DNA of 64,000 nucleotides from Bilabrum cf. latius. Taxonomy: Eukaryota. The position numbers and the translations under genes were made by a program. Shown piece by piece: positions 1 to 64,000 of the stretch. Each line of letters opens with the position of its first letter. Positions within the stretch are counted from its first letter, which is position 1. The notes beneath the pieces are model-generated. The model worked only from the letters and a program-made list of their open reading frames with translations. It made no database searches and was not told the origin of the DNA. The stretch covers positions 682,001 through 746,000 of the forward strand of contig OZ237741.1 in NCBI GenBank assembly GCA_965178125.1, written 5' to 3'.

Positions 1-3000
1 GGTCAGCTGCGACAGTTCCCGCGTTGTGCGACGATATTGGCCTTTTCCGAGTTGCCTGGATGCTACCATGGGGTGGCTCCGGTTGTACTCTCCGGTGATC
101 GGATCGAGTACGGCATGATCCGATCCGTGGTCGCACCATCTCGCGACCGTCGGCAGCTCCATGAGATAAACCGCCCCAAAGGGCGCGCCGGCTTCCTCCT
201 GTTTGTACATTGGATTATCGTTGATGAACGCGGGGGCACCGGCGAGCAGCAGCGGGGTGGGCGACAGGGTTGCGTTCGTGAAGGGTGAGGCAGCCAGCGC
301 AACGCCCTATCCAAATCGACCGGGTTCCCGCAGGTGCTCCGGAGCCGATATGAACCTCACACTACCGGGCACCACCAGCGGATGGTCAGCAGCATCCTGC
401 GAGCTGGCATCGAGCCGATCCAGCACGGAGTCAGGCAGTTTCCCAGTCCCGGCATTGCCTGACATCCCCAGCGTGAAGAGAAGAATACCGCCTCGATCCT
501 GTCTGTCGGGCGCAGTGCCTACATGCCTGTCAGAAGACATGCCATCGTCGAACGGGACTTCATAAGCACCCACTCCAAGCGCCACCTCTAGGAGTCCGTC
601 GCCGTCCAGGTCCGCCGCAGAGACAGATGTGAACTCACCACCTCTCTGGTAGGGCAGGATCGAGTTGGGCCACATGCCACTGGCACGGCTCATTTGCTGG
701 CCCAGCAGTACAACCCTATCGATAAACTAGGTAGCGGTGAAGGACAGGATAGCGAGCATGCGTGATGATGTCACATCGCCTGACGCCACCCATGGTACTG
801 TTTGACCCCCAAAATTGGTGGAAGCAACCAACACGTCTGCCATCCCATCGCGATCGACGTCGCCAAGTGTTGCCAACGTGCTACCCAGCCCACTAAAACT
901 GGCTAGCTTCTAGCCTTCACTGCTTCGGCTAAATCCAGTCACTAATGAAGAAGAGCTGTGGTATCCTAACCTTGTTGTGATGGGCTGGCGGCTAGCAGAA
1001 ATCGTGAGCGAGAAGATGCCACCCTTTGACTTGTAGTCAGCTGCACCGGCCAAGAATCCCTCAGCGCAGCCATCCCCATCAAAGTCCACGTTGGCCACGG
1101 ATACTCCAAATCTTCCGCCATTCCAGACACCCTAATTCAGCTTCACTTCATTCGCTAAAGGAACACCTTGGTTAATGGAGTTTGACATCGTGAACAGTGC
1201 AAACGTGCTAAAGTCCGGGGTCCCTGCGATAGGGTATGTTGCACGGCCGTCGGCATGCTGCTAAATCGCACCTCGGGCCACAGCAAACCGGTAAAACCCG
1301 CCCCTCCTACCGTACTAGTCTGGCTGTCCGATCGTGAAGATCACCTTGTCTGCTGGCAGATTTGCAGCGCCACGTGCATTCGTAGAGCACCCCATTGTCA
1401 CCGAAACCGAAGACCCCCATGCTGCGCCGATGTCATCAGCGACACCGTAGCCATCATCTCCAGCTTCCGCTGGTAACCCTGCTGCTAGCATCCTCCTGGG
1501 CCTGTAGGCCGCGTATCCAAGCCCGCCCCCGTACCCGTAAACATCTTGCCTTAGACGCACGCCGGAATCTCTCTGCTCAAACCCTGCCGTGCCCTCCATG
1601 CGATTCCTCCAATCGAGGAAAAAGACATACACAACCCCGTCTTGCTCCTTAAACGTGCTTTGTACGTACCTTTTTTCCCTGGGTTGACCTACAATTGCAT
1701 CCATCTGCCCATCTCCGTCTACATCGAACCAGAAAGCTGATGAACCCAGCCCAAAGCCATCTGGGTCACTGGAGCTCGGCACGTCTTTAGCCTGCCCAAA
1801 CTCACCTGTGGATAGCCAGGCGTTGTCCTTCTCCCGTGGATCACCCGCCTGTCCAGCCCCTCTCCCAAAGGCTCCCAGCAGCCGCGCAGGGAACGCCTAC
1901 GACGGACCGACCCACGCGCAGCCCCTGCACTCGACTGACACCCAGTCGCCGCCGTCCCCGGGAGACGCGCTGCCGCTCGTCGTGGGATACGAGACGCGGG
2001 CGGAAAGCAGGCCGCTCGGGAGAGCAGGCGTCGACACGCTGAGCGGAACTTCAGAGGGGGTCGTCACTCCTGAGGAACAGTCCACCTCCGGGTCTGTTCC
2101 GCACTGGGAGGCGGCACGCACCGCGTCCTAAAGCCGCAACGCCTATGTGGCCGCGCGCCACCGCCTCCTCCCGAACCTGTCCTGGTCTATGTCCTCTCGC
2201 ACGTCGGCAATGCGTCCCGATCCAGACGTAAAGAGGGTTTCCGGCTTGCAGTCGGGACCCTCGCAGAGAGTGAAGGCCCACCCGGCTGCCTCCGCACTCA
2301 CCCAGGGCTGCACCACAGCGCCATGCAGCATGCTGGCATTGCTGCCCGCAGTGCCGCTGCCTGTCCCAGCAGCGGGGAAGCAAGCACCAGAGAGGGCGTA
2401 CGCATCGCTCGCGTCTTTCCTTTCCCCGTCTGTCCCCACGAGCAACTGACCCGAGTGCGCCGCAATCATGGCGGTGGGCACCACGCACAGCTCCACCACG
2501 GGGGGCACGCTCAGCCTGGGCCTGTCCCTGCGATCCGGGACCCGGAGCTGCAGAGCCAGCTGCTCGTGAGTGACCTGAATCCTCGCGCGAAGTGTCTGAG
2601 GAGACACGCAGCATGCTGGCGGCTCGCCGGGCCGGACGGAGTGCCACGAAGACACTGAGGCATCGGACTCCCATTGCCCGCCAAAGGCGACCCCGTCTCG
2701 TTGCGGCACAGGGTCGAACCAACCCGGTTCCCGCCGCAACACCCCCACCGGCACCAGGGACCCTATTGCCTGCCTGTGCACGCCAATGGGAGTATCCAGT
2801 GCCTCGGGCGAGCCATAAGTCGGTAGTGTTGCGTTGGCTCCCGCCATGGACGGCACCGTGGACCGCAGGAAGACTGCCCTCTGCAGGGCAGCCGTTGCGT
2901 TCGAGGCCGGGTCGAGCGAAGCGGCGGCCACGTACTGCGATGCTGCCCAGCCGAAGACCTGCATGCGATGCTCTAACGCTGTTCCCTGGCCGCCACCCTG

Positions 3001-4713
3001 CCCTGGGGTGGCTATGGACCCGTGCATTGTCTCGAGAACCGCGACTTCGATGGAGCCCCACTCCCCGCTGGATGGCGAGCACGGCCTGCCCACTGCGAGA
3101 CGGACGCCGGCTGCGTAGTTGGGCAGTGGCGGGAGCGGCTGCATGTAGTGGCCAAAAGAGGCTGAGCAGCCAGCTGGGACTGACCCGATCCCACCCACCC
3201 ACATGGCGTGCTTTACGAAGGCCCCACCAACGGGCCGCCCCCCTTTGTCGGTGCCTCGTACCCCCATCAGAAGCACAAAGAGTCCTGCCTGCGTCCTGGA
3301 CGCCGTGATGAGGTCGCGGATGCCGTCCCCGTCCACATCCCCAGAGACAACAGACACGCCCAGACCGGCACTCTCCGGAATAGCAGCCCCTCCAAGGGTG
3401 CCGGTCAGCGGATCTGGCTGCAGTACCGCCACCGCCTCGACCGAAGGTTCCTCAGCCTTCGCTACCCATAGAAGGAAAAGGGAACCGCGATTCCCGGCGC
3501 ACCCGGGACACCCCATCGCCATCACAGATGCCTCACGGAGCAGTTCCACCGGAATCCCGTCGATCGGGGCACCCCCAATCACGGTGCCGTCAGTTTCAAT
3601 GCCGCGCACGGGCGTTGAAACGCTGGCCCATCCGTCCGACAGCCAGGCCAACCCACCATCAAGGTCGGAAATCCCTACCCCAGGCTCGAGTCCCACCCTT
3701 AGAATGACCTTGGATCGCGCAGCTGCCTGCGCCGGCCTCCACACCCTGTGGAAGATCAGTTCCGCGGGCGCTCCGCCCCCCCTTGCCCCCATGTAACTGG
3801 CCACAATCACGTCCGGACTGCCGTCCAGCGACACATCGCCCGCACTGGCAGCAGCCAGGTGGATCCCCTCCAGCTCGCCGCTGCCCGGACCCCCTCTTGA
3901 AAGGCGGTGAATTCCCGTGGCAGGTCCTAGATTCGCTGTGCCAGCCCCCGTCCCCACGCCCGCTCTCGCCGTCAGCAGGCCCCTTCCCATCTCCAGCAGA
4001 ACCCCCTGGTGGCCCTCTCCCGTGAATAGAAGTAGATCATCTGTGGACCCGGGCGTTGCGCCGCCGCCTGCAGAACCTAAATCTCCCGGCGAGGCGAGGG
4101 TCACACGAGGTAGGCTGGCGATGCCAGACATGGTCCCCTAGTTCTCCAGATGGTTGAGAAACAAGTAGTCCTGGGGATTTCTGAGCATGTCTGCGATGGG
4201 ATGGTTGTGCTTCTACCACACGAATGTGTCTGCGTCCCTGGCGCCAGACTACGAGGGCTAGACGCAGTCTCCGATGTATCCTTCCGCCCGCATCCAGGGC
4301 CGGACGGCGCGGCTCGAGTGGAAGTACTGACGCTACTGGTCGCTACTACTAGGAAATTTTAAGGCTTCGTCTAGCGCAGATGGCCTGCTCACGCGGACCA
4401 TGGCAAGGCAAGCGCTGTTTGGGTTCGAAAGCCGCACCGGGTCCGCCACCGCAAGCACGAAGTCGTCAGGCCCGATCCCTCGGCTCCTTTCCTTCCCATA
4501 ACCGCCTACTCCTTCCCAAGGTGGTCTCATTACGACAAATGTGCCGGGCCAATTCGCAAATGCCTCCGAAGTATCACCTAGTAGCTCGCGTCCATCTAGA
4601 GCATACAACCGCGTATAGTTGATTGCGAGAGCTAGGCTCTTGTGGGGAGCTATACCCACAAATAGGAGCCCAAACATGATACTTATGCCCATCGTGGGGA
4701 AAATAGCACGCAT
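1..4713 (-). CDS. Large secreted/surface protein with FG-GAP (integrin-alpha-like) repeats; >1570 aa, 3' end outside window
   Basis: Track ORFs 4333..5154, 2143..4131, 1897..2121, 1315..1782, 910..1098 and 307..693 share one frame and are separated only by TAG (14: 4333, 4258, 4249, 4213, 4138, 2143, 2128, 1897, 1315, 1261, 1132, 910, 727, 307). Repeated Ca-binding FG-GAP motifs: GDVDGDGIRDLI, DVDGDGQMDAIVG, VDFDGDG, GDVDRDGMADVLVA, DLDGDGLLEVALG. Hydrophobic signal-like N-terminus MGISIMFGLLFVGIA; start at 4713 or 4692. Confidence 0.8.
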
Positions 4714-5137
4714 CTGACGAGCTTGATCGCCTTTTCGCGTTTCGGCGGAGAGAAAACAGACGTGCCGACGTTGACGAGCAGGCGTCCACGGCTTCTGCAT
4801 CGAATCAAAGCAAGAAAGCGCGAACACGTTGGTGCATTCAAGTACAACTCGTGGTGATAAATCGCTGAAGTGTGGCGTCAAATCGCCTGGCTCGCCAGAT
4901 ACTACCTTCCCCAACATGCATGCTGCATGCCCCGGAGCGCCTCGCAGCCTTCTCATCACACCACGTGGTGCACCTCGGATCGCAACCGCACCACGGATCG
5001 CAACTTCACCAGCAACGTGGGCCAGGGTCTGAGACCGCAACGCACAGAGGACCGGTTTCCGAGGAAGATCCCATCCGACCAGCCCGCGAACCAACCGATT
5101 TGGTTCGGGTACACCGTTCCTCGATCGCCCCCCTACT

Positions 5138-6222
5138 TCAGCTGGGTGGAACAAGCAATAACCAGAAAAAGGGGGGGTCTCCCACAGGTGGCACCACTTG
5201 GGTAGGTGCAGCCCCTGGAACTAATGGGCCGACACCGGTAAGGCCAGTATTAGCCGACTGACTGCCTTGCAGCCGCCGCGCGATTTGGGCAGCGCTGAGG
5301 CCGATGTTGCTGCTGCTGCTGCTGCTAAGCGGTAGGGGACCGGCCATGCCGTCCAGGAGTTCCGCCACATTCGCCGCATCCTGCTCTGAGATGACGCTGG
5401 CAGCAACGAGGTTTCGATACGCTCTCCACAGAGCATCACCTCCTGCCTCGATGATGTTGGATCGTTGGGAGGGTGTGTAGTAAGCGTCGACTCGCCGTCG
5501 AGACCGGAATCCCTTACGTCCCAGAGCTGCGGGCCGATCTGTGCAGCTTTGTCCTAGACCTCGCCCTTCTTAAGTAGCAGCCGTAGTGCCAGGTTGCGCA
5601 GTCCACGACGACGCAAGAATGCCACTCCTGCCACGATGTCGTTGGTGATGCCTTTCGCTGCGGTAATCGATGCAGCTTGCGCCTCGTCAGAGCTTTTCAT
5701 CAGCAGTGCCAAGGCCGAAGAGTCAGAGGCCAGGCTGCTTTCCGGTCCCCCCTTCCTCTTCCTCCCGGCAACCCGCTCTCGGCCTGCGGCCTTGCTTTCG
5801 GACTGCTGCCCAGATGACCCGGAGCCGGCCTTGGAGCCGGAGCTGGGGCTTCGGCTGGAAGAGGGACTGGATCCAGGACTCGCTGCAGACGCACTCTTAT
5901 CCTCTCTGTGCTTCTGCTGCTCTCCGGCATTCTGGACAAGCTTCGCTACTAGCTACATCTGTGGCACGAACGCCTCCGACCCGATGTCGGTCACGGCCTG
6001 GCTCAGCATGCTTCACCTCCCTTGCTGCATATGCGCGGTCATCGTTCTTGCGACCGAAGAGCCAACTTGACCGCTGGTCTGGATGTAGAGGGTGGAGATG
6101 GCGTCCTTGCTTCCAGCGGCCGCTAGCCTGATGCGTCGCGGTTCATCAGCTGTTGGTGCACGGCTACCAACTCCTCCATCACGGCTGCCGTCCTGGCGTT
6201 CCCCTCCGGTGGTTTTAGGCAT
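5138..6222 (-). pseudogene. Degenerate ORF remnant, possibly transposon-derived
   Basis: Protein-like reading MPKTTGG...QQGR[TGA 6013]SMLSQAV...LRRRGLRNLALRLLLKK, then an apparent frame change near 5500 into ...DALWRAYRNLVAASVISEQDAANVAELLDG. It stays broken by TGA and a frameshift even when TAG is read through. No recognisable domain. Confidence 0.3.
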
Positions 6223-7052
6223 TGAAGACCCATCAGCAAGTCACGTACACTGGTAAGCTCAAGTTGGACGACTGTCAGTGCGGGCTCTGCGCAGAGGTGT
6301 GATGGCAGCAGAGATAAAAGTGACCTGCAGAGTCAAGCTCATAAGTGTGCACTCGTCATCACGGGGGAGGAGTGCGGCCGCACGGGAGACCTTGCTCTCG
6401 TGGACATGGACAGCGGGGCGTACCTGTGGAGCAGAGACACGTCCTACGTGCGGCCCACGGCGAGGGCGATGTAGCTTTATAACTACGCCCTGACCCTGTT
6501 CAAGCAGGCTACGCTCTCATCTATCTGGGGGTCGATGCCGGATAGCGGATCACCCCATAGGGAAGATGTGGAGGGCAAGTTCTGGAATGCGTTCCGTTAT
6601 CTGGACGAGTCCCAAGAAATGTGAAGGGAGCCTCTGTTTGGCGGTCGTGAAAGCACAGGGGGCGTGCGATACCAACGGTGCCAATCCGGCAACTTGACGG
6701 AACCCGCTCTCGCCTTCTCGGCAGATGCATGCGCAATGCTCCCGCACCGACCGGCGCGAATTGAAATGATTGCAAGAGTCGTCACCACAGCTTTTCTTGG
6801 GTTCTCAGGCTAGAGACATGTGTGCTCGACTGTGGTCAGGCACCACGTGCGGCTTGACCGCACACTAGCTTTACCCAGAATCCCATTCACTTGACAGTTA
6901 TGGTCGTTATTTTTGCCCGAACCGGGTCGCACTGGCAGCGGCACTGCCGTCGCATTGCCGGACCCCGTTGACGGTCGGGACCCCGACTTCCAGAGAGCCC
7001 CGGCAGAAGCCAGCGTCGCGTGCCCGCACAGATCGCACACAAATTGGTCGCA

Positions 7053-7078
7053 CAGAAATACAGAAATACAGAAATACA
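7053..7078. repeat. (CAGAAATA)x3 short tandem repeat
   Basis: cagaaata cagaaata cagaaata ca, about 200 bp downstream of the minus-strand ORF ending at 7287; could be a retroelement 3' tail. Confidence 0.7.
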
Positions 7079-7286
7079 TTGTTGGGTAAAGATTCCACAA
7101 GCACCCAGATGCACCGTTGCCCCCGAAGGAGTTCGAGTGATCACCTGAATCCAGAGGAGTCCTCAAACAAGGACTACAAGACCCCCGACCCTTTCAGGCC
7201 AAAGGCCCCCCAATCTCAGCCTACACCGCCGAGTCCCCTTTATTCGCCATCAATGTGGTCCCCCACAAGCCCTCAGCCTGATGCCT

Positions 7287-8507
7287 TCACAGGGAGAAAG
7301 CATACAGGTGCGGAGCATGTGCCCGGCACAAAGCGCGGTCCAGTCCCACATCAGGGTCCCCTGCCGGGACCCACCATTTCCTCCTCCATGACCGTCTCTG
7401 CGTCTCACGATCCTTCAGAGAGGCTAGCATGCACGCGCTCATGCCTTTGGCCCATTGCCTCTCTATGTCCCTTAGCAAGCCGTGGGGCTTAAACATCCGT
7501 CGCTGTAGCCGAGCGTTCGCATTGGTTGCCGCTATCAGCTCTTGCGTGGCCGTGGCGGCAAGAGCAGCCGCCGCATCGCCTCGCATCCACTGCCTGCACG
7601 TCAGCTACTCCTGCTAGCGCAGCTGGTTCCTGATCACCTGCACCACTCGGTTGGCCAGCTCCTTGACAGCTGTCCGTTCCGATGACCGTGCAATCGTACG
7701 CTCTATCCGAGTGAGTGCGTCTTCGACGATTGGCTTGGCCCTGCTGGTGCGCTCCAGCTTCTCGTCCCAAGGGTCCTGAGCGAGAGCTGTCTTCGCCCAT
7801 GCTTTCCGGAGAGAGGCAGGGGACCTCCCTCTATTCTGATCCGCATCATCGGGTTGCCACGGTCTCGTTCCGGCATGATGGTCATGCTCGGCCCGCTCCA
7901 TCTGCTCTACCGCGGTGCCCATCACTTGAAGGTTGGGCGTGCCCTGTTGCGGGTATTGTCCAGCTCGGATGCGCAGAATTCGTCTTCCTTGGTGGCCGTA
8001 TTCCTGCACCACCGCTGCTGTTGGCATGGCTCCTGGTCCGAAGGCATACCGTCCCTTCGTTGCGTACCGGTTAAGCATGACCACTCCGAGCGCAGCTCTC
8101 TCCCGGTCCCAATCCGACAGTGCCGGATCGTGCGAGCATCCCAGGCTCAGGCTTGTGAACGATCGGTCAGCAGCTCCGGATTTGGATTTCCTCCACTTTG
8201 TGACTTTTTTTGCAGTCTCCTGGCATCCCAGCCAGTCCTTCGCGTCATCGATCCGGTGGGTCCACCCTGCCATCTTGATCCTGAATCCCAGTGCCAGCGC
8301 GGCCCCGAGTGGGCCTGTCTGTACTGGTGGTCCCTGCAGGAATCGGCCCTGGTGGATGAACCTGGCCGCAACATCAAGGCCCTTCTTCGAGGGACACTCG
8401 ATCAGGTCCAGCAGGCCCATAGCAACACGCCCTGCTGCCGATGCCGTCAGCAGCTCAGTGTCCATCGCAAGGTTTGGCACGTATCGGCCGCCCATGGTGA
8501 AGGGCAC
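7287..8507 (-). mobile_element. About 400-codon ORF, possibly a 5'-truncated non-LTR retrotransposon fragment (post-RT region)
   Basis: ORFs 7614..8507 and 7287..7586 join through two TAGs (7614, 7605) and end at TGA 7287. The N-terminal PFTMGGRYVPNL resembles the PxxxGGLG(L/V)PxL motif after LINE reverse transcriptase. An upstream in-frame TAA lies at 8541 and a short tandem repeat follows the 3' end. No RT catalytic motif seen. Confidence 0.35.
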
Positions 8508-8622
8508 AATCTGACCGATGGTAGTGTGCTGTTTCTGATATTACAACGCAATTCAAATACAAATACACCAACACAAACCTCGCTGTACACACAGTAGGCC
8601 AAGAGCCAACGTAAATAGGTCC

Positions 8623-11600
8623 ATGGATACATTGGAAGAGCGCAAGGCTCGGAGGGGCGGTGCGGCAGCCGAAAGACCGGAGAAGCGAAGGCGAGTACAA
8701 AGTGGAGCAATTGCCAGCGAGCAAGACGAGTCAAAGTCACCGGCAGACGAATCAACTGAATTGGAGTTGACACCATAGGGCAAACGTGCTCCTGATCCCC
8801 GATCTGCTCTCTCTTCTGCCGGGTAGACCTCCGGGGGAGCTTCTAGTTCAAATCGGACTGGTCTGCCTCGCACAAGCAGCAAGGCATCCAAAGCATCGCT
8901 GCAAGAAGATGCCGAGGACGAAGATGAGGAGGATGATTACGATGACGATGACGAGGACGAGGATAGTGATGATGCGGACGGTTTTGGGGACGCCGCGGGG
9001 CCACAAGCAGACGTGGCTGGGAGCAACACCGAAGCATAGGCTACTCTGCTGCACAGAATGAAGTTTCCGGACCCTGGCACGATCAAGTCTATCACGTTGC
9101 AGAATTTTATGTGTCATTCGAACCTGCAGGTTGACTTCAAGCCGAACGTCAACTGTATCGTTGGCAAGAACGGAAGCGGGAAGAGCTCAATTTGCGCCGG
9201 GATTATGATGGCGTTCGATTCCCGCGTTGCAGCAACGGGGCGTGGAAGCAACATGGGATCTATTGTCAAGCATGGTTGCACAGAGGGGAGAGTTGTGCTG
9301 GTCATCCACAACGCAGCTCACCGAGGGGCGTACGCGACACGTGAGATGCAACACAAGGTGCTCAGTTCGCAACCCTGTCCCCTACGAAGCCCACGCCCCG
9401 TGCACGGTTGCATTTCAACACATTCATGTACTTGTAAGCTAGCCCTTGCCTTCGTCCCTCTGCTTCGTTCCGTTTGTCGCAGCGTAGCAGCCGTATCGCC
9501 CCGACTTTTTCGGTGACCGCATCGTCCTGACACGTCGGCTGCGGCGGTCGGCCACGGGCGGCACCTCGCAGTTCACAGTGTCCGGCTCCAAGCATGGGGC
9601 CATCGTCAAGGGCAAGGAGGCGAGAGAGGAGATAGCCCAGCTGCGGCAGCACTTCTAGGTAGACCCCGAGAACCCCATGATGGTGCTCACCCAGGAGGAG
9701 GCCAAGAAGTTCGCCACGGCCGACGGCAAGAAGAGGTACGACCTGTTCCTCAAGGCGACTTCGCTCGAGTCTGCCCAGGCCAATATGGTGGCCACTGCGG
9801 AGAAGATCGACCGCCTTTCCGAGGACAAGAAGAAGCTGCAGGGCGAGGTGGACAAGGCCAAGGCTGCCTACACCAAGGCGGAGAAGAAGTGGAACCGCTT
9901 CAAGGGCATGCAGGAGGTTGACGCGAACATCAAGGAGGCCAAGTTTGACGTGGCATTTGCGGAGCTGGACGAGAAGGAGGAGCAGATCGAGGGCATGCAC
10001 CAGGAGCTGACCGCCTTGAAGGAAAAGGCTGGCAAGGAGGAGCGCAGCATCGACAAGCGGATCGAGCGAGAGAAAGAACTGGTGGCGGAAATCGCCGAAC
10101 TCGAGGCGGAGATGGACCAGGTGGCAGCCAAGCAGGAGGAGCGGAGCAAAGAAATCGAGGACTTGCTGGTCGAGCGCGACTCCGTGAAGAAGCCGATGGA
10201 GGCGTGCAGCACGAGAGCGGAGCGATACAAGGCGAAGCAAGAGAAAGGCGAGGATCGGCTGCGCAAGACAAGGGCAGAGATCGCTCAGCTGAGGTCCAAG
10301 ATGGGCAGGACGGACTTCTAGGAGCAGCTGGAGGAGCTGCGCAAGCAGAGCGACAGGTAGAGGGCCAAGATGGACGAGCTCGAGGGGGAGATCAAGGAGG
10401 CGCACGAGGCAGTGCAGAAAGCGAAGCGATCGCAGTCCTAGCTGACAGCAGATGTGTCAAGTGCCAAGCAGCAGTGCCGCGAGAGCGAAGAGGGCATCGA
10501 CGGCGCCAAGCGCATGATGGCGGCTATGAAGCGTGCCAGCACCTCCAGCTTTGAGAAGCGTGTCGCTGCCCTTGACAACAGAGGGGAGGTGCTGGATGTA
10601 TACAAGCGGGTGGTTAACGCAGTCAAGGCAGAGAAGAAGCCCATGCCCGTGGGCCCCATCGGCGCATTTATCAAGCTCAAGGACCAGAGGATCACAGCAG
10701 CAGTCGTCTCTGTGCTGGATGACACGATCAACGAGTTCAGGTCCAACACAACGGCTCTCAACGCGACGCTACGGCGAGCTGCACCCCGAGTCAGCCTGGC
10801 CGTATCGCGACGCTTCCTAAACCCGGAGTAGGTCAAGAAGAGGTACGAGAGCACCCGCGTGAAGCCCAAGGGCCGAGACACCATCCGCACTCTGCACGAC
10901 TACTTGACCTTTGAAGGCGAGGACGAGCAGGAGGTGTGCGTGGCGGAGCAGACTGTGCTTGGCCGAAACACGCACAAGATCTTGGTGGCTATGGATCCAG
11001 AGCAGGGCAGGGACCTCATGGACCGGTATCCCGATGCGCTCGGGGCGGTGCTGCCGGATGGTTCCAGGATCCAGAAGCGAGGAAAGTCGGTGTCGTTCAT
11101 GGCACTCAGCAAGAATGTGCGCGCTCGCTTCGGCGGGTCTGCCAAGGAGGACGAGGGCAAGCTTGTCGAGTCGCTCGCCAAGCTGGAAGAAGAGTTGGCC
11201 GCGGCCCAGTCAGAGCTGCAGGTGGCCCAGGCACAGATGGACCGCCGCACGGAACACCTGCGGCGCAACGAGCGGAAGCTCAAGGATCTCAAAGCACAGT
11301 TTGCGGCGGCCAAGCGAGCCCTGGACAAGACCAAGAGAGCCGAGAAGGCGGTCCGGGAGCAGGAGAAGCAGGAAGGGGACGAGGAGCTGGGCCAGCGCGT
11401 GGAGATGCTGGAGGAGGAGGCGGAGCGAATCGAGTCAATCGTCGCCAAGTGCAAGGAGAGCGTGGAGGGGCAGGGAGAGAAGTACGCCAAGCTTAAGGAG
11501 GACCTCAAGCCCATCCTTGAGAAGATCAAGCACCTGAAAGCGATGCAGTCCGGAGATAAAGGCGTTCGCCGCATCACTGAATCGCTGGAGGGTAAGCAGG

Positions 11601-12646
11601 ACGAGCTGACGCAGATTCGGTCGAAGCTGCACTCCAAGCAGATTAAGCTGGACCAGGTCCGCAAGGCGATGGCAGAGCACATGCAGGAGCTCTCTCAGCT
11701 GGAGGCCAGCCACAAGAGCGGCAAGGACGCCCTGGTGGCGCAGGCGGGCCGGGAGTCCTTCAGTGGAGACGCGATGACGGTGCAGGAGGCGCGCGCGAAG
11801 CTCAAGGGGTTCGAGCGGCTGCGCGAGTCGCAAGCCAGGCAGCTGGGGCACGACCCTGAGCTGGTGCGTCAGGCCGAGGCTGACTTTGTCAAGACGCAGC
11901 AGGTCCTGGTCGACACTGAGGCGCGCGTGGCGATGACCCTGCGGATGCTCAAGGGCACCAGGAAGATGAACGCGCAGAGGTTCAGGGGCATGCGGAAGCT
12001 CTTCCTGCAGTCCCAGCAGGAGGCAGGCACCGCGTTCAACCGCCTCATGCAGTCCAAGGGCCACCACGGCAAGGTTCGGTTCGAGCCCACGGAGAAGGGT
12101 AACCCCATGGCAGGGGGCAAGATGGAGCTGCTCGTGACGCCGAACGTGTACCAGATGTCCGAGCACGAGGCCAAGCAAGTCATGCAGACCCAGGCGAGAG
12201 CCGCCGACGGCTTAGACGAGGACGACGACATGGAGGACAGGGGTGCGCACAAGGAAAAGAAGCAGAAAAACATCAAGTCTACCACTAGCTCCCTGTCGGG
12301 CGGCGAGAAGGCCCTCACTTCGCTCGCGTTGCTCCTCGCAATCGGCCAGCAGATCGAGCTTCCATGGAGGGCCATGGACGAGTTCGACGTGTTCATGGAC
12401 GAGCAGACGCGCAAGCTGTCGCTTCAAGCCATCCTGGACACTGCTTCGAGCCTCGGTGGCAACATCAACCGGACTGGGCACCAGTTCATCCTGATCACAC
12501 CATTGGATGTCAGCAGCGCTGACTTCTCGGCGTACCCAGAAGGCTTCGTCAACATATTTCAGCTGAAGGAGCCGAAGAGGACCCAGAGGATTGATACTAT
12601 GATCAGACGATAGGCAGCAGGGGGCGAAGATGATGTTGAGTTGTAA
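8623..12646 (+). CDS. SMC6: Structural maintenance of chromosomes protein 6 (~1293 aa; exons 8623-9340 and 9483-12646)
   Basis: N-terminal GTIKSITLQNFMCH and Walker A GKNGSGKS; long coiled coils and hinge (PVGPIG); LSGGEK signature; SMC6-type Walker B/D-loop RAMDEFDVFMDE. Ten in-frame TAGs (8776, 8824, 9037, 9485, 9656, 10319, 10358, 10439, 10829, 12611). Ends at TAA 12644-12646, with AATAAA near 12707. Confidence 0.93.
9341..9482 (+). other. Spliceosomal intron of SMC6 (142 nt, phase 1)
   Basis: GTGAGA...pyrimidine tract...GCAG. Splicing restores the frame into PYRPDFFGDRIVLTR, which fits the SMC6 head sequence. Confidence 0.75.
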
Positions 12647-13135
12647 AGGCGTATTCAAACACTTTGCTTGCTTCAGCCCGAGCGAATGCAACCAAGGTAT
12701 TTATTAGAATAAAGTTGCACAACCATGTCGGGACGGCATAAACCCACGATTGTAGAAGGCGCAGCTGCCGCCTGGGCCAGGCGGCCGCTTTGTAGCGTGC
12801 AAAACTCTCACTCGATCCAAGTTCGAGATTGTCTGCAGCCCTTCGTCGCACGTCACCATAGCGTGACCATACTACGTCTGATACAGCTTGCACGACAACA
12901 GTCGTAATCATGTCTGGACGTATGTCTCTTGTGTGAGCAAGCACAGCCTGATTTGCCAGTGCGCAAGCAGCAGGGCTGCTCGTGACTTGAATCGAAGACC
13001 CAACGCTCGTTCGCTTCCAAGTACCGACAGGGGATGAATCTTTTGGCCGTAGCATTGTATTGTGTATCTTTGATATTGTTTTGTTGATGAGAATGCTATC
13101 TTGATTCCAACTGCCGTCTTCACCGGCAATTGCAG

Positions 13136-16041
13136 GGAGGCCCCGAAGCGCTCGCGACGGCGCAGAAGGCGGAAGCAATCGGAAGCCGAGGGAGCAGCAG
13201 CGGCAAAGAAAGGCACCAATCCGGATGAGCCGTACTCCTTTGATGCAGGCCATGAGCAAAAAGTGCTGGAAGCGGCCCAGCTTGAGGATGACAAGGCAGT
13301 CTAGCAGCTTTCGTAGGAGGACGTGGCCCGGGCACTCAAGGCAATGTTTGATGCTGGTCTTGACTACGACGATCCATATGAAGTGATCAAATTCATTAAG
13401 GTGAGACGACTGTTACCTTGAAATGTTTTCTTTGTCGGGCCGGAAATCGAGGCTTGGCGGTTCTTCTGGGTGGCAATGTTCCGCTTTTAATAGCAACATC
13501 TTGCTCCTTGCGACGCAGGGAAATTCCGCTGGAGCCGCCGCAGGATCCGCCGAGCGTAGTGGTGACCCTGGGTGGAAGGGTGGAAGCGCCCCGAGGACCT
13601 CGAAGGGCCGGTCCGCATCGAAGGAAGCTGCGCCCACGGCTACCCCAACCCAAGCCCCAGCCGCCGCCCAGGCACCGGCGGCGAAGGCGCAGTCCGACAG
13701 GCAGGTGGAGCCCCGCTCCACCCCCTCCACTGCACCAGCTGCGGCCCGTCCCGCGGCAAGGACGAGCCAAGCGACCGCCACGCCCTCCCCAGCGCCCGCC
13801 TCGGCGCCCTCCGCGTCTGCCTCCGCTTCCGCTTCCGCCCCCGTGGACGATTGGGACGAGCAGGCGGGTCGCTTGGAGCAGGTAGCCGTCATGGACAACC
13901 TGCCTAGGGTGCTAGAGTCCCTGCAGAAATGGGCCAAGAGCCGCGCCACCAGCCGCCTCCCGACGGAGGTCTTCTTCGGAAGCGACGCGTGCCGGCTGCT
14001 CCTTGCCACGTACATGCGGGCGGGGCCGGCCCCCAGCACGGACAAGGACCTGGCTGCCACAATCGCCGGGATCCTGGCCGCCGATGTGGGTGCGGGTCTG
14101 GATCGCGCGGCTCAGCAGGCGGCCGCTCGGTTGTCCATGGATGGTGCCACGCAGGCCGCCAGGGCCGTGCGCGCCTCGATGGATGCAGTGCGGCCCCTCC
14201 TGCAGACGGTTTCGGCCAGGAAGTAGGAGGTGGAGGCGGAGGGTGGCGCGGCGGCGGGTGCCTCCAAGGCCGCGCTGGACGCCGTGCTGGCCGCGAGCGC
14301 GGGCATGCTGGACGCGAGCGCCGGGTCCGTGGCCGACACGCTGTACGCGTTTAGGGACAAGTCAATCGGGATGGGCGCCGTGTCGGGCGTGGTGGGGGAC
14401 GCGGAGGTGGAGCTGCGCCGGGCGGGAGGAGCCCTCAAGCGGCTGGGCCTCGATCCCTCCCGGGGGCCCGCTGCCTGCCTGCAGGGCGCCTCGAGCGTGA
14501 GGGTCCTGGTGGCGAGGAGGGAGGCCCTCAAGCTGGCGGCCAGCGGGCACCAGGCCAAGGCCGTGGCCATTTAGGCTGCAGCGGGGGCGGCCAGCACCAG
14601 CGCGGCGGCGTCTGGCGGGGCGGCGTCAGGGGCAGGTGCTTCTGATGCTGTGTCGAGCGGGTATGCGACTGCAGAGGTGCGTGAGGCCCTGAGCCAGGCG
14701 TGCGATGCCGTCAAAGTGGCAGGCAGGGGCAAGGGCGGCATGCCAGGCCCGGCCGCAGGCAAGGCCCAGGCCAGGGAGGAGGCGGCTCGTGCAGAGATGG
14801 ACGGGCTGAGGAAGAGCCTGGAGCTGGAGCTGGACCCCCACCGCAAGAAGAGTCAGGACGCCGCGGGGCAGCTCAAGGACCTGAGGACCAGGAAGGCGCA
14901 GCTGGAGGCAGAGCTGGCGCAGGTGAATGCAGACCTCGAGAAGCAGGAGGCGCGGCTGCACGAGGCGGAGGAGAAGATGGATCGCGTGGGCAAGCGCTTC
15001 ATGGGCATGCTTCGCGAGAAGGAGAAGCAGCACAGGGGGCTTGCTCTCCAGACCCACCAGCAGGACGCCCCCGACAAGGTGGGCAAGGCAGCGGAGGACC
15101 TCGCCGGCTCGCTGGCAGAGCGGGTGCAGTCCGAGGCGACGGGCAGGCACGCCGCCCTCATCGAGACCCTGCCCACTGCCAGGCTGGCCTTTCTGGAGAG
15201 CGCGGCGTGTGCCCTCCTCGCAGATGCAGCGGCCCTGTCGGCCCTCACCGCCGCCCTGGCGCCCAGCCGGGCCCAAGCCGCGGCCCTGCGCCAAAAGGTG
15301 CAGCGGTACAGGCGGGCCGATCTGGGGGACGTGGTTGCGACGATCGAGGAGGACCTCGAGGCCATGGTCCGACAGCTGCAGGCCAGCGAGCAGGTGCTGG
15401 AGGACTGCTCCAGCCACGCGGAGAGGTGCTTTGCTGCGGTGCAGGCCACTGCCAACGGGCCCATCGCGGGGAAGGAGGGTGCGGTGCCGCTGACGCCCAG
15501 GGAGGTGGCGCTCTGCACCGCGTGCAAGCAGGCTGCATCGGAGGCGGGGGTGTCCGCTGCAGGGGAGTGGGCGTGTCCCGAGGCAGACGCAGGCGAGCTG
15601 GCAGGTCTAGTGACGGAGGGAGGTGTCTCGGCTGTGCTGGAGCAGCTTCAGGCTGGGGGTGGGAAGGGGGAGGCCTCGGATGAGCCGGGCGCTGCTGGGG
15701 CGGCTCCTGGTGCTGGAGCTAGCGGGGCAGTCGGCGATTCGGGGGCCGAAGCAGTAGCAGCAGCACCTGCCGCTGGTGCGCAGGGGGCAGGGAACGGGGC
15801 GGCGGGCGGGCGCAAGGTAGAGGGGAAGGGAAGGGGAAAGAGCGCATCCCGACCGGCAGCCACTGCCACCGGTGGTGTGCTGAAGCCCGCAGCGCAGGGC
15901 GCGGTAGGGATCCGTTGGGGCAAGCCTGCGGCGAGGGCTCCAGTGGCTGACATCGCTAGTCTGGCTGCCGGCGATGCCGATCCGACGGCTGCTGGCGCAG
16001 GTGCTTCTGAGAGCAAGTCCAAGGAAGAGGACGAGGATTGA
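13136..16041 (+). CDS. Uncharacterised Ala-rich coiled-coil protein (~930 aa or more; exons about 13136-13400 and 13519-16041; first exon unresolved, perhaps ATG 12910)
   Basis: ORFs 13101..13304, 13423..14226, 14230..14574 and 14650..16041 join via TAGs (13302, 13314, 14224, 14572) and a phase-0 intron 13401-13518 (GTGAGA...GCAG). Strong GC3 bias; coiled coil at about 14780-15050; ends at TGA. Confidence 0.7.
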
Positions 16042-16355
16042 TGGCGTTCTTGCTGCGATTGCCTTTTGTGGGGGCATTGCAAGCGCCCTCTATAGAGTTT
16101 GGCCCGGCTGCGTTTGACGTGGTGAGGCTGACGCGGCTGCCCAGTTGCAGCCGCTCTGCCCGCGGTACCCCGCCATTCGCGCTAGCCTACCTCTCGTATC
16201 GCTGGGCACGTCGTCTGACCTGCTCGTTGTAAACAACAAGAATTCTATTTTCACTTGTTTCGTTCTGCTCCCCACCCGGATCCTAGGTCACTGCGCATGA
16301 CTGAAGAAGTGTGTGATGTATTCTGCGGCCACATCCAGAGTGAGCCACGATCGGA

Positions 16356-18362
16356 TCATTCAAACATCTCATCATCATCATCTCCGTCGTCGTCATCGCC
16401 CCCTTGGTACGAGTATAGCTGCGCAGATGTCGATTCGCCAGCACCGCTTGGATCTTCGTCAGCTGGTTGCCCAGCTGCAGCGGAAGATGCTGCATCCTCG
16501 GTGCCTCCGGCAGAAAACATCGCCGCCCCAAATGGAGCTTCGTCCTAAGTGACCGATTCCGACGCGGTGCTTCCCGCGAATGCCGACTTAGCGGCCTCCT
16601 CGTGCTCGTTTGAGCCACGGTCTTGCTCCATGCTCTGCTGCCCAGCCCCGCTGCTCACCCCTGCGTGATCCTCCCCGGCAGATGCGGACTCGTACACGCC
16701 ATCGATCTCACCCTGCTTGCTTTCTTGCATGGCCCCTGCTTCACCTTGCCCCTCCCCCTCTTGTTCCTCGTGCACCACAAGCTCTGCTTTCATGCTCTCG
16801 TCATAGGCTTCAACACCGCCGCCCTCCCAGCTCCCGTCCGCACGCAGGCAAAGCACGTGATCCGGATAAATGTATTCTCTCTCCTTCAGCTGCGGCACTC
16901 GTAGCGGATCCAGTACCTGTGGCGCGGGCCGGATGGAGATGGGCAGCCCAGCATCACGCCGGAAGCAAAAGGCTCTGTACAATCCAGCCACCTCCCACTC
17001 GTGCTCGCCCAGCTGTCCTTCTCCGTCGAACACACCCATGCGAGACAGGAGATCCCTGTACTTGCCCGGCCCCTTCCCATGCCTGTCAAAGAAATCGTGG
17101 AAGTTCTCATTCAGCACCGGCACAAGCCCGCACGACCTGCACATACGCTCTAGTAGAGCAGGGGGGCACAGGTACTCCCGCACGCGCTCCACGCTCTCCG
17201 TCAAGAAGAACTCGTAGCCGCATCCGAAAGGATTCTTCCCCAGCGCATACTGCCTTGCCAAATCTCGCCTGCCCATCGTGATGCTAAACAGCGGGTTTCC
17301 CACAGTCACGGCGCGGAGACTGGCGTCGTGCGCGGCGGCAACTGCGGAACCACCCCCGAGCTCCATCTCCCGACCATCGATGGTGGCTTTCACCGGGGGT
17401 GCCTTGCCATGGTCAAGGAACAGCCTCTTGTCGTCCGCTGGGGAGGCAGAGGAGGCCGCGGTGGAGGAGGACCCCGTGGCTGCTGCTGCCTAGCCAGTTG
17501 GTGACCCTGCCGCGCGGAGCACTCGCAGCGGATCCTTGTCCTTGGGATCTGCGGGCGCACCTCGTCGGCGCACCCTAGCGTGCTCCTCGCGAAGCAGGCG
17601 CACGATAACGTCGGCGTCAATCATCGTGCCAACAAATACGCCGCCAGGGGCAAGCCTGCCGGCTAAGTTACGAAAGAACTGCAGCGCGATTGCCTCGGAC
17701 TGAAATAGATAGTGCAAGGCAAACTGAATCGAGACGGCATCAAACTCTTCCTCCTGTTGGACTGCGGGAGATGTGGCCAAATCGCACACGCCGAGGTCTG
17801 CTTCGACCAACCTTGCACGAATCTTGCTTGTGGCTCCCCCATTCAGCTCATTCAGCCTGTCCACAGCCCTAAGTACCTGCTACTTTGATATGTCTACTCC
17901 ACAATACCGCGTGACGCCAGCAATTTTCCATTTTCGAATATCACCAAGTTTGCCACACGCTAAATCTAGGACCCTGGTGCATGGCTTCGGAACTGAATTG
18001 TCTATGAGGACACTCTTCACCCAATTCTAAAACGCCAATAGGTACTTGATTTTGCTTTGAGCTCGCTCCTCCTTCTTCCTTTCCGGCTACGCATCGTATG
18101 CCGATGCTACTTTGGCTGCAGAGACGGTGCCGGCCGCAACGCCAACTCGAGCTCGCTTTGCGCTTGGCTGAGATGGATCCACAGATGAGGAAGCTTCCAG
18201 TGATCCCGTTTTTTTATTGCTCGCTACACTGCCAGAGGCACTGCTTGCAAACTGTCCAGGATGAACCCACTGCCGCTTGCCAGTAGCTGCGTGAAAATAA
18301 AAAGTCCTGCCAGTTCTAGAACTCGTATGGGATGTCCATCCAGCAGGCAGCTCTGCTTGCAT
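16356..18362 (-). CDS. RNMT: mRNA cap guanine-N7 methyltransferase with N-terminal WW domain (~668 aa, single exon)
   Basis: WW domain [35 protein letters not shown] motifs [82 protein letters not shown]. TAGs at 18087, 18027, 17880, 17490, 16545; ends at TGA 16356. Confidence 0.92.
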
Positions 18363-18959
18363 GTTTGGGGCTAGGAAGAGGGAGGTTTTGCGGGCAACAA
18401 ACCATAGGCCTAGATCGGCGAGCGTGTAAAGGCTCCGAGTTATGGCAGCCACCAAGCAGGTTTGGTTCTGGTGTTGGGTGTGTCTCGTGTGTGTCAGCCG
18501 ATCCCCGGACGAGAGGCGTCGGTGTAGCTAGCAAGAAGAGCATGCCCTCGCCGGCTGTAGGACCCCCCCTGGGCGGGCCGCCCCTCTAAAACTATTAGCA
18601 GCTAGCCTGAGTGAATGTGGCTGCGTTCTACGCAAGATCGAAAACTTGAAATCTGTGTGATTTGTCGCATCTGTGTCGTCAGACATTGGGATTGATATCT
18701 GTGAGACGGCAGTGAGGATCCACTTGGGAGGGATACAGCAGCACAGTACAGGCGACTGGGACCCTGACCGCGGTACCAGACGCGTGGCGGGGGCGACAGC
18801 GGGGCATCAACGGGCCCGAGCCAGCCAGTAGGGCTTGGGAGCGTCTCGACCCAAGGGGGTGGGAAGGCTGTGCGGCCGAGTGGATTCCAGACCACGATTC
18901 CGCAAGACTTAGCGAGGGTGTGTACGGTGACTCGGGACTCACGTTGGTGTTGGAGCATT

Positions 18960-20900
18960 ACTTTATGATCACTCCCAAATCTACAAAGCCAGAAGGACAG
19001 TTAGAAATCGATGACGATTCTTGGGAGAATCAAGTTTTGTTATCCCTTCGTTATCATCGGATAAGAAGCATCCATCGATTGGATATAGATTGACTGAATT
19101 GTATCTTATCTCCCTGTCATCTGGTCAATACATATACAGAATATACTCTACCCTTACCCAGGCTTTCTTGGTCAAGTGGGCCGACCATATATCCGAAAAC
19201 AAGAGCTGCAACTCAAAACTAAACGTGCAGTCATTAGTTGGTAGACCAATAGATTGCCTATACAATTGCACTATGCGGATAAACAGGTGTCCAGCTAAAG
19301 TTGAGTTGCGATGCAATCAAGCATGAGTTGGTACTGGACCTAAAATGCAGCCACAAGCCTCCAAACAAACCAGTATTGAATATATGTAATTGGGCACAAT
19401 GAAGGTGATCGACATGGTTTCCACGTTCGAGCATGTATGAGGCAGACTGCACATGCGGGACGAAGAGCATGGCTTCTCTAACACTTTCGGCTGGAAGCTT
19501 CGATCTTCCGCACGTGATGTTCGCATCTATCACTGAAAATGATAACAAATTAAAAATTAGTGTTACATACAACAACACGAAACTTTTCGCGCATTTGCAC
19601 GAACATTTTAGCAGTCCGTGCAGTGACTTTTGCGTTGTGCGACGTGTATATCTACCCTGATCTCGATCGACCAAACCTGTTGTTCTTAAACGCCTTGTGG
19701 GTGTTGCCGCAAAACACACGTGGAAGACTATCAACAGGAAAGGCACTCGGACTAGGACATACAATGAGTGGGGTTTTCTACTTGCAACACGATTTTTCTC
19801 GGGAGCTTCGATTATTTGTACAAATGATACATACACAACAGAGTTTCATGCTCGAAAATCCTTAATGTACTCCATATGTAATGTCTATTGTTGACTTAAA
19901 CTCTGCTGCTAATCAATGAGTACTCATTCTACATGTAAACGGCCACATCACCAACCAATGTTGTTGATTCCATCCCTCACAGAGTTCCGCTTCGGAGTAG
20001 ATCCAAGGTCAGGTACCTGTGTATTACGTCATCAGTGGGAAGAGTTCCATCATCGGTGCCTCCCTGTCTATTCCAAACCCCAATATGACCTGCTGTCTTT
20101 TCATAAATTGATATCAATATGAAGTCCACTCAGCTTCCAAACCACTCTCTCAGAATTCTAGTTCCACCATGCATTACAATAGAACATCTTGTTTAAATGA
20201 CACCTTTCGGTTGACTCAATCTACCTTTGTAGCGACATCATGAGCGGGCATTTGACAGCTAGTAAATCCTTTGCTGATACCTCTAGAAACTAAAAGAGTC
20301 CTACAAGGCATTTCATTTCGAACTGACTGCTAGTCAAAATAAGGAGAGCAAAGTTGCAAGCATAGCCGCAATTACTCATTGTTTGACCAAGTATCTGTGT
20401 ATTCTGTCCGTGATACACTTCAAAACACAATATCATACGAGACCGTTTGCTTTGAGTACTCCGGCCACCACACCAAGTAAAAAAAATCGAGCCTTGAATC
20501 GTAGAACCAGAATTGGAAATACAATACAGAATCTGACAAACGACCGACATTATGAGTAGTCTTCCCTTGTTTTGCACAGCCAAAATGGTATTACTGCAAT
20601 TGTAAATACTTGCAACAGAATGCTTTCAGAAGCACTGCTCTATTTGAATCAGCTCCTGTACTTTACCAAATGACAGAACTGACGTTTTATTCTTTCTTCG
20701 ATTCCTTTTGTTCATAGACATGACTTGCAACTAGAAGCATCATAACATGAAATATTCGGCAGACTTCACTTGGATCGTTACTCCATTGAAATGACTCGTA
20801 GGTAGCAAATATACACATGTATTAGCTACTGCATGGGCTTGTTGCTATATTTAAGCCATGGTCTGAATGCTACATGCGCTTATGACTGCTTCGCAGATGC
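18960..20900. other. AT-enriched island without an intact ORF
   Basis: Visibly lower GC than the flanking genes. The frames I examined contain TAA/TGA stops even with TAG read through; no recognisable domain. Confidence 0.55.
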
Positions 20901-21432
20901 ACCTGCCAGCTCGTCGTCTTACCCACACAGCTATGTAAGCTAGTTGGTACGCGGCAAAAATGCCCTCGATTGATCGGATCGGTGCGGCCCTCGTGGCTAT
21001 CGGTGTTGCGTACCAGCCATTGCTTCCGTATGCCGTTAGACCAGATCGCTACACCACCACTTATTAAAGACTTGCCTGCCTTTGTTGTACATGGGTGTGC
21101 ATGCCTGCACCGCGCCGGTGGGCAGCTGCGTCGGGCACAGCCGCGAGAGGCTTGCGACTGGTTCCGCTGTTCGCTACCGCGCAAGAACATGAACACTGCG
21201 CACGTAGCACTCCCAACAGATAACCAAAAGTGAGAGTTCCTCTGGATGATGCAATTGTAGTATTGAGTATGAATGATCTGCACCGATGGTCGCTGTATGC
21301 CTGGAAGCTTGTGGAGCGCATGATGCGGGAAGATTTGTATCTTCCCTCCACCCATTTGCCCCTCAAATTCAAATATTTACCGGTAATGCACCGTAGAGCC
21401 TCCCCCAATCCCTTACATTCAGTAATTGCAGA

Positions 21433-23765
21433 ATGTCTGGCTCTAGTAAGGCAGCACCAGAGGGCGCCGTAGAGGGCGTTGTGGGCGATTTCAACCCTAG
21501 CCTGATCGGTGGCGAGGAGGTGAAGCTGTCCGGAAAGGCCTTGGATTCCGGCGAGTCCGAAGACGTTGAAGTGTTTCGAGTGCGCTCGAAGCTGTACCGC
21601 TTTGCTACGGATGTTCTTGGAAAGGAGGGGCTGCAGGAGCGCGCTCTCGGCGACATCAGGCTCACCCGCCACAACTAGTCCGGAAAGTTCAGGCTCCTCA
21701 TGCGCGAAGAGAAGATGGGGTACGTGCGCCTCAATATGTTTGTAGACCCGTCTCAGGATATCGTGAGTCTCGACCCACGCTGCTATCTCGCAGAGACGCT
21801 CGCGTATTGACCTCGGCAGGCCGAACTGCAACTGCTCGGTGCGCCTTTGTTTTCATTCTCTGCCCGCAGTCGCCCCACCCTAGCAAGGAAACACTTCTGA
21901 TCTTTGGTGGTAACGATTTCTCTGACGCGAACGAACGCGGCGAAGCAGAGGCGGAGGCCCACACCTTTGGCCTTCGCGTCAAGACAGCCGATTTTGCCAA
22001 GGCCTTCACCAATGCATACAACAAGGCCAGGGAGGCAAACACATCCATCGACGGCGGCGCTGCCCCCGAGTCCACCAAGAACGCCTTTGATGGGTTCCCC
22101 AAGACTGTGGGAGCCCCGGCCGCCGCCGCTGCCGGCGGTGCCGCTGCCGGTGGTGCCGGTAGCAGCGGGCCCGCCTCTGGGGCCGGGGCCCCCTCCCCGG
22201 CAGCAGCTGCCCCTGCCCCCGCCCCACCGGCCATCGAGTCGCAGCCGGTACCCGAGTTCGAGGGCGACCTGTCGAAGATCTACCCCGGCGAGGAGGAGAG
22301 CGCCGGCAAGAGGTACGCTGACGTGTCCGCCAAGTTCGCAGAGAAGTACGGGGCGCCCCCCGCTTTCTTCGTGCGCGCCCCCGGCCGCGTGAACGTGATC
22401 GGGGAGCACGTGGACTACCACATGTACCCCGTGCTGCCCTTCGCCGTGAAGTACGACATCATGGTGGCGGTCGGGTTCCGGGAGGACGGCGAGGGAACAG
22501 TCAAGGTGGCCAACACGGTGTCTTCCTATGACGACGGGGAGTTCCCCGCGGAGCCCATCGTGGGCAAGGACGCGGATGGCAAGACCAAGATGGTGCGCAA
22601 GGAGGGCGACGAGGCCCACTGGTGGCACTACGTGCAGTGCGGGCAGTCTGGCGCCTTCGAGGCCGCTCAGGGCAAGGGGTCTTCCCCTGCCCCACGGGGT
22701 CTCAACCTCATGGTGCACGGGAACGTGCCAGTGGCGGGGGGCCTGTCTTCTTCCTCTGCTCTGGTGGTCGCCTCCACCCTGGCCTTCGCGCGGGCCCATG
22801 ACGTGAGTCTCACAACCACGGAGCTGGGGCACGCTGCATGGCAGTGCGAGGCCAAGGTAGGCACGATGGGCGGGGGCATGGACCAGGCCATCAGCGCCAT
22901 GGGGCAGGAGGGCAAGGTCGTGCGCGTGTCCTTCCACCCAGAGCTCCAGGGCCACGCCGTGCCCATGCCCGGCAGCCCCGTGTTCGTGGTCGCCAACAGC
23001 AACGTGCAGTCCGCCAAGGCCGAGTCAGCAGACTACTACTACAACCGGAGGGTCACGGAGAGCAAGATGGCAGCCAAGCTGGCGGCCAAGGCCAAGGGCA
23101 TCGAGGGCTGGAAGGAGGTCTCTGACATGAGGGACCTGCAGGAGAAGCTGTCGGCGGGCAGCCCGCAGGACCTGGTGCCCGTCCTCGAGGAGACGCTCTC
23201 CTCGGAGGGATACAGCGTGGAGGACCTCAAGAAGGAGACGGGCGTGGAGTCGCCCGGCGAGCTCATGCAGGGCCAGGTGGACAGGGCCACCGCTGCACTC
23301 GGCAGCGTGTCCTCGCCCGATGCCAAGGAGCTCATGCTGCTGCAGCGCGCGAGGCACGTGGCTACCGAGTCTGGTCGGCTGCAGGCGTTCGTGGACACCT
23401 GCATGCGGGCGTCCGAGGCCGGGGATGGCAGCGCTGGTGTGACGAGTGAGCTCGGTCGGCTGATGAACGAGTCGCAGGCGTCCTGCCGTGACGACTTCGG
23501 CTGCTCGATCGACGAGCTGGACGAGATGTGCGGCGTGGCGAGGGAGGCGGGTGCTCTGGGCGCCAGGCTGACCGGCGCCGGGTGGGGCGGGTGCATCGTG
23601 GCCATGTGCGGCGATGCCGAGACTGCGGACGCTGTGCAGAAGGCGCTGCAGGAGAAGTACTACGGCAAGCAATCGGGCACTTCCCCCGAGGACGTGGAGC
23701 AGCTCATGTTCCAGTCCAAGCCGCTCGGTGGGGCGGCCATCTACGTGGAGGCGGACGATCTCTGA
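21433..23765 (+). CDS. Ran-binding domain (RanBP1-like) fused to galactokinase/GalNAc kinase (~741 aa; exons 21433-21762 and 21870-23765)
   Basis: RanBD: GESEDVEVFRVRSKLYRF...ERALGDIRL...[TAG 21676]SGKFRLLMREEK...DFSD...FGLRVKTADFAKAFTNAY. GHMP galactokinase: APGRVNVIGEHVDY, GNVPVAGGLSSSSA, GGMDQA, QRARHV, LMNESQASCRDDF, GARLTGAGWGGC. Phase-0 intron 21763-21869 (GTGAGT...GCAG); ends at TGA. Confidence 0.88.
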
Positions 23766-23942
23766 GCCAGCTCTAGACAACCCAGATCCAGGGGTCTGCG
23801 GTCCAGTGTCGTGCAATGCAATGCAGTACAGAACGAGGTTGGGTTTATGAGCAACAGAAGTATCTATCTGTACATGCATTCTGTGCAACTAGCAACAAAT
23901 CTTCTCCCCGCACCAAATCAGCTGTCCCCCACGCAGTCCGGC

Positions 23943-25757
<1,815 letters not shown>

Positions 25758-26106
25758 GGCTGCTACATCCGGCCATCGCTTTCCGAGAATCTTTGCAGTT
25801 GAGCGCTGTGGCTCGGCTGATGAGTTACGGTGCAGCAGCTAGCCCCCCAACACTAAACTGAGTGCTGGTAAAGCACTAATAAGGGCACCATGCATCATTC
25901 TTCGCATTCCCCTCATCACTATTGGTCTGCTAAAGGGGACCTGGGCAACCCAACCCAGGAAACCGAAAATGTGTAAAAGCTAAAATTAGCACGCTATAGA
26001 TGTTCGTCCGCCGAACTTTGAAAGCTCAGCCAGAATAGAGCAAGACAAAAACTTTTTCTGAGTTATTTGTCGTCTTATCCACATCAAGGAAGCATCTTCT
26101 ATTCGT

Positions 26107-29100
26107 ATGCAGGAAAATGTGCCGTTTGCGGGTGGTGAATCGGCTGAAGTGGTCCTTGGGAGTACCCGAGCAAGTGCGTTGCCTTCCTAGCTACATGGCA
26201 TTTCGCCAGCTCCAGGAGGCATCGGATTTGTAGCGGTGATAGACAGTGATACAACGGTATATCATACAAAGCTTGAAGCGGCTCTTGCGTACGATGATGC
26301 AGTTCTGGCACAGCGAGGTGAGCTGGGTGCTGCCCGCTCAATCGCTGATGACGGCGTCGTTGCAAACGGGGCACTCCGGCGAGTCCATCGCCTACAAAAG
26401 CTTAATTTTGCATCAATTTCTGTTCGTGCGCGGGCTGTAAATGCTGTGTGCAACATAAAACAGCTGCGGCAAGCGAAAACAGTGCTTGCATCCCAAGGCC
26501 CGTACCCTTCCGAGTTTGGAGCGAAATCAGGAGATGTGGATGCACCGAGTAGCGCTCAGTAGAACAATGAATTGTTGTCATCTTCTAACGGTTCGGCTGC
26601 AGCTGAAGAAAAGGCGACAAGTGCTTCTCCAAAAGTGCCGTAGCGGTTTGGAGCTTTGGCGATCGGCATTTCAAGGCGCAAATCAAGCAAGGAGCCTGCA
26701 AAATAGGACTATTCGCTTTCTCTTGAGAATGACCCCGTTACGAACGTGAAGGTCAAGTTCGATCCGGCCTCTGGGCAAGGCAGCTTCGTGATTCGGGCCG
26801 CGCCCGCCGGAGCAGGATTGCAAGCTTTCGGGCTTCCGCTCCGCAGTGGGCCCATCGATGCAGCTGTGTAGAGGGAGCAAACAGGAAAACTTATGAAAGA
26901 AAAGCTCCCTGCCCCTGGCAGCGAGCCGCGAGTGGCCTACGACTCCAGCACCCTCCTGCCAGTCGTGCGCGCTGGTCCCGTGGACATTGTGGTGGGAGCG
27001 AGCAAGGGGCCAGACACGGAGCAGCAGAGGTATGCAGAGGCATACCGTGGCGACCAAGGTGTCATGGATGCGTTGAGGGCCGCGCAAGCGGATCATCCAG
27101 AGGCTGCATCCGGCAGTGCTGCGCCTCCACCCGACGACCGTGGGCTGGTCATGGTCATGACTGAGACCGAGACCAAGCAGCACCATGCCGCCAGGAATGG
27201 CCTGGGAGGCGCGTCGGGCGCAGCAGCAATGCAAGACGACAGCGATGACGACGACGTCAGCTCAAGCAGGCCCACGAGCAGAGGAAGGGGCAGAGGAAGG
27301 GGCAGAGGGAGGGGCCGGGGCCGGGGCCGGGGCCGGGGCCGGGGTCGGGGTCGGGGTCGGGGCAAAGGGAGGGGTCGGGGCCGTGCCAAACGGGGTGCGG
27401 AAGAGGAAGAGCCCGAGGGCCACACCATTGATCTTCGAGGATCCAGCAGCGACAGCGATGAGGACGAAGATGACGCAAGCAGCGGGAATTCCGGCTCGTC
27501 AGGGTGGGGAGGCGGCGGTGCGACCACCACGCCGTCCAAGCGGGGCAGGGGTAGGGGCAGGGGCAGGGGCAGAGGACGTGGGAGGGGTAGGGGTCGCGGT
27601 AGGGGCAGAGGGAGTGGAAAGAGCCACCGCTTGGCGTCTCAGACGACAGAGCTCATGGCATCCTCTTCATCCACCGACATGGATGGCAACCCCGATGCAC
27701 GCTCGGGACAGTTCCGGTCTCACGGTGAGCTGAGCGCATACTTAGACCAGCAGAGCGCGTTGCTGCAACTCGGCAATCTCGCAAGGAGCTTCGTCCATAA
27801 CCGGGCCGCAGATGGCGGCGCCGCATCCTCGGCTGGGGAAGCTGCGGCCACCCCGCACCCCTCGGCCGTCGGGCAGCTCGGTGCCCAAATCGACCAGGCC
27901 GCCATGGCCCCGACCGGCTTCCATCCTATCCCTCGCCGCGTCACATCAACGGGGTCTCGGGGAAATCGCAGGCCCAGCGTGGACGATCAGGACGATGCGA
28001 TCATGAACGCCGCCACAGGCACCGGGTGGATCGTCGGCGTGCGCGCCCGCGGCCTGACGGACTCTCGTAAGCGCGGCCCTCCATGGAACGAGCAGGCGAT
28101 AGGCTCGCACGCCTATCCGGGCCAATCGCAGCCAAAGCGATTGAGGGTGGATGCACGGCCAGCCACGCAGAGCGGCACCGGGCCAGCTCGTGTGTCCGAA
28201 GTGCCGGCAGCCAGCATGGCACAGGTGCAGACTGGACGAGCGCAACCAGTTGGCATGACCTCTGTTGTGGCTCAGGCCGCAGCAAACTCAAGCCACAGCT
28301 CCACTGCTGCAGATGCCAACCGATTCCTTCAGCTGGCAGCCTTCGCTCAATCTGCGCCCACGAGCCAGCCCCCCAAAGCCGAGGGGCTGCTGCGGACGAG
28401 CCCGGCCACCAGCTCGAAGAGCCAAGCTACTAGCTCGAAGGGCCAGGCCGCCGGCACTAGCCATGCCTGCACAAGCTCTGGCCGCCCAATACGATCAACA
28501 GCTGCACGTGCCCTGCGTGCAAAGAAGGTCTAGGCAGTCAGGGCGGCGGCCATGGCGCAGAGCTAGTTGGGAGCCATGCGCGCGCAGTGGTCCACAGGGG
28601 CGAGGCAGAGCACGCATGGCAAGTTGACCGGATCCAAGCGGAGCTCAAAGCGGCGCGACGGCGGCATGCCCAACGATGTGTATGTGTACATGAAGCTGAA
28701 GACGCTGACGGCTGTGCAGCTCATGGGCTACAAGTCCGCAGAGGGCGACAGGGAGGCGAGCAAGAATCGTAAGAACTACAAGGATCTGCCCAAGAGCGAG
28801 TACTGTGGAGTATATCCGACGCCTCGCGGTATCTGGACTGGAAGGTACCGCAACCGGTCGTGCGGCGTGTTCTACAAGGAAGAGGCAGCGGCACTGGGCC
28901 GGGATGTCCTGCTCGTGTGCATGCAGCACCGGCTGGGCGTGCTCCCGAAAGCGGATCAACTCAATTTTCCAGAGCAGTACGCGGACATTTGCAAGGCTCT
29001 ATAGAGCTGCAGTTGCGTGTATGCCTCGCTGTAGCCCGTGGACATGACCGCTGGCGCTGATGCCACAACGTTTGCCGACCACGCTGCGATGATGCAACTT

Positions 29101-31062
29101 GACATGATGCCGGCCGATGCGCGGAAGCGCGGGCCCAAGTCCATCGCTGCAATTCGCCAGTTCCTGCACGCTCAGCAGGATGCAGAGTCATCCGCGCTGC
29201 AGGGCCTCATGCGTATCGCAGCCCAACAAGCTGCCCACGCCATGGAGACTTCCGCAGCGAGCGAGCTAGCGCATGAGTCGGCTGCTGCTCCTAACGGCGA
29301 AGCTGTGGTCGATCGCCGCTTGCATGGACGCGGCCGTGGACGTGGTCGCGGCCGTGGCAAGGGCAGGGGCAGGGGTAGGGGCAGAGGCAGAGGCAGAGGC
29401 CGACTGCTGCGTGGCGCATCCACCAAATAGCGGAAAGTAGACGCAGATGCTGGCCAGACGTCTGGTCGAGGCATCGGTCAGGCTCATACCCCGGCAGGCT
29501 ATGGCCGTAATGGGCTTAGCAAGGTGCTTAATCTCTCTGGCAGCAGCAGCGCCTCCGATGGCTTCCAGCTGTTCGGCACTGAGGGCAAAGGCAGCAGGCT
29601 GGAAGTTGCTGCCACCCCGGCCAGCCAGATGATCCAGCAGATGAACCAGGTATCCACCGGCAAGCTCAAGACCCCTGCAGGCAGCCAGTCTCCTGGTGCA
29701 GGGTACCCTTAGAGTGCCATGCTTGAGGGCTCCAGTGATGCGCAAGGGGCTGTTCTGGAGGATACAGGTGGTCAGGACGCATGGGAGCCGCAAGTGCGCA
29801 TGCACAGTAACGTGTACGTACCACCTGAGGGTGTGTCAGCTGCCACGCAGTCGAGATTCCTGCGGCGCATAGTCGCAGCGCAAACCCCCAGGGGTGCGGC
29901 TGCCAATGCGCTCAAGTCGCCCATGCCGAGCATCGTGTCCCGAGGCCAGGCGTCGGCACAGCCAAGAAGGCTCAGGTCTGCTTCCAGGCCTCGGCAAGAC
30001 TCAGTGGACGACCCGACGTCGAGGTCCGGTCGGGTTTCCCCTGATTCTCTCGCAGACGCCTCTGCAGCTGCTCGTCAAGCCATGATGTCGCCGGAAATGC
30101 AGCTCCGCAACATGATGGTGTCCCCACCTCTGCGCGGTCAAGCTCCGCCAGAGTCTCGTCAGCTAGCACGGCACAAAGGTAGCGCAAAGCTGCAGTCGGC
30201 TGCCATGTCGAGCGCGCAAGATGACCATCTGGCCATTGGATCCCGGCGCCAGCAGGGTCTAGCAGATCTGGTCGCAGCAGTGGTCGCGTCACGTTCATCG
30301 TAGCTCGGCCCGCCGCAGCAAGGCGACCATCCCATCTCGCGGATCTTCAGCCCGGCTCATCACACGTCTGGGTCGAATGGGATGGATGCCCATGGTTCGA
30401 AACAGCCTAACTCTGACAGCGTGGAGCATGTGATGTCGTCGTCATCCTCCTCGTCTTCGTCTTCGTCCAACCAGTGGATGCCTCAGCTTGCGAACCTTTC
30501 CAGTGGCTCGCCTCTCGCTATGAATTCGGCCCAGCGGGCACATGCTAAGGCCCATGTCGCTGAATCGGCTCCAGCTGCCAGGAGGCTACCTCCGTCTCAG
30601 CGTGGCACCACCAGCGCAAGCCGAGCACCGCTACTCAGCGACGATGGACAGCCCCCGCGGGCTCCGCCGTGCAGCCCCACAAGCCGGATCTCGAGCCAGG
30701 GCCGCGTGCCATCAGGTGCCCTCGGTCATCCTCTTGGCAGCCTTGGTGCCCTGGGTGCCAGCAGCATGGGCTCGCCGTCCAAATATCACTTGTCGGACAG
30801 CGTGGCAAGGGAGGTGCAGCTGGTAACTAGCGCCTTCCAAGAGGACACTGACGAGCCCATGCTGAGTCCAGGAGCCCTTGGACGTGGAGGAGATGGACAC
30901 TTGCTTGCTGCAGATAGTGTTGGCGAGGACGAAAATGGTTCTCCCAAGGCGGGACCTATGCCGGTTGTTCATGGGAGGCAGACCCTGTCGCCGCTGCGCG
31001 GTCATGAGATCCAGGCGTACAGCCCTGCTAGATCGGAGGCTCACGGTGCTGAGGGGGTGTGA
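26107..31062 (+). CDS. Large low-complexity protein with two AP2-like DNA-binding domains and three Gly-Arg tracts (~1651 aa, single exon)
   Basis: Seven track ORFs in one frame joined by 12 TAGs (26188, 26560, 26641, 26704, 26869, 28531, 28564, 29002, 29032, 29428, 29710, 30301); ends at TGA. AP2-like 1: LHGISP...YHTKLEAALAYDDAVLAQRGE...KLNF. AP2-like 2: SEYCGVYPTPRGIWTGRY...GVFYKEEAAALGRD...QLNFP. Confidence 0.75.
27279..27390 (+). repeat. G-rich hexamer array encoding (Gly-Arg)n, including (GGGGCC)x5 then (GGGGTC)x3
   Basis: ggggcc x5 at 27311-27340 and ggggtc x3 at 27341-27358. Similar GR tracts at about 27540-27612 and 29325-29403. Confidence 0.9.
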
Positions 31063-31179
31063 CTATTTTGCCCTGGCTTGTATTTCTAGTTTTACGGTAT
31101 ATCCTATGGATGCTTGTAGAGATAGTGTGTTTTAAGGACGATATGTAGATTACTGGGCATAGGCTGGCTTTCTGATGCA

Positions 31180-34100
31180 TCAGCTCACTTGCGGAAGTGC
31201 AGAGTGGCCGCCACTCTCGCCATCGTCAGCTCCCCAGTCTCCGTGGATGAACTCTTCAGCTTTGACCGCACCCACCAGCTTGTCCAAAACGGCTCTCACC
31301 TGCGGGTCTGCCTTTGCTGCCTGTTGCAGAGCTGCAACCTGCCGGCGCAACCCGTCCACCCTCCCTGCAGAAACTCGTAGCTACCTCTCAAGGGCCTCCG
31401 CATTCGGTACCAGGGTAGCTGTGGAGGGAAGCACTCTTCTGTGCCGCGGACCCTTGGTCGCAGCACCAGCAGTGGGAGCTGACCCCATCCGCTGAGCCTA
31501 CGTCGAAGCCCTGCGAGCGCTGGAGGGCGGCACTGGCCGGGCGCTCCCGTCTCCGCCTGCAGACCGCTTGCCTTCCGCACCACCATCCACATCGCCATCA
31601 GCTTCCAGTAGGGTGTTGCCCGCATCCATCCCAATGCCCATCGAAGTGGCAGCAGGCCCAGCTCGCACGGCAATCGCAAGCCTCTTCTTTGCTCCATCCG
31701 CTGCCTGCCCCCCCGTGATGCCGAACCTTGCCATGGTACGCGCACGCCCGGACTTCTCCAATCGGTTCTTGCGGCGCACCACGGGTTGTCCAGGAACAGC
31801 GGCTGCCGAAGCAGCACGGGCGGTATCGTTGCCCTTCCCTTCTCCAGCAGCGGCGCTGGCTCCTGTCTCGCGGAGAGGAGGCAGTCCGGGCGGCATCGTG
31901 CCGCCGGCACCGGCTCCCGAGCTAGCGGCTGCAGTGAGCAGCTTGTGCTCACGCCGAAGCGCATTTACCTCTTTAGTAAGCACAGTATTTTCTCGCATGA
32001 GCTTCTGCCTGTCTCCCCGATGCATGGCAGCATCTTTGGCAAGCTTTCTGCGACCAGCCCTGACAGACCTCTCAAGGAAATCTCGCTTGCGACTGTGCTA
32101 GACCTACAGTGCAACAGGGTCATCATCGCCCGCCACTGCTGACACGTCCTTGTCCCCGTGGATGTGCCTTCGGTAAAACACAGTCGCGGCAGTCCGCAGG
32201 CCTTTCTTGTCGTCAACCCGCTTGCCCACCTCGAACAGCTCCCGCTGCAGATCAGCCAGCTCCTTCTGCCGCTTCTCCGTCTCCACAGCAACCCGTTCCA
32301 AACTAGTATCGAGGCCCTGGGTCTTGAGTCTCTGCTCAGAGATCATGAGCGACAGCGCTGCGTTGGCCTTCTGGTACTGCAGCAGCTCAAGCTCCATGTC
32401 CTTAAGCTGCGAGCGCATGTCCCTAATCTCGCGCTAGCGGGGAGCGATCTGCCTCTGCAGCTCCTGGATCTTATAGTTGAGCACGAACTTGAACTTGTCC
32501 AGCTCCTGGTTCTTCTTTCGCAGGTCATCGATCCTCGAGTCCTTCTCCAAGATGGTCTCGTCCCGCTCGCGGATCTCCTTCTGATATCCGGCCACGTCCT
32601 TCCGCAGCGTCACCACGGCGTCCTGCAGGCCCCTGTTGGTCTCAACCAGTCGCTTGATGGCCTCGGCTTGCTTGGCCTTAGTCTGAAGCAGCTTGCTCTG
32701 GGACGTCTTAAGGAGTGTATTCGCGCCAACAAGCTGGTGCGTCTTTTTCTGCTCACCTGCCAGCTGCTTCTCGTAGCCAAGCCGCAGCCTGTCTAGCGAC
32801 CTGTCCGCCTTGTGCTCGATCGTGTCCATCTGGCCCCGCACCTTTGTCTTGAGCTCGCGGTTCTCGCGCACGAGTTCTGCAGTCCTTTCGTGCTCCATGC
32901 GCAGCTCTGCCTCGAACCTGTCGGTCAGCTCGTCCAGGTGCCTGCCGTGCTTGCCAGTGAGCTCGTCGGTCTCGGCCGCCCACCTTGCATCACGCTCGTC
33001 CCTCTGCCTGGTCAGGTCATCGTAGCGCTCCACCTCCGCTGCTAGCTTGGCCTTGTACGACCTCTCCAGCTCCTCGAGCTCGCCCGCCTGCTCTTTCTCA
33101 AGCTCCTCCGTCTGCTTGTCGAATCGCTCCTCCATGGCCTCCTTCTCCCCGCGGAGGGCCTCGAGCCGCCTGCGCTCCACCTTGACCTCATCTTCGTACT
33201 TTTCCTGGTACCTCTGCATCTTCTGCTTGTTCTGCACGTCGCGGTTGGCCAGGTTGTAGTTGTTCTGTAGGGTAACTTCCGCCACGCTGGCCTTGAGCCT
33301 CTCTCGCTGCGCCCTGGATCCCTCGAGTGCAGACTTGGTCACAAGGATCTCGTCAGCCCAGCCGAGGCGGCGCTCCCGCTCCAAGAATGCCTGCGACAGG
33401 AGACGTAGCTGCTTGCTGACGTTAAGGACCAAGGCCGGCAGGCGCCCACCGGACCGCATCTCGGAGCCAGGCACGTGCACAGTCAGTGCCATCTCGTCGG
33501 CGGCACCGCCCAATGCTGCCGCTCCACCACCCACTCTGCTACCACCCACGGCGCTCGATGGCACTGAGCCAGCCGGTCGCACGATCGCGATGGACCCGTC
33601 GGCCGCGGCAGATACGACTAGGTGTCCATCGCTGGAGACTGCAATCCGAGTCACGGGGGCCGAGTGGCAAGGTAGGTCCTGGTAGGCGTGCGTGGAAGAA
33701 CCTTTTGGGAAGGGAGCAGGGTACACGCGCACGCTGCCCAGCCTGCCAGTGGAGCTCACTCCAGCCACGACAGCCTCTCCATGAGGAAAGCACGCGACCT
33801 GGCCGAGTACCACAGCCTCTGATCGCGGAGCCGTGATGCTTGATGCAATGATTCCAGTCTCGCCGGATCCGTCGCCCGCAGCCCCTACGCCACTAGACGC
33901 ACCAGTCGCTGCCGCAGAACCCGTCACCGACAGTCCGCCATCCATGCCGGGAGGAGGCTGCAGTCCCTAGGCCCTTCCTGCCCCGCGCGATCCCAGCCTC
34001 GAACCCCCCCTTGATCCGGCCCTGGACGAGCCTCGCTCCCCCCCTGCGGCAGCGACCGGAGAGGCAAAGTCCAGCTTCAAGAAGGGGGACTTCTGCGGGT

Positions 34101-35877
34101 CCCTCAGGTTGGTGCCTACCACGTACACCTCCGAGCCGTCAGGAACGCTGCTGCAGGATACCCCCGTGAGGGCACACTCGGGGACCTCGGTCCGGTTAGC
34201 CAGCCGCCTCTCAAGCACTTCCCACCTCGCGACCACCTGGTCCCTGCCGGCGCTGACCAGGAATCGGTCATCAGGCGACCAGGCCAGCGCAAGCACTTTG
34301 TCGGTGTGGCCCCGAAGGGTTGCCACAGGGGCTGCCGTGTACGTGTCATAGACCTGCACAGCGGCACCATTGGCACATGCCATGTACTGCCCGCCGTGCG
34401 AAAACTTGACTGCGACGCACTTCCTGACAGGGAAGTCCTTAACCGGCTTGATGTCTTCCATCAGCACGTTGAGCAGCTGCAGGCCACTCTCAAAGCCGAC
34501 CGCTACGTGAAATCCGCTGGGATGCAGTGCAATGCCGTGGACCTCCTCGGAGAACCGCTTGACTAGCTCCACAGTGGGCCTGGCATCCGCTTGCAGCCCG
34601 CTTTCAGGCCCAGTGTACTGCAGGTGGGACCACACACGCACCGTGCGGTCTGCGCCCGCCGTCACAAATATCGGCTTGCGTTCGCATAGGTCCAGCCCCA
34701 CCACAGCGCGCTCCCCCGATGCCCCGGGTCCATGCAGGGGCGTGAGAAGGGGTGCAAACACGATGTCATCCGCCTTGTGGAGCTCGTAGTTGGCCAGGCG
34801 AAAGACGTACCCCTGCCCGCTGCTCATCACAAACGCGACCTCCTCCTCGTTCGCCTGCACGCTCATGCTCACCACCCGCTGCGCATCTCCAGGCACGCTG
34901 AACTCCGCCTTGAGTCGGAAGAAGTGCCTCGCGTCGTCGCTCTTCTCATAGATCAAGAGGCGGCCCCCGTCCGCCCCAGCCACGAATCCCTTGGAGAACG
35001 GGACCAGGCAATCGATGGGGCGGCCGTCCGCGGGGGCAGTGTCCAGAGCTTTCTTGAACTCCACTCCTTCCAGCACCCACAGCTCTCCGCGGGCGGTACC
35101 AACGATAAGCCGGTCCTCTGGCAGCCAGCAGTGCGACAAAAAGTTGGCTGGCTCCTGCTTGAGGTTCAGCAGCAACGGGCGAAGCACGTCATCTACCAGC
35201 CTGTACATGCGAAGGTTACCATCTCCCGCAGCAAGGATGATGGAAGGATCGTCTGGATGGGCTGCGACCCCGTGCAGGGGGCGCCCTTGCTGGGACAGGT
35301 TGCCAGTGGCAGCCAGCACCTTGCCCTTCTCAACTGACACGTAGTTCAGCCGCCAGCCAGGGGCTGATGAAAGCACTACCAAGTATTTGCCATCGCACGT
35401 GTAACACATTGCATGCACCTGTGAGCTACCAATGTCTGTGTCTCGCAACACTACCCTCTGCCTGCGACGCCCGCTCCAGTCGTGGACCGTGATGGTTGGG
35501 TGGCTCTCTCGATGGGTCTCGGCCCAGGCAGTGTAGCGCTTGGACGGTGAGACTGCAAGTGCATCAACGCCTCTGGAGAGCGGCGATGCGTGGACTATTC
35601 GCTGCGACTTGCTAGTGGCATCAGCGTCCATCCGGACAATCGTGTGGCCCGCAACGAATACTACATCGCTTTCGTCCAGATACTGTACTCCGCCGCGAAC
35701 ATCAGCTTTTAAACCAAATACATATCTGCGAACACAAGATCAATCACAGGTAGTGGTGCAAAGCAGAGTTGAGAAATACATTGTGTTGTTGTGTACATGA
35801 AGTGGGTTTGCGTGCTTTGTCTCGTTTCCCTGACAACGATCAAACGAACGCAAATTTCCTCACGATGCACGGAGCAT
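31180..35877 (-). CDS. CFAP57: Cilia- and flagella-associated protein 57 (WDR65), ~1519 aa; probable 14-nt exon 1 at 35864-35877, exon 2 at 31180-35725
   Basis: N-terminal YVFGLKADV, WD40 repeats, GLDLCERKPIFVTAGADRTVRVW, IALHPSGFHVAVGF, and coiled-coil signature ERDETILEKDSRIDDLRKKNQELDKFKFVLNYKIQEL and RENTVLTKEVNALRRE. TAGs at 33967, 32434, 32104, 32098, 31498, 31381; ends at TGA. A phase-2 intron 35726-35863 (GTGAGG...GCAG) is inferred. Confidence 0.9.
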
Positions 35878-36014
35878 GATCCGGCGACCGCTATCCGATG
35901 AGGGATAATTGCTGGAATTTCACACCAGAGTGCCGTTGAGGAAATTCTTGATTTCAAGAGCACACCCTACAAAATCGCCGACTGACGGAGAATACAACTG
36001 GTATCAGCGGCTCC

Positions 36015-38069
36015 ATGTCGCAAGAAAGCGAAGTGAGCATACCTTCTGCATTAATGTATTGTATTTATGTAAGATCTCCATGTCAGTTTCATTGTTCTAG
36101 CTTTTACCGGTCAACGGCGCAGACTACCAGGCTGATGCTGTCGGGCTGGACCATGCTGGCTGAAAGCTGCCCAGTAAAAGGATGCCTTGCCCCCTTGTTT
36201 AACAACAAGCGCACCGGAGAGCTGCGTTGTACCAAATGCGATGGATCATTTGAGCGGCAGGCCGGCCGTATCACCGTAAAGTACGTTAAAAATCCCCCGA
36301 AGGGTGCAGTGGTGCCTCGAACGGAGCTGCAGCAGATGGCGAGTCTAGGCGCTCAGCCAGGCACGCCAGTGTAGGCATCGGCTGCTGAAACCCCGGGCCT
36401 GCCGAGCTCTGCACCTAGCTCCACCACACCAGCCGAGACTAGCCGTCCTCGGCGGAGCCGCACGGACCAGGCCAGCGCCGACATCGGCCCGTACTTGATC
36501 AGGGGATGGCGCATGCTCTCCAAAACCTGCGATTCCTGTGGCGCTCCCTTGATGCAGGAACGGCCATCGGATGGCAACAGGGAGTCTATGCCCGTGTGGT
36601 GCGTGTTCTCGCAGTGCGAAGCCTACGGCGTGGTCGGCGAGTCGCAGGTGAGGCAGGCTCCAGTGGAACCCCCAGCGGGGTCAGCAGCACCACGTGCCTC
36701 GCAGCAAATGGCTGGACCGGGCGCACAGAATTGGGGCGACGCGCTGGACCAGCTGCGAGAAGGGGTCCGTCGGGACGAGGCAGGTGGCCCACGTGCCCGC
36801 ACCCTCCTGCAAGAGGGGGCTGCTGGGGCCGAGCACCAGGTGTGGCGGGTGCCGGGGTCTCAGCGCAGCGGTGCAGCCGCGGGGGGAAGCGGCGGCGGGT
36901 TCGGATCGGGCAGTAGAGCGGCGTCTATGCCAATGGCAACCTCGATGGACGAGCCAGTGAGTGAGAGCAAGCAGGCGACGCCGCCCAGAGCCGCCACGGG
37001 AGGCGCCGGCTCTTCGAATGCTCGGATCAGAGGTAGCGTGCAGCACAGCCGCACGACGGACGAGCTGATGGCAATGGCGATGGGCATTAGCGGCTCTGGC
37101 TCTGGCTTGGGATTTGCTTCCACCAGCGGCAGCAGCGGAGTGGGGGCAGACGAAAGGAAGGAAGCAGACGCGCAGGAGCAGGAGCCAGGGCTGGGTGATG
37201 CCATCGAAGCTGTGCGGTAGGCGGCCGCGCGGGCGGAGCAGGCGCGACCGGGGCGTGCCGCGTCAAGCGGGGCTAGGGCAGCAAGCGGGGGCAGCCAGGG
37301 GGGCAGCGGCAGCGGCAGGAGGATCGCAGGGGCCCAGGTGCTGGCAGCCCCTGCCGACTGGGCCTCGATGAGCCCCGAGGAGCTGCAGGCTTTCGCGGCG
37401 AGGGCGGCGGGGGCGGCGCAATCGGCGCGGGCTGCCGCGTCTGACGAGAGCACCGCGGCTGCGCGTGGTAGCATCCCGGCGGCCTCGGGAGCTGGCCGAG
37501 GTGATGCTGGGTCTGGGGCGAGCCGGCCTCGGGCCGCCGAGGTTGAGACCAGGGCGCTGCCCAGGAACGAGGCTGAGGAGGACAGGGAGGCGCTGGAGCT
37601 TGCGGCGGCCATGCGGCAGCTGAGGGCCAGCGCGGGTGCAGGCGGGTCTGACGGAGGCGCTGGTGCTGACCCCCGGCGGGTGATCGAGGCGAGAGGTCCC
37701 CGGATCCTGACTGCCCCGTCCGGGTGGGCCTCGATGAGTCCCGAGGAGCTCAGGAGGACCGCATTGGAGGGGGGTGCCGCGAGCGGGAAGGACGAGGGCA
37801 GCAGGAGCAGCAGTGCCGATGCGGCAGTGTCCGCCAGGGGCGCGTCGTCAGCCAACTCGACCTCTGGTTCCGCCGCCGTACCACCAAGCGGTGCCTCTGC
37901 CGCTGGCAGCAACCCGGCCATCGCTGCTCTTGAGAGGGCAGCTGCGCAAGCTGCGCAGGCGGCCGCGGAAGCAGCTGGTAGGCAAGACTGGGAAGCCATG
38001 GGTAAGGCCTCGGCAGCTGCACAGCAGGCCTCCGCTGCCCTCAAAGCGATGAAGGAGTCTATGCAGTGA
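36015..38069 (+). CDS. ZNRD2/SSSCA1 (autoantigen p27)-like protein with two Zn-ribbon modules (~684 aa; 5' structure uncertain)
   Basis: LMLSGWTMLAESCPVKGCLAPLF...CTKC and DQASADIGPYLIRGWRMLSKTCDSCGAPLMQ...CVFSQC. TAGs at 36372 and 37218; ends at TGA. A short AT-rich intron at about 36033-36100 is possible. Confidence 0.78.
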
Positions 38070-38283
38070 CGTTTTGGATTGCCGTGCCTCCTTTGCCCCC
38101 GTGATTTGGGCGCAGGCCACGAGCTTGTTGCACGTCCTCTTGTCTCACTACACACCCTTCTCGGTGGTCGATACGAAAGCCCGCTTTAAAATATGTGATT
38201 TCAATCAGCCAGAAGAGGAAACATGGAGCTGATTGGGCCGCCAATTGCTGGCAGGTTCCCAAAGTTCTCATCAGCTCCCTCCC

Positions 38284-38788
38284 TCAAGACACTATACAGC
38301 ATCCGCCTTGCGACGCTGGTGTTGTCCAAGGGTTATCAGCTTTCCTATCATTTGCAAGTGGCTCATCGGCCGCCTCAACCTCTTCCACCAGTCTGCGAAG
38401 CAAAGGAGGGCCGGTAGGACCACAAGCTAAACGACGGTACGATCGGGGGCCAGCCAACCCGCAATGACTGGAGATAATAATGCTGGCCACGAAAACTAGA
38501 CCACTAGTCATGCTTCATGGACAATATCAGCGTCTACGAACTGAGTCGTGCCGCGGCTGCATCCAAGTCCTTCCATCATTCACTGGCCAGTCCAACTCGG
38601 CAACGAAAACGATGTGATATCATCGTATGTATCAACCAAATTGTTGAAATCGCATGCGGCACGACTTGATACTGACATAAGACTCACTTCTTGCATGCAT
38701 CACCTGTCGGCATAGCCTTTTCCAGCGTCTTCAATTCCTCTTCGAGGCGCTTCTTCTCCTTCTGCGCCTTCTTCAGCTAACTATCCAT
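38284..38788 (-). CDS. Heterotrimeric G-protein gamma subunit (69 aa; exons 38688-38788 and 38284-38392)
   Basis: Spliced product MDS*LKKAQKEKKRLEEELKTLEKAMPTGDACKKLVEEVEAADEPLANDRKADNPWTTPASQGGCCIVS: N-terminal coiled coil, DEPL (DPL-like), NPW and a CaaX box (CIVS). Phase-2 intron 38393-38687 (GTGAGT...GCAG) matches on both sides; TAG at codon 4 (38777). Confidence 0.85.
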
Positions 38789-38894
38789 GGTGACACACCT
38801 AACTTTGTACCTCCAGCTTGATCAAGAGCGTCACAATCGCGGAGTATTTGCCAAGTATCCGGCGAAATAATGTGCACGTTACCAAAAACACTAA

Positions 38895-39587
38895 ATGCAG
38901 ACGACGTTCTCACGATTGCAGCGAATGGACAGAAGCTTGGTGATTAAGGTGCCCAAAACATATACTTCTGTCCTAAATTTTCAGCGAGCGCACGACAGTT
39001 TCGTTGATGATAGCTAGGAAATTGTGGAAATGGTTCAAAATGCAAGGGAGGCGCTTATAACTGCAACTGCAGGTGCATCTAGCAAGCTTCCATGGATACG
39101 AGCCATAGCCAGTTTAAAATACCTAGTAGAGAGACGTCTTGTCCACCATCACCGGTGGGAAGACTCAAAACTGTTTCCTCGCCTTGTAAAACTGGACCCA
39201 GAGTCTGCAAGCCAATTCGCGAAGCTTTCGCAAGAGCACAAACAACTTGATGACGTCTTCTTGGCTGCACGCAATGCTTGCAAAATAATGGTCGATGCAG
39301 ACCCTGCTCGGAATGAGGGTATGGATAAAGAAACCTAGGCAGCCGTAGGTGCCACCGAAGCAGCAGCGGCTTTCGTTCGCGGTCATCTGGAGCGGGAAGA
39401 ATAGCTGGTGATTCCATTGATGATCCATGAAATAGAGTTGAAATAGAAGCGTATGCTCTCAGCATCAGGAATGGGGATGTCTGTAGATTCAGGTGGTCGC
39501 ACGGAAATGCAAGCCGACTAGGCGAGTGGTGGAGCCAGCGGAACCGGGCTCTCTGATGAGCCCTCTCCCAGGATAGCCAAGGGCTAA
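38895..39587 (+). CDS. Hemerythrin/HHE cation-binding domain protein (~230 aa)
   Basis: Motifs RAH, HHHRWEDSKLFP, EHKQL, HLEREE*LVIPL. TAGs at 39015, 39336, 39402, 39444, 39519; ends at TAA 39585. Start at 38895 or 38925. Confidence 0.8.
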
Positions 39588-39670
39588 AAAATTACGTAAT
39601 GTCACAGCTATCAGCCGACATGCGGTACATTCAGACCGGCAGTACCCCGTTGAAATGTCAAAAGAATGCG

Positions 39671-42586
39671 TCAGCCGTACCCATGTTGGCCTTGCTCCGG
39701 ATGCATCGTGATGCCCTGCCCGGCCTAGGCCGGCACGCCAGCGATGACGTCCCTGCCCGCGCTCTCCAATCCACCCTTGGAACCATGTCTGGGCCTGCTG
39801 TGGCCCCGGGAATCCGCCCCTGAGCCTCGAGATGCAGGCGAGAATCGTGCACCACCGCTGCCTCTCGAGGACGGTCCAAGCGGAGATCGGCGAGACCACG
39901 ACGAAGGCTTCTCCTGCTCCCTAGCTGCGCCTCCTCTCGACCTAGTTCCAGCGCGTCCTCTGCGCCTCACACGGGGCTCCTAGCTGCTTACAGCTGCCGA
40001 GCCCACCTGTGGAGCATCACCATGGGCGTGATGCCCTCCTCGTGTCCGCCCCCCACCCACCTGAAAGGACTTGACCTGCCGCAGGGCGCCGTGCTGCCGA
40101 TGAACCACACCGCGATGGTGCGAGGCAGGGGCAGCCGAGGCCCTCCCTGCAGCCGACCGCACGCGTTCCTGCTCCGTCTCTAGGGCCCTATCAAGCCTAG
40201 CGATGGAATCTTCCCACCTGGCCTTGGGGCGCTCGGGGGCAGCTACGGCCCCATGCTGGCCCTAGCTACCCATACCAGTGGTGCTCTAGTCACGGCCAGT
40301 GCGGGTCCGCTGCGACTGCGACGAGTGGCTGTGACCCTGCTTTCCTGTTCGTTTTGTAGCCGACTTCCCGTGCGACCCGCGGTGGCCTCGTGCTACGATG
40401 CCTGCTCTCATATCTGACGAGCGGGAGCCGTTCGGGCTCGCCGGATTCCCAGCCAGCTCGTTCCGTAGCGGTATGTTGGGGAGGGGCGGGACCCAGCGTC
40501 CTTGCTCCGCTGCAGCTGCAGGGGTCATCGCTTGCTACGCGTCACTTTTTGTCGAGAACCCAGCAGCTGCTCCATGCGGGGAGGCGGCAGCACCGCTGGC
40601 ACCACCGTTGTGTCCCCGCTTTCCCCCCGTCGCCGCTGCTGCTGCGGCTTCCATGGCGCTCAGCACAGGCCCCGGGGACCTGGCTGCCTCTGCTGCCGCC
40701 CGCCTCCTGTCGGCCAAAGGAGTGAATGTAGGTCTATCTAGATCATCCTGGCCATCCCCTTGCGTCCTGATTTCCATGTCACCGTGCTGCCTCGTACTGC
40801 GAACGTCCACGCCGCTTGACCCAGTGTCGCCCGGCTGACCAGCTGACGCGGTGACCGGCCGCAGCGATCCCTCCGCTGCTTGCACCGCAGGAAGAGCTCC
40901 AGCGAGAGCCTCGCTCACACGAGCGATGAGGGTGCCTGCCTGCCGCACCGGCCGCCCCCGGCCCGCCCGCTGCACCGCCTCCATAAGCCCACCCACCGCC
41001 CCAGTGACCCTCTGGTGCGCCGCCAGCAGCCCCCTAGTCGAGCCCGACAGGGCACTCACCTGCAGCCGGAGAGCGTGAAGCTCCACCTCAAGCAATCGAC
41101 TGTGCTCCCTGGCTTCATTCCTTTCCCGCTCTGCCTCCAGCCGGGCCCCCTCTTCCGCCTTGACCTGCTCCTGCAGCTGGCCCAGTGCCTCTGCGCCAGC
41201 TGCCCACGATGACCCCCCGCCGGTGGCAGAGCCGGCATGCAGGGGCACTGGGTCCACCCGGATCTTGGCACATTCCGCTGCGTACCGCAGGGTGCGGTGA
41301 GAAAGCCGGGCGTGGGGTGCTGCCGGAGACACGCACGCCAGAATGGTCACTGCCGCAGCCCCCCCAAGCGGCCTGCACAGCAGCTGGGTCAGCGCGGAGT
41401 CTCTCCACGGCAGCCGCGACTGAGCAGCCGGGGCCAGCTTTCCCCCATTGGATCGCCCACCTGCCCGTGAGGCTGCTGCTAGTCCTGCGAGCACCCGCTG
41501 CAGGCAGAGCAGGCTTCTGTGGATCTGACCGGCAGTTGCGGCTCTGGATCCTGGGCCGGCGGAGGAGGACCCTCTAGACTCCACGGGCTGGTCAAAGTCG
41601 GATTTAGCCGTGTACACCTCTTCCCGGTGGCCGTCTCTCCACCCACCTTGCAGCTTTTGGTCTTCACTGCCGGCCAGGTCCGCGATGGTGACGCGAGATT
41701 CGATCGCTCCATGTGCAGCAGGGCCTGTCGCGGTCGCGCGCGACATGCAGGTCCGTAGTAGCAGGACGGCATGCCCTCGCGAGGACTCCTCGTTCATGGC
41801 ACCGCGGGCCACCGTTCTGTGCCGCAGCCCTTCGCGCACAGCGGCGAGTAACCTGCCGACCGACCTGCACTGCACGAATGTGGCCCCCTCCGGCTCCCAC
41901 CCGCCGTGTCCGTGGGTGCGCCCGGGGCCTGCTTTGGATGGCTGTTCTGTTGCAAGCAACGAAACAGTGTTGATCGATGGCTCTGAGCTGCTTGCATCCC
42001 GCTGGCCAAGCAGCAAAGCCTCAGGTGGCTCTGGCATGAACCAGCCAGATCCTTCACCTGCACCCGCACTGCCTTCCGTGTCCGAGAATTGCACCCATCT
42101 GCCGCCGATTACCTGGCCATCGCAGCTTCTATGGGCCACATTAGAAAGCAAGTCATTCACCCGGCTTCCTTTAACCTCAAGGAACGCGAGCCGAATCGAA
42201 GCAGTAGACCCATGATGTTCTGCCCCTGTGCCCAGCAGCTCAGACGCAACCCTGGCCACAATGCCATTCTGTTCGGCGTTTGATGCATCGAACGGCCAAT
42301 TTCGCCCAATTTTAAACAAACTGTGTGTCTTTCCAGCACTTGAAGCTCCGACAGCCAGCAAAGCGGACGGAATTCCTTGCTCTGCAAGGCGTACAAGCCG
42401 TTGAACTGCCGGGTGTTCGAATGTACCCCTTTGGTCGACTTCTTGGCCGAGCATTGCAACATCAAACCTCTCCCCCAAAACACTTGGCTTTCCTTCGCTG
42501 ACTCTAACGGCAGCTTCTGAAGCTCCAGGCCTTGGCTCATCCGCTAGTAGCGGCCGTAGCCTTGCTACAACGTTGAAGGATCTCAT
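39671..42586 (-). CDS. Divergent kinesin-like motor protein (~971 aa)
   Basis: VVARLRP, P-loop GASSAGKTHSL, switch I NEESSRGHA, switch II DLAGSE, IHRSLLCL, LPWRDSALTQLL, ACVSP, TLRYA; then a coiled coil and low-complexity tail. TAGs at 40535, 40286, 40262, 39980, 39725; ends at TGA. Confidence 0.85.
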
Positions 42587-42827
42587 ACGTTCAACCAGAT
42601 AGAAAACGTGCCATCCATGCAGCCTAAGTAGTACATATTATTCGTATACGACCACCAATGATGCCACCCTTGGCTACTACGTCTGGCTAAAACCCTGGAT
42701 TATTTGTCAAAGCCGGAATTGCCCAGCAAGCTCGACGCTGCGCAGACGAAGCAACAAACGAGTGTCAATCGGGAAATTAACCGTCTAAATGATCCAATAC
42801 ACACAACGGTAGCTATAGCACAGCGGA

Positions 42828-44069
42828 TCACAGGATAACGAGTGCCGGCAGAGCATAAGCCAGCAAGGTGCTCCCCACAAAGGTGAGGGCAGCGAGGCCG
42901 ATCGCCACAGGGCTCTGTCCTGCCGGCTCTGTCAGCCCAGCACCTTCCCTATGGCCAACCCCACCGACCATCTCACTGCCCTCTGACCCCCGGTTCGCTA
43001 GGGCGTGCTCATTTTCAATGCCGGGCAGTGCTTCTCTCTAAGCCCCAGCGGTGCCGGCCGGCAGGCTCGCCTGGCCCGGCCCGCTGCTGCCCCAAGATAC
43101 ATCGCTGCCAGCCGTCACTCCCACCAGCGCGAACAGCAGCATCACGGCCACTGCACACACGAGGCCGAAAATGATCGCGCTGATGAAGCGGCGGCACGCC
43201 GATGGCGCTTTCTTCCCCTTGTCCTTGCCCCCGGACTCCGAGCCGCCCTGCTTTGCCACCTTGCGCCTCGGTTTCGATTTCTTCCGCCCCGACGACTTGG
43301 ACGGCTCGCGTGCCTGGGGCTCCATGTCCTCCTCCAAGGTTCGAGCCACTCGGGATGGCCTCTGTTTCCCACGGTCTGAAGCTCGGGCCCGCGAGCCCGC
43401 GCGCTCGCGCGTCCGGTGGCTCGGCTCCTCCTCCCCGTCGGATGATCCCTCCGAGTCTTCGGAAAGATCCCGGTTGTAACGACGGGCCCGGAGTCCCTCG
43501 TAGTCACCAGCCTCTGGCAAGTCGTCCTCATCAACATCATCAGAGAGTTCATCATCATCGTCCGAGTAGTCAGCTTCAAGCTCTTCGGCCATCGCCTCGA
43601 TTTCGGCAAGCGCGTCCCCATCTAGTTCGTCATCGTACAAATCGTACTCGGTCGACTGCGTTGCTGGCGGCGTATCCGATGCCATTCCGAACTTTCTGCT
43701 TTTCTTTTCAGGTTTCACACCGCCCTCAGCGTTGATAGCTTCGTCCCTGGGGTCATAAAATCCTTTCACCTGCTACTTGTCTGTGGTTTTGGTGAGACGA
43801 GCCTTCCGGCCGGACTGCGTTCTCCGCATAGCCTTTCCTGTCGATTGCGGGGGAGGCGGCAGGCTTCGATTGGTCTGTGCAGATGTCTCAGGTGATCGCG
43901 GAGCATCCGTGCCAAACGTCCTTGACCCCCTGCGGCTCTTTGATTTGTTTCGCCCTGCCTTACTGACGGTTCCTGTGACCTTACGCGCACGAGAAGTCGA
44001 ACGCCTGAACCCAAACCCCTTTTCAGGGGTACTAGAAGTAGAGTCAACTGATCTGCCGCGTCTGGGCAT
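42828..44069 (-). CDS. Uncharacterised membrane protein (~413 aa): basic N-terminus, acidic tract, two hydrophobic segments
   Basis: ORFs 43773..44069 and 43038..43769 join through TAG 43773. Read-through of TAG 43038 adds a C-terminal hydrophobic segment (VAIGLAALTFVGSTLLAYALPALVIL) and ends at TGA 42828. First TM: FISAIIFGLVCAVAVMLLFALVGV. Confidence 0.7.
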
Positions 44070-44668
44070 GTCTTAGATAACTAGTTGCACACAAAACGGT
44101 GTTGTTTCCGATACCTGGGAATTTTGAATGGAATGTAACGTAATATTGTATTTATTACGGATTTCTTCTACAGCCAATTTCAGGCTTCTTGAGAGATCAA
44201 GGCTAACAGCGCGTCTGCACTTAAGTGAGGTATGCAAAGAAACGTTATAGTTAATGCAATACGCATGGGTGGATCGCAGCTTTGACGCCTGTTTTTGATG
44301 GGTTGCCTGACACGCGTGGATACATTGTGGCTTGTTCTTGGTACATTTTCTCACTAAAATTTACCTCTGATTCCGCATTTTCGGAAGTAGCATGTGATAC
44401 TGTTACTTAATGGTCACTTTGATCCTAAATAAGCGCGCTTCATTCTGCAAAATACCAGGAACTAGCCACATCTTGTAGGATCAAGGAATCCTTACGGCCT
44501 GGCACAGACTTTTCTTGAGTTACAAGCCTGGACGCGCTGCGCAACAATACATTGCGTAGTTTGAATTTTTCAGTCGCTTGGTTAATCTCTCGCAGCAACG
44601 ATTGCGCCGCACGCGGGTATTGGCAGCATTTAGGGAGAACTTCGTGTTCCGGAGTACTATAAATTGAA

Positions 44669-47600
44669 ATGTCAGCGGTACCAAATACCGCACCTTTGCT
44701 TGTACGAGCTGCTAGTGCAGCTGATGGGGACTCACCGGCTGATGTCGGACTCGGCAAACGGGGATCGCAAGCCCTGAAAGTGCCAACTGCTGAGATCCAC
44801 AACAAGCTGGGGCGTATCGTTGGGGATTCGCTGCTAGCGAACCCTCTACCACATGGCTCACTAGCGCACCTGACTGGATTCGGGGCGGGGCCCGCAATTT
44901 CAGAGATGGATGCCCCTATGGCTCTCCGCACCGACCTGTAGGCGGTCCGCGACCGTCTCCGCATGGAGCCTGGGCTGGGATACCGAGGTATGCAGCTGCA
45001 GGATGCGGGGGAGGCCGCTGATGGAGACGCAATCCTTTAGACCGCCCAGGTTGCAGCCAGGGCTGCCCACGGCCAGGAGCATACCCTGAAATCGCCCAGC
45101 CGACCGGAGAGCCTGCCGGACGCTGGGCAGGAGCTTTCGGCCGCTGCGTCGGGGGCAGGAGCTGCAGGCTCCGGTGCGGCTACGGGGCAGAGGGTCAGCA
45201 GCAGCAGCAGCGGTGACAAGCGGCTGGCGACAAGAGCCATCGCCGACGTGTCCCCTCTCCGACGCGTAATCCTGCAGGCTGCACTGGAGGACGAGAAAGG
45301 TCGCTAGGGCGGAGGGCACCGGCTGCTGGTCGCAGTCAGCGTGATGCGGTCGCTGACGAACAGCCCAGAGGTCCTCCCCATGCCGTGCGATACCAAGGCC
45401 CTCGAAGAAGCCATCAGTGCTTGCCCAGCTGCCACCGATGCCGCCGTGGATGCTGCCCTGGCCCAGCTCATTGAGGTGGGGCGGAGCAACGAGGAGCTGC
45501 ACTCACTGCTGCTCGCTGCAAGGCTGGCAGGGTGCATCGCCCGGGCAAGGAAGTCAAGTAGCGGGACAGAAGGAGACGACCTCACCGCCAGTGGGGCCGT
45601 ACTTTCGGCTGTGCGAGGGCTGTCTGAGCTTCGCGTAGCTGGAAGCCAGGACGTCGCTGCTGTGGCGCGGGGCCTGGCAGATTCCGCTCGGCTGACCGAA
45701 CTGCGAACATCGCAGGCTTACTCAGACATTGAGCTGCTGGAAGGGCCCGGTGGTCAGGTGGGACCCAGCTCGGGGGCAGGGGACCAGCCGGCCTCGCAGG
45801 GTGCAGGCAGCACCTCTTCGACGTCCTCATACAGCATGCCGGGCCACATCCGGCTGATCCCCGTCGGGGGACGAGCGGACGTCAACGACAGCTTCTCAGA
45901 GTGCAGGAGCAGCAAGGAGGGCTTCGCGACGGTGGCGGCGATGGGGATGCGCATCATTGCCCCTTCCGAGAGCGAGAAGAAAACCGCGGGCAAGTCTGGT
46001 ATTGTGGCTTCGGGTCAGAGTAACAAGTGGTACTTTGAGGTGCAGTCGAACTAGCCTTCCACGTTTCAGGTCGGTTGGGCCACTGAACGCTCATTCGACC
46101 GTGTCTCTGAGTATGATGCGCCGAGTGATTAGCCACAGCTTAAGCGCAGTGAGAGCCGCGGGCTGGCGAGCCCATTCGGGGCGCAGAGCACGAGCGATGT
46201 CGGCAGAGATAACTTCGACTTCAGGACCGGAATGGGGGTAGGAGACAACTACACGTCCTGGGGGTATTGCTTGAAGAGGCAGAGGCTGTTTCGATCGCAC
46301 AGCGATCACGCGCAGGATGTAGCCACCGCCGAGCAGCGCGCAGCAGCACTGGCCACCTCGGGCTCTGGTACGGGGAGTCGTGGCAGGCGTGGAGGGCACT
46401 CACAGGCCCCACGGAGTGGATCTTCGTCGTATGGCCCGCTCAGTGGTAGGCAATATGGCAGACAGGAGGTCATCGCATGCGCAGTGGATTTGGACGCAGG
46501 CACGATCAGCTTCTGGTCCAAGGGCGAGGATATGGGACCTGCGTTCGTGAACGTTGGCAAGGACGTGTAGCGAGGCGCGGGGCAGGCGTTCTTCCCGGCT
46601 GTATCCTTTAGCAGAGATATCGCCGCTCGATTCAACTTCGGAAATGATCCATCAAGACCGTTGCAGCATGCTGCTCTCGCGAAGCGGCTGGGGTATCGGC
46701 CAGTAGCCGATGCTGTGCCGGGCGGTGCTGCTCCTCCCACACCTGTGGGGAAATTGGTGGGAAGCAGCTCTTTTTCGCAGCAGTCACAGCCATCGTATGG
46801 CGGCATGGGGTGGGGATCGAGCGGAGGGGGCAAGGCCAAGAAAAAGCACCATCATCACCACAACCAAAGGCTGGGAGAAAGCAGCTCGCAAACATCGCAG
46901 GGTGAACAAACGCCTGGCAGGATTGCAGGGATCCCTCGGGCACCGGGAGCGACAGATCACCTGCCCGGCATGCTTGACCTAAGCAACGAAAGCGTGCAGA
47001 TGGCCCGCCGTGCGATTCAGGACGCTGTGGATGAACTTCGGGGCGGATCCCACGAGCGAGACGAGGCTGAGCTTTCTGCACTTGCTTGCAAGAAATTGCA
47101 GAAATTGATCGATGCTGCAGCACCGCAGCCTGCTGAGGGCGACGCAGACGGCACGAAGACACCGCAGCTGAAGGGCGAAGCCTGCCTTCGCATCGATCCG
47201 GATAGGGTCGTTCTTCTGCAGCCGGTCCCAAGCGGCAATGAAGACATGAGCGATCGCATACGTTTCTCGACCAATCTGACGCTTGAAGTCCTCTACAGGC
47301 CGCTGGCCAGAGTGCTCAAGGCGGGACCGGCTGATGAACCGGAGCCAGAGGATCCCGTGCAGCACGATAGCCCTGCCAAATCGAAGAAATCTTAGAAAGC
47401 GACGCCCAGTGGGGAGGAGGAGGGTGTTTCTGTCGTATCGTTCGAAGAAGCTTTCTCGCACACCGGCGGTGTGGGGAAGCGCGTCCCAGGCATGCCAGAG
47501 TTCTTGCCTTTGGCTGGCAAGCCCTTGGGGGAATCAAATGACAATACCTCATTGACAGTGACGCAGGTCGGTGGGAATGAATCAGCCTCATCTTCTGCTG

Positions 47601-50600
47601 GAACTGTCGACGAGGAAGCAGTGTTGAAATCCTCTCGCATCGCATTGCAAGCATCCAGGCGGCTGCTCCAAGACCGCAGAGGTGTGTTTAGTACGACTGA
47701 TTCACTGGCCGCAGACACTATCAATGATATTGCTCTGTCGGCCGTGGCCGAACGAAAGAGGCTGCAGAACGTCCAAGAGGCGCGGCAGGCAGATGCTATG
47801 GCTGCCAGCAGTAGCAGCGGTAGCCCAGGTACCGTACCAGCCGGTGAAATGACGAGGCAGTGGTATGAAGAGAACTGTGAGAACGGGCATCAGGATGCTC
47901 TAAAGGAACCGCTTTGTACCCTTGTGAAGGTGGGTGAATCGCAGGGATTCAAGTTCGGCTTCACAAAGAAGGGTCAGCTCGTGTTTGCGCTGAATACCCC
48001 GTCAAGCTGTCCTAGCTTTGATGCATCGAAGTCCTAGGGCAAGACCGTCGTCGCCAGGGTGGTGTCTCCGCCAGGGGCTATCGGGGACAAGCATCTCGGC
48101 CAGTGGGTCCACTTGGCTGTGCAATTTGACAACGGCACAGTCACCATGGCTGTCGACGGAAAAGTCGTCGTCAAGCAGGAGCTCAGGACGAGGGAGGCAG
48201 TGGTTCAGAAGGCAGCAGCATTTAGGACGGGCAGGGCCGGCCGAGCTTCGAAGGGTCACGAGAGCAAGGGCTTCGAGTCACAGGTGCTGACCTAGTTGGT
48301 GCAGGAACCGAAGAGCGGGGTGGTTGGAGGTGACTCCAACAAGAGAGGCGTGTCAGATGCAAGGACATGCGCAAACGGGGACTTTGCCTGCGTGCGATTG
48401 TGGCGACGACCTCGCCTTTCGCATCTGTCGCAAGGCGCTAGGCAGCGCAGCTCGCAGCTGTACTCGTACGAACGTGACAGCAACATGCTGAAGCTGGAAT
48501 TTGCGTTCTTTGAGGGAGTCGGGCACCGGACCCATGAGACTGGGGGCGCATTCCTCGGCCACATCACTGATCCAACCATCCGTTCCAAGCAGCAGGAGGC
48601 CGGGCTCAGCAAAAGCTCATCTACCTTGCTTCTACCAAGTACAGCATGGGTATCTGCCCAATAGAATGCAGACCCGGCCCTAAAGGCGCTCGAATTCGAA
48701 CTGAAGCTGCGCTAGTGCATGGCTACTCGACAACGCGAAGCCGCCAAGCACCAGAAGGCACAGCTAGAGGCCGCTCGATCTGATAGAAGCCATGGGCAGC
48801 AATGGGCGCTCAGCGCCGTCGGTGCTCTTGAACCAGCCGATATCGAAGCTATGTTTGAAAATGGCACCAGTGCTTCAATGCGGCTGCAGGCGTGTGCTCC
48901 TGCAATTTTGGCACACGTGGCTCGCCTGACCTGTGAAGAAGAGGACGAAGCTGCAATTGCTGCGTGCATTGGACCTGGCGCCTTGCCCGAAACTGCTTGG
49001 AGGAGAACGAGACATGCATCTCATGCTGACCGCCTGAAGGCAATGATTCTTTCAAATGAGCGTCGTCGCGACGACTGCCGGTTCGCAGTTGTACCCGCTA
49101 TGCACTCTGCGAGCACCAGCACTCATCCAGTGACTGGTGTGCTCCTAGCATCGTTGGCACAGCATGGCCTTGATTTGTCTTCGCACGCAGAGCTCGAGAT
49201 GCTGTCCGTCGTTGCCACCGGATGTGTTCGAGCTGCGTCCCTATCCATGTCGTCGTTCAATTTGGAGTTTGCTGAGGGCGCTGAGTATGCAAGCAGGAAG
49301 AGATCAGCCCTTCGCTGGCTGCACAAGAAAGTGTAGGGCAAGACGGAAGCAGAAGCCAGGGCCCTGCGACTGGTATCACTGCTGAGGGTGCCATACGGTA
49401 CCGCCACTTTGGACGTTGGCATGGAGCACCTTATCACGAATGAAGTTCACTTCGCCTGCATCGGACCTTTCGAGTTTGGCGACGCTGTCGAGCTACTGGA
49501 TTGCTTGGGCCACGCGGGAAGGGATGACACCGCCATCGTGCGTGCGGCCGATCTATCTGCTGCAATGGCATGCAGAGGTTCGGACGATTTGCATACGTTT
49601 GCTGTGTGTAGCGTCCTTGCACAGTACTGTAGGGCCATTCGCGCCAACCGAAGCTGTGCGAGTGGAGCCACGGTGAAGAAAATATGCGAAGACCTCGGCC
49701 TACAAGCTGAGTCTGCCGAGGGCGCAAGCATCTGCCCGACGTCTGCAGTTGCGGCCAATGCATTGTGGAGGTCGATTGCTCGGTACTTTGTCGGAAATCG
49801 CGCCGCTGTTGTGGAGCAGCTCCTGGCGACCGTACCCATGCTCGCAGAAGACGAGCGTGTTCTCCCGCCGAAGACGCACGAAATCATCTCTGCCGAGCTA
49901 GGCTTTGTGTCAGAGAGAATCTCTACCCCGTCATTTGAGGAAGCCGATGAGGCTGCAGCGGGCTAGTAGGGCGCAGACGAGAAAGCAGAGACGGAAGGAG
50001 GAGCCGCAAACGCATGGGAGGAGTAGCATGTCCCGTCAAGTTATTCTGGCTTGTCCACCAATGTGATCCAGTCCGCGAGGTAGCTCGAAATGGCCGGATC
50101 CATTGCGTGTACTGCCGCCATGGACTACCAGCTCGCGCTACGGCTAAGCTCGGATGATGCGCGCTTGATCAAGACGCATGTTGAGCCATGGCTGCAGCAA
50201 GTCGGCAGATTTGGTGCAAGCGCTGCTGCTGCTTCTGCTGCTACCGCATCGCCGAGCACGCTGGAACTGGGCCTGGCCTCCGACGATGATTCGAAGTTTC
50301 AACGGCAGTTGTAGTACCAACTAGGTCTGCTGCATGACACTGTGACTCGGTCACTGCAGACAAACGCTGGAATTGGACTACGGATGGGCATGGTGGGTGT
50401 CCGACTTGGCAAGCCGCAGATGGGCGCGCTTGCTTTGTCTACCGCAATGATTGGCGCTCCCAAGCTCTTGTGTGACCAGGACTATAACACGGCGTACGCT
50501 GAGCTAACTAGCGCCGTACAGGGGTCAAAGGCTGCAGCAGGTGGTGCGACATCTGACTCGTCTAAGCTGATCCAACGGGGCTGGAAGCTTGAGCGCGAGC

Positions 50601-53600
50601 TAGGCGCAAAGTGGGACAAGCACAGCTCCGGAGTCGGTGTAGAAGAAGAGGAATTCGACATCAATGGGGATGATTACAACGACGTGGAATCGGATGGCGA
50701 GGGCAGTGAAACTGGTAGCGCAATGACAGGCGACTCATTAGAAGGCGAGGAGGTCGACGTGGGAGCTCGGCACGTCGAAGCTGTCATAGCGTATTCAGTC
50801 CCGGGTGTAGGTGGTCACCACTATGTTCGAGGCAACGTTGGAATGATGGAGGGCATGTGGGCGTGGACAGTCTCGATCGAGGAGGACAGCCGCGGCGATA
50901 TGCATACCCTCCTCGGTGTTTGCTTCGAAGACGTCAAGCAGGCCAAGTACGACCAGACGAGGGAGATGCTGCTTGTGGCCGGTTGGAGTGGGAGGGTGTA
51001 TAGACAGGGATCCAGGCTGCAGAGCGTCAGAATTAACTAGTTCCAGCCTGGTTAGGAGGTCACATTCCTACTTGACCTACGCGTGAGGGACGCAGACAGG
51101 GGCGGCACGCTATCTGTGTCCATCAACGGGGCCAAGCAAGGTGTAGTTTTCGATCAAATGCGCAAACTGGTGGAGCGCAATGGGCCTCTGTTCCCATGTG
51201 TAGGGTTCAGAGACTGTGACCAGGATCGAGAATACGTCGTACGACTTGCACGGATGGATCGCATCACTGATCCATTAGATGAAGCTTCGTTGTCAGCAGG
51301 TAAAGGGCAGTCGGATGGTGTTGCGACGAAGCTGGCAGCGTGGCAGGCCGGTGTCCCTCAGCTGTCTAACTCACAGCGGCAGGGGATGCTGGTAGGCTAC
51401 TTGGATTCGCTTGACTCTTTGGCCCCGGTGCAGCAAGCAATCAATGGCCTAACTGCAAAGCCAGAGGCCAAAGCCGATTTTAAACCGCCTGGCCTGCCCC
51501 CTTCCGCGGACTCCGGTAGCAGCTTCGAAGATTCCATTGCAAGGGGCACACCCGCGGCAGTGCGCGCATTCTTGAAGGGCTTGATGAGCGATGCATCCGC
51601 TGAACTGGAAGCACTGCGTGCCTCCTCAGCAGTCGGCCTCACTCTTGATGTCCTGTCCCGCTCCGCTCCTGGTGAAGCCCCTTCTTGCAATATGCTGCGT
51701 TCCATTTTGCTGGCGTTATTGGACGTCGATGCTCTCTCCTATGCGGTGATGCCGCGTCGAAGCCTGCTGCGCACCGGCTTTAAGCAGCGCATGGCCGCAG
51801 TGAGCTCAACCTGGGGCAGGGTGTATCAGCAGGCCTAGAAAGATGCAGAGCGGGTCATTGAGGGCTGGTCGCAGAGTGCTGGCCCTTCCTCTGGAGCGGG
51901 GGCTGATGTCTCTGAAGAGACCCGCAGTAAGGATGGAGGCAAGAAGTTTGACATTCAGAGGTTTGTAGCCATGGTGCAAACCGGCGAAACCAGACCTATG
52001 CGGGCCGTTTCAGAGAGAAGCTATTATCATGGATGGGACAAACGTTGCCGCGTCTCAGCTCTTCAGTGTATTGATAGCCCCACGCTCGCGCAGGCACCAG
52101 CTGTTTGGGTGGGTGCTTGCGTCTTTGCAGACGCGTTGCATCGCTTAGAGGCAGCGCCGCTAGATGTCGAGTACAGCGGAGGTGGGGTGTTGCGGCATCG
52201 AGGCGAAGTGCTGCAGATCGAGCAGTTTCGCGTTGATGCTATTTCAGACCAAGCTGTCTATTCAAAGCTGCTGCAGGACCTTCGAGGTGCAGCTGGGGCA
52301 GGCACTAGTGCTGGTGATCGTACCCGCGGTCAGTCGAAGTCCAACTCTCCCCAAGCCATGAGCAAGCTGATCAGCAAGCAGGGCGACAGCGGAGAGGCCC
52401 TTGTCGGATTCAAGGATGCGTACGACTCGGTCAGAAAGGACCACGTACTCCGGTACCCGTACATGAACCCGCTTTCATCGAAAGTGCAGATCTCGTCGGA
52501 TGGAAGGCGAGCCCTGTACAGCAACTCCAAGGCAGAGTGGGCCACTGCCACGGTGCGGCCAGGCTTTGCACGGCAGCATGACGGATGGCAGACGTGTTTC
52601 TTCCGAGTCGACAAGACGACCAAGCAGAGTATATTTATTGGAATTGCTCGCAGTTCCTCTGGCCAGAACCAATTTGTGGGGTCGTCTGCAAAAAGTGCTA
52701 GTATTTTCCTAAAAGGAGGCCAAATCTACGGCAAAGGCGGGCCTTAGGGCGGCGGGGAAGGCGGTCTGTCCGCTGGCTCTGTAGTGGCCATCAGATTCAA
52801 TTCCAAGACTGGCGTCGTCTAGTTTGGAGATGCTACGGCTGCTGCAGTGGCTGCTGCCAGAAGTGCCGCACGAAGCTGGGAGGCTGCCGAAACTGCCGCA
52901 ACTGTAGCGATTACTTTAGGTTCAGCTGCTCCAACGGCGCCAATTTCAGCCTCTTCCGAAGCAGAGTTACCGTATCCCTGCCCTTGGAGCCCTCGCCTGC
53001 TGGAGGTGCTGCCTCATATGCGGTTGTGTCCTGAAGCTAGCCACGGCGAACTGATGCCTGGCATCAATTGGTTTAGCACCACGATTTCTCTGCCAAACGA
53101 CGCAGAGTACTGCCCTGCGGTATCCATGAACAGCGACGGTGACGTGGTTCAGTTCGTGGGGTATGGTCCAGATGCTGCAGACGCGATCGCAAGTGGCACC
53201 AGCAACCCTTCTGGCGAAATTGACAATGCGATACCGAAGAAGAGGTGGTGGCCTGCCGTATCTGCAATGACAGCAGGTGGTATAATATCGGGAGGACTGA
53301 TCGGGAGCGACAGCTCTGGCGTGTACAGGGGACTTGTGTCATCTGTGCCTCAAGTCAGGAGCTCAGGTGGTGACGGAGCAGGCACCGTTGAAGCATCACT
53401 TAAGTAGATGGTTTCCGTGCAGCAAAACATTGGCGAGATGGTATCAGCCAGCTTCTAGACAAGCCGGCTTGCCCACGTATTTAGCACCAAAGAGGATGTG
53501 GAAACCTCGTACGGCAAAGGCGCCATTGGCAAATCTGACATGCCTCGTCTCGCCATACTGACCACGAGCATGGCTTTAGATGAGCTTGAACAGTATGTCA

Positions 53601-56600
53601 GGAAAGCAGATGTCTCCAAGACAGAAGAGCTCCGCAGTGGCTTCATGACGCACCCTCTGATGACCACTGTGGTTATCCCAGTGCTCGGAGCCTGTTTGCG
53701 GTGGAGGCAGGTGTCTGGAAGCTCAGCGAGCTTGCTCGGGCGAACATTGCTGCGTCTCATGCGCCTCTCCGCTGACATTGAAAGCAAAGTATCCCACCAT
53801 GAAGATCAAGCGGCGCTGCAGCAGCTGGTCGACGTCGCAGATTCTCGGCGCTTGGCAGCCAAGGCTGCCCTGCTTGAGCAACCCCACGAACAGCTGCTCT
53901 AGCCTATCAAGGTTGGCACCAAGCTCCTGAATGAAGACGGGAAAAGCGTGCCTCGGTCATCGTAGATCCCATGGAAGGTTTATGCAAAGCTGCACGGGTG
54001 CTCTGCTTTGGGAGAGCTGCCTTGCGACTTTTCACTGCGGTAGTAGACAGACAGGGTCTTGCCCGCGAAGTCAGGCAACCTGTTGCGAATGGTGCGTCTG
54101 CTGGCATCCAGTGCAATTGGTCGCTTCGCAACGATTCTAGCGCAATACGGACAGCGGGAGCACGTCGAGCACTGCCTTTACGACAGATTCGAAGACTCTG
54201 CGTGGCTGCTGCTGGAGCCAGAAGCCGTTCGGGTTTCCTCCACGTCTCAGTCCAAGGCCGAGGCTGAGGACGGCCGATCGGAGGCCAAGAAGGCTAAGCT
54301 GGCAATCCGAAAGGAGCAAGAAAAGCTCGCATTCGCAGGCTTGGATTCGGAGCATGGTAGCCGCCCAGTTGACGAGGCAGACAGCTGGGCCAAGTCTGAG
54401 CTCTTCCGTGGCGGCGTGCGCAAAACTACCGGACATCACGTGGCGAGCTCTGGCGCCCATCACTTGCAGGCTGACGAGGCGAAGCGAGCCCTCTTTGACG
54501 AGGGGCGCTTGGTCGCCACGATACTTGCATCTACGGAGAAGAGCCAGGTTCGCGATGTGACAAGGCTATGGCTTGAGCGACACCTCATGGATGCCTTTAC
54601 TCGGCGCAAGATGGGTTCAACCATCAAGGCTTGTAGAAATGCAATCCACAGCGTTTTCGCTGCGGTTTTATATCACCTTGGCTGCTCGCATGAGCTAAAG
54701 CCGCTTCTGACTGCTGCTGAGGATGCCCTGAAAGCTGCAGATTCTACGGACGCTGCTGTCTCCCAGCTTGATTCTTTGCTATCCCCAAGCGAAACTCTGC
54801 AGAATGTGTGGGATTCATCTGTCGCACTGACGCTTGAATGGATTAAGGCAGCTTCCAATCGAGTCAAGTCTGCCGAGGAGCAGCTTGTGGTTGCGTCTCA
54901 GAACCGTAGAGACGCGGTGCGGGCATCCGTCGGAGCAGCCAGCTCTAGTTTGGAGTCCGAGAGCAAGACGGAGGAAGCTGCCGAAGGCAAAGAGACGGAG
55001 GATGAGGGAGGTCCAGCAGGATCGGCGAAAGGTGGGTCTGTTAGCGAATCGGCCCTTCCGCCCGTGTACGAGCCCAGGGGCTTCAACCGGTCGCTTGTAA
55101 GCAAGCGTATCGCTCAGCGGGCCTCCTTCTTGCTGCAGGCAGTGCTACCTGCATCACCCGAGGCACAACGCTGTGACCTAGTAGTATCAAAGGGACTTGC
55201 AAGCGACCAGGTAGCAGCCAGCAGTACGGCCACAGTCGAGACTCTGCGTGTTAGCATGGCACGAGCTGTGATCGCATTCACGGTCACTCCGCTTTCGCTC
55301 CCTCACCTGATAGATGCCCTGTATTGCGCTGCAATTGATGCCGAGCATCGCATCGATGGCATGAGCCTTGCTGCTGCTGTGCTGAATGGACTTGTAGCGA
55401 CACAGCTGCCAGATCTTGCTATGCCACGGGACACCAACAATGTGGCGCACGTGTTGCGGTGGATTCCCCAAGCGTTCAGATCTGTGCAGGACGCATTCCA
55501 AGTAAAGTTCTCATACTCCCAAGGCTCCAGTGCAGATTCCAAGGCTCGGGCATTGACTGGTGACCTGCAGAACTGTGGGTACAGCATCGAGAAGGGCCTG
55601 CGATCGGCCTTCTATGAATTGTAGCACGCTGTGGCGAAGGCGACGGAGTTCGTGGCTTCGTCTGCTAGCGCTCGAGCGAATGCGCGCTTGCTCGCCCTGC
55701 AGGACCGAGCGCCTCTGTCGTCTGCTCTTGTTATCCGCAAGGAAGCCTCTGGGCCTGCGTTCGATGCCCTCGTCGACTACGCCCGGCAGTCCACCTTCCA
55801 CGTCGATGAGATTTCCACACAGAGCCAGCTGAGTGCCTGCATTAACGCTGCTGCTTTTTCGCTGGAAACGCCCGAAGACTTCCTGCATGCAGAACGGTCA
55901 GGTGCTGTGGAAAGCATCGAGACAACCCTCAAGGCGCTCCGAGCGCAGGCCGCTAGCAGCAGTTATGCTCAGAAACTCATCGCTGCCGTTTGCAGCCCTG
56001 CCCTAGAGGAAAAGGCAGACGTAGCAACTGGAGATGATCGACGCAGTGCCGAAGTGCAATTTGCATAGAAGAGAATGCAGCAAGGGCTTGTCAATTTCTT
56101 CGTCTAGGTTCGGGAGATGGCAATTGAGGGCGTCATTCGATCTGCGGCTGACGTCGAACGCGGCGTGCTGCTATTCACGCAGCTGCAGGCGCTGCAAGGC
56201 TCAGCACTTGGCGGTAGGCTTGTGCAGGAGCGTAACCTTCATGAACAGGCCGTCCGAGATGCTGCAGGTTCCTTCCGCATCGCTGCAGCGACTCTGGGTG
56301 TCGTCAATCATCTTAGTATCGAACCCAGTACCTAGCAGGACACAGATGGCCTGGATGCCGCCCGCAGGCTCACTGCTGCTGCATTGGACATCGTGCGAAC
56401 CGAGCTGCAGCAGTTCCTTGCCGAGGAACGCCTCGCGCAACGGCGCGCCCGTTTAGAGTAGCGGCCTTGGCTGCTTTCTGCTGCTCTCAGTTCGATCAAA
56501 GAGGCCCTCGAGAAGATCAAGAAGAAAACCGCGAGCGGCGGTAGCGTTTCAGCTGCAGCTAAACTGGTTGAGACTGCGGCTGCCGCTGCTGATGTCGCAC

Positions 56601-59600
56601 AATCAACTGGGACTAGCGATATCATGTCCGAGGCCTTCGCCCTCGTCAAGGCAGCAGAGGCCACATACAGCTCCATGACGTCTGCAGCCGGCACAGCCGG
56701 CGAGGCAACGGAGGCGCTGTCCTTCTTGGAGCTCAGGAGGTCCAGCTCGGTGCACGCTGAGGCGGCTGCTGAGGGCGACGCTGCCAGTGCCAAAGCCAGA
56801 GCGAAGGCGAGGCTGGTGCTGGCCATCGAAGCCGATAGTTAGACAGCGGAGCTCGCTTCGAAGCTCTCCAAGGACCTCGATCTTAGTGCTCTGCGGCGCA
56901 AGGTGGAGAGCGAGGATAAGGTCGTGGAAGAAGCATCGTCGCTTCTGTTCCAGCTGGCCGCCAACAGGAGCAACGCGATGCAGCTGGCCACTCCTGACTG
57001 GCTCACGCTCCTGTTTGATCTCCTGCGCCGTGGCTCCTTGAGCGTGCAGCGGAAGACTGCGCGAGTACTGCGCAGGGTGCTTCCGTGCTGCGATCCCATG
57101 GACATCAGGGTGCAGCTAGAACCGCTTGATGACCAGTTTGGAGATCTTGGGAGCGCAGTTGCAGGCACTAGCGACAAATCCGAAGAGTCTGCGGGCCCAG
57201 CTGAGATTGTGCAGCTCCTGCTCGACCTAGTGCAGCTGTCAGTCGCACCGCTGACTAAGGTACGCGGTACTATGAGTGGCGAAGAGATCCCCACCCCACA
57301 GCGGGCACAACTGGGCAGCGAAGCGTCTGCAATCCTACGCTCTCTGATCGCGAGCAGGAGCTGGTCACCCCTTGTGGTTGAGTCGCTGCGTGACGGGATC
57401 CAGACTTGCAATGGAGAGGCCAGCAAAGTGGCTGAGGGCGCAATTGATGCCTTAATGACAGAGGGATTCCTTTCCGTACAAGGCCGTGCTCTTGCTTGCT
57501 TCACAGTAGTCACTGGTTGCGTAGAGAGGCTGCGCGCAGGCTCTTTAGTTCGCATGGGAGCGTGGCCGAACTTCATGAGCTCGGGTCATGGGCGCGTCAT
57601 CTCGTACCAGGAAAGCCGGGACACGGTCAGCCTTGCCAACTTCCAAGTCGACGGCGATTCCGAAGAGCGGGCCCGTGAGCGGCTCCGCAACCCCACGCAG
57701 AACGATGTGCCGGTCATGAGGCTGGTCCCCCTTCCGCAGCAGGGGCTCGCGAGAGATGCCATTCCGCTCGACCTGTGGCAAGCAGTTTTCGATGCTGCCG
57801 CCACGTTTGGCTTGCCCGACTTGGAGGCCGTCAAGGGGCTGGACCCTTCGCAATGGGAGTCCGGCGATGATTCGGACGAGGACTTGGAGAAGCTCATCCG
57901 GTCCATGAGCCTGCTCAGTCCCTCGCCCATTCCTCCACCTGGACAGCAGGTCATTAGCGGTGCGGTATCTGACTTTGATTCCAATTACGCATTTGATGCG
58001 GCTTTGAGCTCTAGCGGTGTTGAGATCACCGACGAGGGCAAGAGGGCAAGCTGCAGCAGTACCTATGCGTTCCTGATCAACGCGCCTCTGACGCCGGGAT
58101 GCGGCGTGTGGGAGTGGGTGCTAAAGCTCGATAATGACAACGAGAACGATGAGATCAGCACTCTGGGGATGATCACATCTCCACCCCCAGGCTCGTACGA
58201 TTCAAGTGGTGGCGGAACATACGTGATTCGGTCATTCAATGGGTGCTTCTACCAGGATGGAAGCAGCACATCGTCGCGCAATGAGTGCAAAATGCATCCA
58301 GGTTATTTCGCCAGGTTTGTCTACGATGGTGGAGACAGCTCATTGAGGTTCTGGCGTCGACCCGAGGAGCAGGGCTCAGACTGGCAGCCCCACAGCAACC
58401 CAAGCCCCGCCGATTTGGAGAAGGAGGGCTGGGAGGGCGGTGAGAGCGGTATTCTGCTATGCAAGGGAGTGCCCGACGGGCGCACATACTACCCTGGCGG
58501 CATGTCTTACTCGAGTGGTGTAGATGTGTCGATCCAACGCGTGCGGCGACTCGACTTCAATCCCCACATCGAGGCGTGCAAGCCAGGGGCTGCCAAGGTT
58601 TCGAGCGGGGAAGATAACGAGGCAACCAAGGACCGTTTCCCAAAGGCTCGCGCCGCTCTGAAGGAGCACCAGATTGCGATGGAGAAGGTCCCAGCGAGCG
58701 TGCGAGCTCTTCATGCTGAGTTGGCATCTTCGGCGGCGAGCGCGCTGGCCGACTCGCTGCAATCTGCAGCCGTGTGCCAAGCATTGCTTGATCCTGAAGG
58801 CGACAGCGGCTTGCGATCAGGGATTGCACGAGCAGCTGCACAGCTTGTGCCCAATTGTGGCGGACTGATCGACGAAGACCTTGCCACGAAGCGGCTGCAG
58901 CTGCTGGTAGACGCCTCGATCGAGCACGACCGCAAGCAGCAATTGGCTTCCCGAGCACGCGACCAGGCCATGGAGTTCTTGGCTGCCAAAGGCTTAAAAC
59001 TCTCCGACGAAGAGCAGGGTGGCAAGTCGAGCAAATCAGCTGCCTCTGCAGACACAAAGCCAAAGGAGACAGCAGCTGCAAGCGAGGCCATCATGAGCAG
59101 CACCCCGCAGAGTGACGCGGCCGCTGCAGCGATGGCGGCAGCACTGATGCCTTGGCGGAGCACCGGCGACTTCAGTCCTTCGTATCCTGACCCGGAAGAT
59201 GGCGAGCCCCTTCGCGCTGCCAGTCGGGCTGTTCCCAGGCAAGCGTCGAGCGGTCGGAAGTAGCGTAGCGGAAGGCTAGGCAGGGCGCAGAGACAGGATC
59301 CAGCCGATGCCGCGTTGGGCTCCGCCGCAGACGCCATGGGACTTCGGAGAGTTGGGGGCGGTTTACGGACGGGTAGAGAGGCCTCGGCAGACGACCGACT
59401 GGACTGGGGCTCACCGGGTGGTGCCGCGTCTGCTCGCCTGGATGGCGACAACGTGTTGCCTATGCCGGGGATCCCACCAACTCCGCAACCCTTCAGAATG
59501 GGTTCGCACGAGCGTTCTGCTGCACCTGCAGCTGCACCGGCAGCTCCTTCGCCTATCGTGGAGATGCTCATGGGAATGATGCCGGATGCCTCGCCCGGTT

Positions 59601-62600
59601 TCATCCAACGCTCGCTGGCCGAGACGGGTGGAAACCCGGATGCTGCGGCAATGTGGCTGATGGAGCACGCGCACGAGATGGCTCAGGCGGCCGAGGAGGA
59701 AGCCCGCGCCAAGGCGGAGGCAGAGGCAGCCGCGAAGGCCGCGGCACTAGCAGAGAAAGAGCAGGAGGAAGCCGCCAAGCGTGCTGCAGAAGAAAACCGT
59801 CGCCTTCTTGAAGAGGATGCTGCCGAGGAGGATGGTGACGATGCTGTTCAGGATGACGAGGACGGCAGCGGCGACAGCGCCGTTGCTGCACTTCTGCAGG
59901 TAGCTAGAGATACCGCTGGCGATGGCCCGGCCTTCCTACCCATCGTGGTTGCGGGCAGTGTCCGCCAAAACGAGATCGTCGTCGTGGAAGACTGCCTGGA
60001 GGAGGACTCTGGGTCGTCGTCGCAACCAGGCGATAGGTACTTCCCGTCGACTGACCCGGCTTGGAGCGGGAGGAGCTCTCGGTCCGAGCGCAGACGGGCG
60101 CGCCGGGGAGGCAGGAGCGGGTACGCCTAGGCGCGAGACGGCAACCTGTTCGACTCTGCGAACGACAGCACTTCGGATGCTGACACTGCCATCACAATTG
60201 AAGACCGTAGGCGGCTTCACCTAGCGGCCGCCCGCCGTGTGTTTGGCCAAGACAAGTGGTCTAGAGCCGTTCAGCATGTGTACTCCATGTCGTCCTCAAG
60301 ACTGCGCGGCGAGATCTCCAAGCAGGTTGCGGTGCTTGCCTGCCTCCGGGCCCGCAGGGCTTTCGTCACTTTGTGCGCAGCCGTGGCGCAGTAGCCTGTC
60401 GAGCACATCGGCAACGGAATCCGCCAGCTCGCAAACGCTATCGACTTGCCTGCGGTGGCGGTCACACCGCTCCTGCCGCGACTGCCGCGAGGCGGCGAGA
60501 CCGTTTCTGTACACGAGCTGCTGGGAATTTCTCCGAAGAAGAGCGAGTCCACATGTGGAGACCTCGCATTGACCAGCACCGACGTGTTCCTAGCCGCACT
60601 CCGGCACTGCGCGTGGAAGCCATACCAGCCGAGCTGGCTTGTGCCTGAGGAGGTGGCCACTGAATCTGCAGAGGCCGAGCCAGAGAGTGACCAGCACGAG
60701 ACCGGGGAACTACCACCTCCTGTGGCGCGGCGCCAGTCTTCGACGACGTCCTTCAGCGGAGTGCTGTCGATGCTGTCAAGCTCTCGGTCCGGCCTTTCGG
60801 GGAGCTCTGGTACGGGGGAGATCACCACGCTGCCCGGAGCCATGCGGATGATCCTCTAGAAGCTGCTACAGGCTGAGGCTGACGAAGCGCGGTCGAAAGC
60901 AGCAGGAAAGTCCCCGGTGCGTGCCGCATGCCTACGCGCCGCCCGGACCGCCCTTGCGCTAGCTTCCCATCGGTCAAGCGCGGCCGTGCTGGTGAGGTAG
61001 CAGCAGTCCGTCGAGACCTCCAGAATGTCGGGAGGGGACCACGCTATCACCCGATCCAGCGTGATCGGGGCAGTGCCGGAGGCTCAGGCAATCGACCACC
61101 CCGACGTCGACTTGGTGGAGCTGCTCACAGAAGTGGTTCTGGAAGCAGAAGGTGACGCGCTGTCACTGGGCTTGACCAGCCTGGACACCAAGGAGAAATC
61201 ACTGTCGCTAGATGAGTTTAAGCACGCGGAGCGGTCTGCGAGGGGCGTGTACACCGTGTGGGCGCTCGGCTTGCGGTCGCCCACGGCTACGCTGAAGGAG
61301 GTGTCCCTGCGTGCCTTGGGTGACGTTCTTGAACGGGTCAGAATGCTTTCCCTCCGATGTGTCGACGTGGATGGGGCTGTCGTCCCGTGGGAGCATTACC
61401 TTGCGCTGGTGCCTGCGAAGAGGATTGAATCGATGGTTGCCAGGCGGCTGGATCGCGAGCTTGAGGACTCGCCACGGTACAGCAGATACTTGCACGTGTT
61501 GGTGGAGTTTTCGTCGTTGCTTCGCTTCGTTCGCGAGAAGATCGCCGAGTCGCATAGGTCTGGCGGCTCGACAGAAGACGCGGTCGCAAAGCAGGCGCTG
61601 GTGGAATCTGACAACGCTGAGTTTGGCATTCGGTTCACCGGGCTTGACTCTGAAACGCGAGAGGAGATGCAGAAGGCTCATGCATCCAGCGCAGGAGCAA
61701 CTGAGGAATCCAAGGAACCAGAGTCTGGTGCTGGAGGTGCTGACAAGGATGACCAGGCGGATGTTCCTGTGATGCCTCATGAGGTGCAGCTGGTCAGGCT
61801 CGGAGGCAAGTCTGCTGTTCAGTGCCCTTGGACGATTGAAGTGTGGGTGCGATGCAGGGCCAAGCGTGGGCCGCTCGCGCGTCAGAAGGAGAAGTCAAGG
61901 TCAGTGAGCGCGGCAGCCGCAGGACCTGCCAGCGGTGCTGCAAGCCCGCCATCAGCGGAGCTTTCCTTGCTTGAGGACCCTTCCAGTGACGTTAGGGTGC
62001 CCAAGTGGCACCGCAATGCCATCGAGCAGGTTCATGGGTGGGGCGAGATGCTCGATAGCGAGAAGCAGCAGGAGCTGGAGCTGCATGAGTACGGCCTGGT
62101 GGCCGGTGTGCAACCCCGGCCTCTCGTGGAATCGAGCAGCCACGGTGCGTCCTCCCGTGGATTTGGCAAGTTTGCCGTTCGCCCAACGTCTGGAGCCGAC
62201 AAGTTCGAGCCTGCGCCATTCCGTCCAGCCGCTCGATAGAGCCAGATGCTGCAAGCAGCTGGGCTAGTGGGCGAAGACGGTGCTCTGCAGGCGAAAGATC
62301 AGCCCAGGTACCTTCTTGCCACTCCAAAGGGGGGAGGCATCCTGCTCGAGTGTGGTCTGGCAGCCGGTAGCGTCCTGCACCGACGGGCGGTTGGCCTGGT
62401 GGGCGAGGATGGCAAGAGCGTGGTACCTATCGACTACGAGTGCCCGGCCTACGACTGGGTGCACTTGGCGGTTGTCGCTGACGCAGATGCAAACGTCAGC
62501 ATCTACGCGAATGGGCAATTAGCCACGACGAAGAAGGTGCACTATCCTGCGGGATCGGCGCCGCTGCCTCACTGGACTCTTGGGTCCGAGCGCGGCGCGC

Positions 62601-64000
62601 CCTTGCGGGCGGACGTGTACGACCTCAGGATGTGGAGGTGTGCCAGGACTGCGGGCGAGATCCGGCGTGACATGATGAGCAAGGTGAACCTGATTTCGGT
62701 GCAGCCCATGCTGATCGGGTACTGGAAGCTGGAGGAGGGCTTCGGCAGGTATGCAGCAGACGCATCTGGCCAGCACCACGCGTGCTTCGTCAATGGCCCG
62801 CAGTGGATCAAGGTGAAGAAATCGATCGGACCCGGGCCCGCGCAATCGGCCGAATCGAGCGGCGAGTCTACGCCTGTCGTTGCAGCCGCCTCGGGTGCTG
62901 GGGCAACTCGAGAGCTGTAGACTGCCTTCGATGCCCTTCCTAGCGTGCCTGTGCTTTCTTGCGTTACTCATAAGTCCACCTTGCAGCTAGGTGACGTTGT
63001 GTCATCCTCGACTTGCGAGCCCGGGGCCGACTGGCGCGAGTTCTCGGGCTACCTGAGGGCCAAGGCGCAATCGGGCGAGGTTGGTGACACGTGGAAGAAG
63101 CCCTTGTCACAGGCTGTAAGTGTGCATTTCAGGCCGTGCGAGCCCGAGAAGGTGACTGAGGCCCTCGATGTGCTTGGCGAGACGGCCGCTCTGGTCGCCC
63201 GGAAGTAGGGCAAGCCTGCTGCCGAACAGGATTCTGCACGGGAACAGCAGGCTAAGCACCACCCAGGAACGGTGCTTCTGGTAGGATACTTGGACTTGCC
63301 AGAGTCGCTGGCCAGGGCAGAGCTAGTGGGTAGGGCGTATCTGAAGAAGGATCTCCCGGACTCGCTTCCGCAAGCTTGTGCCGATCAGTTCGAAGGAATT
63401 CAAGGCGATCCTAGGAGCGACCCAGCAGCAGCAGCCGCCATTGCAAGCTACTGGATGGAGTCCGACGTTGTTGGTGACGCGCTGCACACGACATCACCGA
63501 CTGGCGGGGCCGCATCATCATCGGGGCCCCAGCTGTACCTCGTTGCGTCCGGAGTGACCGCAGGCCCGCCCGATGTGCTGTCGTGGCTGTCCGGCCTTGA
63601 GTTCGAGGGGGAACATCGTAAGGTCAAGCAAGGCGAACCAGATATGGACATGAACAGCACAGAGGTGGACGGTAACGTGTTACGAGGACATTGGAAGGCT
63701 CATCTGGTAGAGCGAATCAAGGTCAGTGGCGAAGGCGATGCCGAGGTTGTCGACCCGAACAGCCAGCTGCGGTTCATCAAGGCCATGTCGCACCCCCGGT
63801 CTACCATCTCAGTGGATGGTCTGACTGCATCGCTGCACAAAGGCAACCCTGCCGATGAGTGGCGCATGGCAACACTGACTTGCTCCGCTGAACCAGACAT
63901 CTCGAAGCTGCAGGACGGAAAGGCACCCGCGAAGGTGGACTTTACTTAGGGCCGCGTGCTGGTCGATGTCACTTTCGCCAGTGGCAATCGTGGCGGTGCC
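44669..64000 (+). CDS. Giant multidomain protein (>6400 aa, runs off window) with SPRY, LamG-like and UBA-like domains; probably a HERC/HECT-type E3 ubiquitin ligase
   Basis: 26 track ORFs (44669 to 63272) are all in one frame and are interrupted only by TAG (about 43 by hand count); an in-frame TAA at 44660 precedes the ATG. SPRY: KWYFEVQ...QVGWAT...GVGDNYTSWGY...VDLDAGTISF...FFPAVS (about 46.0-46.6 kb). HERC1-type SPRYs at about 50.8-51.2 and 58.0-58.5 kb; another at about 52.5-53.2 kb. LamG-like: QWVHLAVQFD (48.1 kb), WVHLAVV...LRMW...LIGYWKLEEG (62.4-62.8 kb). UBA-like: RSLAETGGNPDAAAMWLMEH (59.6 kb). HECT domain not seen in window. Confidence 0.8.

What the first reader, a model, noticed from the sequence alone, without database searches (positions are those of the whole stretch)
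1..64000. Non-standard nuclear genetic code: UAG is a sense codon while UAA and UGA remain stops
Seen: all 14 reconstructed genes carry in-frame TAG (about 118 by hand count), including essential housekeeping genes (SMC6, RNMT, PPCS), with intact catalytic motifs, no frameshifts and no internal TAA/TGA. Ten genes end on TGA and two (SMC6, hemerythrin) on TAA; none needs TAG as a stop. Established: in most eukaryotic reassignments UAA and UAG change together (ciliates, hexamitid diplomonads, some green algae); UAG-only reassignment is known from few lineages (e.g. the fornicate Iotanema, one rhizarian, some ciliates). Inference: a GC-rich flagellate with this gene set would be an independent, possibly undescribed origin, requiring a CUA-anticodon tRNA and an eRF1 that ignores UAG but reads UAA/UGA.
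Basis: partly seen in the sequence, partly recalled or inferred. Interest (0 to 1): 0.97.

Follow-up and report, generated by a model that had tools for sequence, protein, structure and literature searches.

The report
UAG read as glutamine in protist
In this GC-rich protist genome the stop codon UAG is used as an ordinary codon, most likely for glutamine, while UAA and UGA still end genes: a rare variant of the genetic code, found here in what looks like a distant relative of the marine flagellate Cafeteria.

Summary
In 12 gene models (17,249 codons) there are 117 in-frame TAG and no internal TAA or TGA, where about 281 are expected by chance. All 11 complete genes end on TGA (9) or TAA (2). 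Only TAG-as-sense opens ORFs of 6446, 2004, 1666 and 1519 aa.

Spliced transcript contigs from two other studies carry the TAGs unchanged, and a DNA contig is identical, so editing and sequencing error are out.

The amino acid is most likely glutamine. A calibrated alignment decoder fits Gln best and rejects Glu and Leu. A metagenome relative, L001, has 14 in-frame TAGs in its own SMC6 exon 2 and shares two TAG positions with the window. It puts CAG opposite four window TAGs.

The best named hits for RNMT, CFAP57 and SMC6 are all Cafeteria roenbergensis, which suggests a bicosoecid-like stramenopile.

The code itself (UAG=Gln, UAA/UGA stop) is already known from Iotanema and some ciliates. My literature searches found no stramenopile case. 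The tRNA(CUA) and eRF1 could not be examined.

The parts
1..6009 (-). FG-GAP repeat protein. The ORF runs off the window's start. It has 17 in-frame TAG. The N-terminal third may not all be coding.
   Evidence: Pfam FG-GAP E 5.6e-19; TAG positions; codon counts; GC by codon position
8623..12646 (+). SMC6: exon 1 8623-9340, GT..AG intron 9341-9482, exon 2 9483-12646. It has 10 in-frame TAG and ends on TAA.
   Evidence: Pfam SMC_N/AAA_23; spliced transcript contig 8583-9340 + 9483-12661 with 0 other letters; codon counts; orthologue in L001
13136..16041 (+). Coiled-coil protein of unknown family. Exons 13136-13398 and 13517-16041, plus an upstream exon ending at 12932. It has 4 in-frame TAG and ends on TGA.
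   Evidence: Spliced contigs in 3 runs; exon 2 frame and its 2 TAG; orthologous exon in L001 with a shared TAG at 13302; no Pfam family
16356..18362 (-). WW domain + mRNA cap guanine-N7 methyltransferase (RNMT). It has 5 in-frame TAG, 3 of them in alignable columns, and ends on TGA.
   Evidence: Pfam E 1.2e-53; PDB RNMT matches; 35 homologues; transcript contig 16313-18378 with 0 other letters
21433..23765 (+). RanBP1-domain + galactokinase fusion: exon 1 21433-21762, intron 21763-21869, exon 2 21870-23765. It has 1 TAG and ends on TGA.
   Evidence: Pfam; spliced contigs in 3 runs; codon counts
23943..25916 (-). Phosphopantothenate-cysteine ligase (PPCS) with a long C-terminal extension that includes a poly-Ser tract. 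It has 9 TAG from the first ATG and ends on TGA.
   Evidence: Pfam DFP; PDB 7edz/1p9o/6ai8; codon counts
26107..31062 (+). Low-complexity protein of 1652 codons (RG repeats) of unknown family. It has 12 TAG and ends on TGA.
   Evidence: ORF and TAG positions; no Pfam family
31180..35631 (-). CFAP57 (WDR65) axonemal protein. It has 6 TAG and ends on TGA.
   Evidence: PDB 8glv E 3e-157 and mammalian CFAP57; homologues including Cafeteria
36015..38069 (+). Protein with two p27/SSSCA1-type zinc-ribbon motifs. It has 2 TAG and ends on TGA.
   Evidence: Pfam Auto_anti-p27 E 8.2e-22; codon counts
38895..39587 (+). Hemerythrin-domain protein. It has 5 TAG in 231 codons and ends on TAA.
   Evidence: Pfam Hemerythrin E 3.1e-11; codon counts
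39671..42586 (-). Kinesin. It has 5 TAG, all in the tail, and ends on TGA.
   Evidence: Pfam Kinesin E 1.1e-36; TAG positions
42828..44069 (-). Acidic, tail-anchored-looking protein of unknown family. It has 2 TAG and ends on TGA.
   Evidence: ORF; no Pfam family
44669..64000 (+). Giant ORF of more than 6444 codons with SPRY and concanavalin-like domains, running off the window's end. It has 43 in-frame TAG and no TAA or TGA.
   Evidence: ORF; Pfam SPRY E 3.9e-29 and Laminin_G_3; no near-length homologue

Best explanation
The window is nuclear DNA of a GC-rich, intron-poor, flagellated protist. Its closest named relative is the bicosoecid stramenopile Cafeteria.

Its cytoplasmic translation system reads UAG as a sense codon, most likely glutamine, at full efficiency. 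UGA (mainly) and UAA terminate. UAG then makes up about 14% of glutamine codons (117 of 831).

Shown here: UAG sits in frame in every gene, in mature spliced mRNA, at the background frequency of the triplet. UAA and UGA are absent in frame and close all 11 complete genes. The homologous positions look like those of ordinary Gln codons. An environmental relative at about 44% protein identity uses UAG the same way and shares two UAG positions, so the change is old and belongs to a clade.

Inferred, not shown: a tRNA-Gln with anticodon CUA, derived by one base change from tRNA-Gln(CUG); a glutaminyl-tRNA synthetase that accepts it; and an eRF1 whose N-domain no longer recognises UAG but still reads UAA and UGA.
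For: **ORF statistics**
- Only TAG-as-sense opens giant ORFs.
- 117 TAG against 0 internal TAA/TGA in 17,249 codons, with about 281 expected.
- Stops are 9 TGA and 2 TAA of 11 complete genes, none TAG.

**RNA and DNA**
- A DNA-run contig is identical over 8457-24100.
- Contigs of three other runs (two further studies) lack four GT..AG introns and the 18880-20975 spacer, so they derive from transcripts.
- They show 0 other letters over SMC6, RNMT, the galactokinase gene and the coiled-coil gene, and end 15-86 nt after the TAA/TGA stops.

**Efficiency (inference)**
- A 6444-codon ORF with 43 TAG could not be made by leaky readthrough.

**Amino acid**
- CFAP57 site 1066 is Q in 6 of 9 aligned homologues, including the 5 closest with identical flanks, and K in 3.
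- Opposite window TAGs, L001 has TAG twice and CAG four times. Opposite L001 TAGs, the window has CAG twice.
- With substitution rows taken from the same pairwise alignment, the posterior for Gln is 0.999 over 19 partner residues.
- The alignment decoder gets 60 of 61 sense codons right. The TAG profile (E .64, Q .60, K .44, R .30) matches the CAG profile (Q .73, E .62, K .42, R .33), not the GAG profile (E 1.13, D .74).
- In a stratified bootstrap Gln fits best: rmsZ 0.70, against R 1.31, K 1.50, E 1.57, L 6.99. Glu is rejected (0 of 2000 bootstraps).

**Taxon**
- Cafeteria roenbergensis is the best named hit for RNMT, CFAP57 and SMC6.
Against: - The uncalibrated decoder score puts Glu marginally ahead of Gln (16.7 against 15.6 log2 units over 26 sites). 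Only the calibration against true Glu and Gln codons separates them.
- Several single sites do not look like Gln. RNMT site 93 is L/I/V in 26 of 29 homologues. RNMT site 113 is N in 27 of 29 (Q in 2). SMC6 site 58 is N in 40 of 70 residues (Q in 2), and site 292 is mostly L. CFAP57 site 1178 is E in 8 of 9. PPCS site 240 aligns to V or L.
- The sample is one 64-kb window: 26 alignable sites and 11 stop codons. Rare use of UAG as a terminator elsewhere in the genome cannot be excluded.
- No tRNA, eRF1 or peptide evidence is available.
- The RNA label of runs X5-X7 is the tool's guess, and X5 is flagged 'probably DNA'. Their transcript nature rests on the splicing and coverage pattern.
- The taxon rests on best named hits at 25-48% identity, not on a tree or on rRNA.
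Confidence: 0.85

Rival explanations
1. UAG is a sense codon but stands for another polar residue (Glu, Lys or Arg) rather than Gln.
For: - The raw decoder score is highest for Glu: E 16.7, Q 15.6, K 11.4, R 7.9 over 26 sites.
- CFAP57 site 1178 is E in 8 of 9 homologues and site 1066 is K in 3 of 9.
- PDB CFAP57 chains show D or E at site 1066.
- UAG=Glu is known from one ciliate (abstract of PMC10553269).
Against: - True Glu codons in the same alignments give E-minus-Q = 0.46 +/- 0.10, against 0.04 for TAG (0 of 2000 bootstraps reach it). The rmsZ is 1.57 for E, 1.50 for K and 1.31 for R, against 0.70 for Q.
- The pairwise likelihood against L001 gives Gln 0.999.
- Every Gln partner codon is CAG, one transition away from TAG.
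Confidence: 0.06
2. UAG is ambiguous: sense inside genes, but also a terminator in some genes, depending on context, as in Condylostoma or karyorelict ciliates.
For: - Only 11 stop codons could be examined.
- The 3' UTRs look very short: transcript contigs end 15-86 nt after the stops. This feature goes with position-dependent termination in such codes (abstracts of PMC4967479 and 10.1101/2022.04.12.488043).
Against: - 0 of 11 complete genes end on TAG.
- In-frame TAG occurs as close as 10 codons before the real stop (SMC6). The residues after it are conserved in L001 (D-V-E-L against D-I-D-L).
Confidence: 0.06
3. It is the common UAR=Gln code (UAA and UAG both sense), and UAA is merely rare because the genome is GC-rich.
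For: TAA is the rarest of the three triplets in the window (0.0034 per position). Most known reassignments couple UAA with UAG (abstract of PMC5304391).
Against: - There are 0 in-frame TAA in 17,249 codons. About 34 would be expected if TAA:TAG followed CAA:CAG (160:554).
- SMC6 ends on TAA right after a conserved C-terminus both in the window and in L001, and the transcript contig stops 15 nt later.
- The hemerythrin gene also ends on TAA.
Confidence: 0.02
4. The TAGs are not translated as written: sequencing or assembly error (C to T), RNA editing, tiny introns, or decaying pseudogenes.
For: None found. This is the default suspicion for in-frame stops.
Against: - An independent DNA-run contig and transcript contigs from two other studies agree letter for letter (0 other letters, no indels). 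The only joints are four GT..AG introns that do not remove the TAGs.
- There are no TAA, TGA or frameshifts in 17,249 codons.
- A different organism (L001) shows the same pattern and two shared TAG positions.
Confidence: 0.01

Closest known systems
Iotanema spirale (Metamonada, Fornicata): UAG=Gln, UAA and UGA stop (Panek et al. 2017, PMC5304391; abstract and sections 7 and 9 read)
   Same: The same codon table: UAG is read as glutamine, it is never a terminator in the genes examined, and UAA and UGA are kept as stops. The same predicted mechanism: tRNA-Gln(CUA) and an eRF1 weakened for UAG.
   Different: A different supergroup: an anaerobic metamonad against a stramenopile-like flagellate. 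Iotanema mainly stops on UAA (104 of 119 genes); this window mainly stops on UGA (9 of 11) and is GC-rich. Iotanema's eRF1 has a T32G change in the GTS motif; the eRF1 here is unknown.
Ciliates with UAG-only reassignment: Protocruzia tuzeti and phyllopharyngean MAGs (UAG=Gln or Leu) (PMC11687900; abstract and two discussion passages read)
   Same: UAG is decoupled from UAA, and UAG=Gln has arisen repeatedly.
   Different: Those are ciliate macronuclear genomes. This window has none of their features and its best named hits are Cafeteria.
Rhizaria sp. exLh: UAG=Leu, UAA/UGA stop (PMC5304391)
   Same: A UAG-only reassignment in a non-ciliate protist of the SAR group.
   Different: Leucine is rejected here (rmsZ 6.99; log-odds -15.1).
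Scotinosphaera (green alga): UAG=Ser, UAA stop (known to me only from a passage in PMC11687900)
   Same: A UAG-only reassignment.
   Different: Serine fits poorly here (rmsZ 1.84; log-odds 4.7 against 15.6 for Gln).
UAR=Gln codes (NCBI table 6: many ciliates, hexamitin diplomonads, Dasycladales and other ulvophytes, Streblomastix, Amoeboaphelidium; passage in PMC11687900)
   Same: The same amino acid, and presumably the same route through a mutated tRNA-Gln.
   Different: UAA stays a stop here (0 in-frame TAA; 2 of 11 genes and the L001 SMC6 end on TAA).
Cafeteria roenbergensis / C. burkhardae (bicosoecid stramenopile)
   Same: It is the best named hit for RNMT, CFAP57 and SMC6. It shares the WW+RNMT fusion and is GC-rich and intron-poor (the latter from my own knowledge). 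RNMT, SMC6 and CFAP57 carry nearby locus tags in its assemblies.
   Different: Its proteins are deposited as full-length products with no break at these positions, so I take it to use the standard code (inference). Identity to the window is only 25-48%.

Membership tests
Nuclear code UAG=Gln, UAA/UGA=stop (Iotanema type; formally NCBI table 15) | In-frame UAG in conserved, intact protein genes | tested here: met
   117 TAG in 12 gene models with Pfam or PDB support
Nuclear code UAG=Gln, UAA/UGA=stop (Iotanema type; formally NCBI table 15) | UAG is present in mature mRNA, neither edited nor spliced out | tested here: met
   Spliced transcript contigs of 3 runs (2 studies) with 0 other letters over four genes. 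These are contigs, not raw reads, so rare variants cannot be seen.
Nuclear code UAG=Gln, UAA/UGA=stop (Iotanema type; formally NCBI table 15) | UAG positions correspond to glutamine in homologues | tested here: met
   The calibrated decoder fits Gln best. CFAP57 site 1066 is Q in 6 of 9. L001 has CAG opposite 4 window TAGs. The pairwise posterior for Gln is 0.999. The raw score is a near-tie with Glu.
Nuclear code UAG=Gln, UAA/UGA=stop (Iotanema type; formally NCBI table 15) | UAA and UGA are absent in frame and are used as terminators | tested here: met
   0 internal TAA or TGA in 17,249 codons. Terminators are 9 TGA and 2 TAA of 11. Transcript contigs end 15-86 nt after them.
Nuclear code UAG=Gln, UAA/UGA=stop (Iotanema type; formally NCBI table 15) | UAG is never used as a terminator | tested here: inconclusive
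   0 of 11 complete genes in the window. A genome-wide tally is not possible because no genome is held.
Nuclear code UAG=Gln, UAA/UGA=stop (Iotanema type; formally NCBI table 15) | A tRNA-Gln with anticodon CUA | not testable with these tools
   No tRNA gene in the window, L001 or L002. No Rfam family in the window. No genome is held.
Nuclear code UAG=Gln, UAA/UGA=stop (Iotanema type; formally NCBI table 15) | eRF1 N-domain altered at residues that read the third-position G (GTS, NIKS, YxCxxxF region) | not testable with these tools
Stramenopiles, bicosoecid-related (taxonomic placement) | Orthologues group with bicosoecids rather than with other eukaryotes | tested here: inconclusive
   Cafeteria is the best named hit for 3 of 3 proteins checked: RNMT 44%, CFAP57 48%, SMC6 25% identity.

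The most novel reading that the evidence does not exclude
This would be the first nuclear stop-codon reassignment in Stramenopiles. An old, clade-wide UAG=Gln code in a bicosoecid-related lineage of free-living flagellates: the window's organism and at least one environmental relative at about 44% protein identity share two UAG positions. It arose in a GC-rich genome whose main terminator is UGA. That setting is the opposite of the AT-rich genomes in which most UAR reassignments are found. It would give a possibly culturable system, since several DNA and RNA runs exist, for asking how eRF1 can drop UAG while keeping UAA.
Probability: 0.5. Interest if true: 0.8.

Novelty: new member of a known kind. 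Interest (0 to 1): 0.7.

Why it matters
UAA and UAG almost always change meaning together. Cases where only UAG is reassigned are few: a rhizarian, Iotanema, Scotinosphaera and some ciliates (passages in PMC11687900 and PMC5304391). They are the natural experiments that show eRF1 and tRNAs can tell the two codons apart.

A further, independent origin in a stramenopile-like flagellate with a GC-rich, UGA-terminating genome would widen the phylogenetic and compositional range of this change. It would also bear on codon-capture versus ambiguous-intermediate models.

There is a practical consequence too. Gene callers that use the standard code will cut nearly every gene of this organism and its environmental relatives into pieces. 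The SMC6 relatives in public protein sets already appear as fragments of 85-318 aa.

Tried and rejected
- **Whole genome:** not held.
- **Small RNAs:** no tRNA and no Rfam family in the window, and no tRNA in L001 or L002.
- **Giant protein:** no near-length homologue in the 5.8-billion-protein search (region 1-5000). Its 43 TAG sites could therefore not be used to identify the amino acid.
- **First metagenome scan with SMC6 as a single protein:** the tool chose unconserved peptide patterns and found nothing. The second scan, with an alignment of close fragments, found L001 and L002.
- **Sequencing runs:** no RNA holder is listed as such.
- **Read laying over 8400-28399:** The part beside it was laid instead, so PPCS and everything beyond 24100 have no RNA check.
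- **ESM Atlas on the galactokinase part:** only plant and green-algal galactokinase clusters, of no use for taxonomy.
- **AP2-like look of two stretches of the 1652-codon protein:** not confirmed by Pfam even at E up to 1.
- **Pyrrolysine or selenocysteine-type recoding:** rejected. The codon occurs at background frequency in all genes, and its alignment profile is that of Gln.
- **Literature:** searches for a stramenopile or bicosoecid nuclear UAG reassignment found nothing relevant. Supplements of the papers were not seen.


Full report
**What is in the window**

The 64-kb window is 54-65% G+C. Under the standard code it looks fragmented: there are 23 ORFs of at least 300 aa, the longest 806 aa.

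Reading TAG as sense gives 37 such ORFs totalling 27,657 aa, with lengths of 6446, 2004, 1666, 1519, 1145, 988 aa and so on. The control with TAA as sense changes almost nothing (longest 806). The control with TGA as sense merely joins many frames, because TGA is the commonest stop triplet, and yields nothing above 1194 aa (ORF lists).

The long frames are real eukaryotic genes on alternating strands:
- an FG-GAP repeat protein
- SMC6
- a coiled-coil protein of unknown family
- a WW + mRNA cap N7-methyltransferase (RNMT)
- a RanBP1-domain + galactokinase fusion
- phosphopantothenate-cysteine ligase (PPCS)
- a low-complexity RG-rich protein
- CFAP57
- a p27/SSSCA1-like zinc-ribbon protein
- a hemerythrin-domain protein
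- a kinesin
- an acidic, membrane-anchored-looking protein
- a giant SPRY/concanavalin-like protein of more than 6444 codons

**Is it more than chance?**

In 12 gene models (17,249 codons) there are 117 in-frame TAG and no internal TAA or TGA. The coiled-coil gene adds 4 more TAG.

The window's own frequencies, over both strands, are 0.0075 (TAG), 0.0034 (TAA) and 0.0129 (TGA) per position. About 281 in-frame TAA/TGA would therefore be expected in unconstrained sequence. TAG, by contrast, occurs in frame at 0.0068 per codon, practically its background rate.

All 11 genes whose 3' end lies in the window stop on TGA (9) or TAA (2: SMC6 and hemerythrin). Its '14 genes, 10 TGA' is one more than I could confirm. 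A candidate 14th ORF (7287-8540, minus strand) has coding-like composition and ends on TGA, but it has no homologue and no RNA support.

**DNA and RNA evidence**

Public runs hold this stretch. I laid four of them on 8400-24100.

One run's contig is collinear and identical over 8457-24100. This may be the source assembly, so it is not independent.

Contigs of three other runs, from two further studies, show a different pattern:
- They skip four GT..AG introns (9341-9482, 12933-13135, 13399-13516, 21763-21869).
- They give no cover of the 18880-20975 spacer.
- They show no other letters or indels.
- One contig covers the whole SMC6 mRNA (8583-9340 + 9483-12661). Others cover RNMT (16313-18378), the galactokinase gene (21432-21762 + 21870-23851) and the coiled-coil gene.

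The tool's labels for these runs are guesses, and one is flagged 'probably DNA'. The splicing and the missing spacer are what show that they derive from transcripts.

Three conclusions follow. The TAGs are in the mature mRNA. They are not removed by splicing or changed by editing. The transcript contigs end 15, 43 and 67-86 nt after the TAA/TGA that close the frames. Because these are contigs, rare variants and true poly(A) sites cannot be seen.

**Which amino acid?**

I collected homologues with TAG masked as X: 35 for RNMT (29 of them aligned), the best 150 of 1740 for SMC6 exon 2 (75 aligned) and 68 for CFAP57 (the 10 true orthologues aligned). PDB alignments added a few more sites.

Single sites are mixed:

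| Site | Residues in homologues |
|---|---|
| RNMT 93 | L/I/V in 26 of 29 |
| RNMT 113 | N in 27, Q in 2 |
| RNMT 162 | Q in 12 of 29 |
| SMC6 58 | N in 40 of 70 |
| SMC6 279 | Q 11, R 10, E 7 |
| SMC6 292 | L 23, K 10, A 9 |
| SMC6 319 | E 17, Q 12 |
| CFAP57 1066 | Q in 6 of 9 (the five closest, including Cafeteria, have identical flanks), K in 3 |
| CFAP57 1176 | T 5, Q 2, A 1, E 1 |
| CFAP57 1178 | E 8, D 1 |

I then built a Codetta-like decoder: the log-odds of each amino acid against Henikoff-weighted alignment columns, summed per codon. It assigns 60 of 61 sense codons with at least 5 sites correctly.

For TAG (26 sites, including 12 TAG sites of the relative L001) the raw result is a near-tie: E 0.64, Q 0.60, K 0.44, R 0.30 per site. 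This is the profile of true CAG codons in the same alignments (Q 0.73, E 0.62, K 0.42, R 0.33). It is not the profile of GAG (E 1.13, D 0.74, Q 0.58).

A stratified bootstrap drew the same number of sites per alignment from codons of each known amino acid. Gln fits best, with rmsZ 0.70 and correlation 0.991, followed by Arg 1.31, Lys 1.50, Glu 1.57 and Leu 6.99. The E-minus-Q statistic of TAG (0.04) is reached by 0 of 2000 true-Glu samples (0.46 +/- 0.10) and is typical of true-Gln samples (-0.04 +/- 0.11).

**A relative with the same code**

Among the SMC6 hits were short fragments with high identity (56% over 252 aa; 78-80% over 85 aa). They sit on contigs long enough to hold a whole gene. 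That is what standard-code gene calling would produce from a gene that contains TAG.

A scan of the metagenome collection with an alignment of these fragments returned L001, a 6193-nt contig with 54% G+C. Read with TAG as sense, L001 holds:
- an SMC6 gene with an exon 1 and an intron at the same place as in the window
- an exon 2 of 1065 codons with 14 in-frame TAG, ending on TAA
- downstream, the orthologue of the window's coiled-coil gene, with the same exon end and GT donor

Global identity of SMC6 exon 2 is 471 of 1069 alignment columns.

Two TAG positions are shared: the first full codon of SMC6 exon 2, and window 13302. Opposite the other window TAGs, L001 has CAG four times, plus A, D and A. 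Opposite L001's TAGs, the window has CAG twice, plus K three times, E three times and S, R, H, M, T, A once each.

I took substitution probabilities from the same pairwise alignment (1031 pairs; P(Q|Q) = 0.29). The 19 partner residues of that alignment are Q 5, E 4, K 2, A 2 and six singles. One C-terminal site aligns differently. They give a posterior of 0.999 for Gln under a flat prior.

L002, a more distant SMC6 (46% identity in the best segment), has no in-frame TAG.

The code is therefore a property of a clade, and it is older than the split between the window's organism and L001.

**UAA and UGA**

If UAA were also Gln, the CAA:CAG ratio (160:554) predicts about 34 in-frame TAA for 117 TAG. 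There are none. SMC6 ends on TAA immediately after a conserved C-terminus both in the window and in L001. So this is not the common UAR=Gln code.

A dual sense/stop role for UAG cannot be excluded from 11 stop codons, but nothing points to it. TAG occurs 10 codons before the SMC6 stop, and the residues after it are conserved in L001.

**Who is it?**

There is no rRNA in the window. The best named hit is Cafeteria roenbergensis (also filed as C. burkhardae) for all three proteins whose hits I could name:
- RNMT: cluster of P0014, 44% identity, with the same WW+RNMT fusion
- CFAP57: P0198, rank 2 of 68, 48% identity
- SMC6: P0046, the best full-length hit of 1.84 billion representatives, 25% identity

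In Cafeteria assemblies these genes carry nearby locus tags (RNMT FNF29_01604 and SMC6 FNF29_01662; RNMT FNF31_02623 and CFAP57 FNF31_02648). This hints at conserved linkage.

This points to a stramenopile related to bicosoecids, at a large distance. It is a lead, not a phylogeny.

**Mechanism**

From established knowledge (Panek et al. 2017, section 'Molecular mechanisms'), a codon table with UAG sense and UAA stop requires three things:
- a decoder that pairs with UAG but not UAA, that is, anticodon CUA, one mutation from tRNA-Gln(CUG)
- a GlnRS that tolerates that anticodon
- an eRF1 with weakened recognition of the third-position G

None of these could be examined here. What the sequence does show is that decoding must be efficient: a 6444-codon frame with 43 UAG cannot be produced by leaky readthrough (inference).

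**Comparison and novelty**

The codon table is that of Iotanema spirale, of Protocruzia tuzeti and of some phyllopharyngean ciliates. Other UAG-only codes use Leu (a rhizarian, some ciliates), Ser (Scotinosphaera) or Glu with UAA=Lys (one ciliate).

Seven searches of the held literature for a stramenopile or bicosoecid nuclear UAG reassignment found none. The library lacks most subscription journals, supplements were not seen, and the genome data date from 2025, so a description may exist or be in preparation.

I therefore rate this a new member of a known kind: a further, apparently independent origin of the UAG=Gln code. It is unusual in occurring in a GC-rich genome that mainly terminates on UGA.

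**Verdict**

My confidence is about 0.97 that UAG is a sense codon, about 0.9 that it means Gln, and 0.85 for the whole statement. Interest is 0.7.

Noticed in passing
window 21433-23765 (+): A RanBP1 domain (exon 1) and a complete galactokinase (exon 2) are spliced into one mRNA. This is an unusual domain fusion. The gene has only 1 TAG in 742 codons and the highest GC3 in the window (0.85).
   Followed up: partly
window 16356-18362 (-): The cap N7-methyltransferase carries an N-terminal WW domain. The same fusion is seen in Cafeteria and in most of the 35 environmental homologues (Pfam columns).
   Followed up: partly
window 23943-25916 (-), repeat at 24129-24254: PPCS has a C-terminal extension of about 300 residues, rich in charged residues, with a run of about 40 serines. 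That repeat blocked read laying.
   Followed up: no
window 44669-64000 (+): A giant ORF of more than 6444 codons with several SPRY and concanavalin-like domains and a UBA-like stretch. It has no near-length homologue in the 5.8-billion-protein search, and its C-terminus lies beyond the window.
   Followed up: partly
window 18880-20975: A spacer of about 2 kb with lower G+C (0.54 for 16001-20000) between the divergent RNMT and galactokinase genes. The three transcript-like runs give it no cover, while the DNA run covers it evenly.
   Followed up: no
window 8400-9447: The summed contig depth in the DNA run is 324-404 here against about 48 elsewhere, with many loose ends around 8940-8964. The acidic GAN-repeat stretch of SMC6 exon 1, or the sequence just upstream, is repeated in the genome or shared with other organisms in the run.
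   Followed up: no
L001 744-6191 against window 8623-13398: Gene order (SMC6, then the coiled-coil gene), the SMC6 intron position and the donor site after the conserved 'DYDDPYEVI.FI' exon are all conserved between the window and the metagenome relative. That small N-terminal domain of the coiled-coil gene matches no Pfam family.
   Followed up: partly
Cafeteria locus tags: RNMT and SMC6 (FNF29_01604 and 01662), and RNMT and CFAP57 (FNF31_02623 and 02648, same 372,890-nt contig), lie within some tens of genes of each other in Cafeteria. This suggests conserved linkage with this window.
   Followed up: no
proteins P0053, P0056, P0064: Further SMC6 fragments of 178-318 aa at 31-42% identity sit on contigs of 1.4-9.4 kb. 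They may be more relatives whose genes were cut at TAG by standard-code gene calling. Their DNA could not be fetched.
   Followed up: no
window 7287-8540 (-): An ORF of 417 codons with coding-like GC by codon position, 2 TAG and a TGA end. It has no Pfam match and no RNA check. An overlapping plus-strand ORF (7686-8759) has a similar composition.
   Followed up: partly
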